Sequence record: OR699282.2 | Strand: one strand, 5' to 3' | Length of the DNA: 64,000 bases | Part shown: one piece after another, positions 1 through 64,000 of the stretch | Position numbering within the stretch: position 1 is the first letter of the stretch | How the letters are laid out: every line of letters begins with the position of its first letter | The notes under the pieces: generated by a model | Database searches by the model: none | What the model was told of the DNA's origin: nothing | The model's input: only the letters and a program-made list of their open reading frames with translations | Position numbers and translations under genes: made by a program

Positions 1-138
1 AGTAGGCAGAGGAAGTCTGCCGTACTTTGTAGTTTCCAAGCTCCTTTTCCATTTTTCAAATTACATCAAATGTAATCAAAAGTAATCACGCAATGATTAG
101 TACTGAATTATTACTTTCACCTTAATTTCAATTACCCC

Positions 139-156
139 TTTACCCTTCGGGGTAAA
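139..156 (+). other. hairpin TTTACCC-TTCG-GGGTAAA
   Basis: Perfect 7-bp stem with C(UUCG)G loop. Confidence 0.6.
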
Positions 157-365
157 ATTCCATTACCCCTTGAGGCTCCAGCAAAAAGTTGGTTAGTACT
201 CCATCCTAAATCTCGATCCTAAAAATTTTGGAGTACCTATGAAATAAAAGTTGGATCTTCGAAAGTTGAAATTTACGTTGGGACGTTTATGATTTGTGGG
301 ATATAATGATGTTTGTAGTCGGGTAGTTCTCAAGAATATCAGTACTGAATGGTGAAAGAAAGTTA

Positions 366-393
366 TTGACATTATGATTCAGTACTGTATAAT
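366..393 (+). promoter_or_regulatory. sigma70 promoter
   Basis: TTGACA-16-TATAAT with AGTACT at 381. Confidence 0.8.
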
Positions 394-577
394 GTTCTAC
401 ATAGAGAGATGAGTTGCTGCGAACAATTCATTTACTCTACCTCCTGTCGTGAGACAGTACAGAAAAGATAGTTCCTCCTGTGGTGGTACATCTTTTTGAA
501 CCTCATATGAAAATCGTAATAACAGTACTGATATTAACAGAATGGTGTCAGTACTGATTTTAATCTAAATCATTATG

Positions 578-597
578 CCACCAGCACAAGCTGGTGG
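578..597. other. two inverted Chi sites forming a hairpin
   Basis: CCACCAGC-ACAA-GCTGGTGG; GCTGGTGG is the enterobacterial RecBCD Chi octamer. Confidence 0.75.
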
Positions 598-776
598 ATT
601 CCCTCTAACAGTATTCAGTACTACATGATAGTCTTCATCCTCCTAGGGTAACATAGTGAGGGCTATGATGGCAGTACTGAATACTCCCTTTCAAAAGATA
701 GATCTATGGTATAGTACTGACGGATTTTGGGTGTAGTTACCCTGGATGGATTTTGGGCGTAGATATGTCTAGCCCT

Positions 777-912
777 CCAGAAGTCTGGAAGTAAAGATGG
801 CTATCCATCTAGACGGCTAAACGGCTAGATTTCTGGATGGCTGGATGGCTAGACGTTTGGACGGCTAAACGGCTAGATGGTTACACGTCTGGAAGTATAG
901 ACGGCTAAATCA
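777..912. repeat. degenerate 8-bp tandem array, 17 units
   Basis: Units such as CTAGACGG, CTAAACGG, CTGGATGG, CTGGAAGT in exact 8-nt register. Confidence 0.85.
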
Positions 913-1059
913 AAATTTTATTTTGTTTTTTCCAATAGTTCCCCTACCGCGTGGGGATAGTTTCCCCGCAGTATCTGGTGTTAGATTTTTCTGAATCTGG
1001 AATCATTATCTTATAAACTGGGGGCAATGTCAACGACCTGGACGGATATTTTTAAAAAT

Positions 1060-1158
1060 TTTTTCAGTACTGAATTTTGGGCGTAACTATGCACCCGGTG
1101 GGCTGGAGTCTTTCTCGACTTGATGGAACTATTATACAGTACTGGAAAAATAAAGCAA
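1060..1158 (-). ncRNA. candidate small RNA cassette, CCCA-GGGTGC family copy 1
   Basis: TTGCTT-16-TATAAT (1158-1131), core AGCCCACCGGGTGC at 1104-1091, no ORF. Confidence 0.45.
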
Positions 1159-1188
1159 TACCCTGGAAGCAAAAAAGTTTTAATTAAT

Positions 1189-1280
1189 TTGCTTGCTATC
1201 CTGGGCCGGACTATGGTACTATAATTCAGTACTGAGAAAGTGCGTTTGCCTGCTAGGGTGCGGGAGTGTATCCTTTTTTT
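1189..1280 (+). ncRNA. candidate small RNA cassette copy 2 (degenerate)
   Basis: Core GCCTGCTAGGGTGC 1248-1261 then GGGAGTGTATCC; weak promoter TTGCTT-17-TATGGT. Confidence 0.3.
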
Positions 1281-1284
1281 ATAT

Positions 1285-1374
1285 CTTGAATTTTGGGCGT
1301 AATTCCGCACCCTCTGGGGTTTCCGCTTTCTCGTGTCTATGTAGTAATTATACGCTTTTTCAGGATCAAGTCAA
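1285..1374 (-). ncRNA. candidate small RNA cassette copy 3
   Basis: TTGACT-16-TATAAT (1374-1347), core ACCCCAGAGGGTGC 1320-1307. Confidence 0.4.
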
Positions 1375-1526
1375 TACCTAAAAACAAAATAATTGAAAAT
1401 AATTTAACGCGTTTAAACGGCCTGTAAAGCCCTGGAATGATTGGAATGGTGCAAATGTATAGCTTATGTGTATTAATGCGTTAGAATGCGTCTGAGGCCG
1501 TTTTTTGGGGTGTAGTAGTGATTTGG

Positions 1527-1619
1527 TTGATTCAGTACTGAATAATAGTACTCCTATATAGAAAGATAGTTCCCCTGGATTGATTCAGTACTGAATAATA
1601 GTACTCCTATATAGAAAGA
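1527..1619. repeat. 40-bp direct repeat, 2 copies, period 53
   Basis: TTGATTCAGTACTGAATAATAGTACTCCTATATAGAAAGA at 1527 and 1580. Confidence 0.85.
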
Positions 1620-1733
1620 AAACTATTTTAAAAGTATTTGTAGAAAGTACTTGCACCGTACTGATAAAAGCGTATAATGTTTTACATCGAGAGCGGGAAC
1701 ACTTCCCGCTACACTTTAAAAGAGATGAAAACG

Positions 1734-2096
1734 ATGGCGACTCAAATCAATAAAATCATGCTTAACCTGGTAAACTTCCGCGATGAGATGAAAGGTCTTC
1801 CGGCTGAAACTGTAAAAATTCACATTGCAGCTTATCGGGAACTTATTGCAATGTTGCCGCTTAAGCGTGAACAATACGCCGCTACTTTGATGCTGGATTC
1901 AATGATCCATATAATGATCTCAAATGATTTGACGATGGTTTATCAGTATATGGGCGAAAATTTCGCGGTGTGTAGTAAGCCAGTACCAGGGATGGCAACA
2001 ACTGAGGAATTGCACGGCTTAAACTTAAAACAAGATGCATGGGATAATATGCCTCGTTTCCTGGTATGGGCTGACAGTGGCAAAATTTACAAATAA
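1734..2096 (+). CDS. hypothetical early protein
   Basis: Promoter 1651, leader hairpin, SD, start moved from 1677 to MATQ. Confidence 0.8.
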   Translation: MATQINKIMLNLVNFRDEMKGLPAETVKIHIAAYRELIAMLPLKREQYAATLMLDSMIHIMISNDLTMVYQYMGENFAVCSKPVPGMATTEELHGLNLKQDAWDNMPRFLVWADSGKIYK

Positions 2097-2190
2097 GTTT
2101 AATAAAGTACTTGCATACTAAGTTAAAACAAGTATAATACTTTCTATCAGGTGGGGAATAGTTCCCCACTATAATTAAGAGATTAATTTT

Positions 2191-2424
2191 ATGAGTACTA
2201 TTTTAACTGTTTCTCAATCCGTTGCACTGACTGACCTATTAAACGCTTTAAGCCGTTGCACTGAGGTTGGCTTGTTTGATGTGGTTGACGTTGCACCGGA
2301 CGTTATTAATCATTTTTGTGATGCGATGGAAGAATGTAAGGAAGATGATAGCCGTATGATGGCGGTCGCCTTTGAGGAAGTACAGCCAGGTGAGATCAAA
2401 GGTTTACCAGTACTGAAAAAATAG
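2191..2424 (+). CDS. hypothetical early protein
   Basis: ORF behind promoter 2111 and leader hairpin. Confidence 0.8.
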   Translation: MSTILTVSQSVALTDLLNALSRCTEVGLFDVVDVAPDVINHFCDAMEECKEDDSRMMAVAFEEVQPGEIKGLPVLKK

Positions 2425-2506
2425 TACTTGCAAACTAAGTTTAAAAGCGTATAATGTTTTACATCAGGTGGGGAATAGTTCCCCACTATATAAGAGGATT
2501 AAAAAA

Positions 2507-2746
2507 ATGGCAAAATCAAAAATGTTCTTAGGTCACAAAAACAAAACTCATTGGAATGTAAGCCTGTGGATTAATAACGATGAGGGATTGTATCGGTTGG
2601 CCCTGGATTTTATTAACGACAACACTAATCGCAATGATGCGGCCCGTCATATGATGTTATTTTTAGAACAGACTGGACAAGATAAAACACCGGACGGATT
2701 CAAATATAGCACTACTGCGATCCGTGCGGCGATGGTTGGAATGTAA
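2507..2746 (+). CDS. conserved phage protein, GHKNKTHWNVSLWINN family; paralog of 4620
   Basis: SD GAGG, paralog shares identical 3' DNA. Confidence 0.85.
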   Translation: MAKSKMFLGHKNKTHWNVSLWINNDEGLYRLALDFINDNTNRNDAARHMMLFLEQTGQDKTPDGFKYSTTAIRAAMVGM

Positions 2747-2836
2747 TAGAATAGAATTTATTTAAAGTACTATCGCAAAAAATGATAGTACTTTATAATA
2801 GTGTTTTATTCATACACCAACGATAAGGGCAACAGC

Positions 2837-3103
2837 ATGAATATTAAGTATTTTGCGACGCGTGAACAAGCTCGGATCGCCGCACGCCAGGACGGGGCAA
2901 CGTTTAAAGATATGGGCGTACAATCGGAACGTGGTAAACGTTGGGCCATTGTAAAGCGTAGTACCGCCAGATCATTACAGTACTGGTTAGCGGCCTTAAA
3001 AAGTCCCGATAGTGTATCGCGTCGAGTGGTAGAAATAAAGCTCGACCGAAAGGGCAACCGCGTGACCGTGTACCGTACTAAAAAGATTGCAGTACTTGAA
3101 TAA
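2837..3103 (+). CDS. hypothetical protein, paralog of 16016
   Basis: Shared motifs FATRExAR..FKDMG..RWA and DRKGNRVTVY. Confidence 0.8.
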   Translation: MNIKYFATREQARIAARQDGATFKDMGVQSERGKRWAIVKRSTARSLQYWLAALKSPDSVSRRVVEIKLDRKGNRVTVYRTKKIAVLE

Positions 3104-3190
3104 AAAGTACTTGCAAACTAAGTTTAAAAGCGTATAATGTTTTACATCGAGAGCGGGAACACTTCCCGCCTATAACCTGGAGTAATAAAA

Positions 3191-3421
3191 ATGACTAATA
3201 TGTATATGACTGAAGTTAAAACCGTAAAAGATACTACCACAAATAAAGTTACTTACTTACAGCGGATCTGTGGTGTATGGCAACGTATCAGCAAATCAAA
3301 GTACTTTAAATTAACATCATATGCAAACCGTTCGGATTCATTCAGTACTGAAATAAAAGGTAATAAAGTACACCAATATGGCACTTATTATTATTATAGC
3401 CTGGACGCGATTGCAGTATAA
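3191..3421 (+). CDS. hypothetical early protein
   Basis: Promoter 3111, SD GGAG. Confidence 0.8.
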   Translation: MTNMYMTEVKTVKDTTTNKVTYLQRICGVWQRISKSKYFKLTSYANRSDSFSTEIKGNKVHQYGTYYYYSLDAIAV

Positions 3422-3451
3422 GCAGTTTACAAATCTTTACAATTGCCGGTA

Positions 3452-3535
3452 TTGACTTATTTTGTCAGTACTGGCATAATGTATTCATTGGCAGATAAGC
3501 CGTAGCCCATAGGGTGCGGGAGTGTATCTATAGAA
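3452..3535 (+). ncRNA. candidate small RNA cassette copy 4
   Basis: TTGACT-17-CATAAT, core AGCCCATAGGGTGC 3504-3517, GGGAGTGTATCT. Confidence 0.5.
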
Positions 3536-3544
3536 AAATTAGTT

Positions 3545-3624
3545 TAGTATAGTTACAATTGTGCACCCGGTGGGTTAGCTGTTGTCATGTGGTATATTAT
3601 GCCAGTACTTGATAATGCTGTCAA
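3545..3624 (-). ncRNA. candidate small RNA cassette copy 5 (convergent with copy 4)
   Basis: TTGACA-17-CATAAT (3624-3596), core AACCCACCGGGTGC 3576-3563. Confidence 0.5.
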
Positions 3625-3705
3625 TACTTTTTTTTACTATTCAGTACTGAAAACTATTTTTAAAAAGTACTTGCAAACTATGTTTAAAGGCGTATAATGT
3701 TTTAC

Positions 3706-3780
3706 ATCAGGACGGGGAACGAAATAAGTAACTTCCCGTTAAGTAGCCCAGGAGTAAGGCACACGAAAAACTCCCCTGAT
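3706..3780 (+). ncRNA. candidate three-way-junction RNA, copy 1
   Basis: Behind promoter 3671; ATCAGG/CCTGAT closing stem, ACGGG/CCCGT and GGAG/CTCC arms; no ORF before the next promoter at 3789. Confidence 0.5.
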
Positions 3781-3848
3781 AAAATAGTTTGACAAATGTT
3801 TTTAAAAGCGTATAATACTTACATCAACTACTGAATGAGGGTTACAAA

Positions 3849-4537
3849 ATGAAAACTATCACTACTACTACTTTCGTTATGGATTTTTCTGAATTGAACG
3901 CAGAACAAAAAACGTCAGCTATCGAACTGGTTCGGGAACGTGAAAAAAACTCAAACGACATTTTTCTGAATTGAACGCAGAACAAAAAACGTCAGCTATC
4001 GAACTGGTTCGGGAACGTGAAAAAAACTCAAACGACAATTATTTTTCTGAAAGTGAAATTGAATACTATAAAGAAACAGTACTACCGGAATATGGCATTA
4101 ATGACGCTGAAATACAATTCAGTGGTTTTTGGTCCCAGGGTGACGGTGCATCAATCAGTACTGACCACGTTGACGCAGTGAAGTTTTTACGCAAGGTAAG
4201 AGCATTAACTAAGTATCGCTCAATCCGTCACTTGCTGAATGAAGATGATTTGGCGATGAGTGTAAAGCGTTCGCACTCCCACTACTCGCATGAGAATACT
4301 GTAAGCGGGTACATTGAATCGGCTTACACTGATTTAACCGCAAAACAAGAAACGTTAGTTAATGAGCTTGAGGAACTACTCACTGAAACTATTCGTGAAT
4401 TGTCCCGCAAGTTGTACCGTGATTTAGAGAATGCATATGAGGATCAATTCACTACTGAAAACATTACGGCACTGATTGAGGGTAACGAGTATCAATTCAA
4501 TGTTATTGATGGCGTAGTGGAATCAATCGAATATTAA
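3849..4537 (+). pseudogene. FSGFWSQGDGA-motif phage/plasmid protein, frameshifted by a 77-bp tandem duplication
   Basis: ATG 3849 with SD GAGG; 3884-3960 repeated at 3961-4037; reading stops at ..NDIFLN*, rest is in ORF 3971-4537. Confidence 0.65.
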
Positions 4538-4619
4538 TTTAAAAAGTACTTGTTTAAAGGCGTATAATACTTTATATCGAGGCGGGGAGTGGTTCCCCGC
4601 TCAAACGAGGATTAAAAAA

Positions 4620-4859
4620 ATGGCTAGTACTAAAACTTACAACGGGCACAAAAACAAAACTCATTGGAATGTAAGCCTTTGGATTAATAACGGTGAGTCA
4701 TTGTATCGGCTTGCTCAAAGTTGCATCGCACAAAGTAGAACTAAAGATATTGCAGCGGAATGTATGTACCGCAGATTAAAAGCCAACGGTACTACTACAA
4801 CGCCGGACGGATTCAAATATAGCACTACTGCGATCCGTGCGGCGATGGTTGGAATGTAA
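4620..4859 (+). CDS. conserved phage protein, paralog of 2507
   Basis: GHKNKTHWNVSLWINN and TPDGFKYSTTAIRAAMVGM identical. Confidence 0.85.
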   Translation: MASTKTYNGHKNKTHWNVSLWINNGESLYRLAQSCIAQSRTKDIAAECMYRRLKANGTTTTPDGFKYSTTAIRAAMVGM

Positions 4860-4916
4860 TATTCAGTACTGAGATAATGGCGGGTAATAGTTCCCGCCTT
4901 TACTGAGGGTTATCTA

Positions 4917-5204
4917 ATGAGTAAAGTAATAAAGTACAATGTGTTAAGCAAATCATTGTCTATCAGTGAATGCACCGATGGTTTTTGGATGTACGATGAA
5001 ACGCGTGGCATGAATTTAGCTATGCGTGCAAAAACTGCTGAGGCGGCGTATATTCAAGCACTGGAATACTACCAGGAACGTTTAAAGGAAGTAGAAGAAG
5101 ATTATAAAAGCCTCAAAGCGAAAGTAGATCATTTCGTCGGTCAATTCGTGGAAGACAACGACGAGGACGGGCACTACTGCGACCGTTGCGGATCTTACAG
5201 TTAA
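4917..5204 (+). CDS. hypothetical protein
   Basis: ORF with SD GAGG. Confidence 0.8.
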   Translation: MSKVIKYNVLSKSLSISECTDGFWMYDETRGMNLAMRAKTAEAAYIQALEYYQERLKEVEEDYKSLKAKVDHFVGQFVEDNDEDGHYCDRCGSYS

Positions 5205-5221
5205 GTACTGAGGATTATCTA

Positions 5222-5425
5222 ATGAGTGATTTAATCGACCGCATCAAAGAGCTTGAAGAAAAAGAATTGCAGTTGATCGGGTTACGGAATAAAGTATTCC
5301 ATGATTTAGGTGGCTTTATTAATGCCTGGGATAGTGGCGATCCTGATGCGTTACCTGCTAACCGCCAGGCGATGATCAATGATGTGCGTGGTGTCTTTGA
5401 GTATGTTTTAAAGCAATTAAATTAA
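5222..5425 (+). CDS. hypothetical protein
   Basis: SD GAGG, start moved to MSDLI. Confidence 0.75.
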   Translation: MSDLIDRIKELEEKELQLIGLRNKVFHDLGGFINAWDSGDPDALPANRQAMINDVRGVFEYVLKQLN

Positions 5426-5511
5426 AAAAGTACTTGCAATTAGTTTTCAGTACTGTATAATGGTTTACATCAAAGGGAGAAATGGTTCTCCCTGGTAATG
5501 AGGAAAATAAA

Positions 5512-5733
5512 ATGGCAAATATCACTACTCTTTCCCAACTGGAAGCACTGGTTAAATCTATGCGGGAACATGCCGACAAAATCGGCGTACAAGATCCAGC
5601 CGTTTGCTTCTGCGACGAATTGAATGATGATACCCTGGTAATAGCAGAAGTCCAGGACGTTTCTAACTATTCCTCGCGTTACACTGGCGGCGTAGCAAAT
5701 AAAGGTGACTTCTGTTTATACCTTACAAAATAA
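5512..5733 (+). CDS. hypothetical early protein
   Basis: Promoter 5434, leader hairpin, SD GAGG. Confidence 0.8.
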   Translation: MANITTLSQLEALVKSMREHADKIGVQDPAVCFCDELNDDTLVIAEVQDVSNYSSRYTGGVANKGDFCLYLTK

Positions 5734-5764
5734 CAACGCGGGGAGATAATAACTCCCCGTTACT

Positions 5765-5868
5765 TTTTCAGTACTGAATCATTTAATAGACGGATCTCGG
5801 CACCCGGTGGGTTAGTGACTGTTTCGTCTTGATGTAGTAATTATGCCAGTACTGGATGCACTTGTCAA
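5765..5868 (-). ncRNA. candidate small RNA cassette copy 6
   Basis: TTGACA-17-CATAAT (5868-5840), GAC-GAAACA-GTC hairpin, core AACCCACCGGGTGC 5813-5800. Confidence 0.5.
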
Positions 5869-5975
5869 CAACTATTTTTCAAATACTTTTTATTAAAATA
5901 CTTGCTAATAGTTTTTAAACGCGTATAATGTTTTGCATAGGGGAGCGGTTCCCCTGGTAACTAAGGAATAAGAAA

Positions 5976-6212
5976 ATGCTTGAACAAATCAAATCAACGT
6001 CTGCTAATGTAACGGGAACGGTATCACACTTTATTGGTGATGAATCGCGGGGCGTTCCCTATTGTGCTGTACATGTAAACACTGAGGGTAACTACTGGTT
6101 TACGGTTTACGGATCATATTCATTTGGACGGCCAGGGCATCAAAAAATTCTGGATAAAGTACAGCCAACGGGTAAAAATATCACGGCTGAAATGTTTTAT
6201 AAAAAATCATAA
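5976..6212 (+). CDS. hypothetical early protein
   Basis: Promoter 5902, SD AAGG. Confidence 0.8.
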   Translation: MLEQIKSTSANVTGTVSHFIGDESRGVPYCAVHVNTEGNYWFTVYGSYSFGRPGHQKILDKVQPTGKNITAEMFYKKS

Positions 6213-6296
6213 AGTACTTGATAATAGTTTTTAGTACTGTATAATATTTTACATAGCACGGGGGAGCGGTTCCCCCTGGTAACTAAGGATAATCAA

Positions 6297-6596
6297 ATGA
6301 AAATTGCAATCATCGCCCTGGCTTTATCTGTTTCCTCTTTCGCTGTTAATGCGTCGTTAGATGTGAGTAGTGAAAAATTCATTCAGTGCACTGTTGCGAT
6401 GACCAATGAAAGTACGGGCGAGATTGTTTTAAAGGATTTAGAGATCCAGCCACAAGCATTTAAAAACGGGCCGTTCCATGAAGAAGACGAAAACGGTAGC
6501 ACAACCATTTACTATGATGCCAGTACTAAACGCGGTTCGGTCACGGTTATGGATACTGAGAAAGTAACTCATACAGGCGTTATTAATTGCCGTTGA
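6297..6596 (+). CDS. hypothetical exported protein
   Basis: N-terminus MKIAIIALALSVSSFAVNA looks like a Sec signal peptide; two Cys. Confidence 0.75.
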   Translation: MKIAIIALALSVSSFAVNASLDVSSEKFIQCTVAMTNESTGEIVLKDLEIQPQAFKNGPFHEEDENGSTTIYYDASTKRGSVTVMDTEKVTHTGVINCR

Positions 6597-6617
6597 TTGA
6601 TACTACGGGGTAACATC

Positions 6618-6848
6618 ATGACAGCACGAATAGTTTTACTTAACGAAAGCAGTACTACACAACTACTTAACGCCGTGCATTATGATATTGAAACGAGCGT
6701 TAATCTTATCAGTACTGTCGTACTGTTGGACACTGGAAAGGTCGCCAATGATAAAGCGATTGCAGGTATACTAACGGATCTTGAGCCTGGTAGCAGTGCA
6801 CCAATAACGTTAAATGGTAAAGTGTTTAACATTTTACTTACTGATTAA
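6618..6848 (+). CDS. hypothetical protein
   Basis: ORF followed by terminator. Confidence 0.7.
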   Translation: MTARIVLLNESSTTQLLNAVHYDIETSVNLISTVVLLDTGKVANDKAIAGILTDLEPGSSAPITLNGKVFNILLTD

Positions 6849-6854
6849 GTACAT

Positions 6855-6876
6855 AGCCCACCTGGTGGGCTTTTTT
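6855..6876 (+). terminator. intrinsic terminator
   Basis: AGCCCAC-CTG-GTGGGCT then T-tract. Confidence 0.85.
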
Positions 6877-6965
6877 GTTTTTGTAGTATCGTAGTACTGA
6901 GATACTTTGAAAATAGTTTTAAAAAAGTAGTTGACATTACCGCAGAAAAGCGTAGAATGTATTAC

Positions 6966-7038
6966 ATCAAGACGGGGAGCACTAAGTAGACCGCCAGTAA
7001 GTCGAACGAAAAACTGGACACGTCGAGAAAACTTTGAT
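6966..7038 (+). ncRNA. structured leader, variant of the three-way-junction RNA
   Basis: ATCAAG/TTTGAT closing stem, shared TAAGTAG and CCAG-TAAG-N4-ACGAAAAA-CTGG modules. Confidence 0.4.
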
Positions 7039-7081
7039 ACACTAATAAACGTAAACTAAACTTTAATTGAGGATTTATAAA

Positions 7082-7564
7082 ATGGCTAATGTAAAATCAT
7101 TCATCAAAGCACTGGTAGCAAATGAAACTAACGTCGCGGCTGAGATCCTGGCTGAACTGGATAACGATACCATGAAAGCGGTACGCAATAATTTTAACAT
7201 CGCGTACAGTACTGCGAAAGAACTACAAGCAAATAAAGCGGCAGAAATTGAAGCGGCAAAGGCGGCCCGTGAAGCAGAACTACAAGCAACAATCGAAAGT
7301 ATTCAGGCGGCAGTAGTTGGATTGGATCTGGAAGTAGTTACAGAGATGGCACAAAAAGCCCTGGCGGTTAAGTATGGGGAAGACAAGCCAGAAGTAAAAG
7401 CCAAAAAATGGATTCAGGAACGCGTAGCGGTAGTACTGGACAACGGGGAAGAATATCTGATTCCGGTGCGTGGTAACTGTATTGCGGTAGTACTGGACGC
7501 GATTAACTCCAGTGGTATGACTCGCGAGGAATGGATCGAAGCTCATCGCAAAGTTGAAGCATAA
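7082..7564 (+). CDS. H-NS/StpA-like protein (diverged)
   Basis: Helical N-terminus, Ala/Glu-rich central helix, C-terminus LDNGEEYLIPVRGNCIAVVLDAINSSGMTREEW aligns by eye to H-NS [34 protein letters not shown]. Confidence 0.6.
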   Translation: MANVKSFIKALVANETNVAAEILAELDNDTMKAVRNNFNIAYSTAKELQANKAAEIEAAKAAREAELQATIESIQAAVVGLDLEVVTEMAQKALAVKYGEDKPEVKAKKWIQERVAVVLDNGEEYLIPVRGNCIAVVLDAINSSGMTREEWIEAHRKVEA

Positions 7565-7585
7565 CAATTAAAGTACTGAATCACT

Positions 7586-7612
7586 AGCCCACCTTAAACG
7601 GTGGGCTTTTTT
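7586..7612 (+). terminator. intrinsic terminator
   Basis: AGCCCACC-TTAAAC-GGTGGGCT then T-tract. Confidence 0.85.
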
Positions 7613-7849
7613 GTGTTTATCGTTTACCAGGCCACCAGCACCGCCTAGAAACGATTCTAACGCATTAAACTGATTATCTGATGCATTGCCCTAGCTGGTG
7701 GCGTTAAGGTCGTTGTAATGCGATTGAGAGCGTTTAAAGTATTTTGCAAAAAGTAATAAAAAGTACTTGCACGATTAAGAGATTAGCGTATAATGTTTTA
7801 CATCGAGAGGGGGAAACGGTTCTCCTTCCAAATCAAAGGAATCAAAACA

Positions 7850-8077
7850 ATGGCTATTATCATTACTCGCGTATCTGGTACTACTGGCAACGAACAAGTA
7901 GTTGCAGTCATTACCAACAAGGAAGGTGCGGAATTGCAAAATGCAATGAATACCTGGGCCGTTAATGAGTTCGGTCAGTGGGCAAGTGTAGCATACATTG
8001 AAACCTATCAAGTGCCGTCGATTAGTTTAACTGATTTGGGCGTTGAGCGTATCCTTTGCCTGGATGAATTAAATTAA
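7850..8077 (+). CDS. hypothetical early protein
   Basis: Promoter 7767, SD AAGGA. Confidence 0.8.
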   Translation: MAIIITRVSGTTGNEQVVAVITNKEGAELQNAMNTWAVNEFGQWASVAYIETYQVPSISLTDLGVERILCLDELN

Positions 8078-8162
8078 AAAAGTACTTGCAAAGTAAATCG
8101 AATAAAGTATAATACATTACATCAAGGGGAGAAATGATTCTCCCCACTACAAGGAAACTAAT

Positions 8163-8306
8163 ATGAAAACTTGTCAATGTGGTCAGAAATCTATTACTGG
8201 TTTAAAGCGGGGCGTTGCTCTTTGCCAGTACCATTATAATTTACAAGTATGGGGTAAAGAATGGGCCGACCAGGTGGAAGCAGCAAAGAAAGCAAAAAGT
8301 AAGTAA
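8163..8306 (+). CDS. small Cys-containing protein, 47 aa
   Basis: MKTCQCG..LCQYH; promoter 8086 and SD AAGGA; below the ORF track cutoff. Confidence 0.7.
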   Translation: MKTCQCGQKSITGLKRGVALCQYHYNLQVWGKEWADQVEAAKKAKSK

Positions 8307-8397
8307 AAATATTATCACAGTACTATTGACATAGTTTGATAGTACTGGCATAATAGATTTTATCAAAACGACACATATTAATTTAAGGAATACCAAA

Positions 8398-8721
8398 ATG
8401 GCTAAAACTATCATCAACACCGTTTCCCTGGCTGCAATCCGTGCAATCAATGTTGACGGTAAACGTTGGACTGATTCATATGGCAATACTTATCATTCTT
8501 GTCATGTAAGCGTTGAACTGGATAACGGTTTGAATGATCTGGCGGTTGAATCATTTACTTATGGCTATGAAGATGCATATCAACAAACGGCGTTTGATCT
8601 CTTAAAGGAATCAGTAGACGGGCTTGATACTGTTGAAACCTCCCTTACTCGTTTATGTAATGATTTGTCTATCCCGTTGCATTGTACTGTACAGAATGTT
8701 AAACGTAAAAAAGATCTTTAA
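8398..8721 (+). CDS. hypothetical protein, paralog of 15606
   Basis: RWTDSxGNTYHSC..FTYGY..VKRKKD shared. Confidence 0.85.
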   Translation: MAKTIINTVSLAAIRAINVDGKRWTDSYGNTYHSCHVSVELDNGLNDLAVESFTYGYEDAYQQTAFDLLKESVDGLDTVETSLTRLCNDLSIPLHCTVQNVKRKKDL

Positions 8722-8801
8722 TTAGCTTTACTTTATGCAGATACTTTGATATAGTGTCTGCATAGGGGAAAGAAATTAAATTAACTTAAGAGGATAGTAT
8801 A

Positions 8802-9071
8802 ATGAAAAATATCAGTACTTTAATCGATGCAGGTACACATGTTCGTCGGTCTATGGTTACAACCAGTACTACAAAACAAGTAGCAAGCGGTTATCTTGTA
8901 TTTGTGCACGATGGAAAACTCCTGGAACGTTCAATCAATTTTGATGTTAAAAACAATTGCCGTTTTATTATCTTTAAGCGTGAACAATATAAAATCGATT
9001 TACCAGCGAAGCCCATAAGCGGGGCGTACAACGTGCAATCATTGTTTGAGCGTCAACCATACACCTATTAA
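8802..9071 (+). CDS. hypothetical protein
   Basis: SD GAGG. Confidence 0.75.
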   Translation: MKNISTLIDAGTHVRRSMVTTSTTKQVASGYLVFVHDGKLLERSINFDVKNNCRFIIFKREQYKIDLPAKPISGAYNVQSLFERQPYTY

Positions 9072-9122
9072 TCAAAACATCGTTAGCGGTCGATTCAGGC
9101 CGCTTATATTGGGGATTATACC

Positions 9123-9395
9123 ATGAACGTTAATCAAGTACTGAATGAGATCGAAAGCATCATTAAACCGATGAAGCGTACTGATGCTATGTTAACACCG
9201 GAAGAATGCCGCCTTTATGAGCGTTACAGCGTCGAACAAGTCCAGGCAATGGCTATGGCTACCCCAGCCGTTAAACCGCCTGAGAATGCGTTACAGGACG
9301 TTACAGGGGATTATATCATTAATCCAGTACTAGGGAAGATGGCTGCAATCACCGAAGATCAACAAGACTACTTAAGCCAGTACTTAAAAGGTTAA
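9123..9395 (+). CDS. hypothetical protein
   Basis: SD GGGG. Confidence 0.7.
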   Translation: MNVNQVLNEIESIIKPMKRTDAMLTPEECRLYERYSVEQVQAMAMATPAVKPPENALQDVTGDYIINPVLGKMAAITEDQQDYLSQYLKG

Positions 9396-9400
9396 TTAAT

Positions 9401-9610
9401 ATGCTTACTGTACAGGATAAGATCGACATCTTAAAGGTTAATATGTATGTGATTGATGCAGTACCTGGTAAAGTATTTGCATACGATGACACTACTGTAA
9501 GCAATTTCTACTATAGCCAGGACGTGGGGGATCTTTCTGTACAGTCGGTTATTGAAAACGTAGTTAATGCAGCGTATGAGCATTTACTTTCAAATAGTAC
9601 TTGCAATTAG
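9401..9610 (+). CDS. hypothetical protein
   Basis: Follows 9123 closely. Confidence 0.7.
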   Translation: MLTVQDKIDILKVNMYVIDAVPGKVFAYDDTTVSNFYYSQDVGDLSVQSVIENVVNAAYEHLLSNSTCN

Positions 9611-9679
9611 TTTTTAAACGCGTATAATGTTTTACATGAAGGGGAGAAATGATTCTCCCCACTAATTAAGGAATATGAA

Positions 9680-9826
9680 ATGAAAGCATCAAAAAAGAGT
9701 AATACTAAGAAAGCACGTTCAACCTTAGATGGGGTATTCCCTTTACGTTTCGTTGATGAAGTAGTTTCCTACCCGCCGGGCCTTACTCCTGAGATGGTAG
9801 AAAGTTTGCGTAAATCTAAAAAATAG
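9680..9826 (+). CDS. small basic protein, 48 aa
   Basis: Promoter 9601, SD AAGGA. Confidence 0.65.
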   Translation: MKASKKSNTKKARSTLDGVFPLRFVDEVVSYPPGLTPEMVESLRKSKK

Positions 9827-9908
9827 TACTTGCAATTAGTTTTTAGTACTGTATAATAGTTTACATGAAGGGGAAAACGTTCCCCTTACACCTAACGAGG
9901 AAAGTATA

Positions 9909-10160
9909 ATGGAAACAATTTTAATCAAAGACACTGCTACTACTGTAACTTATGATAATGATTGCATTATCCCAGGGACTGAGTACGGCGAACGTGTACC
10001 CGTTCAAGTAGAGATTGATACCACATACATCGACAAGGCTGACCAGTGTATCACTATTGTAATTGGTGAATATCGTTTTCTACCAGAAGAGATCCAAAAA
10101 TGGCAGAATATGATTGACCGTGCGAAATTAGTCGCACAAAGTTTAAAATACAAAGTTTAA
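9909..10160 (+). CDS. hypothetical early protein
   Basis: Promoter 9830, SD GAGG. Confidence 0.8.
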   Translation: METILIKDTATTVTYDNDCIIPGTEYGERVPVQVEIDTTYIDKADQCITIVIGEYRFLPEEIQKWQNMIDRAKLVAQSLKYKV

Positions 10161-10246
10161 AATAATACTTGCAATTAGTTTTTAGTACTGTATAATGTTT
10201 TACATGAAGGGGAGAAATGATTCTCCCCAATAACAGGAGAAACAAA

Positions 10247-10399
10247 ATGAAACAATACAACGCTCGGTTTGATGTTACTATCGGTAACGGCAAAGGTCAA
10301 TTCTCTTTCAGTACTCGCCGCAGTTATACAGAAAACTTCCTGCGTAATTGTGCACTGACCGCCGCTCAAATTAAACATTATTTTCAGGCTAAAAAATGA
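10247..10399 (+). CDS. small hypothetical protein
   Basis: Promoter 10169, SD AGGAG. Confidence 0.7.
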   Translation: MKQYNARFDVTIGNGKGQFSFSTRRSYTENFLRNCALTAAQIKHYFQAKK

Positions 10400-10485
10400 G
10401 ATCATTAGCTTATTACAGTTCGGCCCTGGTCGGTGCATTGATCGCGGCGTTGTTAGTAACCTATCTATTCTTTATGGTGATTTAA
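10396..10485 (+). CDS. small membrane peptide, 29 aa
   Basis: ATGA overlap, single hydrophobic stretch. Confidence 0.5.
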   Translation: MRSLAYYSSALVGALIAALLVTYLFFMVI

Positions 10486-10629
10486 ATGAATCCAACAGGT
10501 TTAAACTATAAAAGTTGTTCGGCATTTACGAAAGCAAATAAAGCGAATGCACGTAAAGCGAAAGTACAGGAATACATCAAGCAAGGCATGACGCGAAAGG
10601 CGGCGATTCTAAAAGCTAAAAATAAATGA
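10486..10629 (+). CDS. small basic protein, 47 aa
   Basis: Abuts the previous stop; Lys/Ala-rich. Confidence 0.55.
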   Translation: MNPTGLNYKSCSAFTKANKANARKAKVQEYIKQGMTRKAAILKAKNK

Positions 10630-10638
10630 AAAAAGTGG

Positions 10639-10745
10639 TTGACTCCGGTCAGCCATTTTGCTATTATATATTCATTGAGAGATAGCTCACTAGCCCACAG
10701 GGTGCAGGAGTGTATCTATTGTATAATGTTTGAGTACTGAAAACT
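10639..10745 (+). ncRNA. candidate small RNA cassette copy 7
   Basis: TTGACT-17-TATTAT, TGAG-AGATAG-CTCA hairpin, core AGCCCACAGGGTGC 10692-10705. Confidence 0.5.
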
Positions 10746-10850
10746 ATTTTAAAGTATTTGATAAAAAGTACTTGCAAACTATCTCAATAAGCGTATAATG
10801 TTTTACATCGCAAGGGGAAACGGTTTCCCCTAGTAATAAGGAAACGAATC

Positions 10851-11192
10851 ATGACTATCTCAATTGCTCAATCTAACTTTGAAAATGAAATCATCGCCCA
10901 GGCACTGCGTTTAAATGATGGTCGGGCCGAAATCAATTACGGTTTCAATTCAGGCGGTTGTGAAAAATATCAGTACTTTGTAACGGCTGATGGCGGTGTC
11001 CTGGGTATCAATACAGTTATTGTAAACATCCAAAAAATTAATTTCAATGATCCAGACGATAGCCAGTTTTACATCACTGGCGTAGACGTGAACTATGAGG
11101 ATGACTCACTAACTGATGATCACACTGGTGAGCGGTTAGAAAGTGCATACGGTGAAGATGATTATCAGTCCGGTCCAGAAGATTTCGAATAA
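10851..11192 (+). CDS. acidic hypothetical protein
   Basis: Promoter 10772, SD AAGGA; motif VNYEDxxLxDDHTGERLESAYGED. Confidence 0.85.
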   Translation: MTISIAQSNFENEIIAQALRLNDGRAEINYGFNSGGCEKYQYFVTADGGVLGINTVIVNIQKINFNDPDDSQFYITGVDVNYEDDSLTDDHTGERLESAYGEDDYQSGPEDFE

Positions 11193-11287
11193 TATAAAAA
11201 AATAGTTTGACAATAGATTATAGTACTGTATAATAGTTTACATCAAGGGGAGAATAGTTCTCCCCACTAACAGAGAGAGAAAACAAA

Positions 11288-11500
11288 ATGGCTAATATCC
11301 GGTCGAAATTAAAAAATGCAAAACAAGTTTTATTTTCAGATCATGAATACTTTAATAAAGATATTACAGGAGTTACAAGTATCAAGGAAGTAAAAGAAAA
11401 AACCGGCGTTTTGTGTGATGTGCGATTAGTTGGAACATTTGGGAATAACGTGCTATATCGCTGCGGTGATTACAATTTTACACTGACTATCATTAACTAA
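11288..11500 (+). CDS. hypothetical early protein
   Basis: Promoter 11207. Confidence 0.75.
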   Translation: MANIRSKLKNAKQVLFSDHEYFNKDITGVTSIKEVKEKTGVLCDVRLVGTFGNNVLYRCGDYNFTLTIIN

Positions 11501-11582
11501 AAATATTATCACAGTACTATTGACATAGTTTGATAGTACTGACATAATAACTTTTATCAACTACACTACTAAGGAATTAAAA

Positions 11583-11762
11583 ATGGCTATCATCGCAAAA
11601 ACTGAAATCATCGGCCTGGATTCTATCATCATGACGTTTGAAGATCAAAAAGGTATGTATGTGGTTTCCTATGGTGATTATGTTCGGGAGTATGAAACGG
11701 TAGACGAAGCCTTTGAAAGTTACATTCGCCAGGTGAATAAAGCATACGACGACTACCGCTAA
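11583..11762 (+). CDS. hypothetical protein, 59 aa
   Basis: Promoter 11520, SD AAGGA. Confidence 0.75.
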   Translation: MAIIAKTEIIGLDSIIMTFEDQKGMYVVSYGDYVREYETVDEAFESYIRQVNKAYDDYR

Positions 11763-11861
11763 AATATATTACCAGTACTATTAAATCTATTGACAATGTT
11801 TGATAGTACTGTATAATAAGTTTTATCAACAGTAGTTAACTTAACCTAAGAGAGAAACAAA

Positions 11862-12005
11862 ATGATCGCACTGGATTCATTCATCGACGCAGTACTGGCA
11901 AAAACTGGCGAGGATCTGACCGCAGAACAATACGCAATGATCGAGCAATGCCAGCAAGACGGTAAATCGGTGAAAGATACTGTTAAGATTATCCGCAAGA
12001 TGTAA
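11862..12005 (+). CDS. hypothetical protein, 47 aa
   Basis: Promoter 11790, terminator follows. Confidence 0.7.
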   Translation: MIALDSFIDAVLAKTGEDLTAEQYAMIEQCQQDGKSVKDTVKIIRKM

Positions 12006-12011
12006 GATTAT

Positions 12012-12039
12012 AGCCCACTGGTTAACGCTGGTGGGCTTT
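12012..12039 (+). terminator. intrinsic terminator containing a Chi site
   Basis: AGCCCAC..GTGGGCT-TT; GCTGGTGG at 12027. Confidence 0.65.
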
Positions 12040-12110
12040 AATTCATTACCCTATACAATGCCAGTACTAAACCGTTTATCTCGTTAGAATGCGTTACAGG
12101 ACGTTTAACA

Positions 12111-12308
12111 ATGATTAGCATGAAATCAGTACAAAAACAAATAGAAACATTATCAAAAATTAAACGTAAACAGTACTCCTTAGAATATACAATCAATGGT
12201 AACTATCATCTAATGAAAGAAAATAATTTTATAGTCATTGATGAATCATTGCAAATCATTAGTATAGTACTGAAAGCATTAATCAATGACAGAAAAAAAT
12301 TAAAATAA
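12111..12308 (+). CDS. hypothetical protein
   Basis: ORF track. Confidence 0.6.
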   Translation: MISMKSVQKQIETLSKIKRKQYSLEYTINGNYHLMKENNFIVIDESLQIISIVLKALINDRKKLK

Positions 12309-12312
12309 ACTA

Positions 12313-12395
12313 TTGACAATATCATCCAGTACTGGCATAATACTTACATCAAGACGAGAACGTCACTAACCCATAGGGTGCACAAATGTAACTGT
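12313..12395 (+). ncRNA. candidate small RNA cassette copy 8
   Basis: TTGACA-17-CATAAT, GAC-GAGAAC-GTC hairpin, core AACCCATAGGGTGC 12368-12381. Confidence 0.5.
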
Positions 12396-12639
12396 ATAAT
12401 ATTGATCAAAAAATGATCTGATCAATACTTGATCAATTTGCGTAAAGTAGTATAATTCTATGCAGTTGGTTAGACGAAAGGTTATGATTAGTAGTGCAAG
12501 TGTATAAAAATTTTCATGGTGTATCGTTCCGCACATATGGGGATGAATATGTGGTATCATGTGGATTGGAAAAAGTAAGAACAAGTAATATTATTGTCGC
12601 ATTACAGTACTATAGTATTTTTATAATGAGGTTAAAATA

Positions 12640-12897
12640 ATGGCTGTAGGATTCGCGAAAGATGGGGCCGAACAAGACGAGATTAACGCAGTGATTCAGG
12701 CTGCCGTTAACCACGCTAGAAAGCAAATTAACGCACAAATAGAATCACTGATACATTGCCTCGACTGCGGCGATATAATCCCTGAGAAACGACGCCAGGC
12801 CGTTAAGGGATGTAAGTACTGCATAACTTGCCAGGAGGATCATGATAGTACTTTTAAACGTCCCCCGCGTAATTGTTGGCATAGATCTATGAGATAA
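12640..12897 (+). CDS. TraR/DksA C4-type zinc finger protein (YbiI-like)
   Basis: MAVGFAKDGAEQDEI N-terminus with acidic tip, CxxCG-x-IPExRRxA-x3-CxxCxxCQ. Confidence 0.9.
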   Translation: MAVGFAKDGAEQDEINAVIQAAVNHARKQINAQIESLIHCLDCGDIIPEKRRQAVKGCKYCITCQEDHDSTFKRPPRNCWHRSMR

Positions 12898-12961
12898 AAA
12901 GTAATTGACAGTACTGAAAGATAGTGTATAATGTTTTATATCTTAACTGAGGATAGTAATC

Positions 12962-13318
12962 ATGGGAATACAACATATCACGCGTACTACTGACAATGGC
13001 GAGATCACTGGCTATCAAGTACAGGGCAAAGTAGCACAATTGCAGTACTGGTTTGTTAAACGTGGAATCATTGCACCGGATCTTGATTATGACCGTGTAG
13101 CGTTTATTGATTCTCTTTATGTTGATCCTGATAGTCGGGGCAATGGTGAAGGTAACGAATTAATGAATGCCTTTATCGATGCCGCCGATGATTCAGATTG
13201 TATCATCTTAGAATGCGATACGGGAGAAGATAACGCCTTTAATCTTAAAGAATGGTACGAAGGTTTCGGATTCGAGGTATTGATAGATAGTGAATATCCT
13301 ATCATGATTTTATCATAG
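12962..13318 (+). CDS. GNAT-family acetyltransferase
   Basis: IDSLYVDPDSRGNGEG (motif A) and WYEGFGF. Confidence 0.85.
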   Translation: MGIQHITRTTDNGEITGYQVQGKVAQLQYWFVKRGIIAPDLDYDRVAFIDSLYVDPDSRGNGEGNELMNAFIDAADDSDCIILECDTGEDNAFNLKEWYEGFGFEVLIDSEYPIMILS

Positions 13319-13396
13319 TACTTGCATTTAGTTTTCAGTACTGTTATAGTACTTGCATCAAGGGGAAACATCTTCCCCTACTAAGAGGAAATAAAA

Positions 13397-13585
13397 ATGG
13401 AAAACTTATCAAGTATTTTAGTACAAGATGATTTCGGTAATCCTGGAAGTGCTATCATTGTTCGGGGTAATAAAGCAACATTTGTTATTGCTGGTGGACC
13501 TGTACAGCGTAGCATTAAAAACAATGCCGTTACTATTAATAATGTACGCTATCGCTTAGATAAAGAATTGATTCATAAACTGTAA
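13397..13585 (+). CDS. hypothetical protein
   Basis: Promoter 13322, SD GAGG. Confidence 0.75.
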   Translation: MENLSSILVQDDFGNPGSAIIVRGNKATFVIAGGPVQRSIKNNAVTINNVRYRLDKELIHKL

Positions 13586-13612
13586 TATTAATTTAATAGA
13601 GGATAACAATAA

Positions 13613-13936
13613 ATGTACATTCATACTACTATCACAAAGGAAGTCCGTTGCCAGTTCGAAAGTATTCCGGGCGTATGTTTCATCACTGGTACGTTTTCCC
13701 CTGGTGATCGTGATAATCCAGTACTGTTACAATTACGCCATCCATCATGGGATAAAGCATTTGATCTACCGTTGAATGAATTCGCAACTACTGCTGAAAA
13801 GTACATTAAAAATATTCGCGAGAATGATCGACTATTCATTAATGCTTTTAGTGATTCCGCGTTAAGCGAGATCCACGGCGTATTGGTTGCAATCATGGAA
13901 TCAATGCAGAAAACTAAATTCAAACAAGGTGAATAA
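13613..13936 (+). CDS. hypothetical protein
   Basis: SD GAGG. Confidence 0.75.
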   Translation: MYIHTTITKEVRCQFESIPGVCFITGTFSPGDRDNPVLLQLRHPSWDKAFDLPLNEFATTAEKYIKNIRENDRLFINAFSDSALSEIHGVLVAIMESMQKTKFKQGE

Positions 13937-14019
13937 AAACTATTGACAATGCAATCCAGTACTGTATAATAAGTTACATGAAGGGGAGAAATGATTCTCC
14001 CCACTGAGAGGAAAGAAAA

Positions 14020-14232
14020 ATGCAAGGTCAACTAATCGTTCGTAAATGGTCTGATACTAACGAAAAACCGTGGGATGTACAATACATCGGACCGGATGGG
14101 GTATCACGTTATCAGCCTGGCGTAACGCATAGTACTGAGCAATATGCCGCCGCTCACCGCGAACGCCTGTTAGAATCCATGAAACAGGGATACGGTGAAA
14201 AATTCATTCAAGATCATTGGCTGAAAGATTAA
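14020..14232 (+). CDS. hypothetical early protein
   Basis: Promoter 13943, SD GAGG. Confidence 0.8.
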   Translation: MQGQLIVRKWSDTNEKPWDVQYIGPDGVSRYQPGVTHSTEQYAAAHRERLLESMKQGYGEKFIQDHWLKD

Positions 14233-14249
14233 TAGAAGGAGTACAGCTT

Positions 14250-14342
14250 ATGCAAATGAATCCGATGATTATTGTTTTAGCTGTACTTATGATCATTCAT
14301 GCAATTGTAGAAGTATTAACGCAATCAGGAGTAATAAAATGA
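14250..14342 (+). CDS. small membrane peptide, 30 aa
   Basis: SD AAGGAG, hydrophobic. Confidence 0.55.
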   Translation: MQMNPMIIVLAVLMIIHAIVEVLTQSGVIK

Positions 14343-14512
14343 TTCAAGTAGAATTATCAGTACTGAAAGATCTGTTTTATCGGTTAGGTACTACTGGAGA
14401 GTATCCTAAAAGTGATACCGCAAAACTTTTTGTATCACTCGACTTATGGCAACGCGAACAATTAGTAATGTCCTGGCGTAAAGGTAAAGCAGATAGCGAG
14501 GTGAAAGCATGA
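14339..14512 (+). CDS. hypothetical protein, 57 aa
   Basis: ATGA overlap, SD AGGAG. Confidence 0.65.
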   Translation: MIQVELSVLKDLFYRLGTTGEYPKSDTAKLFVSLDLWQREQLVMSWRKGKADSEVKA

Positions 14513-14658
14513 AAGAATTCTTATTCGAAGTAGTGTTTCAAGGTGTCGGTAGTAACCAACTGATTCGCTCAAGTGGTTACAATGTTAACCAGGCATGGAA
14601 TAACATTAAACAAATGTACCCGAACGCTATCACCTATCGCAACCCGAAAGAAGTTTAA
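14509..14658 (+). CDS. hypothetical protein, 49 aa
   Basis: ATGA overlap, SD GAGG. Confidence 0.65.
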   Translation: MKEFLFEVVFQGVGSNQLIRSSGYNVNQAWNNIKQMYPNAITYRNPKEV

Positions 14659-14676
14659 AAATAATTGAAAAAGGGA

Positions 14677-14785
14677 TTGACTCCGGTCAGTCCCTTTGCT
14701 ATTATATACGCATAGAAACAAATCAGCCCACAGGGTGCATAAATGTATCTATTGTTAGCTGGTGGCTAGTACTGAAAACTATTTT
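14677..14785 (+). ncRNA. candidate small RNA cassette copy 9
   Basis: TTGACT-17-TATTAT, core AGCCCACAGGGTGC 14725-14738, Chi at 14758. Confidence 0.5.
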
Positions 14786-14830
14786 TAAAAAGTACTTGCA
14801 TTGTACTTAGAATCAAGTATAATGTTTTAC

Positions 14831-14903
14831 ATCAGGACGGGGAACGAAACAAGTAACCCCGTTAAGTAGTCCAGGAGTAAGACATACGAAAACCTCCCCT
14901 GAT
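14831..14903 (+). ncRNA. candidate three-way-junction RNA, copy 2
   Basis: Near-identical to 3706-3780, behind promoter 14796, no ORF. Confidence 0.5.
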
Positions 14904-14972
14904 AAAAAAGATTGACAATAGTTTGAAGTACTGATAAAATAATCACATCAACTACTGATAAGGAAACATAAA

Positions 14973-15248
14973 ATGCGGATTCTACTGACAGCTAACGAAA
15001 TCGAACAAGTACTGACTACTAACCTGGAAGACTGGAAACGTGAAGCAGATATCCAGGCGGTTCAATGGCTTAACGATAAGTTAACGCCGGATGACTTAAG
15101 CAAGATTGTAGATCCTCAATTCTACGAAGATATTCACGACACCGCGTTAAGCGTCGAGGATGTACTAGATAAGCACTACATTGATACTGATTTGCAGGTT
15201 TACGGTCGTAAAAACTTTATCACTATTCACGATATTTACAATAATTAA
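14973..15248 (+). CDS. hypothetical early protein
   Basis: Promoter 14912, SD AAGGA. Confidence 0.8.
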   Translation: MRILLTANEIEQVLTTNLEDWKREADIQAVQWLNDKLTPDDLSKIVDPQFYEDIHDTALSVEDVLDKHYIDTDLQVYGRKNFITIHDIYNN

Positions 15249-15334
15249 GTATTGACAAAGTATCTTAGTACTGTATAATAGTTTACATCGAGAGGGGGAA
15301 TGGTTCCCCTCCTAACTAAAAGAGAGAAATAAAA

Positions 15335-15517
15335 ATGGCTAAGTGCACTATCTGTAATAAAGAAATAGTATTAGTTCCAAGTGCCCGTGAACGTGCCGCT
15401 CGGTTCGGTGGCAAAGCGTCAGACTATACAAAAATGTTTACTGCCCATACAGCTTGCCAGGTAGCAAAACGTTCACAAGAAAGCGTAGAATTAATGCGTA
15501 AACTTTCCAAAAAATAA
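15335..15517 (+). CDS. small CxxC..H..C protein
   Basis: MAKCTIC..HTAC; promoter 15252. Confidence 0.75.
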   Translation: MAKCTICNKEIVLVPSARERAARFGGKASDYTKMFTAHTACQVAKRSQESVELMRKLSKK

Positions 15518-15605
15518 GTATTGACAAAGTATCTTAGTACTGTATAATAGTTTACATCAAGTGAGGGGAAACGGTTCCCCTCCTAACAAAGAGAGAGAAA
15601 TAAAA

Positions 15606-15929
15606 ATGGCTATGATCCTTACCCAGAAAGTGGAACTGAAAATTGTAACCTCCTTTGACATTAACGTTAATCGGTGGACTGATTCACACGGCAATACTTA
15701 CCACTCTTGCTACGTGTCTGCTTTAATTGGCGACCGCTGGGAAGACCTGGGACACGAAACCTTTACATACGGTTACGGTACACAAGGCGAATACACGGGC
15801 TTGGAGATCATTAAAGAAACCGTTATAGGTTTCAACCCGAAAGAAAAAGTTATTCACCGCATCGAGGAAGAGATCAACAAAGAAATAACAGTTCGCTACC
15901 ACGATGTAAAACGTAAGAAAGACATGTAA
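15606..15929 (+). CDS. hypothetical protein, paralog of 8398
   Basis: Shared motifs; promoter 15521. Confidence 0.85.
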   Translation: MAMILTQKVELKIVTSFDINVNRWTDSHGNTYHSCYVSALIGDRWEDLGHETFTYGYGTQGEYTGLEIIKETVIGFNPKEKVIHRIEEEINKEITVRYHDVKRKKDM

Positions 15930-16015
15930 TAGAATCCATTTAAAGTACTATTTGACATTGCCCAGATAGTACTTTATAATAGACTCTAACTTGTAGTACT
16001 AACTTAACTAATAGG

Positions 16016-16420
16016 ATGTATACCATGATTACTAAATTCTACGCTACCCGTGAAGCTGCCCGTATTGTTGCACGCGAGGAAGGCGAAACATTTAAAGACA
16101 TGGGCAAAGATGCACCGAAAGGTCAACGCTGGGCCGTACAGTTCAAAGAGATCTCTGATATTGTGAATTCACCGGAGCCAGTACTAACAGCAGCAGAACT
16201 AAAACGAGCGGATTTACTGGCGTCAATACTTGATGCACAAGATGAGTTTATCGCTGATTCTGATATCAAAGTACAGACAAACCATACCGCATGGACTCAC
16301 GCGGATCACCTGGCAAACCTTAAGCGTCCAAGTGAACTGATTCGCAACCAGAAAGAGATCCGACACGACCGTAAGGGTAATCGTGTAACAGTATACAGTA
16401 AACGCCGCCAGGTTATCTAA
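16016..16420 (+). CDS. hypothetical protein, paralog of 2837 with a central insertion
   Basis: FYATREAAR..FKDMG..RWA and DRKGNRVTVY. Confidence 0.8.
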   Translation: MYTMITKFYATREAARIVAREEGETFKDMGKDAPKGQRWAVQFKEISDIVNSPEPVLTAAELKRADLLASILDAQDEFIADSDIKVQTNHTAWTHADHLANLKRPSELIRNQKEIRHDRKGNRVTVYSKRRQVI

Positions 16421-16442
16421 TAACTTGCAGTACTAACAACAC

Positions 16443-16467
16443 GGCGGGATCAGTTCCCGCCTTTTTT
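16443..16467 (+). terminator. intrinsic terminator
   Basis: GGCGGGA-TCAGT-TCCCGCC then T6. Confidence 0.8.
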
Positions 16468-16481
16468 ATAGGACAAACAAA

Positions 16482-16736
16482 ATGATTAAGGTTCAACTAT
16501 ATAAAGATAACATCTTACGGGTACACTATAAAGCACCACAGAGAATCATCACAAAGGCCGTACAGCTTGCTAATGAGTTTATTAATGGTAACCTATTACC
16601 TAGGAAGTTAAGCAACGGGAAACTGCGTGTAATCGACGTGGACACTAACAACAGGATAGTAATCGAGAACACAGGAAAGATAAACCTTTATGAGCATCAA
16701 CAATACAATAAGAAAATAAAACTAATATCACGTTGA
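16482..16736 (+). CDS. possible ParE/RelE-like fold protein
   Basis: Basic 84 aa; pattern KA..G..RKL..VIDV..RIV..HQQYN resembles phage ParE-like proteins. Confidence 0.4.
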   Translation: MIKVQLYKDNILRVHYKAPQRIITKAVQLANEFINGNLLPRKLSNGKLRVIDVDTNNRIVIENTGKINLYEHQQYNKKIKLISR

Positions 16737-16790
16737 CAGTACTCAAATGTTTTAGTACTATATGTACATACCAACACGGGGAGAAACAAA

Positions 16791-17033
16791 ATGATTACTT
16801 TAGAAAAACGTATCAAAGAAACTACATCGCTGGTGGAACTGTTAACAGTACTCAAATGTAAAACTACTCGGTTTAGTACACCGGACTTTATTAATATGGT
16901 TGATGTTAACGGTCGTTATCGTATTGCAGTAGAACAAGGCACGGCAAAAGTATTCAGTACTAAAAACACTAAGGAAGTGATTCACGCGGTTAGTGTGAAA
17001 AAAGTGGTTGCCATTGATAGTAAAGTACTGTAA
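16791..17033 (+). CDS. hypothetical protein
   Basis: SD GGGGAG. Confidence 0.75.
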   Translation: MITLEKRIKETTSLVELLTVLKCKTTRFSTPDFINMVDVNGRYRIAVEQGTAKVFSTKNTKEVIHAVSVKKVVAIDSKVL

Positions 17034-17064
17034 GATAGTTTCATTAACTCAAGGAGAACATGCA

Positions 17065-17649
17065 ATGCGTAATTATACTAAATTCATCCGTACCCTGTCA
17101 GAAATGGAAACCAACAAAGAGATCCTTTCAGCTTGTCGGTTAGCTGGCCTGGAGATCATCGGTGCTGGTTCTTCCCGTATAGTTTTCGCTTTAAATGATC
17201 GGTTAGTGATTAAGGTCGCGAATTGTGATGCGGGTGTAGAACAAAATGAAACTGAATGTAAGGTATGGAATTTTTTAGACTATGACCGCCCTCAGTTGAA
17301 ACAGTACTTTGCAAAGGTGCATATGCATTTATGCGATCCTGATAATATGTTTATCGTTATGGATCGGTTGAGTACTGCAAGCAAAGGCAGTGTGAAGCAC
17401 GTAAACGCGTGCAATGAATTAAAGTACAATATTAAACGTAATGCAATCGAACGCCAGCACCGCTTTGCTGATGCACTACAACACGTTGATGATACATTAT
17501 CAACACTAACGATAAGAGATATCAGAAAACAGAATATCGGCCAGGATCGTAATGGACTTATTAAAGTACTTGATTACGGTTTAACCAGCAATATCTGGAA
17601 TCAGTACTATAAAAAGCGTGATGTGGCAGCAAGTAAGGTAACACGATAA
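17065..17649 (+). CDS. Ser/Thr protein kinase-like protein
   Basis: G-loop IGAGSSRIVF, VIK lysine, alphaC Glu, catalytic DIRKQN, DYG; SD AAGGAG. Confidence 0.85.
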   Translation: MRNYTKFIRTLSEMETNKEILSACRLAGLEIIGAGSSRIVFALNDRLVIKVANCDAGVEQNETECKVWNFLDYDRPQLKQYFAKVHMHLCDPDNMFIVMDRLSTASKGSVKHVNACNELKYNIKRNAIERQHRFADALQHVDDTLSTLTIRDIRKQNIGQDRNGLIKVLDYGLTSNIWNQYYKKRDVAASKVTR

Positions 17650-17667
17650 AAAAGATTAAAAAAGGGA

Positions 17668-17772
17668 TTGACTCCGGTCAGTCCCTTTGCTATTATATAT
17701 CCATTGAGAGATAACTCACTGACCCATAGGGTGCGGAAGTGTATCTATTATATAAGTATTCAGTACTGAAAA
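17668..17772 (+). ncRNA. candidate small RNA cassette copy 10
   Basis: TTGACT-17-TATTAT, TGAG-AGATAA-CTCA, core GACCCATAGGGTGC 17721-17734. Confidence 0.5.
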
Positions 17773-17872
17773 CTATTTGATAAAAAGTACTTGCATTGTA
17801 CTTAGAATCAAGTATAATGTTTTATATCGAGAGGGGGAAATGGTTCTCCCTGGTATATTAAGGAATAAAATC

Positions 17873-18094
17873 ATGACTACAATGACTTGCATTTACGCTT
17901 CCAATCTTCTGAATGATGCGGCCTTTAATGTTGATTCAGAATATCAATGTTATCGGGATGAAAATAAAAAAGTTTTTGTAGTTGATAATAATGGTTTCCA
18001 TATTGAATTGCAATCCGGTTTCACTGGTGTTGATGGTAAATCAGTATGGGGCGTACAGGATGATAAAGGCACATATCATTTTAAACGTAATTAA
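17873..18094 (+). CDS. hypothetical early protein
   Basis: Promoter 17791, SD AAGGA. Confidence 0.8.
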   Translation: MTTMTCIYASNLLNDAAFNVDSEYQCYRDENKKVFVVDNNGFHIELQSGFTGVDGKSVWGVQDDKGTYHFKRN

Positions 18095-18180
18095 GTATTG
18101 ACAAAGTATCTTAGTACTGTATAATAGTTTACATCAAGGGGAGAATAGTTCTCCCCACACCAATAAAAGGAAACATAATT

Positions 18181-18453
18181 ATGTCTAGCTACTCCGCTAC
18201 TATGATCATTAAAGATATGAACGGTAATCCTACTTCTGCTGGTGGATCATTTGGAAACATTAATTTAGATGGTCGGTTATCCATGCAATCAGCAATCGAT
18301 GCAGCGAAAGAAGTTTTTAAGAATGAATGTACTGTTAGTAAGCTGGATTATATGGGATTTGCTATCGAAAAAACTAATCGTTTTGTGAACTACAAAAAAC
18401 CATTGATGATTGATACTAACCTGAAAGCTAACGAAGTGGAGTACTTATTATGA
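18181..18453 (+). CDS. hypothetical early protein
   Basis: Promoter 18098. Confidence 0.8.
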   Translation: MSSYSATMIIKDMNGNPTSAGGSFGNINLDGRLSMQSAIDAAKEVFKNECTVSKLDYMGFAIEKTNRFVNYKKPLMIDTNLKANEVEYLL

Positions 18454-18641
18454 CAGTTGAAGAAGTTAAAAAAGTACTGGCAGTACTACGCTATCATAAT
18501 CATTGCAAGGTGAAGAATGATCCTGATTATCTCGATTCATCCCTGGAAGAGGATACACTACAAGCAATAAGCCATATGCAAACATTAGCAAAGCGTATGA
18601 CTGAAAAGAACATGCCGGACTATATCGGAAATAAAATTTAA
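18450..18641 (+). CDS. hypothetical protein
   Basis: ATGA overlap, SD GGAG. Confidence 0.7.
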   Translation: MTVEEVKKVLAVLRYHNHCKVKNDPDYLDSSLEEDTLQAISHMQTLAKRMTEKNMPDYIGNKI

Positions 18642-18728
18642 AAAGTACTTGCATTGTAGTTAGATTAACGTATAATGTTTTATATCGAGAGGGGGAAATG
18701 GTTTCCCCTCAAGTCCAGGAGATACACC

Positions 18729-18992
18729 ATGAACACTATCGAAATCACTATCAATGCACACGTATACGACAACGTAGTACTGCAAACTACTATGACCGCT
18801 AATGATACCAGTACTTTGCGGAATACTGTTATTAGTGCCGTATGTGCCGCTATCGGTGATGTCGCCCTGGAAAATGCAAAACACGTAAACGATGGTTTCA
18901 CTATGTGCAAACGTGATAACGCAAAACATATCATCGTAGAAGGTTACGGCGGTGTAGAATATAATGTTTATATGAAAAAAGTACTTGCATAA
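18729..18992 (+). CDS. hypothetical early protein
   Basis: Promoter 18649, SD AGGAG. Confidence 0.8.
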   Translation: MNTIEITINAHVYDNVVLQTTMTANDTSTLRNTVISAVCAAIGDVALENAKHVNDGFTMCKRDNAKHIIVEGYGGVEYNVYMKKVLA

Positions 18993-19059
18993 TAACTAAA
19001 ACAAAGTATAATGTTTTGCATAGGGGGAGATATCCTCCCCCACTAAAAGGAGTAATAAA

Positions 19060-19284
19060 ATGGCTAACTTTGATGAACTGATGCGGGAAGTAGCTACCCT
19101 GGCAGAAGAAAAGAAATCATTCGATTCTATCTATAGCACCGCTCACCGTGATTCAGTACTGGCATGTAACCAGGATCAAAAAGATGAACTAATCGCCACC
19201 TATCATGAAGCATGGAAGTACTACCGACAATGGGAGAAAGAAGAAAGAGAGTCTACCATTGACGGCCTCAATAATCTAATCTAA
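19060..19284 (+). CDS. hypothetical early protein
   Basis: Promoter 18985, SD AAGGAG. Confidence 0.8.
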   Translation: MANFDELMREVATLAEEKKSFDSIYSTAHRDSVLACNQDQKDELIATYHEAWKYYRQWEKEERESTIDGLNNLI

Positions 19285-19360
19285 AAGTTTTATTTCAGTA
19301 CTATTGACATAGCTTGATAGTACTGATGTAATAACTTTACTAACTACAAGGGGAAACATA

Positions 19361-19618
19361 ATGGAACAGTTCACACAATATCGGGTAAATCCTCAAGCTA
19401 TGGCCTACGTAGAAGACCATAAAACATTACCAGTACTAACACCAATTAAAGGCCATATCTATCGTGCAATGTCATGGAATACCGCCCAGGATAGATATAC
19501 TACCGCTGGCGTGGGTATGTATTGCGGGAATGGTGAATGGTTTGATCCAAATAATCCGGTAGCCATTGACAGTACTGAAAAAATGAAATGGGCCGACTAC
19601 ATCGAAGATATTTCATAA
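19361..19618 (+). CDS. hypothetical early protein
   Basis: Promoter 19304. Confidence 0.8.
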   Translation: MEQFTQYRVNPQAMAYVEDHKTLPVLTPIKGHIYRAMSWNTAQDRYTTAGVGMYCGNGEWFDPNNPVAIDSTEKMKWADYIEDIS

Positions 19619-19708
19619 AAACTATTTGACAGTACTAACCAGTAATGTATAATGTTTTACATAGAGCGGGGGAATAGTTCTCCCGCCAATAGTTTGGAGT
19701 AAAACATT

Positions 19709-19909
19709 ATGTCTATCGCTATCGCCCTGGTTGAAGTACTGAAAGAAGCTAAAGCCAACCAGATCGACGTAAAGATCCAGGAACTACAAAACGGCGTAAT
19801 CGGCTGTACTTGTACCGCTGGTGGAGCGGCAGACTATCGAGAACACGAATCACTCGAATCACTGGTTCGGTATCTTACCATGATCGTTGATGATTGGAGA
19901 ATCATCTAA
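19709..19909 (+). CDS. hypothetical early protein
   Basis: Promoter 19626, SD GGAG. Confidence 0.8.
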   Translation: MSIAIALVEVLKEAKANQIDVKIQELQNGVIGCTCTAGGAADYREHESLESLVRYLTMIVDDWRII

Positions 19910-19930
19910 CAAAAAAGAATAAAAAAGGGA

Positions 19931-20060
19931 TTGACTCCGGTCAGTCCCTTTGCTATTATATACGCATAGACAAAAACTAGCCCACAGGGTGCATAGGTGT
20001 ATCCAAAATATATAGTTAATAACGGTGAGTAACTATCTGCTGGTGGAGTGAAAACTATTA
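19931..20060 (+). ncRNA. candidate small RNA cassette copy 11
   Basis: TTGACT-17-TATTAT, core AGCCCACAGGGTGC 19979-19992, Chi at 20039. Confidence 0.5.
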
Positions 20061-20153
20061 ATAAAAAAGTATTGACAAAGTATATCAGTACTGCGATAAT
20101 GTATCTCGTAGGGCGGCAATGGTGCAACGGCCCACAAAGTTAGGAGATTCAAA

Positions 20154-20486
20154 ATGAGTACTTCAATCGCTATCGTTAAAGCTTTCATCCGTACCAATGT
20201 TTCATCTGTATTCATCGACGGACTGGATCGTGAAGTAGAATACTCAATCATTATCGCACAGACTGCAAACGGTGCTCGGTATATCCTCAATGATAGTGAA
20301 GCAAATCACTACTACTTCACTAAAGCTACTGGCTTTAAACGCATCGATGCCGATGTAGTATACGCTAAGATGAATAAGCTGGTAGACAAGATTAACGCTA
20401 AAGGCACTATTGATTTACAGTACTGGACCGAAACCGATCCAGAATATGGATCTCACCGCTACCTGAATCCAGGTATCAAAATGTAA
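20154..20486 (+). CDS. hypothetical protein
   Basis: Promoter 20072, SD AGGAG; WxETDPxYGS motif. Confidence 0.85.
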   Translation: MSTSIAIVKAFIRTNVSSVFIDGLDREVEYSIIIAQTANGARYILNDSEANHYYFTKATGFKRIDADVVYAKMNKLVDKINAKGTIDLQYWTETDPEYGSHRYLNPGIKM

Positions 20487-20575
20487 AAAGTACTTGCATA
20501 GTACTTAGATTCATGTATAATGTTTTACATAGAGAGGGGGAAATGGTTCTCCCTCCTAAATTAAGGAGTTTTATC

Positions 20576-20977
20576 ATGACCTTCTCAATCACTTCCTTCG
20601 CTGACGTTTTAGTACTGGCTCGGACTTTTGGTAAAGATGCACTGGAGTACGCTGTAAGTAATGGCACTATCCAACCGGAACAGTGCCGCATCATTGGAAA
20701 CTGCAAACGTTGGGCGGTATCCAATACTATTGCACTGGAAAACTTCCACGATGGCAACAATGAATATTCTGTTGATGTAGTATTCGAAGCCGTTGATCTC
20801 GGCGGTATCTATAATACTAACCTGAATGATGTGCGTATCGTTCGCACTGGGTTCGGTGCTTATGATGTATCTATTCGTGAAGCTATGAACACCGGATACA
20901 TTAGCAAGGACTTACTTGCTCACATCATGCAGCTGTGTACGGAACGTAACGAAGCACGCACTATCTTAGGACTGTAA
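20576..20977 (+). CDS. hypothetical early protein
   Basis: Promoter 20494, SD AAGGAG. Confidence 0.8.
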   Translation: MTFSITSFADVLVLARTFGKDALEYAVSNGTIQPEQCRIIGNCKRWAVSNTIALENFHDGNNEYSVDVVFEAVDLGGIYNTNLNDVRIVRTGFGAYDVSIREAMNTGYISKDLLAHIMQLCTERNEARTILGL

Positions 20978-21045
20978 GCGTTACACATCACCAAACATCA
21001 TAGGCCGCTCTCTAGCGGCCTTAACTATATCAGGAGTACATACAC

Positions 21046-21255
21046 ATGATCTATACAGTATACAGCGTCCTAGGCACTATTGCAGGCGTACATGATAACG
21101 TCGATAGTGCTATGCGTACAGTACTGCAACAGGTTCCACTAAAGCCTAAGACCATTAAGCAGATGACAGCACGACTAACCAGGGCGACCGATGGCGTGGA
21201 AGTATGGCAGGACTACGGGGATACACAGATAATCGTTAGCGTAACGAAGGATTAA
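21046..21255 (+). CDS. hypothetical protein
   Basis: SD AGGAG. Confidence 0.75.
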   Translation: MIYTVYSVLGTIAGVHDNVDSAMRTVLQQVPLKPKTIKQMTARLTRATDGVEVWQDYGDTQIIVSVTKD

Positions 21256-21505
21256 TGCGTAAAGGGATCTAGTACTGATTCAGAAAAAAGTCAAGGCGTT
21301 TTTTAAATTATGCGTTAAAAAAATGCATAGGTAATCCCTTGACTTTTTTGAAATAAAAGGGATTGGACTATGGCAAAATGCGTAGGGGGCTAAAGGGCGG
21401 GTAACCTTTAGCGACTTCGATAAAGGGGTATTACGAATAAAATGTTATTGATTTTTTATACGAATCGTATATTATAGGATTGATATTATTTTTAATGGAG
21501 TCCCT

Positions 21506-21703
21506 ATGCGTATTTTAACTAAAGAACAGCACCACGAAAGACTTATCAATAACATGGCTATGATAATGTATAAGTCCCATGACCGTGGTATTGCCTATAA
21601 GCGTGAATTAATTATGGCACTATTCATTGGAACTAACTTTCAGGAAAGGTATGTCAACGATTGGATTTGGTATTTAATTGAAGATATAACGAGTAAACTA
21701 TGA
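21506..21703 (+). CDS. family A (LGTxYQE) mini-protein
   Basis: FIGTNFQE. Confidence 0.8.
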   Translation: MRILTKEQHHERLINNMAMIMYKSHDRGIAYKRELIMALFIGTNFQERYVNDWIWYLIEDITSKL

Positions 21704-21900
21704 AAATGCGTATTTTAAATAAAGAAGAATATCAATCACTGTTACGTAAAAACTTCACAAAGATTTATAATACAGACACACACGTAGAACGAATGGAGTT
21801 ATACCTTTTGATTACTTTGGGAACTAACTATCAGGAAAGATGGGTGATTCAATATATGGATACATTGAAAAATAAAATATTGTCCACGAGGAAACAATGA
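21700..21900 (+). CDS. family A mini-protein
   Basis: TLGTNYQE. Confidence 0.8.
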   Translation: MKMRILNKEEYQSLLRKNFTKIYNTDTHVERMELYLLITLGTNYQERWVIQYMDTLKNKILSTRKQ

Positions 21901-22106
21901 AAACTATAACACGAACCCAATCATACGGTCTTATCTTGAAATACATGGACTTAATGGTGGATATCAGCAAAGACCTTCCTAAAACTGAAATTGAAGTTGC
22001 AAGAGCAGAGATCCGCATGTTGGCTGTACTGAACACAAACCATCAGGAAGATTATGTTGAAGAATGGATTCGATTTTTAATAGAAGATATTAAGAGTAAA
22101 CTATGA
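21897..22106 (+). CDS. family A mini-protein
   Basis: VLNTNHQE. Confidence 0.8.
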   Translation: MKTITRTQSYGLILKYMDLMVDISKDLPKTEIEVARAEIRMLAVLNTNHQEDYVEEWIRFLIEDIKSKL

Positions 22107-22318
22107 TTATTATAGAAAACTCATATCAATATACTGAACGCATCGCTGCCAGACAACTTGAAATCCTCATAATATACGAAGAGACTTCTGATTTAAACTT
22201 AGCCGAGGTATTGGAAAATGATATACTATTGGGTGCATTCTTAGGAACAGACTATCAGAAGTATTATGAGGAAAAGTATTTGTCATCTCTTGAGAAATAT
22301 ATCAGGAGCAAATTATGA
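22103..22318 (+). CDS. family A mini-protein
   Basis: FLGTDYQK. Confidence 0.8.
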   Translation: MIIIENSYQYTERIAARQLEILIIYEETSDLNLAEVLENDILLGAFLGTDYQKYYEEKYLSSLEKYIRSKL

Positions 22319-22527
22319 TTTTTTTAACACCAGAAGAATATAAGAAACGTTTCAATTCCGCACAGGGTGAAATCTTACTTATATACCTTTCAAATGCAGA
22401 CCTTAACTTATCAAGGGTATTAGAAAAAGATTTACTTATGGGTGCATTCCTTGATACAGACTTTCAGGTGTATTATGTAGGGGAATACTTAATTGCACTT
22501 CAGAATTATATCAGGAGTAAACTATGA
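22315..22527 (+). CDS. family A mini-protein
   Basis: FLDTDFQV. Confidence 0.8.
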   Translation: MIFLTPEEYKKRFNSAQGEILLIYLSNADLNLSRVLEKDLLMGAFLDTDFQVYYVGEYLIALQNYIRSKL

Positions 22528-22742
22528 AACATTTAAGTAACTCCGAGAAGAATAAAATTATCGTTGCTGCAATAAACAAATATTTTACACTTCCTCACAC
22601 AGAAGGTTTATGTGTAAGGGAACACAGGATAAACACCACCGATATACGCATGATGGCTGTACTGGGGACGAACTTTCAGGAAGAGTATGTTGTTGCACAC
22701 ATAGTTGCCCTCACTGATCTAATAAGGGACAAATGTAAATGA
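22524..22742 (+). CDS. family A mini-protein
   Basis: VLGTNFQE. Confidence 0.8.
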   Translation: MKHLSNSEKNKIIVAAINKYFTLPHTEGLCVREHRINTTDIRMMAVLGTNFQEEYVVAHIVALTDLIRDKCK

Positions 22743-22996
22743 AACACTTAACTGATGATGAATTTGAAACTATAATTCGTAAACTAACCCCCATCACAAG
22801 GATAGTCTACGGTGACCCCAGCCTTACATGGAACCAAATGCGAGCTAAAGTTAATGAGCTATGGTTGCTGTACTTTATGGGGACTCAATATCAAGATAAG
22901 TTTTGCACAGAATATATCGAACAATTAACGAATGTTATACAGGATAAACTAGATGATTATTTGCTCACAAAACATGAAGACTTTATCAGGAGTTGA
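22739..22996 (+). CDS. family A mini-protein
   Basis: FMGTQYQD. Confidence 0.8.
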   Translation: MKHLTDDEFETIIRKLTPITRIVYGDPSLTWNQMRAKVNELWLLYFMGTQYQDKFCTEYIEQLTNVIQDKLDDYLLTKHEDFIRS

Positions 22997-23225
22997 GTAT
23001 CAAACTGCCCTATTCTCTTTAATCCATGCCCTTAGAAAAAACAATGCCTTATATGGTGCACCTGAAGTGGATGTTATCAACGGTGAACTTTATCTTATGA
23101 AATTCATTGGAACAAACTATCAAGATCTGTTCATTCAACGATACTTATCAGCATTAAGAAACCAAATCCAATATAAAACCCAGAGAGCCAAAAAAGAATG
23201 GAATAAACAATGCGACACAGACTAA
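22974..23225 (+). CDS. family A mini-protein
   Basis: FIGTNYQD. Confidence 0.8.
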   Translation: MKTLSGVEYQTALFSLIHALRKNNALYGAPEVDVINGELYLMKFIGTNYQDLFIQRYLSALRNQIQYKTQRAKKEWNKQCDTD

Positions 23226-23458
23226 ATCACAAAATGTATTGTAAACTATTACAGACACTGGCACAGAAACACTATGACACGGTATCTGGAATATTACCCT
23301 ATGATATCATGCGTTTACTTCACTGTGAGGCCGAGATGCTTGTACTGATGACAGGCACTGATAAAAACGCAATTGCCAAATCAATAGATATGTTCATCGA
23401 AGCACACTGCCAACACATGAGAACCGAAATCTGGAGGAAAGAGAATGATAATCCTTAA
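23210..23458 (+). CDS. family A mini-protein, divergent
   Basis: MTGTDKNA. Confidence 0.65.
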   Translation: MRHRLNHKMYCKLLQTLAQKHYDTVSGILPYDIMRLLHCEAEMLVLMTGTDKNAIAKSIDMFIEAHCQHMRTEIWRKENDNP

Positions 23459-23660
23459 TGAGTATCAGTATCATTGGAGGTTACAAACTATCAAATCAAA
23501 AGTGTATAGTATTGTGTTAAACAAATCTATTGCACAAGAGGACAAATGTGTTATAATAGCTGAAATGAAGTTGGGTGCTTTCGTAGGGACAAACTATCAA
23601 AACATCTACACTGACGTATTGTTAAGTGCCTTACGTAACAAGGTGGTATCCAAAATATGA
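23445..23660 (+). CDS. family A mini-protein
   Basis: FVGTNYQN. Confidence 0.8.
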   Translation: MIILNEYQYHWRLQTIKSKVYSIVLNKSIAQEDKCVIIAEMKLGAFVGTNYQNIYTDVLLSALRNKVVSKI

Positions 23661-23875
23661 GAAATTTACAAGGCTTTGAATACATCAGACTCCTGAAAAC
23701 ATGTGGAAGCAGAAGGAGAATGATATCAAGCGATAAGAGCATCCAAGCTAACCTTAAGCACGCACTAGTAACTGAACTCTATGTAGGTGCACTCTTAGGC
23801 ACAAACTATCAACAAATGTATGTAGATCTATGGATTGACGCTCTACAGAAAGAGGTTAAAAGTAAATGCAAATGA
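23657..23875 (+). CDS. family A mini-protein
   Basis: LLGTNYQQ. Confidence 0.8.
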   Translation: MRNLQGFEYIRLLKTCGSRRRMISSDKSIQANLKHALVTELYVGALLGTNYQQMYVDLWIDALQKEVKSKCK

Positions 23876-24084
23876 TTAATTTAAGTAAAGACGAATTTTA
23901 TGTTATACTGGCGAAAACTTATCCAGCACGTAAGGCCGTTTATGATAGTCACATTATTGAACCCTCAAAGAAGTTGATTTTAGTAAATGAGATAAAGATG
24001 CTTTCAGTCTTAGGAACAAACTATCAAGAGAATGCTGTACTGATGTTAATTGATGCCCTCCAGAGAGAGGTTAAACGTAAATGA
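23866..24084 (+). CDS. family A mini-protein
   Basis: VLGTNYQE. Confidence 0.8.
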   Translation: MQMINLSKDEFYVILAKTYPARKAVYDSHIIEPSKKLILVNEIKMLSVLGTNYQENAVLMLIDALQREVKRK

Positions 24085-24311
24085 AAATGATTAATTTAAC
24101 TTACCATGAATATCAAAAACGTTTAAATGCATCCAGAGATATAAGGATTCAAATATTCAATAACAAAAAATTGAAACCTGATACCAGAAGAATCAAAATC
24201 ATAGAAGCCGTGTTGTGTAACTTCCTAGGGACTAACTATCAGGAAGGTAAGGTAGAAAACTATCTTATAGAACTCATGAATAGTATTGAAAATAAATGTA
24301 AGGGTAATTAA
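24081..24311 (+). CDS. family A mini-protein
   Basis: FLGTNYQE. Confidence 0.8.
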   Translation: MKMINLTYHEYQKRLNASRDIRIQIFNNKKLKPDTRRIKIIEAVLCNFLGTNYQEGKVENYLIELMNSIENKCKGN

Positions 24312-24312
24312 C

Positions 24313-24552
24313 ATGAAAATGATTAAATTATCTCAAGCAAAATATAAAGAACGCCTGGTGAAAATTGCACCTGGACTTAATGAAATCCATCACGGAGAAG
24401 TCATTAAACACGGAAATAAGATGATTATGAAACTTGAGTTAAAGGTGGGTGCATTCATAGGAACAAACTATCAGGAGTATTATGTAGATGAATACATAAT
24501 CGCACTTAAGAGATACATTGGAAGAAAACTATATATACAAACTAAAGAATAG
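24313..24552 (+). CDS. family A mini-protein
   Basis: FIGTNYQE; start moved to ATG. Confidence 0.8.
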   Translation: MKMIKLSQAKYKERLVKIAPGLNEIHHGEVIKHGNKMIMKLELKVGAFIGTNYQEYYVDEYIIALKRYIGRKLYIQTKE

Positions 24553-24581
24553 TATTGAAAATAAATGTAAGGGTATTTAAC

Positions 24582-24845
24582 ATGAAAATGATTAATTTAA
24601 GTAAAGATGAATATACCGAGCGTATGACAAAAATTACGCACAAACGTAATACAATCTATCACAACCCAGAAATTCAACACAGTAAGAAAATGATTATGAT
24701 GCGTGAGTTAAAGATGGGTGTATTCTTAGGAACAAACTATCAAGATACAGAAGTAAATCGCTTAATCGCGGAGTTACTACTGGAAATCAGAGGTAAGCTG
24801 TACTTTCATCAAATGACCCAACCACTGAGGTGTACTGATCGATGA
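24582..24845 (+). CDS. family A mini-protein
   Basis: FLGTNYQD; start moved to ATG. Confidence 0.8.
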   Translation: MKMINLSKDEYTERMTKITHKRNTIYHNPEIQHSKKMIMMRELKMGVFLGTNYQDTEVNRLIAELLLEIRGKLYFHQMTQPLRCTDR

Positions 24846-25093
24846 ATGCGATGAATATTGTGAATAACATCAGATTAGCAGAAAGATTTGATAGAATTGG
24901 GGAAGCACTGAGAAGATACGATAAAGAATATGGTCATTTGAGCTTTTCTATAGAAAAGAGATATGAACTTGAAGCAGAGTTTAAAATGCAGAGTCTCTTA
25001 GGCACACAGTATCAAAACCAATATATTCAAACTTGGATTGATTGTTTAATCCAGACAATTTACGTAAGAAACATTAAATGCAAAATGAAATGA
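24842..25093 (+). CDS. family A mini-protein
   Basis: LLGTQYQN. Confidence 0.8.
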   Translation: MNAMNIVNNIRLAERFDRIGEALRRYDKEYGHLSFSIEKRYELEAEFKMQSLLGTQYQNQYIQTWIDCLIQTIYVRNIKCKMK

Positions 25094-25332
25094 TATACTT
25101 AACACATGATGAGTTAACAGAAAGACTAGATAAATCCAAAAGACTTACAAATAAACTTCCTCACAACACAAATCAAACCCCAGCAGAAAGGAGTGCAGAA
25201 GTTTTATTCCAAAGATTACCATACCTTCTTGGAACTGATAGGCAAGAGTATCACATTGAACGTATAATTAAATATCTCAAAATTACTATTAAGGAAAAAG
25301 TAAATGCAAATGAAATACTTAACAGACGATGA
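25078..25332 (+). CDS. family A mini-protein
   Basis: LLGTDRQE; close paralog of the next gene. Confidence 0.8.
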   Translation: MQNEMIYLTHDELTERLDKSKRLTNKLPHNTNQTPAERSAEVLFQRLPYLLGTDRQEYHIERIIKYLKITIKEKVNANEILNRR

Positions 25333-25555
25333 GTTAAAAGAACGACTAATTAAATCCAGAAAACTTACAAATCAACTTCCAAACGACACAAACAAGTCAC
25401 ATGCCGAAAGGAGTGCAGAAGTTTTATACATTCAACTCATGTACTTTCTTGGCACTGACAGACAAGAGTATTACATTGAAAGTATGCTTCGATATCTTAA
25501 ATTCTCTATAAAGGAAAAGATACATGCTCAAGAATTTAAAAATCCTAACAGTTAA
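25304..25555 (+). CDS. family A mini-protein
   Basis: FLGTDRQE. Confidence 0.8.
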   Translation: MQMKYLTDDELKERLIKSRKLTNQLPNDTNKSHAERSAEVLYIQLMYFLGTDRQEYYIESMLRYLKFSIKEKIHAQEFKNPNS

Positions 25556-25766
25556 TGAATATCATACGATTGTAATGAAAACTAATAGTGCAATTTCTAA
25601 AAAATCAAACCCCAAGTACATACTGGAACACACATTTGAAGAACGTCAATTAGCTTTAGTTGAAGCAAAACTTCTTGCACTCCTAGGAACAAACTATCAA
25701 GAAGAATACATCAGAAAACTAATATACCTTTTAACTAAACATATAAGAAAAAGAAAAAATGCATGA
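25524..25766 (+). CDS. family A mini-protein
   Basis: LLGTNYQE. Confidence 0.8.
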   Translation: MLKNLKILTVNEYHTIVMKTNSAISKKSNPKYILEHTFEERQLALVEAKLLALLGTNYQEEYIRKLIYLLTKHIRKRKNA

Positions 25767-25993
25767 AACACTTGACAGATGATGAACATGGGCTTATAGT
25801 AATGGATGTAATCAACATCGAATACAAAAAGTTGATACGCTACCGTTGTTATGAAGATAAGCAACTCGTTCTAGCAGAACAGAAGTTGTTTCGACTCTTA
25901 AACACAAACTTCCAAGCACAATACGAAGAATCGTATATGTACCTTTTGGCGAGGAAAGCAAAAAGAGATTATGAAAATTTTAAGCAAAGGTGA
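25763..25993 (+). CDS. family A mini-protein
   Basis: LLNTNFQA. Confidence 0.8.
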   Translation: MKHLTDDEHGLIVMDVINIEYKKLIRYRCYEDKQLVLAEQKLFRLLNTNFQAQYEESYMYLLARKAKRDYENFKQR

Positions 25994-26186
25994 TTCAGTA
26001 ATATTACTTATAGAGAGTTCAAGTAAATTCTTAAACATAACACTGTCTGATATAGATGAAGATGACAAAGAAGTACTGAGAGCAGATTTAAGAGTACTGT
26101 TACATATCGGAACAAACCTACAAGAAGAATATGTAGAGTGCTACATCAATGAACTTAAAGAATTAGTACTGAGAACATGCAAATGA
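25971..26186 (+). CDS. family A mini-protein
   Basis: HIGTNLQE. Confidence 0.8.
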   Translation: MKILSKGDSVILLIESSSKFLNITLSDIDEDDKEVLRADLRVLLHIGTNLQEEYVECYINELKELVLRTCK

Positions 26187-26419
26187 AAATCCTTTCACCA
26201 AGTGAATACCACGAACTATTAAGTAGTTTAATTCTAAAATTGTATATAGCAAAGACCACAGATTTACCTGATGAAGAAAAAAATATTCTAATGAGTGAAA
26301 TCTATGTTAATTCTACCCTAGGGACTAACTATCAAGAATGTAATATTAATGATTACATCAAAGAACTAAAAAGGTTTATCCAATGCAAATGCGAATCATT
26401 ACCGAAACAGAATACCTAA
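26177..26419 (+). CDS. family A mini-protein
   Basis: TLGTNYQE. Confidence 0.8.
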   Translation: MQMKILSPSEYHELLSSLILKLYIAKTTDLPDEEKNILMSEIYVNSTLGTNYQECNINDYIKELKRFIQCKCESLPKQNT

Positions 26420-26625
26420 CAATCATAAATGGACTGTTTTTGAAGTTATTTGCCATTAACACATCAAAACTACCAGATACTGATAAAATTATTAAGTTAA
26501 ATGAAATCTATGTTCAAGCTACACTGGGAACTAACTATCAAGAAGCCAATGTGTATAATTACATTAATACACTCAAAAGGGTAATAAAATTAAAATGCAC
26601 AAACAGCCAATACACAAACCACTAG
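26383..26625 (+). CDS. family A mini-protein
   Basis: TLGTNYQE. Confidence 0.8.
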   Translation: MQMRIITETEYLTIINGLFLKLFAINTSKLPDTDKIIKLNEIYVQATLGTNYQEANVYNYINTLKRVIKLKCTNSQYTNH

Positions 26626-26825
26626 GAACAGCAGAATACATTGAACTCATGGCATTACACTTCTCATCCTTTCAGAAACTTAGGCGAGAATCAAAGAATG
26701 ATTTAGAATATACCATCAGAGGTTCCGATTTAAGAATGCTTCTCACCCTAGACACAGATTCCCAAGAGCGATTTGTCAATGAGCATATTAGAGCACTTTT
26801 AATGGAAATTCAAAGTAAACTATGA
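26595..26825 (+). CDS. family A mini-protein
   Basis: TLDTDSQE. Confidence 0.8.
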   Translation: MHKQPIHKPLGTAEYIELMALHFSSFQKLRRESKNDLEYTIRGSDLRMLLTLDTDSQERFVNEHIRALLMEIQSKL

Positions 26826-27037
26826 AGATAATATCAAACCAAGAGTACTTGGCACTATTCAGGAAGAATAATCACAAATATATGGCACTTGATTCAAGAA
26901 CTGATATAAGTGAACTTGAAAAAAATCTTTTGCGTTCAGATATGATAGTACTGACACTCTTAGGAACACAGCATCAAGAGAGAACTGTTAATTCACACAT
27001 AGGGATTCTTATGCAGATAGTACAGGAAAAGATATGA
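26822..27037 (+). CDS. family A mini-protein
   Basis: LLGTQHQE. Confidence 0.8.
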   Translation: MKIISNQEYLALFRKNNHKYMALDSRTDISELEKNLLRSDMIVLTLLGTQHQERTVNSHIGILMQIVQEKI

Positions 27038-27255
27038 GAATCATAACACAACAAGATATTCTTAAGTTCACAAGGGTTCATGCATCTGAATTTGATGCTA
27101 TATTATCAAAAAGTTACAACAACCCTTATACACAAGATGTACATTACAGTGAATTATGGATGTATATACTTTTAGGTACAAATAAGCAAGAGCAAGCCGT
27201 ACAGAAGTATTTGACAGCTTTACGTGATGCTACTGCTAATGGAGTACATGTTTAA
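27034..27255 (+). CDS. family A mini-protein
   Basis: LLGTNKQE. Confidence 0.8.
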   Translation: MRIITQQDILKFTRVHASEFDAILSKSYNNPYTQDVHYSELWMYILLGTNKQEQAVQKYLTALRDATANGVHV

Positions 27256-27256
27256 T

Positions 27257-27499
27257 ATGAAAGTACTGACAGAACTAGAAATGTATCATAGATTTAATAA
27301 GTACTATCATTTACTTAAGCCTATACAGAGGATTAAATGTCCATTTGAAGAGAAACAGGTTTTAATCTATGAGCACAAGTTCTTTGTATCATTAGGTACA
27401 GATCAACAAGAGTACTATTTGACGTTGTACTTGATTACATTAATAGATTTAATTCACTATAAAACCAAACAAGCTAATAAAGAGAAATATGAAAACTAA
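27257..27499 (+). CDS. family A mini-protein
   Basis: SLGTDQQE; start uncertain (27248 or 27257). Confidence 0.75.
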   Translation: MKVLTELEMYHRFNKYYHLLKPIQRIKCPFEEKQVLIYEHKFFVSLGTDQQEYYLTLYLITLIDLIHYKTKQANKEKYEN

Positions 27500-27833
27500 T
27501 ATACAACTCAAGGTATATAAATCATTTGAACATACATATATCAAAAGTAGTCTATGTAGAGATGTAATGGATTACAAGGGTAAGCCATTCACAATTACCT
27601 ATGATTCTTATGTTAGTGATTTATATATATCATTTGTTAATTACGAAAATAAAATATACAAGCACGTTGATATTAAAGATTTAAGTACTTTATCACCAGA
27701 GGAATACTTTCAGGAATCATTAGTATGGGATTTAGAGTTTCCTATGCCATTAGTACATAAGATGATAGTACTAATGAAAGAATCTAAACAGGAGCCTAAT
27801 GGTGATTATGAAGAACACACAGTTGAGTATTAA
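27489..27833 (+). CDS. family B (EExFQxS) protein
   Basis: DLSTLSPEEYFQESLVWD. Confidence 0.8.
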   Translation: MKTNIQLKVYKSFEHTYIKSSLCRDVMDYKGKPFTITYDSYVSDLYISFVNYENKIYKHVDIKDLSTLSPEEYFQESLVWDLEFPMPLVHKMIVLMKESKQEPNGDYEEHTVEY

Positions 27834-28203
27834 AAGTACTGATAATATTAAGAGTTATACAAGCTCAAGTACTGTGACAATCGAAGTGAATTCTCTTAAT
27901 GCTGGTAATACAGTAGATAAGTTCTTTATTGCTCAAGGGTACAGGAAAGATATTCATCAATATTGTTCAGTATATGGGGAGTACAATAGTACTGAAGATA
28001 TAATTTATTGGTCAACACATCAAGATTATATAACTAAAATTGGCGTTCCAGATGTTAGTACTTTATCTGAAGAAGAATACTTTCAGTACAGCTTAATATG
28101 TGATGTACCTATACCTTTAGGGTTAATCAAGGGTATACAGGAAGAGGTTCATAAGCTTAAATCCATGAGTAAAGGTACTTTCATTAGAACAGTGCAATAC
28201 TAG
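27799..28203 (+). CDS. family B protein
   Basis: DVSTLSEEEYFQYSLICD. Confidence 0.8.
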   Translation: MVIMKNTQLSIKSTDNIKSYTSSSTVTIEVNSLNAGNTVDKFFIAQGYRKDIHQYCSVYGEYNSTEDIIYWSTHQDYITKIGVPDVSTLSEEEYFQYSLICDVPIPLGLIKGIQEEVHKLKSMSKGTFIRTVQY

Positions 28204-28204
28204 C

Positions 28205-28233
28205 TTGACAGTACTTTTCATTACTGATATAGT
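28205..28233 (+). promoter_or_regulatory. sigma70 promoter, extended -10
   Basis: TTGACA-17-TATAGT with TG. Confidence 0.7.
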
Positions 28234-28262
28234 ACACTAACGTTAATCATAGGGTAAAAATT

Positions 28263-28508
28263 ATGTTAAATTTTTTAAATTTTCTTATCGTCTTGTGTAT
28301 TGTTCTTGGGATTGCACCATTTGTATTGTATTTCATGGATTCAGATGAAATGCAAAAGATGAATTGCACAAGGACAGGACAGAGTAGAGTAGAGACGATT
28401 CTTATGCCTGTTACGGTTATTGTTAATAATATGCCCATTACCAACATGGTCCCTACCCTAACGACAACGTACCAGTACTCTTGTGCTGACGGAGAGAGGT
28501 GGAGATGA
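28263..28508 (+). CDS. membrane-anchored protein
   Basis: N-terminal hydrophobic helix; C-x-RTG..YSCxDG. Confidence 0.75.
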   Translation: MLNFLNFLIVLCIVLGIAPFVLYFMDSDEMQKMNCTRTGQSRVETILMPVTVIVNNMPITNMVPTLTTTYQYSCADGERWR

Positions 28509-28816
28509 AATTTAATATAGCAAAAACATCGAGTATATGTATTTTTGGTTATGCAGAAGAGTTAGGTGATATTGACATTCTTTTGTACAAAAAGGATGGT
28601 GTTATGCATTTCAAGTACCAGGATGAAGAGGCAGACAATTATCTTTTACCTAATTTAGTACAAATGCAGGAAGAGGAATTATTCCAGTACAGCTTAGTAT
28701 ACGACATTGATATTTGCACGATGCCAGTACTAATTAGTATTCAAAAAGTGATGCTCGATATGTATGATAAGCTAATACAAGGTATGTCAGGGAGGATCAT
28801 TGAAATTGACATATAA
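28499..28816 (+). CDS. family B protein
   Basis: MQEEELFQYSLVYD. Confidence 0.8.
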   Translation: MEMKFNIAKTSSICIFGYAEELGDIDILLYKKDGVMHFKYQDEEADNYLLPNLVQMQEEELFQYSLVYDIDICTMPVLISIQKVMLDMYDKLIQGMSGRIIEIDI

Positions 28817-29012
28817 GAATATACCTAATGCATATGAAATGAAGTACAGGGAGTTTATTAAAAATGTACACACCGATCCTTTTAATATCAAAATATCAGA
28901 GTTTGATGTATTATTTTATCTAGGGTCAATAGCACAGGATCAATGCGTTGATAAGCTCATATGGTCCTTGAAAATGGAGATACAATGCAGACCCAAATAT
29001 ATAAAAAGGTAG
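28800..29012 (+). CDS. family A mini-protein
   Basis: FYLGSIAQD. Confidence 0.7.
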   Translation: MKLTYKNIPNAYEMKYREFIKNVHTDPFNIKISEFDVLFYLGSIAQDQCVDKLIWSLKMEIQCRPKYIKR

Positions 29013-29248
29013 ATTCTTTATTGTACGCTTCAAAGTACAGGGATTTTTGTTTACGAGGGGGAGAGGAAGATTTCTCTCTGAGATTATCTGAATTTAATAT
29101 GTTATTTTATCTTGGTACAAAAGATCAAGAAGATACAGTACAGAAATTTATCAAGCACCTTGAACAAAAAATTAATATGCAAATTTTGATGCTTAAGTTA
29201 CAGAATGAGATAAATGAATATGAATCCAGAAATAGTTCAGGATCTTAA
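28985..29248 (+). CDS. family A mini-protein
   Basis: FYLGTKDQE. Confidence 0.75.
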   Translation: MQTQIYKKVDSLLYASKYRDFCLRGGEEDFSLRLSEFNMLFYLGTKDQEDTVQKFIKHLEQKINMQILMLKLQNEINEYESRNSSGS

Positions 29249-29606
29249 AAAAGTAATATTTCTTTTGAATACCAGAAGTGAATTGTATACAGAGTTAAAA
29301 GAGATTAATGCATTTTATCAGAATTTTGTAATCCAAGAGATCAGTGATTTAATTACAGATGCATTATTTGAATTCTCGGAGAAATACAAAGGTTCAGAGT
29401 TCAGTGTTAAGAATGTTATTCGTCCAAGTGCAAGGAAAATTATATTATCACATTTTACATTTGACAATAAAGATTTATTCAGTCATAATCCAAGTACAGC
29501 TTTATATTTTATTCCTGATTCAGACAAAAATCATCCTATTCATTACGGATGGATTTTGTCATATATAGTACAAGGAAAGGAGTATCCTATTAAATGGAAA
29601 GATTAG
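29214..29606 (+). CDS. hypothetical protein
   Basis: ORF track, coupled. Confidence 0.7.
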   Translation: MNMNPEIVQDLKKVIFLLNTRSELYTELKEINAFYQNFVIQEISDLITDALFEFSEKYKGSEFSVKNVIRPSARKIILSHFTFDNKDLFSHNPSTALYFIPDSDKNHPIHYGWILSYIVQGKEYPIKWKD

Positions 29607-29755
29607 GGCGATTAGATTATTACACAATTAATACAAATTATTTGTTGCGTAATATAAAATCCGATTACAAAATATGGATAAAGAACAGAGATAGCATGTG
29701 TTATGAATTTTATTTAGATTATGCTATCAAACGATTTTTAAGAGAAGAACATTAA
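29594..29755 (+). CDS. hypothetical protein, 53 aa
   Basis: SD AAGGAG; fills the gap between coupled genes. Confidence 0.5.
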   Translation: MERLGRLDYYTINTNYLLRNIKSDYKIWIKNRDSMCYEFYLDYAIKRFLREEH

Positions 29756-29958
29756 TGCAAAAGATTAATACGATAACATTAAATGCATTACAGGATTCAT
29801 TATTAGATAGTATTAAGATGTATTACAATATACATTTGAAGGGTGGTATTGATAATTACGATTATTATTTGAGTTTAATTACATTTGAGCACCTTTCAGT
29901 ACAGGACAGGATTTTACATCCTACAAATCCTAGGTATCCATCGATAGGTAAATTATGA
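29755..29958 (+). CDS. hypothetical protein
   Basis: Coupled ORF. Confidence 0.65.
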   Translation: MQKINTITLNALQDSLLDSIKMYYNIHLKGGIDNYDYYLSLITFEHLSVQDRILHPTNPRYPSIGKL

Positions 29959-30503
29959 ATGAGATAGAGTTATTAGCACACAAGATAAGTACAATAATGC
30001 TTATCCTCAATAACAACCATCCTATATCGCATATAGATGGAATCCTGAGTCAGAGAACAGGTGGTAGTTTATATTTGTCCATAAACGCAGATATCGCAAG
30101 GAAATACATTGATATTGATGTTGAAATCGAATATGATACAACGGGGATTGTTGATGTAGGTGCATTAATCAGTTCAAATCCAGTATCAGCATCCCCATTG
30201 ACCAAAGGTGTTAGTACAGGATTCGAAGGGTATTTGTGGTACAATACCAATGATGATTATTTTATATATCAGCATTCCAATACAAATTATGATGAAGACA
30301 AATTTCAGTTCATAGACCCTTATGATGAAGCTGGCGTATTCCAACAATCATTAATCACAAAACCGCATGAGATGATGTATCTAATGTTATTCAGTACAAT
30401 GCATTTGAATTCATTAATTAAAGGTTTAAAATTTTATATTCAATTAAATTTAGTCCATGTAGTTTATGATTTATTAATGCAAGGATATAGTTATGAAGTA
30501 TAA
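29955..30503 (+). CDS. family B protein (MNEIELLAHK subfamily)
   Basis: DEAGVFQQSLI; paralog of 30575. Confidence 0.8.
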   Translation: MNEIELLAHKISTIMLILNNNHPISHIDGILSQRTGGSLYLSINADIARKYIDIDVEIEYDTTGIVDVGALISSNPVSASPLTKGVSTGFEGYLWYNTNDDYFIYQHSNTNYDEDKFQFIDPYDEAGVFQQSLITKPHEMMYLMLFSTMHLNSLIKGLKFYIQLNLVHVVYDLLMQGYSYEV

Positions 30504-30574
30504 AATGTTGTATACCCCAAGATATGATTTATGTTGAATTAGAAGATGATGCATCCATCAATAGGTAATAATAT

Positions 30575-31081
30575 ATGAATGAGATAGAATTATTAGCACA
30601 CAAGATTAGTACAGTAATGCTTATGCTCAAGAATAATCATTCTATGCATAAGTACATTTATATAGGTGATTTACGCATAGAAGATAGATATGATAAATTA
30701 TCGTTTTTGTTTAAAGATGAAAGTAATGCAAAAGTTTGTTTTGCAGCATTTGCCCAAGGCAATCCAGAACAAGCATCTCCTGTTATATACGAAAATAGTG
30801 AAGGGTATTTGTGGGTCAACACAAACGATTATTTCTTTTATGATTTGAAACAAAATGATGAAGTAGAAGCACGAATTGATTTAATTGATATTAGTTCAGA
30901 TTGTAGTTCTGAATTATTTCAGAAATCGTTATTATACAGTCCTCGTCAAATACATTATCTAAAGTTATTCAGTTCATTGTACGCGAATCCTTTAATTAAG
31001 GGTTTTAAATTTTATATCAAAATTCCGTACCTTTCAAACGTTTATGATATTTTGATGCAAGGATATAGTTATGAAGTATAA
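30575..31081 (+). CDS. family B protein (MNEIELLAHK subfamily)
   Basis: SSELFQKSLLY. Confidence 0.8.
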   Translation: MNEIELLAHKISTVMLMLKNNHSMHKYIYIGDLRIEDRYDKLSFLFKDESNAKVCFAAFAQGNPEQASPVIYENSEGYLWVNTNDYFFYDLKQNDEVEARIDLIDISSDCSSELFQKSLLYSPRQIHYLKLFSSLYANPLIKGFKFYIKIPYLSNVYDILMQGYSYEV

Positions 31082-31382
31082 AATGATGTATACCCCAGAT
31101 ATGATTTATGTTGAATTAGAAGATGATGACGATGGGTGGAATTTGATTTATTCAAGAAGTTCAGGTTGGTACATGGCACATTTAAATGATTCGATAGTTA
31201 CAGATTATTTTGTAGATTTCAATACATTATCCGATGAAGAATTGTTCCAACAGCAATTAGTGATTGACACGGGTGGTTATGATGTCTTATTATTAAAAAA
31301 GATACAAAAAGCTGTTATTGATTTTAAGCCCATGATATGGCAAAGGAAATATTATGACCTCGAAGTACCATACCAGCAATGA
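31071..31382 (+). CDS. family B protein
   Basis: DFNTLSDEELFQQQLVID. Confidence 0.8.
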   Translation: MKYKMMYTPDMIYVELEDDDDGWNLIYSRSSGWYMAHLNDSIVTDYFVDFNTLSDEELFQQQLVIDTGGYDVLLLKKIQKAVIDFKPMIWQRKYYDLEVPYQQ

Positions 31383-31920
31383 AATTCAGTACACCTACGC
31401 TAATGCCATCCTTATGGGACAAAAGTTAGCTTGTATTGTTGCAGCCTTATATAATGCCCAGAAATATCACAAGCGTCATTTCCACAAATGTATTGGTATT
31501 ATTCCATCGAAGTACAATACATATATTGCGTGCACGAGTCATTTTGATAAACGATTCAATACACCTGATACCCCAAATTCCCGTAGTGTTATTGGTCTTT
31601 TGGATTTCGCCCCTGGTGCTGTTATTGGAAAGAATGATTTAGAGTACGCATGGTATAATAAAAATGCCCCGTTAGTAATGGTAAAATATGATACAGAAAC
31701 GAACAAAACAATAGAGTACAATACATATAAATCAGAGGAAGAATTTTTCCAAGGTTCATTGCTTGTACCAGTGCGTTTGTTGTTTTATAATGTCCTTATT
31801 AGTACAGTACACAATAGTCCATTACACAAGAATCACAAAATTAATTTCAATTTTTGTGCTTATGCGATTGATGGTGTGTATGAGTGTTTAATGGAGGTAT
31901 TGAGTTATGAAGCTGAATAA
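31354..31920 (+). CDS. family B protein
   Basis: SEEEFFQGSLLV. Confidence 0.8.
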   Translation: MTSKYHTSNEIQYTYANAILMGQKLACIVAALYNAQKYHKRHFHKCIGIIPSKYNTYIACTSHFDKRFNTPDTPNSRSVIGLLDFAPGAVIGKNDLEYAWYNKNAPLVMVKYDTETNKTIEYNTYKSEEEFFQGSLLVPVRLLFYNVLISTVHNSPLHKNHKINFNFCAYAIDGVYECLMEVLSYEAE

Positions 31921-32248
31921 TACATTTGATATTAATAAGTTAAGAGAATGGTTTTATAGTATTGAAATTGAAGCCATCCCGTATCATAGATATGAACAAT
32001 ATAATTTAACCAGTATTGATATCAGTGAGTTGTACGCGTATTATCAAAGTGCATTAGAGATGCATAAGTTATTTTTGAGTACAGATTTTGTTCTAAATTA
32101 CAATTTTGAGGAATTTAAAAATTATAATTTAGTACAGAAATATGTAGTAGCAAAGTACATGTACAATCAAGGAATCAAAGGTTGCATCGAATTCAATACC
32201 GTTCTTGTTTTAGTTGAGGTAATTTTATGCACCGCATGTCTGATTTAG
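31907..32248 (+). CDS. hypothetical protein
   Basis: Coupled ORF. Confidence 0.7.
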   Translation: MKLNNTFDINKLREWFYSIEIEAIPYHRYEQYNLTSIDISELYAYYQSALEMHKLFLSTDFVLNYNFEEFKNYNLVQKYVVAKYMYNQGIKGCIEFNTVLVLVEVILCTACLI

Positions 32249-32733
32249 AGTTCAGTTTAGATGCAGCATTTAAATTTGTTCACAAAATAGAAACAATATA
32301 CAGTACATTATGTGCAATAACATCAGTATCAAAAGAGCTTGATGTTGGTGAAAGGTATCAGGTGTGGAATAATTCATTTTTTAATAAAGAACATTCTTCG
32401 ACGGCATTTTATATTTTAGCATTTAATCCCAGCAATTGTTACCCAGAGAAGCATGAACGTTATCCGAATGACGACATGTGGTTTGAGTACAAAGAAGATT
32501 CTGATATGTCGTCAATTGTAGTTCCTGATGATTTTAATGCACAAGATTTAACAGAAGAGTGGTGGTTCCAGCAGAATTTAGTACATGATGATATTGATTT
32601 ATTTTTCTATATTGCATTTAAAATGCTTTATCACAACAATATAGTTAAAGAAAGTGTATCGTTTTCATGTCTATATATTGATGATTTGTACAATGAAATT
32701 CAAATAAACATGCCCAGAACGCCTGTATCGTAA
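32227..32733 (+). CDS. family B protein
   Basis: DLTEEWWFQQNLVHD. Confidence 0.8.
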   Translation: MHRMSDLEFSLDAAFKFVHKIETIYSTLCAITSVSKELDVGERYQVWNNSFFNKEHSSTAFYILAFNPSNCYPEKHERYPNDDMWFEYKEDSDMSSIVVPDDFNAQDLTEEWWFQQNLVHDDIDLFFYIAFKMLYHNNIVKESVSFSCLYIDDLYNEIQINMPRTPVS

Positions 32734-32758
32734 GATATGGGCTTTTTTCGTTTTGGTA

Positions 32759-32787
32759 TTGACATAGAAGACCAAAGCTGTTATCAT
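32759..32787 (+). promoter_or_regulatory. sigma70 promoter, extended -10
   Basis: TTGACA-17-TATCAT with TG. Confidence 0.7.
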
Positions 32788-32815
32788 GTGTATTCATTTT
32801 AAAGGAGAACATATA

Positions 32816-33328
32816 GTGAGTTTCATAATCCCAAGTACATACGAAGATGCATCAAGTGCAGTTCATAAGATTCATTATATTTTTAATTTAATTATTAGAT
32901 CTGCAAAAATTAAAATGTATGCACCTCTTGTGACAAATAATCGAAATGAAGAAATTTTTATTAGCACAGACAAAATTATTTTTCCATATTTCAATGAAGA
33001 TAGATTGTGGTTCATACATTTAGCTGCATTACAAAAATATAAGATGTCAATTCGTAATAATTTGGTTATACCGTTATATCATCCCGATATTGGAGAGGAT
33101 GAGTATTTTCAGTACAGCACAGTACACCGCCATGAAGATATCTTTGCTGCTATGCTTATTGCTAAATTGAACACCGTTGATTTGGAGCAGTACAAATACA
33201 ATAATAAATCATGTAAGATCATAATCCCTGCATTCATAGCTCTTTATGATTATGTGGTGCATAACAAAAAAGATGATACATATGCTTTCAATGAAGAGTA
33301 TTTGAATTTTTTTAAGGAGAAAATATGA
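32816..33328 (+). CDS. family B protein
   Basis: GEDEYFQYSTVH; GTG start behind AAGGAG. Confidence 0.8.
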   Translation: MSFIIPSTYEDASSAVHKIHYIFNLIIRSAKIKMYAPLVTNNRNEEIFISTDKIIFPYFNEDRLWFIHLAALQKYKMSIRNNLVIPLYHPDIGEDEYFQYSTVHRHEDIFAAMLIAKLNTVDLEQYKYNNKSCKIIIPAFIALYDYVVHNKKDDTYAFNEEYLNFFKEKI

Positions 33329-33864
33329 GCAGTACAACAGTATCAAAAGTACAGAAAGCAATGTCATTCAATGAAATTGGTACATTTAAAGATAAGATCA
33401 TTGATTGCCTTGAATACATGATTTGTAGTAATATCGAAAGTATCGAGATATTTAACAAGACAAATCGCTCTTACCATATGATGTACATTGCAAACAATAA
33501 TGGTATCATTCCATTTATTTCGGATAGTACAATATGGTACGCATGTGATACGAAAAAATACACAGCAGGTTCGTATAGCTTAGGGTCACATACGGAATTG
33601 ATTATTCCTGAGCATTGTATGCAAGAAGAAGAATATTTTCAAATGCAATGTATACATTCACCATTAGTGTTGTTTAGTTTATATATTATACCTTATATCA
33701 CCAAATGTGTTCATGAGAATAAAGCTCCGTGGAATCATGAATTTGTATCGTTGAAGTTATTGTATAATGTATTAGTAGAATATTATGATTACAGGCACAA
33801 TGGTACAATCAGTGATGTATGGGAATTTGAATCGCTAAGGGTGAAAACATACACAGGTGAATGA
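33325..33864 (+). CDS. family B protein
   Basis: MQEEEYFQMQCIH. Confidence 0.8.
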   Translation: MSSTTVSKVQKAMSFNEIGTFKDKIIDCLEYMICSNIESIEIFNKTNRSYHMMYIANNNGIIPFISDSTIWYACDTKKYTAGSYSLGSHTELIIPEHCMQEEEYFQMQCIHSPLVLFSLYIIPYITKCVHENKAPWNHEFVSLKLLYNVLVEYYDYRHNGTISDVWEFESLRVKTYTGE

Positions 33865-34480
33865 TATGACCAGAATTAAAATGTATGATTTGATGCAGTA
33901 CAGTAAAATTGCCATTCCAGTGCTTAATAAAGTGCTGGATGCATTCATTGCCAAATACCCTGAGAATTCAGTGTTATGTATTCCATTTAGTGTTCCAGAT
34001 AAAGATGATATATTCCAAGTGAATGTCAGTACACGTGGTATTACATTACAGCAGAAATACATGGATACGGAATATTATGGAATAAAGTTGGATTCAGTAC
34101 AGGGTTCAAAATCAGCCTATGATTTTTTTGTTCCTAATAATATAGAGTCATGGGAAACAAACATTTCAAAGAAAGATGAAAATGATGTTCCTATTAGTGG
34201 TGTGTTCAACAATAAAGTTTTTTATTATTACGAAACCGACAAATTCCCTGAAGAGTTATATTACAATTCAGAAATGAATGAAGATGTAGATGCATTCATG
34301 TTTCAATTATCTTTAGTACATGATATCATTGATGTTCAAGAGTTAAGAGCAGAAATCAATTTAGCTAAAGAGTTATCGGACATGCTGCCACCGTTTAGTA
34401 TGCTTTTTTGTGAAGGTGGTTATTTTTCAAAAGAAGTGTTTGAACATTTCGTAGATGTTGTAAAAGGGTTGGATATATAG
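33857..34480 (+). CDS. family B protein
   Basis: VDAFMFQLSLVHD. Confidence 0.8.
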   Translation: MNDMTRIKMYDLMQYSKIAIPVLNKVLDAFIAKYPENSVLCIPFSVPDKDDIFQVNVSTRGITLQQKYMDTEYYGIKLDSVQGSKSAYDFFVPNNIESWETNISKKDENDVPISGVFNNKVFYYYETDKFPEELYYNSEMNEDVDAFMFQLSLVHDIIDVQELRAEINLAKELSDMLPPFSMLFCEGGYFSKEVFEHFVDVVKGLDI

Positions 34481-34481
34481 T

Positions 34482-34676
34482 ATGCTTACAGTTGATGTTA
34501 AACAAAAATACCGTAAGTTTGATTGGTTCACCGACAGTTTCCAGCTTGAATTATTACATTTGAATATCTGTGAAACATTATGTGCAGAAACACAAGATGA
34601 ATTTGATGATAGAGTGATGAACATAGTAATGCTTTCTTGCTTTAAACATTTTGGTTATTTTTTCGGACAGAATTGA
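34482..34676 (+). CDS. hypothetical protein
   Basis: Coupled ORF. Confidence 0.65.
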   Translation: MLTVDVKQKYRKFDWFTDSFQLELLHLNICETLCAETQDEFDDRVMNIVMLSCFKHFGYFFGQN

Positions 34677-34684
34677 GGTAAAAA

Positions 34685-35203
34685 ATGCATCAACACAAGC
34701 ATCATTCATATGATTTTGCAATTAACATTATGAAGTTCATTCGAGCGTTGGAGGATGGGAAGCTTAGTCATAAGTACAGAAAAGAGGGTAACAATTGGTT
34801 CAGAAATGATGATGATGAGTTCAGAAGTCATAAGATTGTTTACAGCAATAATTACAGTGCCAATTACCTACAAGATGTAGTGATGTGTTTTGAATACGTG
34901 TTGCAGTTCAGGGGTTCAATCCAGGATGAGTTGATGGAGCACATGTACATCAGATACCTTCCAATGCTCAAAGATGAAAATGTATTATTAAATTCAATAT
35001 ACCAACGAGTTCGTGAAATTGAGTGCAGGGATATATTAGATACAGAAGAATCGTATTTCCAGCAATCCCTGATTTATGCACCTGATTTATTACAGGTACA
35101 TAATTTGTTTAATACATTACGTCAAAACATCAGTACAGACATATTTTTGTCATTATCGGATTATGATACATTTGTCAAAGATTTAGAGGAAATAGGTTTA
35201 TGA
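34685..35203 (+). CDS. family B protein
   Basis: DTEESYFQQSLIY. Confidence 0.8.
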   Translation: MHQHKHHSYDFAINIMKFIRALEDGKLSHKYRKEGNNWFRNDDDEFRSHKIVYSNNYSANYLQDVVMCFEYVLQFRGSIQDELMEHMYIRYLPMLKDENVLLNSIYQRVREIECRDILDTEESYFQQSLIYAPDLLQVHNLFNTLRQNISTDIFLSLSDYDTFVKDLEEIGL

Positions 35204-35544
35204 GTCAATTTTCGGTTTATATAGTAAACGTCAGTAAAGATGGTAGTTTAATTGAATTTGATGTAGTTGATAACAATGATAATTCATATGGTATTAAGGT
35301 ACAGGACAATGATGTACAGTTCAGTACAAGGACAAATTTTGAGAATCCAGTCCAAGTTCCGAATTTCATAGAAGATGAAGCTGCACGATTCCAATACGAA
35401 ACGGCATATGACAATGTACATATGCATATTATTATGCAAACGAGTTTAGTTCAATTAGTTCCTTTGTTCAGACAAAATATATATGTACATGAAGTGTCGA
35501 TTAATGGCATTCAAAGTTCCGTTTTGTTCGGTACAAATATGTAA
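35200..35544 (+). CDS. family B protein
   Basis: EDEAARFQYETAYD. Confidence 0.7.
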   Translation: MSQFSVYIVNVSKDGSLIEFDVVDNNDNSYGIKVQDNDVQFSTRTNFENPVQVPNFIEDEAARFQYETAYDNVHMHIIMQTSLVQLVPLFRQNIYVHEVSINGIQSSVLFGTNM

Positions 35545-35554
35545 GGAAAGTACA

Positions 35555-36106
35555 ATGAGTTCAATGAGTTTATTAGATACATTAGAAAAAGACAGAAGTG
35601 CAATTAAGCGTTTAAAAGAGCAAGTACAAAAGATTGTATACAACGTTGATAAGTTTGAAGTCCCAGGAAGATTTGGTGATATTTCCCATACGGAGATCAA
35701 ATCCCTTAAGTCAGATTTGTTGATTAAAAATAAAAATGGGTTGATTTTAGTTTTGAGTTCAGATATGATGGGGGCAACACATAGTTATAATGCAGTATCG
35801 GTGCGTTCAGAGTGTGAAGGTATATATCTATCACAGGGTTTCAATAGCGAGACACAGGTTTGTTTTTGTGATGCAGTACATGACCCTATGAAGTTCACGA
35901 GAAGTGAAGCCCAAGCGTTATTAGAGCTATCAGACGAGAGTTTGTTTCAGTACAGTACAATGTATGACAATGATAAGCTTCGTTGTATGTACGCTGTAAA
36001 GCATTATACACAGGAGTTTTCTGGATTTGCATACCTTTTAGTTAGAACCAATACCAGATATATTGATATGTTAGAAGATTACATCGATAAAGTTGTTAAT
36101 GTATGA
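35555..36106 (+). CDS. family B protein
   Basis: LSDESLFQYSTMYD; start moved. Confidence 0.8.
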   Translation: MSSMSLLDTLEKDRSAIKRLKEQVQKIVYNVDKFEVPGRFGDISHTEIKSLKSDLLIKNKNGLILVLSSDMMGATHSYNAVSVRSECEGIYLSQGFNSETQVCFCDAVHDPMKFTRSEAQALLELSDESLFQYSTMYDNDKLRCMYAVKHYTQEFSGFAYLLVRTNTRYIDMLEDYIDKVVNV

Positions 36107-36296
36107 TGTATTATTATGGGATGGGATAATGCTGATGAAAGAGTTATTTGAAGATCAGTTCAATACATATGTGGATAATATTCTTTATTCCAGCCGTGCT
36201 AGTCAACGAGGAAATCGTGCTTACAATATAGATTACCTATTAGTGGTGCTGAGTTCACAGTACACCTACGCTGTACAGAGGACATATTATGAATAA
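36093..36296 (+). CDS. hypothetical protein
   Basis: Coupled ORF. Confidence 0.65.
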   Translation: MLMYDVLLWDGIMLMKELFEDQFNTYVDNILYSSRASQRGNRAYNIDYLLVVLSSQYTYAVQRTYYE

Positions 36297-36492
36297 TTTT
36301 AGAGATGTTGCTAAGGAGAAGTTCAAGTGCAGTTTAGATTACGGTTTAAATGATTTTCTTACATGCACAATGTACAGGAATGATGATTATGAGCAATCCG
36401 TAATTTCGTTGCACAGATATTTCGAAATAATTTACGCAAGATATCTTAGAAGGTTAGATGGGATAGGGGATTGGAATTATGATTACGTTTGA
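36289..36492 (+). CDS. hypothetical protein
   Basis: Coupled ORF, SD GAGG. Confidence 0.65.
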   Translation: MNNFRDVAKEKFKCSLDYGLNDFLTCTMYRNDDYEQSVISLHRYFEIIYARYLRRLDGIGDWNYDYV

Positions 36493-36688
36493 AGAGCCGG
36501 AAGTGTTAAGTTCGCATAGTATTAAGGGTTTTGAATACATGATGGATTTGATTTTGAAGGATACATATTTGGTTCAGAGTGTAGATAATACGGTACACCG
36601 AGTATTGAATTTATACGAGATGACGAGTCGAAGGCTTTGTGCGATGAAAAGGATTGAAGAAATCAAGCTTTCTAGGCTGAATAAATAG
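36479..36688 (+). CDS. hypothetical protein
   Basis: Coupled ORF. Confidence 0.65.
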   Translation: MITFEEPEVLSSHSIKGFEYMMDLILKDTYLVQSVDNTVHRVLNLYEMTSRRLCAMKRIEEIKLSRLNK

Positions 36689-36884
36689 AGACGTTTCATT
36701 TTTACAGGCCGCAGGGGGTCAAAAAAATTTCCGCTGAAAAACATGCTAAGGTATATGTTTAATATAAAGTTTTATATTGTGTTTTTCAGAGTACAGTCCA
36801 TGTTTCCTGAAACAAAAAATACCCCGCCCCCGCAACGTGCTCCTTATATTGGAGTTTACCTTATTAATTATAGTAGAGATTAAG

Positions 36885-37262
36885 ATGGAAATAAAATATA
36901 ATGAATTTTGTGCAAGGACATGGATGTACACTGGTGAGTTAGTTACGCACTCTAACTTATACAAGGGTGATTTAAACTACGCTAGGGACAAGATTTTAAA
37001 GTACTGGAATGCTGACTTTTATTTGATGGATTTTAGTACTGGGTTTCATGGGATATCTATCGAGATGCCGGACTATACAGTACTTGATGATGCTGCACTG
37101 TTCCAGGAGGCATTAGTATTTGATAAGAAGTACATCTGTACATTAGAAGAGATGATTGAATTACAGCGTAGAATTAAATGTATTCACAGGGAATGTATAG
37201 ATATCTGGTGCAGTACTGGTGAGGCCGATTTCTGGAAATTTTTTAATCTAGGAGAAGAGTGA
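36885..37262 (+). CDS. family B protein (DYTxLD subfamily)
   Basis: DYTVLDDAALFQEALVFD; start moved. Confidence 0.8.
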   Translation: MEIKYNEFCARTWMYTGELVTHSNLYKGDLNYARDKILKYWNADFYLMDFSTGFHGISIEMPDYTVLDDAALFQEALVFDKKYICTLEEMIELQRRIKCIHRECIDIWCSTGEADFWKFFNLGEE

Positions 37263-37618
37263 TGGAATTTGATTTTTTAATATCAGTACATACTTTCAAG
37301 CACAGTTATCAGTACTTTTGTAATTTAAACAAAGGTGATTTAATGCACAGTGCGAATGAGTATGTTCATTACACTCAGGGTAAATTTACATTCATTGATT
37401 ACAGTTCATTACAGTATCCACACCAAGATATGCCGGACTATACATTAATGGATACCGCAGAACTATTCCAAGAATCATTAGTATTTGATAAGAAGTACTT
37501 GTGTACATTTGAAGAAGTTATTGCAATACAAAATGAAATGAAAGAGTATGCTGCTTTGCATAAACCCAATGCAAGTATTAATCAAGAATACAAATTCAAT
37601 TTAGGAATTCAAGAATGA
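37259..37618 (+). CDS. family B protein (DYTxLD subfamily)
   Basis: DYTLMDTAELFQESLVFD. Confidence 0.8.
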   Translation: MMEFDFLISVHTFKHSYQYFCNLNKGDLMHSANEYVHYTQGKFTFIDYSSLQYPHQDMPDYTLMDTAELFQESLVFDKKYLCTFEEVIAIQNEMKEYAALHKPNASINQEYKFNLGIQE

Positions 37619-37974
37619 CATATGATTATTCTATGTACTATTATAAGTTACCTAAAGGATGGGACTTGTGCTGTAATCTTATTAAGGGCGACTCGGAACA
37701 TGAGTTGAGTTTATATATGCATTACAAAGATTCTTGTTTTAAATTTATTCATGTATCACATGACGACTATGACTATGAATCTGAGAGTCTTATAGATTAT
37801 ACAGTACTGGACGATGGCGAACTATTTCAGGCTGCATTAGTGTTTGATAAGAATAAGTACTCCTGTACATTTGAAGAAATGGTTTCTTTGCAAAATGAAA
37901 TGAAGAGATTTGAAAAAGAAAACGTATTTAATCCATCCCCATCAAGAACGAATAATTATTATTTCAATATATGA
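37615..37974 (+). CDS. family B protein (DYTxLD subfamily)
   Basis: DYTVLDDGELFQAALVFD. Confidence 0.8.
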   Translation: MTYDYSMYYYKLPKGWDLCCNLIKGDSEHELSLYMHYKDSCFKFIHVSHDDYDYESESLIDYTVLDDGELFQAALVFDKNKYSCTFEEMVSLQNEMKRFEKENVFNPSPSRTNNYYFNI

Positions 37975-37983
37975 GATTATAAA

Positions 37984-38475
37984 ATGACATTACAGAGTTC
38001 ATTGGAAAAAGCAAAGAAGATTCATGAGTACATGAATATGGCAAAAGAAGGTTCAGTTTACGGTGTTTTCAAAGACACAAGTACTCAATATTATGTACCG
38101 GATAACCTCCTTTATAATGACTGCTCAGATACAGAAACGTGCGTACTGGATACAGAAACGTGCATACTAGATACCGACCCTAATGATTATGAATGCTTCA
38201 TTAATATGCATAATGAGTACATGGTCTATATTAATGATACAGATACCATCAACAGTACTGACAGCGATTCCAATGACATTATAATTCCGAGTGAAGTACT
38301 GGAAGGTCCGTGGGATAGTGAAGAGTATTACTTCCAACAAAGTACTGTATATGATAATGAAGTACTTGATGTTATTATAATTATGTGGTACTTTAAAAGT
38401 ATTGGTTCTGGGAACTTCTATTTCGATTACAAATACGTAAAGAAAACTGTAGATAACGGTATTAACAGGGGTTGA
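37984..38475 (+). CDS. family B protein (GPWDSEEYYFQ subfamily)
   Basis: GPWDSEEYYFQQSTVYD; 21-bp in-frame tandem repeat 38128-38169. Confidence 0.8.
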   Translation: MTLQSSLEKAKKIHEYMNMAKEGSVYGVFKDTSTQYYVPDNLLYNDCSDTETCVLDTETCILDTDPNDYECFINMHNEYMVYINDTDTINSTDSDSNDIIIPSEVLEGPWDSEEYYFQQSTVYDNEVLDVIIIMWYFKSIGSGNFYFDYKYVKKTVDNGINRG

Positions 38476-38476
38476 A

Positions 38477-38947
38477 ATGAGTTTAGAAAGAGCATTAGAG
38501 ATTGCGAAGTTAATTGATTTATGCAGCAAAGAAATTGTAGCAAATTGTCTTAATGGATATCTATTCAAGGAAGGTAAATCTTATTGTCGAATGAGATACG
38601 ATGACAGTAGTGAGTACATTCACATGTATGAAGAAAACTTAGATTCTTCTGAAACAACACTCAATGGGTGTGATGTTAATTTGGAAGATAATTACATGTA
38701 CTTCTGTCGTGATGCTGATATTTTAATACAAGATTCTGACATTATATCTGGTGCAGCAGAGAAACATCTTCCGTATTCAGTACTGGATAATGACTGGGGA
38801 AGTGAAGAGTTCTACTTCCAGCAGAATACTATCTACGAGGAATATGTGCTTGACAAGCTTGTCATTCTGTGGTACTTTAATAATACCGATTGTCCTAGCT
38901 TCTATCTGGACTTGGATCTACTACGAGTTATTAAAGAGGATATATGA
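38477..38947 (+). CDS. family B protein (GPWDSEEYYFQ subfamily)
   Basis: WGSEEFYFQQNTIYE. Confidence 0.8.
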   Translation: MSLERALEIAKLIDLCSKEIVANCLNGYLFKEGKSYCRMRYDDSSEYIHMYEENLDSSETTLNGCDVNLEDNYMYFCRDADILIQDSDIISGAAEKHLPYSVLDNDWGSEEFYFQQNTIYEEYVLDKLVILWYFNNTDCPSFYLDLDLLRVIKEDI

Positions 38948-39384
38948 GTTTAGCAAGTGCACTTAAACTGGCACACAAAATACATCACTTCCACGATAAC
39001 ATAAAAAGTGGTTTCTATGGTGATAAAGTAAGTGCATTTGGTAATGAGTATTATCTATCAGGTATAAAGACATACTCTGATGATATTTTACTTATGGGCC
39101 ATGATAAAGACAATACTATACAGTACTCTTCATGTAGTCAATATACTAGTTTCTTTGTATATATTCCAGGTACTAAGATTACTTTTGACACATCAAATAC
39201 ACCTGTTGACTTCGGGGTACTTGATGGGCCGTGGGGTACTGAAGAGTATTACTTCCAACAGAGTCTTATTTTTAACCAAGAAATGCTTGATTCCTTGGTT
39301 GTTTTGTGGTACTTTAAGGAATTGAATTTTGAACCCTTCTTCCTTGACTGGGGAGCATGTGAATATTTAAGTACAGGGGATTAG
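38944..39384 (+). CDS. family B protein (GPWDSEEYYFQ subfamily)
   Basis: GPWGTEEYYFQQSLIFN. Confidence 0.8.
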   Translation: MSLASALKLAHKIHHFHDNIKSGFYGDKVSAFGNEYYLSGIKTYSDDILLMGHDKDNTIQYSSCSQYTSFFVYIPGTKITFDTSNTPVDFGVLDGPWGTEEYYFQQSLIFNQEMLDSLVVLWYFKELNFEPFFLDWGACEYLSTGD

Positions 39385-39386
39385 TA

Positions 39387-39878
39387 ATGTCATTAGAAAG
39401 TGCATTGAAAGAAGCAAAGAAGATTCATGAGTACATGATTATGGTACAAGAAGGTTCAGTGCCTGGTGTGTATAAAACATCTGATACTGAATTTTTTGTA
39501 AAAGACCGCGACGATTATGATGAGTCAGAGATACATGCAGAAACGTTAGTACTACACACTGATACGGGTGATACTGATGACTGTGAATATCATATGTACA
39601 ATCAGTACATTAGTTATTGTAGAGATGAAGATATTATAATTTACAGCCCTGATTACGATGATTATGACACAATCATTCCGTATTCAGTACTAGAAGGTCC
39701 GTGGGATAGTGAAGAATATTACTTCCAGAATAGTACGTTGTACAATGAAGAAGAATTAGATGTTATTGTAATTATGTGGTACTTTAAAAGTATTGGTTCT
39801 GATAGTTTCTATTTCGATTATGAATACGTAGAGAATACTGTAGGGGAAGATAATGTCATTACAAAGTGCTCTGGATAA
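39387..39878 (+). CDS. family B protein (GPWDSEEYYFQ subfamily)
   Basis: GPWDSEEYYFQNSTLYN. Confidence 0.8.
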   Translation: MSLESALKEAKKIHEYMIMVQEGSVPGVYKTSDTEFFVKDRDDYDESEIHAETLVLHTDTGDTDDCEYHMYNQYISYCRDEDIIIYSPDYDDYDTIIPYSVLEGPWDSEEYYFQNSTLYNEEELDVIVIMWYFKSIGSDSFYFDYEYVENTVGEDNVITKCSG

Positions 39879-40296
39879 AGCAAAAGAACTACAGGTATAT
39901 ATTGAAGATATCAAGGCTGGGAAGTTCGAAGAAGTATACAAAGCCGAGAATGGTAACTACTACAAGGATAGTGATTTTGCTACAACTACAGTTATTCTTG
40001 GGTTGAATTCCAAAAGTCCCGCAGATTTTTCACAATACAATCCAGATGCAGAATTTATCAGTTATGCTTATGGTGGTGAAATCCGTTTTTATAATCGCAG
40101 CAGACCTTTAAAATTGAACTTTGAAGTACTGAAAGGTCCGTGGGATAGTGAAGAGTATTACTTTCAGAATAGTACTTTGTATGATGATGAAGTACTAGAT
40201 ACTTTAGTTATTATGTGGTACTTTAAAAGTATTGATAGTACAAGGTTTTATTTGGATTATGAATATGTACGTGCCGAACATAAGGGTAAACGATGA
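39853..40296 (+). CDS. family B protein (GPWDSEEYYFQ subfamily)
   Basis: GPWDSEEYYFQNSTLYD. Confidence 0.8.
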   Translation: MSLQSALDKAKELQVYIEDIKAGKFEEVYKAENGNYYKDSDFATTTVILGLNSKSPADFSQYNPDAEFISYAYGGEIRFYNRSRPLKLNFEVLKGPWDSEEYYFQNSTLYDDEVLDTLVIMWYFKSIDSTRFYLDYEYVRAEHKGKR

Positions 40297-40607
40297 AATT
40301 ATTATACAGTATTCAGTACATTCCAGGTACAATTAGTTTAATGTATTTCTTCGATCATGATAATTTCCAGCACCTTGCCGTTAGAAGATGTAATGAATCT
40401 TTAATGATTGAATATCTTCACGATTGTGATTATCTTCCTGACTTCCTTGAATGTGATTACAGAGATGATCATGAATCATTTATTTTTCAGGAATCACTTG
40501 TATGGGATAAGAGAATTAATTTTTATGCTTTACTTGAGATACAAAAACATGTGAAGTACTACTGGGATTACTTAATTACCCAAAAATATATAGAGATTGA
40601 AATATAA
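40293..40607 (+). CDS. family B protein
   Basis: HESFIFQESLVWD. Confidence 0.8.
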   Translation: MKLLYSIQYIPGTISLMYFFDHDNFQHLAVRRCNESLMIEYLHDCDYLPDFLECDYRDDHESFIFQESLVWDKRINFYALLEIQKHVKYYWDYLITQKYIEIEI

Positions 40608-41080
40608 TGTACGAAAGTGATCTTAAGCACGCTGAGGAATTAGTTAATATAGTAAAGTTCTTTCAAAATAATGTAAAGTACTTAGACGACAAAGGGGCAT
40701 ATATTAGTACTATAAGTGTTGGTACAGATATTCTAGGATTAGGTAATGAATATAAGTACGAGTCCCATGATTATGATTTGGAATTCAAGTACTTCGAATG
40801 GAATCCTGGAACTTTCTATTCAATCGATGAAAGTGGGAAATATTTTGAATTCACCGAAGAAGACGTACTATTCTTAAATTCAGAAGATGCTTACTTCCAG
40901 TACAGTACTATATACCCAAATAGTGCATTAAGATCTTTAGTAGTTTTTAATGCATTTCTGAAAGAGAACTTTAATAATTCTATATTCATTGATTTAAATT
41001 ATGTATATGAACTAAATCAGGTGATATATATGGAGTCCAGAAAAAATGAGTTACGAAAGTGCAATCAAGAAAGCAAATGA
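40607..41080 (+). CDS. family B protein
   Basis: NSEDAYFQYSTIYP. Confidence 0.8.
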   Translation: MYESDLKHAEELVNIVKFFQNNVKYLDDKGAYISTISVGTDILGLGNEYKYESHDYDLEFKYFEWNPGTFYSIDESGKYFEFTEEDVLFLNSEDAYFQYSTIYPNSALRSLVVFNAFLKENFNNSIFIDLNYVYELNQVIYMESRKNELRKCNQESK

Positions 41081-41492
41081 TATTCTAAAAGTTGTTAAGT
41101 TCTTCAAAGAAAATCCTGAATACGTAGATGATGAACGAAGAGAAGTTTCTAATGGCACGAAGATTACAATTGATTCTTTATTTGATACTAGCAACAACAA
41201 CTGTAGTACTATTGAATTAGCATACGATTATATTTCATTGAACAGAAAATATGATGAAGTTACGATAGAGCGTCATGAGAATGAAGAATCTTTTAAAATT
41301 TCTGATATTTTATCTCTGAGTACAGAAGAAGGGTACTTCCAGGGAAGTACTGTTTATAATGAAGGAACACTAGACAATCTATGTACATTTAGTGTACTAT
41401 ATCAGAAGTCAGTACTGGATATATTTTATCTAGACACTGAAAAACTTGATAGGTTAGTTGATTTCGTTACTATAGAAGAGGCATCCGTTTGA
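41046..41492 (+). CDS. family B protein
   Basis: STEEGYFQGSTVYN. Confidence 0.8.
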   Translation: MSYESAIKKANDILKVVKFFKENPEYVDDERREVSNGTKITIDSLFDTSNNNCSTIELAYDYISLNRKYDEVTIERHENEESFKISDILSLSTEEGYFQGSTVYNEGTLDNLCTFSVLYQKSVLDIFYLDTEKLDRLVDFVTIEEASV

Positions 41493-42025
41493 GAAAAATT
41501 AACATTAATGATTATGATGCATTACAAGATTTATCAAAAAAGATTCGCACTATCGTACCAGTACTGAAGAAATGCAGTACTGGTTTAATCGATCCTAGTA
41601 CTGTTGTTAATGAGAAGTACAATTTTCATTATGTATTACAGGGTACTGGGGCATTCCAGAAGTGTGAGGTGCGTGAGACACACGTAATTGATACATCATT
41701 GTTTTCTATTGGTGCACCTGTGTCGAATAATACTATTTTCCTAGACAACGCTGGAAATATTCAACAATTAACATTTAAGAAAAGGAAAAAGAACAATAAC
41801 ATTGGTGTGTATGCGATGAAGTGGGGTCAACCTGATTTGAAGCGTGAAATTCACATCCCTAAGTACAATTACAATGCATTTGACGAACAGTGTTTTCAAC
41901 TATCGTGTACTGACCCTGACTATGCTATTATTCAGTTCTATATGGAATTGCAGATAGCATTTAACAGTAATTTGTATATTAACTTATTGGCGATGAACAT
42001 CGATGAAGTATTCAAAAACATTTAA
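41489..42025 (+). CDS. family B protein
   Basis: FDEQCFQLSC. Confidence 0.75.
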   Translation: MRKININDYDALQDLSKKIRTIVPVLKKCSTGLIDPSTVVNEKYNFHYVLQGTGAFQKCEVRETHVIDTSLFSIGAPVSNNTIFLDNAGNIQQLTFKKRKKNNNIGVYAMKWGQPDLKREIHIPKYNYNAFDEQCFQLSCTDPDYAIIQFYMELQIAFNSNLYINLLAMNIDEVFKNI

Positions 42026-42221
42026 TCGAATTGAATACATGAGAACTGTGAGTGCAGTGTGGGACATATGGTTCACTACTAAACCAAAAATGGATTACCA
42101 TGACTTTAAGCTCTTGTTCTTCGTTGGCTCTAACAAACAGGATGTTGCAATGAAGGGTTATATTCAGCACTTACAGGAACTAATCCAGAAGAGAATATAT
42201 GAAAATAATAGACCAAAATGA
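42003..42221 (+). CDS. family A mini-protein
   Basis: FFVGSNKQD. Confidence 0.7.
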   Translation: MKYSKTFNRIEYMRTVSAVWDIWFTTKPKMDYHDFKLLFFVGSNKQDVAMKGYIQHLQELIQKRIYENNRPK

Positions 42222-42390
42222 CATTGCTAAACTATTCAATATATATTCTACTAGAATGATGCAAACAGACTCATATAGTACTGAATTCAAAGAGTTGAAA
42301 GTCCTGATGTACTTGGGAACCCAATATCAGGAACAAGTTATTTTGGAATATATTAATTCGCTGAAGAAGGATATCCGTTATGTACGATGA
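42199..42390 (+). CDS. family A mini-protein
   Basis: YLGTQYQE. Confidence 0.8.
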   Translation: MKIIDQNDIAKLFNIYSTRMMQTDSYSTEFKELKVLMYLGTQYQEQVILEYINSLKKDIRYVR

Positions 42391-42940
42391 TTTAGATCTT
42401 GCGTTTGAACGTATGGTAATTTTAATGCAATGTGCAGAAATGCATGAAACAATCCGTCGCACCAAAGGGATTGAATATACAAGTAAACTATTCTCATACG
42501 AAAGTCGTCGAGGGATGGATCATTTTTACTGCACTGATTGTTCAAAGTTTTCAGTACTGAAATATTATCATCCTACTGTTTCCAATAATAGTTTAATATC
42601 CACATATGACGGTGATCTGTTTAGTGTAATGTATGACACATTACATCCATCAATTTCAATCTATAAAGATTGCGATAGTAGTTTATCGTATATAATTGAA
42701 GATTACTTATCTCCTAATACTGAAGAGAATATTTTTCAGAACAGTGTGTTGTATGATGAATTAAGTATAAAATGCATCTATATGTTCAATAAGTTAAAAG
42801 AGTACGCCGATAATAATTACTTAATTGATAAGTTAGCAGTATTGTCTGTTTCCGTTTTTAATACAAATGACATTGATATGAAATACTATAATGAGATTTG
42901 TAAAGTACATCATATGTATAAGGAACTATTATGTCAATAA
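42380..42940 (+). CDS. family B protein
   Basis: TEENIFQNSVLYD. Confidence 0.8.
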   Translation: MYDDLDLAFERMVILMQCAEMHETIRRTKGIEYTSKLFSYESRRGMDHFYCTDCSKFSVLKYYHPTVSNNSLISTYDGDLFSVMYDTLHPSISIYKDCDSSLSYIIEDYLSPNTEENIFQNSVLYDELSIKCIYMFNKLKEYADNNYLIDKLAVLSVSVFNTNDIDMKYYNEICKVHHMYKELLCQ

Positions 42941-43533
42941 ATGCAAATAAATGTTGTAGTGCAGATGTGCATTTGTTTTTTAAGAAATTAGCAAATGATA
43001 TTATATATATGCAGGAAATGATTTATCACAAACGAGCGGATTTAGAAAAAGCATTAGTACAGTTCTCATTTATGCTTGATGGTGATATATTTCTAGAGAG
43101 TGATGCATTGCGAATAGTATTAGACAAAAATGCTAAAAGATTTTTATTTCATATAGATAATAAATTATGTTCCTCCGTATGTCGTACTTTTTATAATCGT
43201 GATTCGGACTTATATCAATTCCTTTATTCTAAAGGTGCAGTAGAAGCATCATATGGTGATGGTTATGCCCTAGGAAAGAGTATTCCATTTATGAAATCAT
43301 TTAAAATAGAACACATCAGTACTGATGAAGATGTAATGTTCACAAATGATATAACTATGGGACGTGAAGATGCAATGCGATATATTACAAATTCTATGCA
43401 TACATTCTTTCAACGAACAGAATTTGATAATGTATATATATCAAATGTAAATATTTTCAATGACCTGTGTCAGTACTTGAAAAGTGTTTGTGATTTTGAT
43501 GAAAGCTATTGTAAGCTATACACTGAGGTATAA
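42931..43533 (+). CDS. hypothetical protein
   Basis: 200-aa coupled ORF. Confidence 0.75.
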   Translation: MSINANKCCSADVHLFFKKLANDIIYMQEMIYHKRADLEKALVQFSFMLDGDIFLESDALRIVLDKNAKRFLFHIDNKLCSSVCRTFYNRDSDLYQFLYSKGAVEASYGDGYALGKSIPFMKSFKIEHISTDEDVMFTNDITMGREDAMRYITNSMHTFFQRTEFDNVYISNVNIFNDLCQYLKSVCDFDESYCKLYTEV

Positions 43534-43538
43534 AACCA

Positions 43539-43901
43539 ATGAACACATTAAGTATTACATACTATACAACTAAAAAATTAGTTACTTGTTTAATATCATT
43601 GAAGACAAATCATGATGATATGTTTGATATGGCGGCATATGAATTAGAATTATCAGAAGATGGCTTCAAGAGCTATGAAGTATATAGCTATGTTCGTGAA
43701 GATGTAATTGACACTACACTAATGCAAGAGGATGAGTTATTCCAAGAAAGTTTAGTATGGGATAATAAGTACGATTGTAACTTTGATTTCTTATGTTTAA
43801 TCCAGAAAGAAATGAAAAGAATCTTTGATAATTATCCAGTGAAGAGATTGAGTACTGGACCGGAGCAGTACAGGAGAATTTTATTCCGTTATGAAGACTG
43901 A
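43539..43901 (+). CDS. family B protein
   Basis: MQEDELFQESLVWD. Confidence 0.8.
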   Translation: MNTLSITYYTTKKLVTCLISLKTNHDDMFDMAAYELELSEDGFKSYEVYSYVREDVIDTTLMQEDELFQESLVWDNKYDCNFDFLCLIQKEMKRIFDNYPVKRLSTGPEQYRRILFRYED

Positions 43902-44226
43902 ATTAGTGAAAGTAATGTACGCTACTCATATTAAACTACTACTTGTGAAATTTGATTATAATAAAAAACATAATGATTTCTATACTTTAATTCGTGATGA
44001 AAATACATTCTCCTTGCGATGCAACAATATACCGTTGAAGATAAATGATTTTACTTCACTTGACGAGGGTGAATTATTTCAAGAATCATTAGTTTTTAAT
44101 AGTAATATAAAAATTGATATAGAAGTTATTAAAAAATACCAGATTTTATTGAACAAAATTATGAATTGTTATCCATGTGAAATAGGTGGTCATATGCAGT
44201 TCAAATCAAAAATGTATGAATTATGA
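43891..44226 (+). CDS. family B protein
   Basis: LDEGELFQESLVFN. Confidence 0.8.
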   Translation: MKTELVKVMYATHIKLLLVKFDYNKKHNDFYTLIRDENTFSLRCNNIPLKINDFTSLDEGELFQESLVFNSNIKIDIEVIKKYQILLNKIMNCYPCEIGGHMQFKSKMYEL

Positions 44227-44233
44227 GGTTTAT

Positions 44234-44770
44234 ATGTTAGATGAAAAAATGAACAATGGAACACAATATAATCATCTTAAGTTAGATACATTCGAATCAG
44301 CTATCAGTACTGCACAAGATATAATTGATATTATCAAGTTCATTAAAGAAAATAAGTTCAAATGTTTGAAAATACTAAATCGTTCAATGTACCGTGATAA
44401 CAATATTCATGTATCAGTACGTAGACCGAAAGATAAAGAAAGTGGGAGAGATTTCTATAACAACAGTGAGCAGTTCGAATGTGAATATGATCCAGAATTC
44501 AGAGGCGGTTTCATGTGTTACAGTATAAAGGATACCTCACACATTGAGATACGTTCATCGAAAGGTGGCATACGTACATTAGAGTTCATTGATATAGTTT
44601 TAAATCAGGAATACTACTTTCAACTATCATTATTGTTTCCTGCATACGATTTAGGAGTTCTATTCATGTATAAGTACTTTTATGAGCACTGGAATGAAGA
44701 CTTCTATCTGGACTTAGAAGATTACCAATTAGTTTGGAAAGAAATGGTAGAACTTCGCAATCCCTCTTGA
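44234..44770 (+). CDS. family B protein
   Basis: NQEYYFQLSLLFP; start uncertain. Confidence 0.75.
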   Translation: MLDEKMNNGTQYNHLKLDTFESAISTAQDIIDIIKFIKENKFKCLKILNRSMYRDNNIHVSVRRPKDKESGRDFYNNSEQFECEYDPEFRGGFMCYSIKDTSHIEIRSSKGGIRTLEFIDIVLNQEYYFQLSLLFPAYDLGVLFMYKYFYEHWNEDFYLDLEDYQLVWKEMVELRNPS

Positions 44771-44796
44771 CACCCACCGATTCTTTGTGATATAAT
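44767..44796 (+). promoter_or_regulatory. sigma70 promoter, extended -10
   Basis: TTGACA-18-TATAAT with TG. Confidence 0.7.
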
Positions 44797-44829
44797 CCCT
44801 TTATATTAATTGTAAAGGGTTATAACACA

Positions 44830-45306
44830 ATGTCCAAAGACCTATCATTTAGCAATGCACAAAAAATAGCAAAAGACATTATCAGGGTTTATAAATTCCT
44901 TGCGAATGTTACTGAAGATTTTTCCGTGGGGGAACATAAAGTTATTAAACGAAATGGATACCTTTCATTTATGGATGGGTTACTCTATAGTTCAGATGAA
45001 TCAACTTGTAGCATTAGAGTACTTGATGAAGTACCAAGTGGTGATTTTATTTCATACCATTTTCCAAGTTCAGATAATTTCAAATACTACAATCATCTTC
45101 TTATAAATGAAGCATTTAATACGATTGTAATTAACACTGAAGAAGAGTTCTTCCAGTACAGTACTGTGTATCCAGAGAGGATTGTTTTCAGTTCAGTGAT
45201 TTTAACAGCCCTTAAAAATGAACTAAATTCCGATAGTGATCATTTCTACTTGGACCTGAACAATGTCGATTGTATTATTGAGTACCTGGAGAAAAATGGT
45301 TTATGA
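44830..45306 (+). CDS. family B protein
   Basis: TEEEFFQYSTVYP. Confidence 0.8.
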   Translation: MSKDLSFSNAQKIAKDIIRVYKFLANVTEDFSVGEHKVIKRNGYLSFMDGLLYSSDESTCSIRVLDEVPSGDFISYHFPSSDNFKYYNHLLINEAFNTIVINTEEEFFQYSTVYPERIVFSSVILTALKNELNSDSDHFYLDLNNVDCIIEYLEKNGL

Positions 45307-45788
45307 TTACTACAGAATATGATTACTATGGTGTTTTAGAATTTACAGAAAATATCTATCGCATTGCAAAGGAGTTCAGAAGTCCTAAGCCTTTTGGTGG
45401 AATGCCTTTTGGTGGTATGTTTCAATACGATGAGTTCAGTTCATCTAAAGGAAGACTAGCATTTACTAATGGTAGAGGTAATCAAATCTACGCGGAGTAC
45501 TTTGATGATAATGACTTTCATTACAAAGCCGAATACATTTCATATTGCCCTGGGTCTGATTTGAAGATTAATATTGATACATTTAGAGAAGCAGTATTTG
45601 TTCCGTATAATGATTTAGTCTTCATGTCAGAGGAAATGTACTTTCAGGGTTCTTGTATTCATGATGTAAAAGTACTTAATGCTATGTTATTTTATGGTGC
45701 ACTACTTAATCATTACAAATACAATCAACGATTCTTTTTAGATTTAGCAGTCTACTATAAATGCGTGGATTATTTGAATGCAAAATAA
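45303..45788 (+). CDS. family B protein
   Basis: MSEEMYFQGSCIHD. Confidence 0.8.
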   Translation: MITTEYDYYGVLEFTENIYRIAKEFRSPKPFGGMPFGGMFQYDEFSSSKGRLAFTNGRGNQIYAEYFDDNDFHYKAEYISYCPGSDLKINIDTFREAVFVPYNDLVFMSEEMYFQGSCIHDVKVLNAMLFYGALLNHYKYNQRFFLDLAVYYKCVDYLNAK

Positions 45789-46140
45789 GAAAACAATTCA
45801 GTACATGACGGATGGCAATGAATGCTTTGCTTCAAGATATGAATTCAACAAGAACCATTTCGTAACCTATATCCCTGAATATAATCAGTTTTATCTACAG
45901 ATTTACCAAAATGATTCATATATGAATGAGATATATTCTGAAATAAAAATCCTGGATTATAGTACTTTATCAGAAGAGGAATTGTTTCAGCAGAGCACTA
46001 TCAGTACTGAAGATGTGTATGAAATAATGGAATACCAGAAGGTACTTAAATATTTCCATGAAGTTCAGGATATACAAATGGATAGTGTTAAAGCGTGGAA
46101 TTATAACACATACGAGGTAAATTATGTTCGAAATGATTAA
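45778..46140 (+). CDS. family B protein
   Basis: DYSTLSEEELFQQSTI. Confidence 0.8.
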   Translation: MQNKKTIQYMTDGNECFASRYEFNKNHFVTYIPEYNQFYLQIYQNDSYMNEIYSEIKILDYSTLSEEELFQQSTISTEDVYEIMEYQKVLKYFHEVQDIQMDSVKAWNYNTYEVNYVRND

Positions 46141-46537
46141 AATTATGCAACGATGTATTGTAGACCAACACGGGATATATGGATATAGTTTAAGTGCTCC
46201 TATTGACAAAAATAAAACAACCTATGTAAGCTATAATGCTGTACAAGGATTTGATATATTCATTGATGCCAACAATAAAATCAAACAAGCTAAGGATGTG
46301 TCTATAATGACCCCTGACGAGCTATTTCAGTACAGCTTAGTTCTGCCTACCTGTATTGATTTACAACGTCTAGGAGCTATACAGAAGGTTTTACGCGAAC
46401 ATAAAGTACAACCCAATAAAGTCACACACATTCCAGAAACAATCTTCAAAACCATAGAAGTAGAAACTCCTGATTATATGTTAAGTGATGATGAGTACTA
46501 CGAGAAACACTTCCCTGGTAAAGTTTGGAGAGACTAA
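46124..46537 (+). CDS. family B protein
   Basis: MTPDELFQYSLVLP. Confidence 0.8.
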   Translation: MFEMIKIMQRCIVDQHGIYGYSLSAPIDKNKTTYVSYNAVQGFDIFIDANNKIKQAKDVSIMTPDELFQYSLVLPTCIDLQRLGAIQKVLREHKVQPNKVTHIPETIFKTIEVETPDYMLSDDEYYEKHFPGKVWRD

Positions 46538-47019
46538 TGAACCGAAAGTACAGAGAAACTATGAAGTTCGCTAAGGAGTGTTTAGAGACAGTTGATTTCA
46601 TTTTCGATAACAAAGACTCACTGGGTCATCACTTCGTAATTACAAAGAAAGAAGATAAGAGATACAAGTGTGAAAGATTAGGATACAGTATTGAGTTCTC
46701 CTTAATGATTGATGGAATGATAAACTCCTTATATGAATGTGGTAAGACTGATTACCTTTCATTTAGATCATGGAGTGAAGGTATCATGTTCTTGAGAACA
46801 AATGGAGTTTTATATCCGTTTCTTGATGATTTATCAGAAGAAAGTTACTTTCAAAATAGTTTAATTTACACAGAAAAAGAACTCAAGATGCTATTCATTA
46901 TGTCGTACTTTAAAAAGTACTGCAATTTTAAATCATTATCTTTTGAGATCTCTGCAATGAAAGTATTCATTAAAAATGTAAAAGAATTAAAGAGGATTTA
47001 CGATGTACATAGAAAATGA
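46525..47019 (+). CDS. family B protein
   Basis: LSEESYFQNSLIY. Confidence 0.8.
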   Translation: MERLMNRKYRETMKFAKECLETVDFIFDNKDSLGHHFVITKKEDKRYKCERLGYSIEFSLMIDGMINSLYECGKTDYLSFRSWSEGIMFLRTNGVLYPFLDDLSEESYFQNSLIYTEKELKMLFIMSYFKKYCNFKSLSFEISAMKVFIKNVKELKRIYDVHRK

Positions 47020-47545
47020 TAATGTAAAATGCATTGCCGACATTTGTATAAAATTAATGAAAATTTTCATTAACCCAAAATACAAGACTCGTTCTTTACG
47101 TCATAATATTGATGAGCATTGTACCATTAATATACTAGGTAGTATTCTTGATGTAAAATATGATGGTAAAATGTTATTCGGTATAAGAGAAGAGAAGATA
47201 GATGATGCATTCTTTTCTTCTAAAGATAAATTTGAACCTTCTGATTATAAAGTGATTATTCGTGATGATAGCATCTATATTAGTAGTGATTATTCAAATT
47301 ACTTCGATAAAATATACACTGAAAACGTTGACTACCATTATGAAATGATTGATTTACCAGTAACAGACATTGATATGGAGAGAATCAAATTTTCATTATC
47401 AGATAATGAGTACTTAGGTATACAAACATATTATTCACTACAAGGAAAGATTCCACCTGCTATGTATATAAGGATTGAGATTGGTAATGTATTCAATGAT
47501 AAGGTTATATCAATTGCTGATAAAATATTGAGGGTTGAATTATGA
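47003..47545 (+). CDS. hypothetical protein, possible divergent family B
   Basis: DMERIKFSLS. Confidence 0.7.
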   Translation: MYIENDNVKCIADICIKLMKIFINPKYKTRSLRHNIDEHCTINILGSILDVKYDGKMLFGIREEKIDDAFFSSKDKFEPSDYKVIIRDDSIYISSDYSNYFDKIYTENVDYHYEMIDLPVTDIDMERIKFSLSDNEYLGIQTYYSLQGKIPPAMYIRIEIGNVFNDKVISIADKILRVEL

Positions 47546-48105
47546 ATATCAATGATTACCAATTTCATAGGCTTGAATTTCGTCATTGTGTTGCATTTGC
47601 AAAAACATTGATGTGCATCATTGACACTCTTTCATCCAAACAATTTCGTAAGGATAATGATTTATTTCTGAAAAAAGGTCGTGTAACATCATCCGATATC
47701 AGTGTTGAACTATTTGTTGATATCAGTGTTGATACCGGAGACAGTACAAGGGTTGGTTGTATAGGTCATATTGGTACACATTGCTTCACATGGAATCCAA
47801 ATACAAGTCAAGTACGAATTGATTATAGAAATTCACGTTGGGTTGATCTTAGTACTGAATCCGATTTAGAATCAGCTATGTTCCAGCTAAGTTTAATTCA
47901 CAATCCTAATGAACTTCTTTACATTATTACTTTCAGTTATCTGTTACAAAACTACGATAATCCATCAGGGTTTTTCATAGAATCGGATATAGAAGAAATT
48001 ATGGAAGAGTTTCCTAGTTTAAAGGATATTCTGGAAGAAAAAGATTTCTATGAAGACTTCAGAGATTTATACGACATGCACTTGGAGTTATTTAAGAATG
48101 GATAA
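47542..48105 (+). CDS. family B protein
   Basis: DLESAMFQLSLIHN. Confidence 0.8.
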   Translation: MNINDYQFHRLEFRHCVAFAKTLMCIIDTLSSKQFRKDNDLFLKKGRVTSSDISVELFVDISVDTGDSTRVGCIGHIGTHCFTWNPNTSQVRIDYRNSRWVDLSTESDLESAMFQLSLIHNPNELLYIITFSYLLQNYDNPSGFFIESDIEEIMEEFPSLKDILEEKDFYEDFRDLYDMHLELFKNG

Positions 48106-48616
48106 AGATGATATTCTAATTAGACTAATTAAGAGTTTAATAAAGTTCTCAAATAATGATGTCGATACATACAAAGTAGGGGATATTGAATTCAAATCAT
48201 TTGGTATGTACGGTGAGGACAAAACATATTATGCGTCAATGAAAATTCAAGATTTTCACGAGATGTTAATATCGTTATCATATGAAGATGTTGATCCAAG
48301 ATGGAGTTCCAGTATTTCACTATCGAGAATGGTAATTCGTAGTAAGCATCGTTACATTTCGTCAAAGAATACTCCTAACTTGATTAATATTGTGTTGAAT
48401 GAAAATACCAATCCTATATCTAAACTTGATATCGTACCGTTAACCGATGAAGTACTTTTTCAATTGAGTACCATTTGTGATGAAGATGTGATATCATGTA
48501 TGAAAATTTATGAGACGGTTGGGAGTGATATTCCCATGAACTATTACCTAACGATAGATGGAACATACCTCAGAGATGAAGCTCTAGCGTACATTGACAG
48601 TGTTTTACCAAAATAA
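48098..48616 (+). CDS. family B protein
   Basis: LTDEVLFQLSTICD; start moved. Confidence 0.8.
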   Translation: MDKDDILIRLIKSLIKFSNNDVDTYKVGDIEFKSFGMYGEDKTYYASMKIQDFHEMLISLSYEDVDPRWSSSISLSRMVIRSKHRYISSKNTPNLINIVLNENTNPISKLDIVPLTDEVLFQLSTICDEDVISCMKIYETVGSDIPMNYYLTIDGTYLRDEALAYIDSVLPK

Positions 48617-48677
48617 AGACCCTTATTGGGTCTTTTTGTGTTTACGTCTTTACAGTAGCATTCAGATGTGTTATAAT
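48617..48677 (+). terminator. terminator followed by a sigma70 promoter
   Basis: AAAGACCC-TTATT-GGGTCTTTTT, then TTTACA-17-TATAAT (48649-48677). Confidence 0.7.
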
Positions 48678-48704
48678 CGCTTTTAATAGAGTACAGGAGA
48701 AGAT

Positions 48705-49271
48705 ATGAGTACTGAATTAATTAAAGAAGTTACCTTACTTCTGAAGCATTGTTTTAAGTTCATTCCTGATACTGGTTCACGCCAGTACATTAAAGTTAAT
48801 GAGAAATATAACATCAATATCCTTGTATCTGAAACTGCGAGCAGTTATGCTAACATTGAGTTGGATTCTGAAGAAAAATATACAGTATTACAAATCATAG
48901 CAGATGTACAACGTAAACAAGATTATCGTTCTTCATTTTACAACGATTATCTGTGTGTTTGCTCAAACTTCAGTGAGAATAAAATTGTGTATAAGAATTT
49001 ATACACACATGAAGTGATTGATACATATAATTATAAAATTTCATCTGATGAATACAATGTGCTAATGTTCAACGCAAACCTTTTGTATGATGCCAGTACT
49101 GTACGCTGTTTAGAGTTAGCATATAAAATTCCAAAGATCATGGAAAGAAAAGATTTGATTCACTTTAAAACTATTTTAAAATACAGTACAAAAGAATTAG
49201 AGGATTTAGTACAGGCTCTTAAGAATTTCATTAATGAACATGTACCTGTTAAATTCGAGGATGCACAATGA
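48705..49271 (+). CDS. hypothetical protein, possible divergent family B
   Basis: LMFNANLLYD; SD AGGAG. Confidence 0.75.
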   Translation: MSTELIKEVTLLLKHCFKFIPDTGSRQYIKVNEKYNINILVSETASSYANIELDSEEKYTVLQIIADVQRKQDYRSSFYNDYLCVCSNFSENKIVYKNLYTHEVIDTYNYKISSDEYNVLMFNANLLYDASTVRCLELAYKIPKIMERKDLIHFKTILKYSTKELEDLVQALKNFINEHVPVKFEDAQ

Positions 49272-49852
49272 ACCATATCAGAACTAAAATTTTGAGACTC
49301 ATGCATGACATTGCAGAACTTTCAGAGATTCATGACATTACAGAAATTGTTGAATTTGATGATTATCGACTGAAAATTGAAAACAAATCCAAACATCGTT
49401 TTGGATCAGTTCAGTTGGATGTATATAAAACTTATGAATTTTCTAAAAAAATTAAAAGTTCATGGGATACGATTACTATGTACATTCGCACATCCAGAAA
49501 TCGTGAACGTATTGGTTCTATTTCTTCTAATATGGTATTTGCGAATGCATTACATGAAAAAATGAATAAAATTGTAGAATCTGATTTCAGTGAAGATGAT
49601 GGTTTTATTGGGTTGGATGTTCCACCAGAATTAGACCAAAGTGAAGATATTCGAGATGCATTCATTTTCCAGAAATCATTGTTGGACAATTACAAAGAAT
49701 TCGAGTACTTAATGCTTTGTTACGATACTGCAAAAGTTCTTGATTGTGGTGAACTAGTTATGTACAATGATTTTATCAATTACAAGACTGATGTTCTGAA
49801 TACACTACTTCAAAATATAGAATCGGTTAAGGAAAAATATGAACGCTTATAG
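49268..49852 (+). CDS. family B protein
   Basis: DAFIFQKSLLD. Confidence 0.75.
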   Translation: MNHIRTKILRLMHDIAELSEIHDITEIVEFDDYRLKIENKSKHRFGSVQLDVYKTYEFSKKIKSSWDTITMYIRTSRNRERIGSISSNMVFANALHEKMNKIVESDFSEDDGFIGLDVPPELDQSEDIRDAFIFQKSLLDNYKEFEYLMLCYDTAKVLDCGELVMYNDFINYKTDVLNTLLQNIESVKEKYERL

Positions 49853-50417
49853 TTATATGACAGAACGCCATCAGTTATTATATGATATCAGTACAAAAAT
49901 GTTATCAATTGTTAGTAGTGCAAAAGAAATTGAAAAACAATACCTCATCCGTGATGTAGCAATTTCATCTAAATGTTGGTCCAATGAATATTACGATCAC
50001 GGTATTCTTACTATTTCTGGGGCTAGAAATATTTGTATTGTAAAAAATAAAAATAAAAGTAATGAAGAGTGTGAGATTATAACCGATATACAAATTAAGG
50101 ATGATGGAAGTTTTTCACACCACCCATTCCATATTAGTACTATTGGTGTTTTATATAATATTAAAGTACTATTCGGTGATGAAGAGTATGTGTTAAAATC
50201 TATCAATCCAGAATCAAGTACAGTTGAAGAAGAACTGTTCCAGATGAGCACTGTTATACCTGAAGAGGTTCTTAGTACTGTTATTTTTTGTAGTTTAATT
50301 TATCATGAATACAAAAAGTACCAGTTCGATTTCCACATGTTAGGAACATACATCTTCAATAATTTGAATGTAGATCGTTTAACAGCATTAAATGCAGCAA
50401 TGGATAAGGTGCTATAA
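49839..50417 (+). CDS. family B protein
   Basis: VEEELFQMSTVIP. Confidence 0.8.
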   Translation: MNAYSYMTERHQLLYDISTKMLSIVSSAKEIEKQYLIRDVAISSKCWSNEYYDHGILTISGARNICIVKNKNKSNEECEIITDIQIKDDGSFSHHPFHISTIGVLYNIKVLFGDEEYVLKSINPESSTVEEELFQMSTVIPEEVLSTVIFCSLIYHEYKKYQFDFHMLGTYIFNNLNVDRLTALNAAMDKVL

Positions 50418-50845
50418 TGACAAGAGATGATTGTTTGTACATATGGGATATAATTGAAACTACACTTTCAAATCCAGAAAATTATAAAACAAAAAAAAGA
50501 CAACGACACAAAATATGGATAGATTTGTTCGTTGAGGGCATACACGCAGTGACTATTTGGGATTCACCGAGGGCATCATCATCTACTCTGTTGGACAATG
50601 AATGCATTGATTGCATTAATTCCACTTTTCATCTCCACGGTACTACAATTTTTGGTACATTTCTGGATATTGAAAGTAAAGATGATATTGATTCACTTGC
50701 GTTACAATACCAAGTACTATATAATACTAAATTAATTTACGATTTAGTACTAGCTTCTTATGTGTATAAATTAATGATGAAATATAATCATATTTCTGTT
50801 TCAGTTTATACTAAGGATATTCTTTCATTAAGAGACAAAACATGA
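50417..50845 (+). CDS. hypothetical protein, possible divergent family B
   Basis: DSLALQYQVLYN. Confidence 0.7.
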   Translation: MTRDDCLYIWDIIETTLSNPENYKTKKRQRHKIWIDLFVEGIHAVTIWDSPRASSSTLLDNECIDCINSTFHLHGTTIFGTFLDIESKDDIDSLALQYQVLYNTKLIYDLVLASYVYKLMMKYNHISVSVYTKDILSLRDKT

Positions 50846-51351
50846 GTTTATTAAATGCACGCGAATTGGTTGAGATGTATGAGATTTTGTCTTCATATAA
50901 AAATTCTCCAAAAGATGTAATTCTAAACAAAAAGTTCCATGTCAGTGTTGAACATATAACAAATATAGATATGATTTCTTTGGTGGAAAGTAATAAGTCA
51001 GGTCTGGAGCGTGATATCATGCGTTTGATTTATATTCCTAAACCATCATATACTAATGATAGTACTATTAGCAATGAGACATTCATGTATAGTCCTGGTA
51101 CGGATTCTACTATAGTATCGCTGTCCAATAAATCAATGGATACTTTCCAATTCATCTATACCAGTACTGATAACATTGAAGAAATTGAATTTCAAAACAA
51201 TACATTAAGTCCATGTAGTAGTGTTATAACCTTTATGTCATATCTATGGTCAACTAAAACAAGTGCTGTTGTATATAGTTCAAATTATACACAAGATAGT
51301 ATTGTTGAATCATATAAAGTTCTAAAGGAATACTATGAAAATAACAAATGA
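50842..51351 (+). CDS. family B protein
   Basis: IEEIEFQNNTLS. Confidence 0.7.
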   Translation: MSLLNARELVEMYEILSSYKNSPKDVILNKKFHVSVEHITNIDMISLVESNKSGLERDIMRLIYIPKPSYTNDSTISNETFMYSPGTDSTIVSLSNKSMDTFQFIYTSTDNIEEIEFQNNTLSPCSSVITFMSYLWSTKTSAVVYSSNYTQDSIVESYKVLKEYYENNK

Positions 51352-51916
51352 TTTTATTAAAAGTGTAGTACACCCTATGCTTAGTATTATGAAAAAAATA
51401 CAGAATCTACCGGAAGATAACGATTACAAGTTTAATCGTTTTGATTCAGATGTGTTTTGTATTGAAATTGAAATTAATAACAATCGTAATTTACATTTAA
51501 AATTCAAAGAATCTTCGAGTCCGTACTACAACTTTGATATGAATTTTAAAATAGATACTGACATTGAAGAAAACGTAATATCAAATCATACTAGCAAAAA
51601 TGGTTTTATGCATAGAACTACTATGTACAATAATAAAAATAGTATTATATCTAAATGGAATCAACAATTCACTAAAATTTGTGAAATTGAATATAATGAT
51701 TTTGGTGAAGAACATTACTTTCAGTTAAGTACAATTCATGAACTTCCACCATATGATTATGTTAAAACATGGTTTGATATTCATAATATAATTGATGATG
51801 CAATCAAACTTCCATTTGGTGTGTCAATATCATATACTGCTCCTAAAACATTTGTTTTTACTGAAGATATGATTATGAAAAAGATATGGGCAATCATCCC
51901 ACTTATGATGGATTAA
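51335..51916 (+). CDS. family B protein
   Basis: FGEEHYFQLSTIHE. Confidence 0.8.
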   Translation: MKITNDFIKSVVHPMLSIMKKIQNLPEDNDYKFNRFDSDVFCIEIEINNNRNLHLKFKESSSPYYNFDMNFKIDTDIEENVISNHTSKNGFMHRTTMYNNKNSIISKWNQQFTKICEIEYNDFGEEHYFQLSTIHELPPYDYVKTWFDIHNIIDDAIKLPFGVSISYTAPKTFVFTEDMIMKKIWAIIPLMMD

Positions 51917-51922
51917 ATTTGT

Positions 51923-51959
51923 ACCAGGGGTTGACTCTGGTTTTTTTGTATGATACATT
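51923..51959 (+). terminator. overlapping terminator and promoter
   Basis: ACCAGGG-GTTGA-CTCTGGT-T6; TTGACT-17-TACATT with TG. Confidence 0.6.
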
Positions 51960-51977
51960 GTTCTCAAGGAGAATTTT

Positions 51978-52529
51978 ATGAACTACAATCATGATCTTTT
52001 TACATTATGTGCATCCAAATGTGTTGAAGGATGGGCAGATAAAATCAATACCATAATTCATCGATATCTCGTCTTTAGTTCCCGTGCACGAAGTGAGGGG
52101 GCTATGGATTTCAAATATACACTATCTATTGATGGTGTAACTATCCATGCAGACGAAGAACGTCTGAACATTAATTTGTATGATTCCTGTGTATTTGCTA
52201 TTCACCAAAAGATGGGGAAAGGATGGGGTTGTAATAACATTAACTCCAAAGCTATCTTTTGGGTTGGTCACCATCAGACAGTACTTGATCCTTCAATCAA
52301 ATCTAATCTTTTATCCGATAATATGGTTTATGATTTATTGTACTCCGAAGAACAACATTTTCAGTTAAGTACATTACATGATCTGGCACAGTACGAGGAT
52401 TGTTACAAAACATTAGAACTATGCCATTCCCTTGAACTTAAAGATAAATTGATACAAGTTTACCCTTCATTCTTTCATGAAGAAGTACAAAGTACACTAG
52501 ATCATATTTTATATGGATACGATAAATGA
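51978..52529 (+). CDS. family B protein
   Basis: SEEQHFQLSTLHD. Confidence 0.8.
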   Translation: MNYNHDLFTLCASKCVEGWADKINTIIHRYLVFSSRARSEGAMDFKYTLSIDGVTIHADEERLNINLYDSCVFAIHQKMGKGWGCNNINSKAIFWVGHHQTVLDPSIKSNLLSDNMVYDLLYSEEQHFQLSTLHDLAQYEDCYKTLELCHSLELKDKLIQVYPSFFHEEVQSTLDHILYGYDK

Positions 52530-53128
52530 GAAAAAGTTATCAAGAAGCTATTGACTTAATTCGTGAAGTTATCAAGGTGGCTCCTGCTGCTATTGAGTTC
52601 AAGAAGTCCATATACAAGAAGTATGGTTCAATGTCGAGTATGTGCTTTCAAAAGAAACGTAGAGCATTCACTACCCAGTACTGGAATGATTCTATCATCC
52701 TGAGCAATGAGACTCAGCGTATTTTAACACTAGAATCTGAACCTAATGAGTACGGGGAAGGGAACATTTGTGTACCTGATTATGATGAAATTAACTTCAA
52801 CTGCGGTGATTTTGAAACAACATTATTACTTCATGAGGGTTATCCAGAAGGTGATGTATTAGCTGAGTACAATCCAAAAACTAAAATTCTCAAAAGAGGA
52901 ATCCAGTTCACTATTAATAACAAAGATGATGTTCAAGCAGCACTGATGCAACTGAGTACAAGTGAACCTATCACTATTAGTGTAGAAGAGTTATGGGGAA
53001 TTATTTCAGTACTCAATGAGTGCTACAAAGTAAAATCATTGCGTAAACACAGCATTATATTACATACCAATATGGCAAATATAAAATGTAAGCACATTCA
53101 AGAAATGGTGGTTCCAGATGGACTTTAA
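52526..53128 (+). CDS. hypothetical protein, possible divergent family B
   Basis: VQAALMQLSTS. Confidence 0.75.
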   Translation: MRKSYQEAIDLIREVIKVAPAAIEFKKSIYKKYGSMSSMCFQKKRRAFTTQYWNDSIILSNETQRILTLESEPNEYGEGNICVPDYDEINFNCGDFETTLLLHEGYPEGDVLAEYNPKTKILKRGIQFTINNKDDVQAALMQLSTSEPITISVEELWGIISVLNECYKVKSLRKHSIILHTNMANIKCKHIQEMVVPDGL

Positions 53129-53702
53129 AGAAATTGAAAGTAAATTAAAGTACTTCAAAGATATCAAACTTCTTTGGAAAAAGTATAAAGTTGATTACAA
53201 TTTCAGTGATGATGAGACAATAAAATACATTGAGATTAATATCAAAATCAAGTTCAAGAATAATAATTATGGTGAAGTAACCTTAAATCATACTGGTATA
53301 TCACTCAAGGACTATGATGGTACAACACTCGCATATTTTGACTTCACACCAGAACCAGGTGAAACACTACTTAGTGAGATAAATTCCTATGACATGGAAG
53401 TGTTCGGCGGGAATCCGTTACTGTTCCGACTTTCTGAAGAGTGGAGTGAAGAGTACTACACTTACAAAGATGGTGTAGTACTTGACATTCATGGAGAAGT
53501 TGTGAATGACTTGGAAGAACGTTTGTTCCAAGAATTGTGTGTTTCAAATACTTCATATGCATACAATCATATCCTTGACATGTTTGATTTATATAGTAAA
53601 ATAGATGCTGAAATGAAGGCACATGGTATTCATTACCTTACAATTAACGACTATGCTCAACTCGAAACCGCTGTGAAAGCATTGACTAAAGTACTGAAAT
53701 AG
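53118..53702 (+). CDS. family B protein
   Basis: LEERLFQELCVS. Confidence 0.75.
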   Translation: MDFKEIESKLKYFKDIKLLWKKYKVDYNFSDDETIKYIEINIKIKFKNNNYGEVTLNHTGISLKDYDGTTLAYFDFTPEPGETLLSEINSYDMEVFGGNPLLFRLSEEWSEEYYTYKDGVVLDIHGEVVNDLEERLFQELCVSNTSYAYNHILDMFDLYSKIDAEMKAHGIHYLTINDYAQLETAVKALTKVLK

Positions 53703-53711
53703 GAATGAAAT

Positions 53712-54125
53712 ATGAAACTGTATCATGCGAGTACTGTAAAAATTGATAACTTTTATATCCCGTATGGTGGTCTTCATATGGGAGGTAAACACAGTGCTTT
53801 GGAAGCTGCATTACGCAAGCTGAGAAGCCCACTGAACGTAGTAGACGCATGTACAGTATACTTGCATACCTTAGAAGTTGATGTTGATAACGTGCTTCTG
53901 TGTGAAGATTTAGGCAGTGATGATGAGTGGCGTTCACTTATTGAGAATTGCACTGCTCAAGGTTATGATGCTGTTCAGTACAAAAATGATTACGAGCCAG
54001 ACAATGTTCCTAGCTTTATGATTTGGGATGCATCTAAAGTTCGCATCATTGAAGTTGATGCTATGCATATGGATGAAGCTGAAATGATTATCGAAGATTT
54101 TCTTGATGAATATGAAGGTGTATAA
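53712..54125 (+). CDS. putative ADP-ribosyltransferase-fold protein (ART-PolyVal-like)
   Basis: LYHAS..LHMG..A..GYDAVQYKNDYE..SFMIWDASKVRI pattern. Confidence 0.5.
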   Translation: MKLYHASTVKIDNFYIPYGGLHMGGKHSALEAALRKLRSPLNVVDACTVYLHTLEVDVDNVLLCEDLGSDDEWRSLIENCTAQGYDAVQYKNDYEPDNVPSFMIWDASKVRIIEVDAMHMDEAEMIIEDFLDEYEGV

Positions 54126-54661
54126 TGACTGACCCGATGGTAGCACTGGCACGTACTAAGTTACTATTAAAGATTGGTGAGATTTTTACGGTTCTTCTGT
54201 CCAATAATATTGATATTACTGAGCTAGATATTAAGCAACCGTGGGAAGTGACTATGTTCTCGGCGTTCCACCGATTGTCATATAAAGGTGAAAGTGTTCT
54301 TGATTTTAACCCTAAAGCAAAATTCATAGATTATGCTGCGTTGTACAGAGAGTTGCACCGAAATATTTATTCCGGTTGTATAACCAATAACTTCAAAGAA
54401 ATTAAAGTTCAAACTGCATCACATGAGTTCAATGATTTACTTTATCCAGAATTTAATCTAACGGAAGAATTACTCTTTCAGTACTCGTTAATTCTCACAA
54501 ATCTCGAAACGCTAGAGTACTACAAAGAGTTAGTAGATATTTTTATGAATACACGTCTTTCAAAAGATATTGTGATATTCTGGTATACAGAGCATGTTAC
54601 GGAGGAATTGCTTACTGAATTTCTTCTAAATATGACAGCTATAAAGGAGAAGTTATGTTAG
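54125..54661 (+). CDS. family B protein
   Basis: LTEELLFQYSLIL. Confidence 0.8.
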   Translation: MTDPMVALARTKLLLKIGEIFTVLLSNNIDITELDIKQPWEVTMFSAFHRLSYKGESVLDFNPKAKFIDYAALYRELHRNIYSGCITNNFKEIKVQTASHEFNDLLYPEFNLTEELLFQYSLILTNLETLEYYKELVDIFMNTRLSKDIVIFWYTEHVTEELLTEFLLNMTAIKEKLC

Positions 54662-55128
54662 ATATTTTAGGAAACATCGACACTGCAAATTATTTTATTC
54701 AAGATGCATTGTTTAATACAGTACAACAAGGTTTAGAAGTTCACCACAATGTTTATCAGGGTGATGGATATTTTGTTGATATTATCGAGACACGTAAAAA
54801 TACATTTAATGTTAACATTACGACGCTTGGAAGACAGAACATTGCACGAATTTTAGTAAGTAAAGATGAAATAGTACTGAGATACAGTGCTAAGTTTATG
54901 TTGACTTATAAGAAAAAAACTGATATGTTCAGTACTAATTTATTTGATGAGCCATTTGACCTTGAAGATATTGAAGCTACTTTCTTTACTCAAAGTACTA
55001 TGGTAAAATACACTGATGTTCAATTTTCTGCTGATGTAATGTCGGAAACATTACAAATGATCAAGGTATTATTTTATGCATTTGAGCAATTTAGAGAAGA
55101 AAGAAACAAGGTTAACAACCACAGATGA
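54655..55128 (+). CDS. hypothetical protein, possible divergent family B
   Basis: IEATFFTQSTMV. Confidence 0.75.
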   Translation: MLDILGNIDTANYFIQDALFNTVQQGLEVHHNVYQGDGYFVDIIETRKNTFNVNITTLGRQNIARILVSKDEIVLRYSAKFMLTYKKKTDMFSTNLFDEPFDLEDIEATFFTQSTMVKYTDVQFSADVMSETLQMIKVLFYAFEQFREERNKVNNHR

Positions 55129-55489
55129 ACTAATAGAGGCGATCACTAAGGAGTCAAAATACCACAAAGGGATTCGTCTATATTTTATAGATATTGGTTC
55201 AATGGAAGGCATATACATTTATGGTTCACAATCTTTATCTTATGATGTAATGCCAAAAAAACATGTAAAAATCTTTTTAGGTTCAGATAAAAAAACTTTC
55301 TTGACAATTAATGATAAAAACGTTATTATGAATTCGTTGGGTCATGATAAGGTGGAAATTGATCTAAACACACTGGAGGATATTGATTTTTTTCAATACG
55401 AGTGTTTAGGTGTTGACTTACATGGCATTAGTAGCGATATGATAAAATCATTAATCAAATATTTCGAAGGTGTTCATAAATGTATCTAA
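55076..55489 (+). CDS. family B protein
   Basis: LEDIDFFQYECLG. Confidence 0.75.
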   Translation: MHLSNLEKKETRLTTTDELIEAITKESKYHKGIRLYFIDIGSMEGIYIYGSQSLSYDVMPKKHVKIFLGSDKKTFLTINDKNVIMNSLGHDKVEIDLNTLEDIDFFQYECLGVDLHGISSDMIKSLIKYFEGVHKCI

Positions 55490-55977
55490 CTAAATCAATG
55501 AAAAATTCATTTGATAAAATCAAGAGTTGTCTTGATGGGGAAAATATTACAAGTGTTACACAAACTGCTGACCAAATTCAAAGCAGTTCAAGTGATTGTA
55601 CTGTTATTTTAGGTTTACATAGTCTACGTTTATCAATAGTAAATAATATTGACAACACTGCTATTGTAATCACACCATGCCATATTCAAAATGAGAATGG
55701 TGTATATCTTCATCACATGGGAACAGTATTTCATATTTTCAATACAAACGAAAACATTGTTAAGGAATACAAATCTCTTAATATTGATTCAGGTGAATTA
55801 TTTCAAATGAGTACTTTGTACTCATGTAATTTTACAGATACTTCATGTATTTTGCCATTTTTCTTGGAAATTATTAAGAAAATGGAAAATTTAAAACGTG
55901 AATACAATAAAGAAATGGTTCCTGAAGCTATATTAAATATTACTAATGCTATAGAGAAGTATAATGCAGTGACTTAA
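55480..55977 (+). CDS. family B protein
   Basis: IDSGELFQMSTLYS. Confidence 0.8.
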   Translation: MYLTKSMKNSFDKIKSCLDGENITSVTQTADQIQSSSSDCTVILGLHSLRLSIVNNIDNTAIVITPCHIQNENGVYLHHMGTVFHIFNTNENIVKEYKSLNIDSGELFQMSTLYSCNFTDTSCILPFFLEIIKKMENLKREYNKEMVPEAILNITNAIEKYNAVT

Positions 55978-56019
55978 TAAAAACGCACATGGAGTGCATT
56001 AGAAGATCAAGGATAGATC

Positions 56020-56493
56020 ATGGAGATTAAAACTGTTGAAAATGGGAAAATTGATGACATTTTAGAGTTGGACGCATTCAAAGTTCATGATATAATGTTT
56101 AATGTGAAGGACATTATTCAATGTCTATTTTTGTGTAGCAAGACAATGCATGATTTTTTTCACAACCCAAATACTAACGTTTTTATACTAACAATCAGTA
56201 CTGAAAACTCGTTTATCATGGGTATGCCTATGAGTACAAATGAACAATATATTGATTGTGTTATTCGTAATAACGATAGTATTACGCCACAATCTGAAGT
56301 ACGTAAAAAGAAAAACACCTACACAATCAAAGATGATAAAATTATGATGTGCTGTAGTAAAGGGTTTATATTAGATAATTTTATCATCAAAGACAGTTAT
56401 CACGACTTTAAAGTGTCTGAAAATCAATCCAATGTAGTTCTTTATGCGAGTGACATAGAAAGTCTAACAGTTAAAGATCCCAGTTTGGAGTAA
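56020..56493 (+). CDS. hypothetical protein
   Basis: SD AAGGA. Confidence 0.75.
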   Translation: MEIKTVENGKIDDILELDAFKVHDIMFNVKDIIQCLFLCSKTMHDFFHNPNTNVFILTISTENSFIMGMPMSTNEQYIDCVIRNNDSITPQSEVRKKKNTYTIKDDKIMMCCSKGFILDNFIIKDSYHDFKVSENQSNVVLYASDIESLTVKDPSLE

Positions 56494-56495
56494 GT

Positions 56496-56627
56496 ATGGC
56501 TAAGAAAGTAAACAATTTCGTACAGAAACACATGAATGAGTTTAACAAGCCTCAGACACATGTTGATCGTAAGAAAGAAATGAAAAATGGTAAAGTAAAA
56601 CACAAGTCGAGATTTATTCTCGACTAA
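56496..56627 (+). CDS. small basic protein, 43 aa
   Basis: NFVQKHMNEFNKPQTHVDRKK; SD GGAG; hairpin terminator 56605-56635 overlaps the stop. Confidence 0.7.
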   Translation: MAKKVNNFVQKHMNEFNKPQTHVDRKKEMKNGKVKHKSRFILD

Positions 56628-56656
56628 TTTTTTGTCTAAATTTATGGAGATTTTAT

Positions 56657-57508
56657 ATGTTAGATAGCACTGACTTTCGCAATTTCAAAAAGTATTCAGT
56701 TCTTGAACATATAAACGAATTTCTAAATTCTACTACACCATTTGGCATCAGTGCGTTCGACTCATACGATGGGTATAGAATCTTCTCATGCAATGACTTT
56801 CAAATTTCCGTCAAAAAAGGTTTTACAAAAGAAGTTGCAATTCGTGATGTAGTACTGTATAGCGATTCTTCCATTTCTTACTGTCATGATGCGAACAATT
56901 TTGAATCTCTTTCAACACCTAATTGTTCATACTACAAATCCCATGACACGATGATGTACAAAGAACAACATATCAATGGTGTTTCGTTCTATAAAACGAA
57001 CAGTGATAAGTCATATACATCGAGAGATGATTTTGGAAAGTACACATGTACTATGCACGCGGATAATGAAAAAACAAGCTACACACATTCATTCGAGTCC
57101 AAATTCAAAGAGAGTGACTTTTCAAATATCACTATTCAAGAACAAGTTACAGAAGAAGGTGTTGTATATCGTAGTACTGCATTCTTTCGCATGAAAGATA
57201 TTGTCACTGGTAGACCAATGATGTACAATATTGACATATATATGAAAGGTGATATATCCGAAGTAGTGATTAGTACTGGTTATCGTGAAAAATATACAGT
57301 TACGATGGAATCACCAGATGCATCACTAGTTCACCTCTTTAACAATTTATACACATTCCAATTCGAACTTAGTTTCGAACCCAATGAATATCAAATATTC
57401 GATGTATTAAAAAGTAATATTATTAATAAGTTAGAATATTACTACAAGTTAGGTGGGAAAATGAGCATAGTTAATACTATGTTACATAACATAAAAGAAA
57501 CATTATAA
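56657..57508 (+). CDS. hypothetical protein
   Basis: 283 aa, SD GGAG. Confidence 0.8.
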   Translation: MLDSTDFRNFKKYSVLEHINEFLNSTTPFGISAFDSYDGYRIFSCNDFQISVKKGFTKEVAIRDVVLYSDSSISYCHDANNFESLSTPNCSYYKSHDTMMYKEQHINGVSFYKTNSDKSYTSRDDFGKYTCTMHADNEKTSYTHSFESKFKESDFSNITIQEQVTEEGVVYRSTAFFRMKDIVTGRPMMYNIDIYMKGDISEVVISTGYREKYTVTMESPDASLVHLFNNLYTFQFELSFEPNEYQIFDVLKSNIINKLEYYYKLGGKMSIVNTMLHNIKETL

Positions 57509-57523
57509 ATTGGAGGATTTGGG

Positions 57524-57817
57524 ATGGATACTAAATTCAAAGTTATATTTAAAACTAAGCCGTATATTCCGCATACAGCAGAACGTTTTATACCACATGG
57601 TGCAGAGGAAATTATTCACCATGATGGTACAAAGTTATATCTAGTGCCATGTTCATATGAACGTGCAGTAGAAATGTTACTCATGAATTCTAAATTATGT
57701 ACAAACAAGTACATTAGCTACTTATACAATGAACATATTTTAGATTTTAATGATGAAAATATGTTTATTCTAGCAATTGAAGATTTTAATAATTGGTACA
57801 ACATTATTAAAATCTGA
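57524..57817 (+). CDS. hypothetical protein
   Basis: SD GGAGG. Confidence 0.75.
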   Translation: MDTKFKVIFKTKPYIPHTAERFIPHGAEEIIHHDGTKLYLVPCSYERAVEMLLMNSKLCTNKYISYLYNEHILDFNDENMFILAIEDFNNWYNIIKI

Positions 57818-57887
57818 TAAAAATATTGTGAACATATTAAATCTTTATGATATAATGTTCACATCTTTTTTGATAATGGAGATATAG

Positions 57888-58274
57888 ATGAATACAAGTT
57901 CAATCCTAAAAGCAATTGGTGGTGTTTTACTTATTGAAGTGAAAGGTGAACCAAAACTATGCTGTTTGGAAGATATGAAGAATACAAAACACTTCAGTAC
58001 TGGTCAGATTTTTAATGCCATTCGTGTTCTAAATGATAAATCAATCGCTGATTATGGTAAAGTTTGGCCTGTATATCAAAACGCAGAGGGTGATATCAGT
58101 TCTGACTGGAAAACCATCGAAGCAGTTCGACAAAGTTGCGATAGTGACTGGGACTTTATTGTCGAAGTATGTGATCAACTACAAGAAGATGTTCCAGAAA
58201 TTGTCGAACGAAAAGAAGTCCTAGCACGACTTGAAAAATTCCGTCACGGAACACTACAGTATGACACAATCTAA
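57888..58274 (+). CDS. hypothetical protein
   Basis: Extended -10 promoter at 57848-57856, SD GGAG. Confidence 0.8.
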   Translation: MNTSSILKAIGGVLLIEVKGEPKLCCLEDMKNTKHFSTGQIFNAIRVLNDKSIADYGKVWPVYQNAEGDISSDWKTIEAVRQSCDSDWDFIVEVCDQLQEDVPEIVERKEVLARLEKFRHGTLQYDTI

Positions 58275-58323
58275 TCTGCTTATTAAAAATATCTAATTAA
58301 CATTATATAAAAGGAATTTAAAA

Positions 58324-58629
58324 ATGGAAGACAATGGAATGAAATTTGATATGTTTGAAGGTGTACCAGAGTTCGATTTCAATAAACTTGAAAATGGTGA
58401 AGAATCAGAACTAGTAAGTGTTACACTAAAATCAGATACCAAAAAGAAATATTCCCCATCAGTTCGTTCACGTTCTCAAGAAGAATATGAAACCTTCATT
58501 GAGAGTATTCATTACGAAACGTTCCATCATGCAGATGGTACTCCGTATGAAGTTCGTGTTACAGTACTGAAGCCTGAAGTAAACCCAATGGAAAATCTAC
58601 GTCCTGTTTACTGCTGGGCAAGCCACTAA
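58324..58629 (+). CDS. acidic hypothetical protein
   Basis: SD AAGGA; terminator 58638-58669. Confidence 0.8.
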   Translation: MEDNGMKFDMFEGVPEFDFNKLENGEESELVSVTLKSDTKKKYSPSVRSRSQEEYETFIESIHYETFHHADGTPYEVRVTVLKPEVNPMENLRPVYCWASH

Positions 58630-58681
58630 TAAACCAAAGGACGGGATATAATATCTCGTCTTTTTTTTTGTCTGGAGATAT

Positions 58682-59530
58682 ATGAAACTTTATCTAATCG
58701 TTGACTACAGTAAGGGTTATTATGACTACGCAGAAGAATCTGAAGGGTATTGCTCGTCTACTAATGTCAATGTACGCACCAGTAGTACACATGAGCATGA
58801 ATCTATTACAAACCTAAAAGATTTCATCGCATATCGAGCATTTGAAAAGAATTTCTGTCGTAGTAGATATTCGAAGTTTGAGTACCCGTTAATTGATGTT
58901 CCTGATGAATTGATGTTCCAGTTAATGCTCACTGGAGTACAAGATTATGATTACATCGCGTACAATCACATTACTAAGAAAATTTATATCGGTACGTCAA
59001 CACATGACATTTCTATGTATGCATCATGCCCCGATGATCGAATGAATGATAGAAAATCATACTATAGTGGATCAGTTGGTTCAAATGATTCATTAAATAA
59101 AAATTTATTCTTTGAGTACGAGTTTGATAATCATCGAGGGAAAAAAGACCGAGAAGATTATTGTACTGAAATTGATAGTACCAATGGATATGAAGAAGTG
59201 AAAGAAGCGATAATGCCATATATCCTTGACAAGTACTACAAAGATTTTCAGTACTGTAGTAATTTTCTAATCCGAAATTCTATCATAATCGGTCGTCAAA
59301 GTACTGCATTCTCTAAGTACTACAATGATTCCCCTGTTGCTGAAAATGAAAACTGTAATATTCTCTCAATCCCACGTGAAGATATGGTATTCATGTTCAC
59401 ATCTTTCATTGAAGATGATGAGTTGTATGTAAAAAACAAGCACAGGTTCATGCCAAGTAAGATTGAGGTTATGAGAAGCTTAAGTGCAGATATCTTAACT
59501 AATTTCACTGAAAAAACAGAATACAACTGA
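58682..59530 (+). CDS. hypothetical protein with an N-terminal family B-like motif
   Basis: DVPDELMFQLML. Confidence 0.8.
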   Translation: MKLYLIVDYSKGYYDYAEESEGYCSSTNVNVRTSSTHEHESITNLKDFIAYRAFEKNFCRSRYSKFEYPLIDVPDELMFQLMLTGVQDYDYIAYNHITKKIYIGTSTHDISMYASCPDDRMNDRKSYYSGSVGSNDSLNKNLFFEYEFDNHRGKKDREDYCTEIDSTNGYEEVKEAIMPYILDKYYKDFQYCSNFLIRNSIIIGRQSTAFSKYYNDSPVAENENCNILSIPREDMVFMFTSFIEDDELYVKNKHRFMPSKIEVMRSLSADILTNFTEKTEYN

Positions 59531-59558
59531 GACATACCATAAGTTTATGATATAATGT

Positions 59559-59594
59559 AAGGTGACAGCAGAATATGTTGTCGCCTTTTTTTTT
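59559..59594 (+). terminator. intrinsic terminator
   Basis: AAGGTGACAGCA-GAATA-TGTTGTCGCCTT then a T-run. Confidence 0.8.
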
Positions 59595-59597
59595 AAT

Positions 59598-60177
59598 CCT
59601 GAAAGGTTCCATATGGAAATGATTAAAGCCTAATCCACTCGAAAAGTAGAGGGTAGATGAGTAGTCCTTTCAGTACGAACAGCAAATGAAACCCGTTAGA
59701 TGATGGCATAGTTTGAACCACTCACGGCAATGCGGCTGTATAAAGAACTCCAATAGGATAAAGAGAGTTCCTCGATAGACATATAAGGATCGCACCTTAC
59801 CAATTATCTAAGGGAGATTTCATGAGAAATTTGCGGTCGTAATTTATACAAAATAGTTGCGTCCAAAATTCGTGAAATCAAATACAAGTACTGGTCATAT
59901 GGTATTTGTATTATGTGTCGGGATGTTTAAGACCGACGACCGTTGCTACAAGAACCGCGATAGAGAGAAACAGAGCAACCCGCTTTCGTCTCGTAAGAGA
60001 ATTCGTGATATGAACTATGTGAAGGCCACCAGCGTCAAACTTTTTTGTTCTTTCCCCTGCGGGGGGATGAAATATGCTCAAGCAAACCCCGTCAATATTA
60101 ATTAAAAGAAAATAGTACTTGTAGAATTAGACATGCGTAGCATGGTAATTCTACTGATGTTGATGGAATCAACGTCA
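59598..60177 (+). ncRNA. candidate large structured non-coding RNA, about 580 nt
   Basis: At least 12 nested or adjacent stems, GNRA and UNCG loops, higher GC, no credible ORF; strand inferred from tetraloops and G-U pairs. Confidence 0.55.
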
Positions 60178-60207
60178 CGTATATTCATTGATGTTTCCAT
60201 AGGAATA

Positions 60208-60753
60208 ATGATGGCATTTATTAGAAAACAAAAAACTTTTACCTATAAGACTTTGGATTTTGTTGATTGTGAAAACCAATTACAAGATGAAGATAACTTT
60301 ACAGGATTTGTTGTTATTAAAGAAAAAGGATGCATTTCGTATATAAAGGAATTACAGAACGGCATTGAAGTTACTTCAGTCAAATTACTTCCTACACAAA
60401 AACCAACAATATTAAAAGCACAGTATGGTAATTATTTCGAGGAAAGATATAGTAATAATTTAATAAGTGTTAAGGCTCATATTATAAAAGGAGAACTAGA
60501 AGGAGAATATAGAAAATACAACCCACAAGGAAAATGTGTTTGGGTTAAATACTTCAATTCAGGAAATGATGTAACATCTGAAATAATTGAGTTTTTAGGT
60601 TTAACATGTACCCCTGAAACTCTTCATGATTACAAATTTAATACTGAAGAAGAGTTTAATCTGATGATGCGTTATGGTTCACATTTTAAATTTTTATATG
60701 AATATAACATTGACAGTAGTACTTTTGATAAGATAGTACAGAACTGTCTCTAA
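60208..60753 (+). CDS. hypothetical protein with a MORN-like segment
   Basis: KGELEGEYRKYNPQGKCVWVKYFNSG; start moved behind AGGA. Confidence 0.7.
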   Translation: MMAFIRKQKTFTYKTLDFVDCENQLQDEDNFTGFVVIKEKGCISYIKELQNGIEVTSVKLLPTQKPTILKAQYGNYFEERYSNNLISVKAHIIKGELEGEYRKYNPQGKCVWVKYFNSGNDVTSEIIEFLGLTCTPETLHDYKFNTEEEFNLMMRYGSHFKFLYEYNIDSSTFDKIVQNCL

Positions 60754-60769
60754 CAAAAGGAATTATATA

Positions 60770-61291
60770 ATGTCGAAGAAGGATGCTTCGAAAAAACATT
60801 CAGTACATTTTAGTACTGGTAAAGATAACTGGACAACTCCAAAAGATTTCTTTGAAGAGTTAGATGAGTTATGGGGATTTACGCTTGATGCTGCTTGTGT
60901 TGATGAGACTGCATTATGTGAGAATTATTTTACACCAAATGATGATTCTCTTTCACAGGATTGGGGAAAGAATATAGTTTGGTTGAACCCTCCATATAGT
61001 GATTTGAAAACATGGTTATCTAAAGCAGTAGATGCGTATAATAAAGGAGCAACTGTATTAATTCTTGTACCATCAAGAACGGATACTATAGCCTTTCAGG
61101 ATTATGCTGCGAAAGTTTGTGATTGTATTTGTTTTATTAAGGGAAGGTTACGATTTGGTATCCCAGAAGAACCAGAGAAGAAAACAGATTCAGCACCATT
61201 TCCTTCGTGTCTGATAGTACTGGATAAGTACTTAACCACTGCTAAAATCAATTATCTTAAATCTCTTGGATTGGTGATGAAGAATTTATGA
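60770..61291 (+). CDS. phage DNA N6-adenine methyltransferase (Dam-type family)
   Basis: DNWTTP..FTLDAA..WLNPPYS..LVPSRTDT..FIKGRLRF. Confidence 0.9.
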   Translation: MSKKDASKKHSVHFSTGKDNWTTPKDFFEELDELWGFTLDAACVDETALCENYFTPNDDSLSQDWGKNIVWLNPPYSDLKTWLSKAVDAYNKGATVLILVPSRTDTIAFQDYAAKVCDCICFIKGRLRFGIPEEPEKKTDSAPFPSCLIVLDKYLTTAKINYLKSLGLVMKNL

Positions 61292-61821
61292 AAGAAACAT
61301 GCGTATTAACTTTTGGACGTGTTAATCCCGTACATCGTGGACATGGTTTAGTTTTTGAAAAGGCCAAAACATTACAAGAACAGTACAATGCTGATTTAAA
61401 AATATATCTAAGCACCAGTACTGACAATATAAAAAACCCACTCCCACCTGAACTAAAAATGTATTATACAGAGGGATTTTATCCTTCAGTGCAAGAGAAC
61501 ATCTACACAGAAGACAATCTGTTTGATATAATGAGAGAACTGGATGGAAAGTACTTAGATGTTCTTTTCATATGTGGTTCTGACCGTATTGATTCTTTTC
61601 AAAAAACTCTTGACATGTACAATGGTAAGTTGTATAATTTTTGTAGTATAAAAGTAATTCAAGCAGGTATTGACCGTAATGTAAGTCAATATAGCTCAAC
61701 ACAAATGCGTAACTTCGCAAAAAATGAAGATTTTGATAGTTTTCGTGAGTTTTTACCTGGAAATGACGAGAACTTAAAAATACAATTATTTGAAGACGTT
61801 ATAAAATACATGAGGAAATAA
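61288..61821 (+). CDS. HxGH nucleotidyltransferase (cytidyltransferase-like)
   Basis: TFGRVNPVHRGH, ICGSDR, SSTQMR. Confidence 0.85.
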   Translation: MKETCVLTFGRVNPVHRGHGLVFEKAKTLQEQYNADLKIYLSTSTDNIKNPLPPELKMYYTEGFYPSVQENIYTEDNLFDIMRELDGKYLDVLFICGSDRIDSFQKTLDMYNGKLYNFCSIKVIQAGIDRNVSQYSSTQMRNFAKNEDFDSFREFLPGNDENLKIQLFEDVIKYMRK

Positions 61822-61823
61822 TT

Positions 61824-62117
61824 ATGTCAGTACTGTTCAAAACCAATCCAGTACTTTGGGATCAAAATGAGCAATCAGGATTTCGTTCCATCCATGTTGA
61901 ATACAAAGGTAATACTGTAGTTGCAATTATTGCTAACAAAACTCTAGGAAACTGGACTGCACAGGTTGTTCCTATGGGATATTCTTACACATCTGATGAG
62001 GTTCAATTCCTGGCTGAACTATATCGTCAAGTGCCGTTTATCATTAATGTACTAGAAGGTAATGATACATTATCACATGCAGATGTGATTAATTTTCTTG
62101 GAAACTTGCATGTGTGA
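61824..62117 (+). CDS. hypothetical protein
   Basis: Coupled ORF. Confidence 0.75.
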   Translation: MSVLFKTNPVLWDQNEQSGFRSIHVEYKGNTVVAIIANKTLGNWTAQVVPMGYSYTSDEVQFLAELYRQVPFIINVLEGNDTLSHADVINFLGNLHV

Positions 62118-62397
62118 TGAAATAAATCTTACAGGATATTTTTTACAAGAATCAATGATTAAATTTAGTGATAAATTTTCAGTACTGGATGGTATCGAAA
62201 TGTGGCATGTCAAACCACTGTTCCACACTTTCAGTAAAGAGCACAAAATGTTATTGACTGAAGCGAGTAAATCAAATAACATATGTGAAATCAAAATTGG
62301 TGTAAATGTCTATAAAGGGATGGTTATCTTTTTTGACAATAACAGCAACTACTTTTATATTGTTAAGGAGCATTACGTTGACAAATACAAATACTAA
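62110..62397 (+). CDS. hypothetical protein
   Basis: ATG overlaps the previous stop. Confidence 0.7.
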   Translation: MCDEINLTGYFLQESMIKFSDKFSVLDGIEMWHVKPLFHTFSKEHKMLLTEASKSNNICEIKIGVNVYKGMVIFFDNNSNYFYIVKEHYVDKYKY

Positions 62398-62992
62398 TAC
62401 ATACTTCCGTTATCTTCGCTTAGGTCTTTCCCTACGTCCGATCCGTGGAAAGTGCGATTCACTCGCTGACCTTGACTATGCATATGCATTACATCATGAA
62501 GGTGTACAGTATGTATTGGGTGATTATGGTGAATTTGAAGAAACAAATGACAGTACTGGAATTAATGCTGGTGTAGAAAATCTTAACAACATTGCTAACA
62601 GTTCTCGCCATGACATTGTGTTACAGATTCAAAACTTTATTGAGCAGCACACAGGTAAACGTGTTTGGTGCTATGTCGGTACTGATGCACAAATGTCAAT
62701 TTCATTCGGTAACGATGAAGGATATGTTGCACAGCTTATTATGGATTTTGAATCTGAAGAGAAGTTTTTAGAATTCAAAGAAAAGATTATTCAGTCACTT
62801 GTTGATATGGGTATCCCCGAAGATAAAATGCCAGAAGTTCAAAACATTGATGAATTTGTTTTGATTCCATCTGATGAGAAATATGATGCAATGTTTACTG
62901 CCCTTAATATTCCAGGAGTTATTGTGGAGTACTTTGATGATGGTGATGATAGTATCTATATCGATCTAGATGACGATGACGACGATGAATAA
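62378..62992 (+). CDS. acidic hypothetical protein
   Basis: TTG start behind AAGGAG; poly-Asp C-terminus. Confidence 0.8.
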   Translation: MTNTNTNTYFRYLRLGLSLRPIRGKCDSLADLDYAYALHHEGVQYVLGDYGEFEETNDSTGINAGVENLNNIANSSRHDIVLQIQNFIEQHTGKRVWCYVGTDAQMSISFGNDEGYVAQLIMDFESEEKFLEFKEKIIQSLVDMGIPEDKMPEVQNIDEFVLIPSDEKYDAMFTALNIPGVIVEYFDDGDDSIYIDLDDDDDDE

Positions 62993-62997
62993 TGTAC

Positions 62998-63026
62998 ATA
63001 GCCCGACATAAGTTCGGGCTATTTTT
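62998..63026 (+). terminator. intrinsic terminator
   Basis: ATAGCCCGA-CATAAGT-TCGGGCTAT then T-tract. Confidence 0.8.
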
Positions 63027-63038
63027 GTAAGGGGATAT

Positions 63039-63314
63039 ATGAATTATAAAGTTCTACAATATACATACAGTGTTTTGTTTGATTTACATCACAATGGAAG
63101 ATATCTCAATACAATACGAGAAAACACATTCACTCATACTATCTGGATTAATCACTTAATAATGATACGTGAATATTTTGTTAATAGTGAGATAATCATT
63201 CGTGGTAAAAAACAGAAGATAGAACAAGTTAATAGTTTTGGTGGTAAATTAGTACTATCATTTATAGATAGTAATACTAATGAAAGATATAGTATAGATT
63301 TGGTGGACATATGA
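63039..63314 (+). CDS. family C hypothetical protein
   Basis: MNYK..TY..L.DL start. Confidence 0.7.
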   Translation: MNYKVLQYTYSVLFDLHHNGRYLNTIRENTFTHTIWINHLIMIREYFVNSEIIIRGKKQKIEQVNSFGGKLVLSFIDSNTNERYSIDLVDI

Positions 63315-63577
63315 ATTATAAAGATTTCCTACTAACATACAAGATTATTCGAGATTTAGCACACGACAATGATAGCCCTAGTCTAGAAGACACATGCACT
63401 GAAATGATTCATACAATTCGTGGTAAGATTAAAAAAAAATTCAGTACTGTTATTATTGGTGATGACCATGCAGAATTTTCTGATATAATCATTAGACGTG
63501 ATGGTAAAGTTGAGGTTCAGTACTACACTGATTTTGGATTTACCAGTATTCCGTTGGAGATATTCCCTTGGGATTAA
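63311..63577 (+). CDS. family C hypothetical protein
   Basis: MNYK..TYKII.DL start. Confidence 0.7.
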   Translation: MNYKDFLLTYKIIRDLAHDNDSPSLEDTCTEMIHTIRGKIKKKFSTVIIGDDHAEFSDIIIRRDGKVEVQYYTDFGFTSIPLEIFPWD

Positions 63578-63879
63578 ATTTAAATGATATACAATTCACT
63601 TATAAGATCCTATATGATTTGTATGATGTATACCTTGTTAGTAACAAAATAGGTTCACATAACCCATACAAAGAACAACCATTTATTGATTTATATATTG
63701 AGTACTTAGATTCAGTAGGTGAATATATAAAAAAGAATTACAGTACTTTTATCGATGGAAATGATAAATTCGATTTCTATGGTGTGCAATCATATAATGG
63801 TATAATCCATGTTCAATTTCAGGAAATAACCGATAGGGGATTTATCGAGATTAAAGTTGTGAAGTTGGTGAATTTATAA
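63568..63879 (+). CDS. family C hypothetical protein
   Basis: LNDIQFTYKILYDL. Confidence 0.7.
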   Translation: MGLNLNDIQFTYKILYDLYDVYLVSNKIGSHNPYKEQPFIDLYIEYLDSVGEYIKKNYSTFIDGNDKFDFYGVQSYNGIIHVQFQEITDRGFIEIKVVKLVNL

Positions 63880-63889
63880 GAGGTTACAT

Positions 63890-64000
63890 ATGTTATTAAA
63901 TGATATACAATTCACATACAAATTTTTGTATATCCAATACGCTACGGTTGATGCTGGAGAATATCTCTACAGTGAAATCTATCGTTCGGTATGGATAAAG
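63890..64000 (+). CDS. family C hypothetical protein, partial (runs off the window)
   Basis: MLLNDIQFTYK, SD GAGG. Confidence 0.7.
   Translation, partial: MLLNDIQFTYKFLYIQYATVDAGEYLYSEIYRSVWIK

Follow-up and report, generated by a model that had tools for sequence, protein, structure and literature searches.

What is the function of a long tandem array of small genes, all on one strand, whose products have little in common besides a short, near-invariant acidic motif? The window, that is, the whole stretch of DNA analysed, is the left 64 kb of Escherichia phage BAU.Micro_ELP-22 (record OR699282.2), a PBECO4/RaK2-like Asteriusvirus and jumbo phage of E. coli, and the array of this EE-FQ family sits just inside the left direct terminal repeat. 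The record from position 352,210 on is 100% identical to window positions 1–2,291, and the length of the repeat, 21,279 bp, follows from the start of this match, provided that the repeat reaches the end of the record; terminal repeats of relatives are ~21 kb (PMC13070987). The best explanation as a whole, which we hold with about even confidence, is that of a lineage-specific superfamily with a compact scaffold that would provide a repertoire of early host-interaction binders.

The family motif, (S/T)EExhFQxS(T/L)hxD, is near-invariant and covers 14 residues. At the DNA level, the window contains 23 matches to the EE-x-x-FQ pattern GARGARNNNNNNTTYCAR, every one on the + strand, where 0.18 were expected, and none of 100 shuffled windows reached this number; the conservation acts at the protein level, since the E, F and Q positions each use both synonymous codons. 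An iterated HMM of the module retrieved 38 ORFs from the window, with no minus-strand ORFs and no reversed or shuffled decoys among its matches, and leave-one-out full-length profiles added four others, giving 42 supported ORFs in total, all on the + strand, between 27,489 and 55,977 (Table 1). Beyond these, two ORFs are borderline and five merely suggestive, so that the family count in the array is 42–49. The original prediction of 47 clear and 5 divergent ORFs had thus recognized a real motif family, which the HMM search it had called for confirmed, but 52 members are too many. ORFs 47003, 35200 and 42931 find no statistical support in decoy-controlled searches with strict leave-out profiles, nor is there any for the two ORFs of ~280 aa (56657–57508 and 58682–59530) that had extended the predicted size range to 280 aa and the array to 59,530. 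The supported ORFs occupy 20.2 kb, or 32% of the window (38% if doubtful ORFs are counted), rather than nearly half of it, and the family represents ~8% of all genes of the phage. The motif had been placed usually ~40–60 aa from the C-terminus; the distance from FQ is 39–74 aa in the supported ORFs.

Table 1. The EE-FQ array and its surroundings in window coordinates (member, supported member of the EE-FQ family, with its class; HMM, module HMM; LOO, leave-one-out profile; strict, strict leave-out profile; decoys, equal-scoring decoys)
Positions	Strand	Feature	Evidence or remark
1–21279	+	Left direct terminal repeat (context)	Densely packed small genes; own promoter-plus-hairpin unit in most
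21506–27255	+	Family A array (context): 25 tandem ~70-aa basic proteins, LGTNYQE motif	BLASTP cluster of 28
27489–27833	+	Member, short	HMM E 3.1e-11; FQ at aa 74
27799–28203	+	Member, short	HMM E 1.3e-13; FQ at aa 95
28205–28233	+	Sigma-70-like promoter, intergenic	11/12 match, TG extension; gap 28204–28262
28505–28816	+	Member, short	HMM E 3.8e-16
28839–29248	+	Two embedded family-A copies (28839–29012, 28985–29248)	BLASTP cluster, alignment
29955–30503	+	Member, long	LOO E 5.3e-11
30575–31081	+	Member, long	HMM E 3.1e-10; no phAPEC6 orthologue (reciprocal best hit)
31071–31382	+	Member, short	HMM E 1.5e-16
31354–31920	+	Member, long	HMM E 3.2e-13
32227–32733	+	Member, long	HMM E 2.3e-12
32721–32787	+	Terminator-like hairpin 32721–32742, then sigma-70-like promoter 32759–32787	Gap 32734–32785
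32786–33328	+	Member, long	HMM E 3.6e-11
33325–33864	+	Member, long	HMM E 1.4e-16
33866–34480	+	Member, long, divergent motif	LOO E 1.4e-4
34685–35203	+	Member, long	HMM E 5.2e-13
35555–36106	+	Member, long	HMM E 4.6e-11
36924–37262	+	Member, short	HMM E 1.3e-10
37262–37618	+	Member, short	HMM E 2.4e-13
37615–37974	+	Member, short	HMM E 7.7e-13
37984–38475	+	Member, long	HMM E 2.5e-19
38477–38947	+	Member, long	HMM E 2.3e-17
38944–39384	+	Member, long	HMM E 1.6e-17
39387–39878	+	Member, long	HMM E 1.3e-18
39853–40296	+	Member, long; confidently modelled protein	HMM E 7.6e-20; AlphaFold2 pLDDT 92.5, pTM 0.86
40293–40607	+	Member, short	HMM E 2.5e-12
40607–41080	+	Member, long	HMM E 6.2e-13; no phAPEC6 orthologue (reciprocal best hit)
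41046–41492	+	Member, long	HMM E 2.1e-13
41489–42025	+	Borderline member	Strict E 0.0016; decoys 0
42256–42390	+	Embedded family-A copy	BLASTP cluster, alignment
42380–42940	+	Member, long	HMM E 2.9e-13
43539–43901	+	Member, short	HMM E 1.8e-15
43891–44226	+	Member, short	HMM E 2.1e-11
44234–44770	+	Member, long	HMM E 9.6e-11
44767–44796	+	Consensus sigma-70 promoter, intergenic	12/12 match, TG extension; gap 44771–44829
44830–45306	+	Member, long	HMM E 1e-14
45303–45788	+	Member, long	HMM E 6.7e-17; tblastn orthologues in 45 phage records
45778–46140	+	Member, short	HMM E 1.2e-15
46124–46537	+	Member, short	HMM E 3.3e-7
46537–47019	+	Member, long	HMM E 1.3e-15
47542–48105	+	Member, long	HMM E 2.6e-10
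48098–48616	+	Member, long	HMM E 1.1e-11
48615–48677	+	Terminator-like hairpin 48615–48635, then sigma-70-like promoter 48649–48677	Promoter 11/12, TG extension
48705–49271	+	Borderline member	Strict E 0.004; decoys 0
49268–49852	+	Suggestive member; motif by eye, without statistical support	E 3; decoys 21/506
49839–50417	+	Member, long, divergent body; second modelled protein	HMM E 1.4e-13; AlphaFold2 pLDDT 61
50417–50845	+	Suggestive member	E 0.44; decoys 2/506
50842–51351	+	Member, long	LOO E 7e-6
51335–51916	+	Member, long	HMM E 4.7e-11
51923–51941	+	Terminator-like hairpin, intergenic	Gap position
51978–52529	+	Member, long	HMM E 1.7e-6
52526–53128	+	Suggestive member	E 0.57; decoys 2/506
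53118–53702	+	Member, long, divergent	HMM E 3.6e-8
54125–54661	+	Member, long	HMM E 2.2e-7
54655–55128	+	Suggestive member	E 0.8; decoys 4/506
55076–55489	+	Suggestive member	E 0.65; decoys 2/506
55480–55977	+	Last supported member	LOO E 2.3e-4

Two architectures are found among the 42 supported proteins. The long class (n = 30) has a conserved N-terminal helix (S/T2, an aromatic residue at 3, A10 and I13), a beta-sheet and the C-terminal helical module; the short class (n = 12) is without the N-terminal helix, so that the starting helix formerly attributed to many members is a feature of the long class. The bodies, supposed to be largely unrelated, are not fully so: by BLASTP, the 38 HMM-found ORFs fall into 31 components with N-terminal parts unrelated at that level, but long-class searches with the module cut off still linked 16 window members and 106 of 174 sequences (with one decoy match), and long-class bodies are thus homologous. 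Across classes, the image of a constant motif on variable bodies is accurate, since hhalign of the long class against the short class plus a second cluster aligned the 14 motif columns alone (probability 92.6%, E 4.7e-7). No other element of the family is as constrained as the motif, which alone is still recognizable in the short class.

The AlphaFold model of 39853–40296 is a compact single domain in which the motif is predicted as a helix (residues 100–106, pLDDT there about 97). It has no neighbour in the PDB; a BFVD model of a homologue from 121Q, with 33% identity, can be superposed on it with a TM of 0.90, and more distant matches (probability about 0.4–1.0) come from SP27, RaK2, GAP32, Serratia BF and Yersinia fHe-Yen9-03. 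The second model is poor in its body, with residues 39–106 not predicted, and both models are of the long class, hence the notion of one fold holds for the long core subgroup alone, in which the protein is, according to the confident model, one compact alpha/beta domain. The N-terminal amphipathic helix and the C-terminal module would pack there against an antiparallel beta-sheet that varies in sequence and probably in strand number. In order along the chain, the module would comprise (S/T)EExhFQ as a short capped helix, S(T/L)hxD as a tight turn, then an amphipathic helix, a strand with FYLD and a final helix. A docking motif in the form of an appended linear peptide finds no support in this model, the motif being a short capped helix within the compact domain.

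Among 181 aligned family sequences, F is present in all 181, Q in 178, S in 161 and each E in 147–150, and no hydrophobic core position reaches the conservation of the four polar residues (E, E, Q, S); beyond the motif, conservation concerns A10, I13, Y/F36 and a Y-I-x-Y strand. This order, with polar residues ahead of core hydrophobics, is at least as compatible with a functional site as with a role in folding, and the invariant E-E/F-Q/S helix face could be a shared docking surface that binds a common partner, the variable bodies bringing cargos or targets. By their i, i+3/i+4 spacing, E100, E101, F104, S107 and T108 would lie on one face of the predicted helix, with the variable positions 102 and 106 opposite; the motif persists where everything else, the N-terminal helix included, is unalignable, and omega against phAPEC6 is lowest in the module (0.15, versus 0.35 in the body). 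Against this, the motif is modelled as a well-ordered helix of a compact domain, and helix capping commonly takes such a form, with S/T and then two acidic residues where a helix begins and D before the one that follows. Searches revealed no similarity to F-box, PRANC or further adaptor motifs, and the kinship once suggested with F-box/PRANC/ankyrin proteins has no Pfam signal in the family. On balance, a common docking surface is possible but rather doubtful.

The family is larger than the original prediction had perceived. At least 15 more copies lie in a second cluster of the same genome (275.8–312.7 kb), and Klebsiella phage RaK2 has at least 31 in a syntenic block (ORF363–ORF439) upstream of the same methylase and cytidylyltransferase genes. 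A full-length profile search of 1.84 billion proteins matched only 163 cluster representatives. PHROGs divide the superfamily into many groups, with weak cross-matches through the motif region alone, and window proteins are members (E down to 1e-131) of PHROG 9317, 12674, 33775, 38467, 19795, 13866, 15629 and 35972, all annotated ‘unknown function’. The EE-FQ family is a lineage-specific, tandemly expanded superfamily of RaK2-like jumbo phages, for which searches including Pfam, PHROGs and Foldseek gave no function-giving homology or structural match.

Expansion of this kind could in principle be evolutionary ballast, i.e. tandem duplicates filling an enlarged capsid without individual function. 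Hua et al. suggested that jumbo genomes may grow by tandem duplication and noted >30 similar genes arrayed in 121Q (PMC5646251), and copy number differs among close relatives. However, omega is 0.1–0.5 in almost all orthologous pairs and in all regions of the protein, indicating purifying selection, and ancient paralogues (about 15% identity) have been kept in two genera with conserved synteny, which makes ballast improbable. The phAPEC6 orthologues of the array are gp404c–gp466c; they are lacking for two genes (Table 1), and mosaic patches of high dS occur. The genes of the array are maintained by purifying selection and swapped in mosaic blocks among related phages. Pooled dN/dS against phAPEC6 gave no positive selection on the bodies, a point against arms-race binders, for which such selection might be predicted.

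A role inside the virion, with the motif or the N-terminal helix leading the proteins into the prohead like T4 internal proteins, is very unlikely. phAPEC6 capsids do hold an inner body (PMC7247149) and many members do have an N-terminal amphipathic helix, but none of gp396c–gp466c is among the 62 virion proteins of phAPEC6, a list without any entry from gp347 to gp549 other than, at most, these two (PMC7247149, Table 1). In RaK2, where the array is ORF363–ORF439, the virion proteins all map to two other gene clusters (PMC3622015). Moreover, the motif lies within the protein, towards the C-terminus, unlike a cleavable N-terminal signal. The capsid-targeting signal of the original prediction is rejected because the orthologues of the array are missing from the phAPEC6 virion proteome. 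We give hardly any credence to a protease site cleaved after Q. Potyviral NIa (TEV-type) and 3C-type protease sites have an acidic P6, an aromatic P3 and Q at P1, and the genome encodes proteases at 80.9, 84.9 and 85.8 kb; the resemblance is of positions only. The motif is predicted to be helical within a folded domain, P1′ varies (L, Y, N, Q, G, M, E) and the annotated proteases are head-maturation and HslV-type, not 3C-like. Finally, nuclease inhibitors in which the motif helix and the next one would be helices I and II of an Im9-type fold are effectively refuted at the sequence level: colicin immunity proteins are likewise small and acidic, and the short-class profile borderline matches the colicin E9 immunity protein (E 0.98, 42 profile positions), but hhalign against eight aligned immunity proteins gives probabilities of 1.9% (short class) and 0.1% (long class), and the Pfam immunity family is matched by no member.

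An early host-interaction role, in takeover or anti-defence, is the most likely one. The few intergenic gaps of the array contain strong matches to promoters and terminators, the total number of promoter-like sites being not above chance, and the array appears to be transcribed in long polycistronic operons from sigma-70 promoters of the host type. In PA5oct, a distant relative, terminal-repeat genes are early and host RNA polymerase is needed (PMC7318152); for the present array, the label ‘early’ is a reading of position and promoter matches. The proteins, small (about 100–200 aa) and mostly acidic (median pI 4.9, charge −9), would act in the cytoplasm, outside the virion, where a constant scaffold would present diversified surfaces to many targets. 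Family A, proposed in the original prediction as a possible, interleaved partner, is basic (median pI 8.8); only 3 copies lie within the array, the 25 others adjoining it at 21.5–27.3 kb. Both families co-localize in both genera, but they are not homologous (hhalign probability 0.1%), there is no 1:1 pairing and family A is absent from the second EE-FQ cluster of BAU.Micro_ELP-22.

Several known systems resemble the array. SPO1 gp37–60 and the T5 pre-early region are early host-takeover modules by or in long terminal repeats. They share with the present array the location at the genome end that carries the repeat, many small orphan genes and host-type promoters, as do the terminal-repeat genes of PA5oct, a related phage dependent on host RNA polymerase (PMC7318152). 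The modules of SPO1, T5 and PA5oct consist mostly of unrelated genes, in contrast to the single superfamily found here. The multigene families that tandem duplication has produced in large DNA viruses (ASFV MGF110/360/505, poxvirus ankyrin/PRANC and Bcl-2-like), with which the arrays noted in phages G and 121Q (PMC5646251) can be grouped, show no sequence or structural kinship to EE-FQ proteins, which are single small domains rather than repeat proteins with an appended box, but they likewise have same-strand paralogues by the dozen, in tandem near a genome end, a small conserved core with deep divergence around it and copy-number differences among close relatives, without a virion role and with presumed host interaction. 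Arrays of polymorphic-toxin immunity proteins (SUKH, Imm, colicin Im) do not include the family as far as tested (hhalign 1.9% against the Im family, no Pfam immunity and no Foldseek match); being acidic, small and arrayed in tandem, with variable surfaces on a constant scaffold, they nevertheless offer a useful functional analogy for ‘many binders, one fold’.

The EE-FQ family, a tandem series of small acidic proteins that share the motif (S/T)EExhFQxS(T/L)hxD, proved to be real, as the original prediction had held. The plus strand of the window holds 21 matches to the peptide pattern EE-x-h-FQ and the minus strand none, and the back-translated DNA pattern was observed 23 times against 0.18 expected, a count that no shuffle comes near. 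The codons underlying the motif vary synonymously, which points to selection at the protein level and rules out a DNA-level explanation. An iterated HMM of the module (the C-terminal motif and its helical region) converged on 38 ORFs with E values of 1e-6 to 1e-20 and with no hit on the minus strand or among reversed or shuffled decoys. Leave-one-out full-length profiles added four further members, giving 42 supported genes at 27,489-55,977, all on the plus strand, with 39-74 residues from FQ to the C-terminus in every member; together they span 20.2 kb (32% of the window). Beyond these, 2 ORFs are borderline and 5 only suggestive. A pooled profile including database representatives recovered only 32 members and was left out of the count because it drifted towards the long class (members with an N-terminal helix). 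The predicted array end at 59,530 has to be withdrawn, being set by the ~280-aa ORFs at 56,657 and 58,682, which score no better than decoys.

Window positions 37,000-47,000 match Escherichia phage BAU.Micro_ELP-22 (ELP-22; OR699282.2, 373,488 bp, genus Asteriusvirus) at unchanged coordinates with 100% identity and are 88-98% identical to SP27, PBECO4, 121Q-like phages, phAPEC6 and Sharanji, the last with E. coli K-12 MG1655 as its listed isolation host. Every gene at 27.5-59.5 kb is annotated as 'hypothetical protein'. The record from 352,210 onward matches the window from position 1 onward identically (2,291 bases checked), so that window 1-21,279 is the left copy of a direct terminal repeat, whose 21,279 bp agree with the 20,993-bp repeat demonstrated in fEgEco12 (PMC13070987). 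Since the homologue of 45303-45788 lies at nearly the same fEgEco12 coordinate, the start of the record corresponds to the physical genome end. Within the repeat, many small genes follow a near-identical unit composed, in order, of a -35-like element, AGTACTGTATAAT, TTTACAT and a G-rich hairpin; the TATAAT..TT..CAT core was counted 20 times, every copy before 21 kb. The palindrome AGTACT is also in excess over window 1-64000 (255 observed versus about 17-21 expected, 12- to 15-fold; the runner-up palindromic hexamer is enriched 2.4-fold), with 137 copies in the terminal repeat, many inside its promoter units. Beyond 21.5 kb, 116 copies lie in coding sequence and occupy the three reading frames (47/32/37), which indicates a DNA-level signal; stretches free of it are 21,271-26,072 and 28,726-37,000, the latter being 8.3 kb within the EE-FQ array.

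The family extends beyond the window. Its whole-genome distribution rests on a count of the strict DNA pattern over a related genome that lacks annotation (ECO103 4-12-1), divided into seven pieces of 50 kb. Matches occur in three of them: the main array has 25, a second place 11 and a third piece 2. In ELP-22 itself, a second cluster (OR699282.2 275,862-312,663) encodes at least 15 clear-motif proteins of 117-180 aa. This cluster is more divergent, its EE..FQ.S proteins being intermixed with seven tRNA genes and a DNA methyltransferase, and it also contains two 'virion structural protein' genes and a phage sigma factor gene. An isolated candidate at 107,479-107,880 of the same record (133 aa, motif 42 aa from the C-terminus) has family-like proportions; an EE..FQ match at 67,631-68,320, outside both clusters, does not. 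Klebsiella phage RaK2, from a different genus, carries at least 31 members in a syntenic 40 kb, upstream of methylase and cytidylyltransferase genes that also follow the window array at 60.8-61.8 kb. With one member as query, tblastn matches were limited to Escherichia, Salmonella and Klebsiella jumbo phages. The tandem array, the homology and the variation of copy number among relatives define a tandemly expanded viral multigene family. In PHROGs it is divided among many 'unknown function' groups, and searches of Pfam, NCBIfam and PDB sequences with single proteins and profiles returned nothing significant. The borderline PDB matches were the colicin E9 immunity protein (E 0.98) and the phage baseplate wedge protein gp16 (7kh1, E 0.87); colicin/pyocin DNase immunity (Im9) was rejected, with hhalign probabilities of 1.9% for the short class (members lacking the N-terminal helix) and 0.1% for the long class.

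Other genes share the region. Family A comprises 28 tandem proteins of ~70 aa, mostly basic (median pI 8.8), with an LGTNYQE motif and its invariant Q, and corresponds to phrog_4148 (unknown function). It co-localises with the EE-FQ family in both genera (in RaK2, 11 copies are interleaved) and is absent from the second cluster (275.8-312.7 kb); a distant relationship between the two families was rejected (hhalign probability 0.1%). Seven non-family ORFs (137, 157, 283, 97, 128, 101 and 282 aa, at 53712-54125 and 56020-59530) break or trail the array. None has a significant Pfam match, the 283-aa ORF showing a weak resemblance to DUF3081 (E 0.0017) below the cut-off. Six were compared with PHROGs, and each belongs to a separate group of unknown function; the ORFs have orthologues in phAPEC6 and similar-sized ORFs at the same RaK2 position.

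The idea that unrelated bodies are attached to a constant motif holds between the classes and fails within the long class. With the module removed, BLASTP divided 38 N-terminal parts into 31 components, and 31 of the 38 C-terminal parts fell in one component. Iterated profile searches with module-less sequences joined 16 members from the window, and 106 of the 174 sequences in the family, at the cost of one decoy match; on this profile evidence the long-class bodies are homologous to one another. A profile of 32 long members matched 163 cluster representatives among 1.84 billion proteins, mostly end to end. Besides the motif, 181 aligned sequences conserve the N-terminal helix (S/T2, aromatic 3, A10, I13), an aromatic residue of the first strand and a Y-I-x-Y strand. 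The short class (n = 12) has no N-terminal helix, and its post-motif helix differs from that of the long class and resembles that of the second cluster. When the short class and the second cluster were aligned with the long class by hhalign, only 14 columns, exactly the motif, were matched (probability 92.6%, E 4.7e-7). Because short and long genes alternate in one tandem array, common descent with extreme divergence would be the simplest history.

Selection acts on these ORFs as on genes, not noise: between ELP-22 and phAPEC6, omega is 0.1-0.5 in nearly all orthologous pairs. All parts of the protein are constrained, most strongly the motif region (see the table), and the pooled values from the 40 pairs give no hint of pervasive positive selection. 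Two genes, 30575-31081 and 40607-41080, have no orthologue in phAPEC6, and blocks with high synonymous divergence from that phage adjoin nearly identical genes. In three such blocks (39,853-41,492; 45,778-46,140; 46,525-47,019) the phAPEC6 orthologues are 64-79% identical with dS of 0.4-0.8, and the flanking genes are 95-100% identical. This pattern suggests recombinational replacement of single array genes between Asteriusviruses.

An AlphaFold2 model of 39853-40296, built from the paralogue alignment, reached a pLDDT of 92.5 and a pTM of 0.86. In it the motif is predicted to be an ordered capped helix and turn within one compact domain, and no flexible peptide. A homologue from 121Q (33% identical) superposes, in its BFVD model, with a TM of 0.90, and remoter structural matches (11-22% identity) come from SP27, RaK2, GAP32, Serratia phage BF and Yersinia phage fHe-Yen9-03. 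A Foldseek search of this model against PDB retrieved no matching solved structure (best E 1.4), frataxin, p32 and type III chaperones being rejected as relatives with TM below 0.2. The model of a divergent long member, 49839-50417, is poorer (pLDDT 61, residues 39-106 unpredicted), and its Foldseek search, made with this poor body, gave no informative match; it keeps the order of N-terminal helix, last hairpin, motif helix and C-terminal helices. Modelling thus supports a single fold for the long core subgroup, and this fold may be new, since the confident model finds no neighbour among solved structures.

Predicted regulatory sites, family A copies, secondary structure of the 39853-40296 model and pooled omega by protein part (40 pairs versus phAPEC6)
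Feature	Position or part	Detail
Sigma-70-like promoter	28,205	11/12, TG extension
Sigma-70-like promoter	32,759	hairpin at 32,721 precedes
Sigma-70-like promoter	44,767	12/12, TG extension
Sigma-70-like promoter	48,649	hairpin at 48,615 precedes
Additional terminator-like hairpins	51,923 and 56,605	
Family A	21506-27255, 28839-29248, 42256-42390	
Model, helix	residues 3-21	
Model, seven strands	residues 28 to 89	
Model, short helix	residues 90-94	
Model, motif helix	residues 100-106	E-E-Y-Y-F-Q-N, pLDDT about 97
Model, turn	between helices 100-106 and 112-126	five residues
Model, helix	residues 112-126	
Model, strand	residues 132-135	FYLD
Model, helix	residues 136-143	
Pooled omega	first 25 residues	0.36
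Pooled omega	body	0.35
Pooled omega	module	0.15
Pooled omega	C-terminal tail	0.23

Genes of the array overlap or abut, and the best sigma-70-type matches sit in the few intergenic gaps, often directly 3' of terminator-like hairpins. The total of promoter-like sites is not above chance; the positions of promoters and hairpins support an operon layout, which by itself does not prove timing. In PA5oct, a distant relative, terminal-repeat genes are early and the phage relies on host RNA polymerase (PMC7318152), and the authors of the CBB study suspected that a region of small genes is early and serves host takeover (PMC5259590); literature searches found no Asteriusvirus transcriptome. In phAPEC6 the array has gp404c-gp466c as its orthologues, and mass spectrometry of the phAPEC6 virion identified 62 proteins, with none lying between gp347 and gp549 and hence none of these orthologues (PMC7247149, Table 1). 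The RaK2 virion proteins all fall in two clusters (PMC3622015), which differ in location from the RaK2 EE-FQ array. With a median pI of 4.9 and a charge of -9, the family proteins are acidic; they are not hydrophobic.

The best-supported account is of an old superfamily, expanded in tandem, whose small cytoplasmic proteins would join a constant helical element to diversified bodies and would be produced ahead of virion assembly or apart from it. Judged by its position, its organisation and analogy, the family is most plausibly a repertoire of host-interaction factors. As to the motif itself, two readings agree with the data. On the structural one, it looks like a helix cap and core anchor, with S/T and two acidic residues at the helix start, an invariant aromatic residue, a tight turn and an aspartate preceding the next helix. 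On the functional one, the polar E, E, Q and S are conserved above every hydrophobic core position, helical periodicity places the conserved residues on one helix face, and the motif is kept where the N-terminal helix, a conserved element of the long class, is missing. That the motif serves a shared partner is possible, if somewhat improbable. The refuting alternative, one shared fold core with no common partner, thus holds only in part. We regard it as unlikely that the E-E / F-Q / S face docks as a helix onto one partner and that the paralogues are an adaptor repertoire; such a partner might be, for instance, a core machine of the host or the HslV-like peptidase that the phage encodes. If true, at least 60 paralogues would couple many different host targets to one effector, and we know of no adaptor repertoire of this kind encoded by any bacteriophage. 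The motif also resembles the recognition site of potyviral NIa-type proteases, and the phage annotation lists head-maturation, HslV-type and 'protease' proteins (annotation only); a 3C/NIa-type system would call for a cognate chymotrypsin-like cysteine protease and for a substrate site in an exposed extended linker, whereas the motif is predicted to be helical (pLDDT about 97), and we take the resemblance as coincidental, given a variable P1' and a site that is predicted to be a helix buried in the fold.

Earlier papers touch briefly on tandem arrays in 121Q (PMC5646251) and on a paralogue share of about 10% in RaK2 (PMC3622015); in the literature searched, we found no description of the superfamily, the EE-FQ motif, the two clusters or the predicted fold. 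At least about 60 of the 744 annotated phage genes (roughly 8%) belong to this one orphan superfamily, in two clusters, so that a sizeable share of the 'dark matter' of RaK2-like phages, proposed as therapy agents against E. coli, Klebsiella and Salmonella, becomes one question. With bodies that vary around a constant motif, the family offers a natural series for probing the roles of early jumbo-phage genes.

Comparison with known systems sets the family apart from both models originally proposed. The phAPEC6 virion proteome contradicts a capsid-targeting signal: capsid-targeted internal proteins of the T4 type are found in mature virions and carry a cleavable N-terminal targeting peptide that ends at a site for the prohead protease, whereas the EE-FQ orthologues of phAPEC6 are absent from virions and their motif is C-terminal and internal. 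A poxvirus-like F-box/ankyrin adaptor is likewise disfavoured, as 10 + 27 members gave no Pfam match to F-box, PRANC or ankyrin; in PRANC/F-box-ankyrin adaptors the box forms a terminal module of its own, attached to an unrelated domain that folds independently, whereas the EE-FQ motif helix is predicted to be part of a single compact domain and the long-class bodies are homologous. We file the superfamily with the lineage-specific multigene families of large viruses, where it lets one ask whether scaffolds diversify in large phages as they do in large eukaryotic viruses.

Follow-up and report, generated by a model that had tools for sequence, protein, structure and literature searches.

A stand-alone gene for a large, structured non-coding RNA is predicted at positions 59,528–60,100 (+ strand) of the analysed window, a 64,000-nt stretch of sequence record OR699282.2 from Escherichia phage BAU.Micro_ELP-22 (Asteriusvirus). 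The RNA has a predicted length of ~480–540 nt and belongs to a new family, outside Rfam 15 and the literature searched. As a whole, the data are best explained by a stand-alone, trans-acting RNA with multiple pseudoknots, possibly a platform of the ROOL/GOLLD type, a reading to which we assign a probability of about 0.8. The locus displays covariation, strand asymmetry and its own promoter, and contains no conserved open reading frame (ORF), the generic hallmarks of a gene for a structured non-coding RNA.

The stretch is located between two + strand ORFs (58,682–59,530 and 60,211–60,753) with no conserved ORF in between, in agreement with its original description as free of genes. It is also richer in G+C than its surroundings, as had been noted (0.38–0.455 vs 0.28–0.35 in the flanks). 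The claim that it is the largest gene-free stretch after 21 kb does not hold, since stretches without an ORF of at least 90 aa are longer at 24,846–27,223 and 20,978–22,952. In comparisons between genera, no other DNA of the 9-kb neighbourhood is nearly as well conserved as the RNA, which shows 71–75% identity over ~460 nt vs short patches of 65–68% elsewhere. This conservation peak points to selection acting on the RNA itself. The conserved block covers 59,599–60,095 (+), the nhmmer envelope of the window copy extends from 59,525 to 60,111, and the similarity between genera stops near 60,100. We consequently revise the bounds first proposed (59,598–60,177) and place the conserved RNA at approximately 59,563, its presumed transcription start, to ~60,100. 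The suggested hairpins TAGAATTA/TAATTCTA and GATGTTGA/TCAACGTC (60,126–60,177, +) fall beyond this end.

Compensatory changes in sets of 48–59 homologues support no fewer than 17 helices together with five pairings of the pseudoknot or loop–strand type (P1/P4, PK2, PK3, PK4, and PKL; Table 1). Overwhelming covariation is seen, specifically for the + strand. The best 15 of 93,096 column pairs in the MI-APC analysis all lie inside the structure model, and each core helix outscores 300 shuffles as well as slid controls; the pseudoknots were scored in custom scripts. RNAalifold identifies both-side changes at 21/33 and 16/28 pairs. Furthermore, a covariance model recovers 59 of the 59 copies searched, and the resulting alignment is 98.5% paired, a value reached by none of 500 shuffles. 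The strand asymmetry amounts to 211 G–U vs 72 A–C.

Analysis of homologues, including those from jumbo phages, thus bears out the central claim of the original prediction, a large and ornate structured non-coding RNA without a match to a known family. The stems P1, P7, P9, P11, P12, and P15 had been proposed and are real, covarying across the homologues. The proposed stem GTTGCT/AGCAAC is retained as the pairing GTTGC/GCAAC, which covaries and forms a pseudoknot, PK2. Two other pairings are abandoned. TAGATGA/TTATCTA is canonical in just 2–40% of sequences (2%, 16%, 20%, 40%, 30%, 34%) at about five of 7 positions, and its sole pairing position is one invariant G–U; the suggested pseudoknot GCGGTCG/CGACCGT is canonical in its middle in only 16–66%. 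The promoter at 59,528–59,556 and the five pseudoknots had not been anticipated.

GenBank annotates five minus-strand ORFs of 32–56 aa here (ELP22_0173 to 0177), and folding of the single sequence outperforms shuffles only moderately (+ strand, z = −3.1; − strand, z = −2.2). The stretch could accordingly be read as encoding small proteins, or as a functionless spacer with stems arising by chance, but the likelihood of either is close to nil. A search for a conserved ORF in 48 homologues found none, the longest ORFs differing in strand, frame, position, and start codon; chance is excluded by the covariation statistics, and neither reading fits the best-conserved DNA of the neighbourhood. In GenBank, members of the family are unannotated or overlaid by spurious tiny ORFs.

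Table 1. Features of the predicted RNA gene and its upstream region (positions in the window).
Feature	Position	Strand	Basis or content
Promoter	59,528–59,556	+	Sigma-70, extended −10; sequence match
−35-like TGAGACA	59,528–59,534	+	Promoter element
Extended −10 TGATATAAT	59,548–59,556	+	Promoter element
Hairpin and run of nine T	59,559–59,595	+	Terminator scan: 12 pairs, then T run
5′ domain	59,599–59,676	+	P1, P2, P3, P4, conserved GAUGAG
P1 (CTGAAAGG/CCTTTCAG)	59,599–606 with 59,666–673	+	Covariation
P2 hairpin (TTCC-ATAT-GGAA)	59,607–618	+	Present in window copy
P3	59,630–656	+	Covariation; conserved loop GAAAA(U)GUA
P4	59,661–663 with 59,674–676	+	Covariation
P5a	59,679–683 with 59,735–739	+	100% paired; both-side changes at 3 positions
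P5b	59,693–696 with 59,724–727	+	100% paired; both-side changes at 1 position
P6 hairpin	~59,699–723	+	Third pair cycles UA, GC, CG, AU
PK3, three-pair long-range helix	59,730–732 (AUG) with 59,780–782 (CAU)	+	Crosses P5a
P7 hairpin (GAACTC/GAGTTC)	59,745–750 with 59,765–770	+	All six pairs covary
PK4	P7 loop 59,756–761 with 59,804–809	+	Directly before invariant UAAGGGAG
P8 hairpin	59,784–788 with 59,795–799	+	
P9 (ATTTCATGA/TCGTGAAAT)	59,816–825 with 59,870–879	+	All six outer pairs covary
P10 (CGTAATT/AGTTGCG)	59,838–844 with 59,855–861	+	Enclosed by P9
3′ domain	59,881–60,014	+	P11–P15, PKL, PK2, invariant CGACCGUU
P11 (AATACAAGTAC/GTATTTGTATT)	59,881–891 with 59,902–912	+	Covariation
PKL	P11 loop 59,894–900 with 60,008–014	+	99–100% canonical, 5 covarying positions
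P12 (GTCGG/CCGAC)	59,917–921 with 59,933–937	+	Covariation
PK2 (GTTGC/GCAAC)	59,942–946 with 59,975–979, within P14 loop	+	100% canonical
P13	59,956–960 with 60,003–007	+	
P14	59,963–967 with 59,983–987	+	
P15 (TCTC-GTAA-GAGA)	59,989–992 with 59,997–60,000	+	Covariation
3′ tail, putative part of mature RNA	60,015–60,100	+	Sequence conservation
P16 hairpin, weak	60,021–036	+	
First CGUCA(A/G)	60,033–038	+	
U-run in tail	60,041–046	+	
C4-UGCG-G4 hairpin	60,054–065	+	
Second CGUCA(A/G)	60,090–095	+	

In the 5′ domain, P1 is an 8-bp helix whose position is fixed in 43 of 47 sequences and which occurs in 8 compensatory versions. Its 3′ arm forms the loop of P4, establishing the P1/P4 pseudoknot (PK1). 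P4 is paired in 100% of sequences with a middle pair that alternates between UA, AU, and CG, ranking 6th of the 93,096 column pairs. P2 and, further downstream, P10 lie in poorly aligning stretches, for which the family alignment gives mixed fractions of canonical pairs; a hairpin is present at both places in the copies read by eye.

The joining strands of the P5a/P5b/P6 region (59,679–59,739) are highly conserved. PK3 is 100% canonical in 48 sequences, with GC in 36 and AU in 12 at one pair and UA in 46 and CG in 2 at another, and ranks 31st of 93,096. For PK4, 4–6 complementary bases are found in each of 14 representatives although the sequences differ considerably; its ranks are 34th and 85th of 93,096, and it is better than 300 of 300 shuffles. 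P9 and P10 form a peripheral module (59,816–59,879) with conserved UACAA and CGUCCAAAAUU; in the alignments, paralogue C lacks this module and group B has a duplicate of it inside P15.

The 3′ domain was scored in 50 distinct sequences, where 98.5% of the cells are paired vs 76.3% in shuffles (0 of 500 as good). Its covariation score is 0.664 vs 0.231 for shuffled alignments (again 0 of 500) and 0.055–0.131 for slid controls. In paralogue D, PK2 reads GUCAU/AUGAC. The sequence of PKL is common to groups C and D within a genome and hence not unique to a paralogue.

Phage and bacterial copies alike conserve the sequence of the tail, whose covariation is no higher than in shuffles. The C4-TGCG-G4 hairpin is conserved yet invariant, so that covariation speaks neither for nor against it, and two alternative tail pairings, P17b and P18, are indistinguishable because both are invariant. 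In about half of the paralogues, but not in copy A, a terminator-like hairpin with a U-run is inserted 3′ of the first CGUCA motif. Since the tail of these paralogues continues beyond the hairpin and lacks covariation, the 3′ end at ~60,100 is a tentative placement.

The density of pseudoknots and the conservation of unpaired nucleotides match the level of large ribozymes, which raises the possibility that the multi-pseudoknot core and its invariant joining nucleotides constitute a catalytic centre. In one variant of this idea, the RNA might act on another RNA, or might process its 3′ region at the two CGUCA(A/G) motifs, which are nearly identical, co-vary in parallel and enclose the variable, terminator-like insert. 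In addition, a GAUGA...GAA frame around the short helix P4 resembles the tandem G–A extension of hammerhead stem II. The hammerhead core was nevertheless rejected: sequence inspection shows that C3 and U4 are not retained, the helix arrangement does not fit, and there is no Rfam hammerhead match. No ribozyme family of Rfam 15 matches even at permissive thresholds. The parallel change of the CGUCA motifs tracks lineages, so a shared trans factor fits equally well, and we consider a ribozyme unlikely.

The stand-alone gene is predicted to be transcribed from a sigma-70 promoter with an extended −10 element, scoring 10/12 with TG in a promoter scan of the window copy. The motif TGnTATAAT (or TATACT), together with an upstream TGRRAC at constant distance, precedes nearly every copy, including those bacterial copies that were read by eye. 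Its position would set the transcription start near 59,562–59,565. Similar promoters are observed ahead of the genes at 57,848 and 44,788.

The hairpin at 59,559–59,595 serves the upstream gene (58,682–59,530) as its intrinsic terminator. It starts only 3–4 nt past the −10 element, and transcripts of the RNA gene itself should therefore not include the stem base and so avoid termination. This upstream terminator is limited to paralogue group A. In group A copies from other genera (L130, L201, L188), a hairpin and U-run of different sequence occupy the same place.

The genome contains four diverged paralogues of the RNA, at 59.6, 115.3, 195.8, and 307.9 kb. The family is carried by 62–71 jumbo-phage records at 4–5 places each, and each genome of this clade retains four or five paralogues whose divergence is ancient and whose positions are syntenic. 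The hosts of the carriers are E. coli, Salmonella, Klebsiella, Erwinia, Yersinia, Serratia, Pectobacterium, Cronobacter, and Xanthomonas. A DNA pattern search of bacterial genomes yielded 7 loci; the single copies are located in cargo regions of prophage-like elements, at prophage ends, and in one E. coli defence island. The RNA was not found in the plasmid collection searched.

Multiple dispersed, promoter-driven elements on the same strand, in phages annotated with T4-like replication genes, would also be expected of origin transcripts, comparable to ColE1 RNA II or T4 oriF/oriG, with an R-loop priming DNA synthesis at 4–5 origins. The G and C runs of the tail are compatible with this function. 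The five covarying pseudoknots and the G–U asymmetry indicate a folded free RNA rather than a hybrid, the cumulative GC skew has no shift at the locus, and single copies reside in small bacterial islands and at prophage ends, which makes an origin transcript highly improbable.

The succession of promoter, folded domain, terminator-like hairpin with U-run, and co-directional genes in groups B, D, and part of A is reminiscent of a cis-acting leader (riboswitch-, T-box-, or put-like) governing read-through of an internal terminator into downstream genes. A motif 3′ of the tail hairpin, CUCAACAAAU, which may be boxA-like, would also count in favor of such a leader. A riboswitch or attenuator, however, would have to precede its target gene on the same strand in every case, and this RNA does not. 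Copy C is flanked by minus-strand genes, with a convergent downstream gene in all genera, and four bacterial copies likewise precede convergent genes (L245 and L247, and by gene layout also L241 and L242), facing a convergent repressor or ParB-like operon. In these contexts there is nothing to control in cis, which argues that the RNA is not a leader. Moreover, the terminator hairpin is self-contained, variable in sequence, and missing from half of the copies, while the downstream genes have their own promoters and are unrelated across paralogue groups. A leader function is thus very unlikely.

Comparison of the neighbouring proteins with Pfam, NCBIfam, PHROGs, and PADLOC revealed no RNA-related partner, and no gene for a conserved partner protein adjoins the RNA. 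A protein of 257–286 aa without known domain recurs near four bacterial copies.

Scanning the whole window with cmscan at the gathering thresholds of Rfam 15 gave no match, RNase P and tmRNA included. At E values up to 10, there is no credible match in the RNA of the window locus, and none to ROOL or introns. The same holds for seven other paralogue loci at E values up to 1, and for ten further loci, including bacterial ones, at gathering thresholds; the GOLLD covariance model is unmatched in all of these. ARAGORN finds neither tRNA nor tmRNA in the 64-kb window, and tRNAs in only 1 of 38 copy-bearing loci, not adjacent to the RNA. The Rfam and ARAGORN results agree with the original statement that tmRNA, RNase P, and group I cores are lacking. 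Group I and group II introns were discarded as candidates, the copies being intergenic, each with its own promoter, and without an Rfam intron match. Some short words in the RNA presumably resemble E. coli M1 RNA.

ROOL (RF03087) and GOLLD, large and ornate RNAs found in phages and prophages, assemble into nanocages made of RNA alone (Kretsch et al. 2025, PMC12286853). In these homo-oligomers, the subunits are joined by kissing loops and A-minor bridges. They remain the closest analogues, as originally suggested; the likeness does not extend to an Rfam match or a tRNA neighbourhood. All are large (the jumbo-phage RNA ~0.5 kb), have many helices and pseudoknots, are carried by phages and prophage-like elements, and constitute their own transcription unit (predicted in our case) with no conserved partner protein gene. 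Covarying loop-to-junction pairings are also common to them, PKL and PK4 in the jumbo-phage RNA. In contrast to these RNAs, which are often beside tRNA genes or islands and come from Lactobacillales, rumen, or marine sources, the jumbo-phage RNA lies away from tRNA genes, is found in jumbo phages of Enterobacterales and Xanthomonas, and has 4–5 diverged paralogues per genome. No sequence or structure match connects them.

The literature search on structured RNAs of jumbo phages surfaced no member of the family and only the non-coding RNAs of PA5oct, of which the two compared, ncRNA001 and ncRNA002, are non-homologous. This distantly related jumbo phage relies on host RNA polymerase and has four non-coding loci defined by RNA-seq, two of whose products (236 and 451 nt) are among its most abundant phage transcripts (Lood et al. 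2020, PMC7318152). Searches of PA5oct 7.5–23.5 kb (L227) with nhmmer (E up to 10) and the covariance model found no homology to ncRNA001 or ncRNA002, which share no motifs with the RNA by eye.

For the trans-acting RNA, we propose that it would be made by unmodified host RNA polymerase, either as soon as the phage infects or, where an island is the source, constitutively. It would then act as a folded RNA machine, neither messenger nor leader. Its genomic neighbourhood suggests a role in conflict among phages, mobile elements, and the host. By analogy with ROOL and GOLLD, our best guess is a pre-organised platform for binding or assembly. Alternatively, the RNA may serve to hold or sequester some factor of the host or the phage. 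Of all steps in the proposal, this last one is the weakest.

Among the large RNAs of bacteria and phages, very few reach a comparable tertiary organisation, known examples being ribosomal RNA, RNase P, group I/II introns, OLE, GOLLD, ROOL, HEARO, and raiA, and each such class opened new biology or structural principles. The family described here was traced from one window and confirmed in ~60 copies, with covariation support on par with those classes. Some of its carriers are under consideration for therapy and biocontrol, and the RNA has been captured by bacterial mobile elements where defence genes gather. The system is tractable: E. coli K-12 MG1655 can be infected by an Asteriusvirus, phage Sharanji, the size of the RNA suits cryo-EM, and the covarying pseudoknots offer compensatory-mutation tests.

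PKL and/or PK4 may bridge molecules, the covariation being as compatible with intermolecular as with intramolecular pairing. In the prohead RNA of phi29 (pRNA), a covarying loop–loop pairing is intermolecular and builds a ring, providing a precedent for PKL as a possible bridge. This ~170-nt, single-copy RNA belongs to the motor that packages DNA in small Bacillus phages and has no similarity to the jumbo-phage RNA. In ROOL and GOLLD, loop–junction pairings were first detected by covariation and later proved to be intermolecular bridges (PMC12286853). PKL is limited to three or four fixed "codes", and within a paralogue group the code stays the same across genera. A bolder extension by analogy, which we regard as a long shot, is an RNA-only quaternary assembly, similar but unrelated to ROOL and GOLLD, whose subunits would recognise each other through PKL. 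On this reading, the 4–5 paralogues of a jumbo phage would combine into defined homo- or hetero-oligomers early in infection, and the single copies at prophage ends and in the island could co-assemble with the RNAs of an incoming jumbo phage and poison them, as an RNA-based dominant-negative defence. The copies at prophage ends and in the E. coli defence island carry a PKL code of the phage type, which in the E. coli island is AUUGUAU.

The window encodes a member of a new family of large RNAs with multiple pseudoknots. The family is real and well supported, and no relative of it could be detected among those already described. The decisive observation for such an element is its wide conservation in multiple copies. 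A blastn search with the gap matched 62 jumbo-phage records, at four to five separate places per record, from phages of Escherichia, Salmonella, Erwinia, Yersinia, Xanthomonas, Serratia, Cronobacter, Pectobacterium, and Klebsiella. Querying with a bacterial homologue raises the number of matching phage records to 71, which now include 10 Klebsiella phages. Scanning IMG/VR by pattern and then applying nhmmer gave a set of ~60 copies, 48–54 of them distinct and full-length, with a mean pairwise identity of 67%.

The window covers positions 1–64,000 of Escherichia phage BAU.Micro_ELP-22 (OR699282.2), a 373-kb Asteriusvirus of the 121Q/PBECO4 group, which carries four diverged paralogues (copies A–D). 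Four dispersed copies are likewise found in each of the complete genomes such as GAP32, CBB, BF, and fHe-Yen9-04, and the paralogue groups are orthologous between genera. Group A is constantly located upstream of a ~175-aa protein and a Dam-type methylase. Between Asteriusvirus and GAP32-like phages, the block at 59,639–60,100 retains 71–75% identity over ~460 nt and is by a wide margin the best-conserved DNA of its 9-kb neighbourhood. Copy D lies immediately 3′ of an RNA polymerase sigma factor gene, and copies B, C, and D are each overlaid in GenBank by tiny hypothetical ORFs.

Coordinates of the RNA copies and of associated features. L-numbers label individual sequence loci; the positions that follow them are within that locus.
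Feature	Location	Strand	Remark
Copy A	59.6 kb of OR699282.2	+	RNA of the window
Upstream TGRRAC-type element of copy A	59,528–59,534	+	Conserved promoter pattern
Extended −10 of copy A	59,548–59,556	+	Conserved promoter pattern
Hairpin and T-run	59,559–59,595	+	Group A; starts 3–4 nt after the −10
CGUCA(A/G) motifs	60,033–60,038 and 60,090–60,095	+	Conserved tail
Copy B	OR699282.2 115,254–115,868 (L003 2254–2868), 115.3 kb	+	Own extended −10 promoter
Copy C	OR699282.2 195,820–196,401 (L229 4007–4582), 195.8 kb	+	Own extended −10 promoter
Copy D	OR699282.2 307,912–308,438 (L255 1913–2439), 307.9 kb	+	Own extended −10 promoter
Bacterial copy	L245 3688–4262		Serratia fonticola NZ_CP183218.1
Bacterial copy	L247 2481–3130		Enterobacter chinensis
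Bacterial copy	L254 13,891–14,547		E. coli LR-29-1 NZ_AP027515.1
Further bacterial copies	L241–L244, L246		

The locus is flanked by plus-strand ORFs at 58,682–59,530 and 60,211–60,753, and its G+C content is 0.38–0.455 versus 0.28–0.35 in the flanks. Single-sequence folding is somewhat better than that of dinucleotide shuffles (z = −3.1 for the plus strand, −2.2 for the minus strand), although on their own these scores are weak evidence for a structured RNA. In GenBank, the gap is annotated with five minus-strand "hypothetical proteins" of 32–56 aa (ELP22_0173 to ELP22_0177, window 59,505–60,200). These CDS features are almost certainly spurious; the homologues of the RNA share no conserved ORF. 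That the locus is coding, a reading against which the same result speaks, or a product of chance has a negligible probability.

A simple ORF scan does not support the view that this is the largest gene-free stretch after 21 kb. Stretches without an ORF of at least 90 aa that exceed the RNA locus in length are located at 24,846–27,223, 20,978–22,952, 11,193–12,961, and 9,396–10,850. Rfam gives no match in these four stretches at gathering thresholds; small genes or additional non-coding elements may be present there.

An extended −10 promoter, TGnTATAAT (or, for some of the bacterial copies, TATACT), stands at a constant spacing ahead of almost all copies, with a TGRRAC element upstream of it. 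Similar promoters are found ahead of ordinary genes at window positions 57,848 and 44,788, indicating that the promoter of the RNA is of the phage's host-polymerase type. Between the small genes 5′ of the RNA we observe another TGATATAAT promoter (57,848–57,856, with TGAACA upstream) and a clean intrinsic terminator (58,636–58,664); both are ordinary early-region punctuation, the promoter being of the same type as that of the RNA. The group A hairpin that follows the −10 is probably the terminator of the upstream gene, and the base of that stem would be missing from transcripts that start at the RNA's own promoter. A terminator-like hairpin with a U-run follows the structured core in roughly half of the paralogues; none is present in copy A.

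The promoters of the next genes are further downstream of the tail, and the RNA is an independent transcription unit. Copy C is flanked by minus-strand genes, namely endonuclease VII and the baseplate operon, so that the RNA cannot be a leader there. A cis-acting leader is therefore very improbable as an explanation of the family, and we give even less credence to the proposal that the RNA is an origin transcript.

Helices were derived from alignments and subjected to three tests: mutual information, helix-wise scores, and independent tools. Mutual information with average-product correction over 93,096 column pairs places all of the top 15 pairs, and 20 of the top 30, in proposed helices. Helices P3, P4, P5a/b, P7, P8, P9, and P11–P15, as well as the pseudoknot or loop-strand pairings PK2, PK3, PK4, and PKL, each beat 300/300 column shuffles and slid controls. 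RNAalifold also returns the nested helices; 21/33 and 16/28 of their pairs change on both sides. A covariance model of the 3′ domain (59,881–60,014) finds all 59 copies searched; in its alignment, standard pairs fill 98.5% of cells (76.3% in shuffles, 35–54% in slid controls) and the covariation score is 0.664 (0.231 and 0.055–0.131, respectively), with none of 500 shuffles as high in either measure. G-U combinations outnumber A-C (211 vs 72), which identifies the plus strand as the folded one. Selection on the RNA is strong, both purifying and compensatory.

Because P1 falls where the alignment is poor, each sequence was checked for it individually: 43 of 47 have P1 as an 8-bp helix at a constant position, in eight compensatory versions. 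Its 3′ arm is the loop of P4, a 3-bp helix with the variants GUA/UAC, GCA/UGC, GCU/AGC, and GAA/UUC, and the two thus form a pseudoknot (PK1). The GAUGA...GAA frame around P4 resembles the stem II extension of the hammerhead, but the hammerhead core is not kept and this identity was rejected. PK2 pairs GUUGC with GCAAC in the P14 loop (GUCAU/AUGAC in copy D), while the AUG/CAU of PK3 is replaced by ACA/UGU or AUA/UAU. In PK4, the P7 loop pairs with the strand preceding the invariant UAAGGGAG through 4–6 bp whose sequence differs widely from lineage to lineage. PKL joins seven P11-loop bases to the strand immediately 3′ of P13; it is 99–100% canonical, and its sequence is limited to three or four codes that stay constant inside a paralogue group.

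Most copies carry within P9 a hairpin module (59,838–59,869 in the window) that is marked by conserved UACAA and CGUCCAAAAUU. Paralogue C lacks it, group B copies have an additional one within P15 (L003 ~2690–2740), and the module looks like a movable peripheral element.

Seven of the stems listed in the original prediction are confirmed by covariation, and its C4/G4 hairpin, although conserved, does not vary. P2 and P10 are candidate helices present in copy A, both in poorly aligned stretches. The proposed TAGATGA/TTATCTA stem and GCGGTCG/CGACCGT pseudoknot fail across homologues, and two hairpins at 60,126–60,177 that had been assigned to the RNA fall outside the conserved block.

The tail (60,015–60,095), 3′ of the core, is conserved in sequence even in bacterial copies, and no covariation is seen in it. 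Its parts are a weak hairpin that terminates in CGUCA(A/G), a linker rich in U or, in its place, the inserted terminator-like hairpin, then the C4-UGCG-G4 hairpin and another CGUCA(A/G). The two motifs vary in parallel, lineage by lineage (GG 36, AA 11), as do positions 60,029 and 60,087 upstream of them (UU 41, CC 7). Parallel change between motifs that are not complementary to each other suggests that one common trans-acting factor reads both. The tail is a candidate part of the mature RNA.

A pattern search of bacterial assemblies identified seven loci, among them the complete Serratia fonticola GTA-SR07 chromosome, Enterobacter chinensis, Serratia sp. 2723, Enterobacteriaceae RIT714, and a Buttiauxella MAG. 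All seven homologues are full-length and more divergent (236–276 bits). The RNA is single-copy, at the ends of integrative elements, where it adjoins a large serine recombinase or tyrosine integrase and usually faces a CI-type repressor (HTH_3 and Peptidase_S24) or a ParB-like operon. At two loci nothing else stands between the RNA and chromosomal genes (rof-tilS; a TPP-riboswitch thi operon). Two of 5,426 complete E. coli genomes carry it, within a ~10-kb island at ffs that also holds the candidate defence systems PDC-M45 and PDC-S16; the plasmid collection searched contained no plasmid with the RNA. In lytic jumbo phages the RNA is maintained as several old paralogues; in integrative elements it occupies cargo positions.

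The original interpretation, that of a large ornate RNA different from the known families, holds. Rfam 15 gives no match for the window copy, the other paralogues, or the bacterial copies in any context, no tRNA or tmRNA was found near the RNA, and we found neither homology to ncRNA001 and ncRNA002 of the distantly related jumbo phage PA5oct nor a description of the RNA in the literature searched.

The RNA is promoter-driven, independently located, non-coding, and compactly folded. Host RNA polymerase would transcribe it as infection begins or, when it resides in an island, constitutively, and the folded RNA would act in trans. Its distribution points to a role in conflict among phages, mobile elements, and host. 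Most tentatively, it could be a pre-organised platform for binding or assembly, similar in kind to ROOL and GOLLD, large ornate phage RNAs in which loop-junction pairings found by covariation proved to be intermolecular bridges (PMC12286853). A fold of this complexity might also belong to a ribozyme, which we consider unlikely. The function of the RNA is readily testable in E. coli K-12.

A 257–286-aa protein is encoded near four bacterial copies (L241 5039–5899, L247 127–987, L243 7312–7986, L254 15,259–16,032); it matched only phrog_20749 (function unknown) and no known domain, and the jumbo-phage DNA examined showed no homologue. In some jumbo-phage contigs with a group B copy (L053, L212, L092, L142, L176), the next gene downstream, or the one beyond, starts with a GLAVGDA(L/V)G motif typical of ADP-ribosylglycohydrolases, a putative assignment from motif and tblastn. 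A homologue of this gene lies 4 kb from the RNA in bacterial locus L242.
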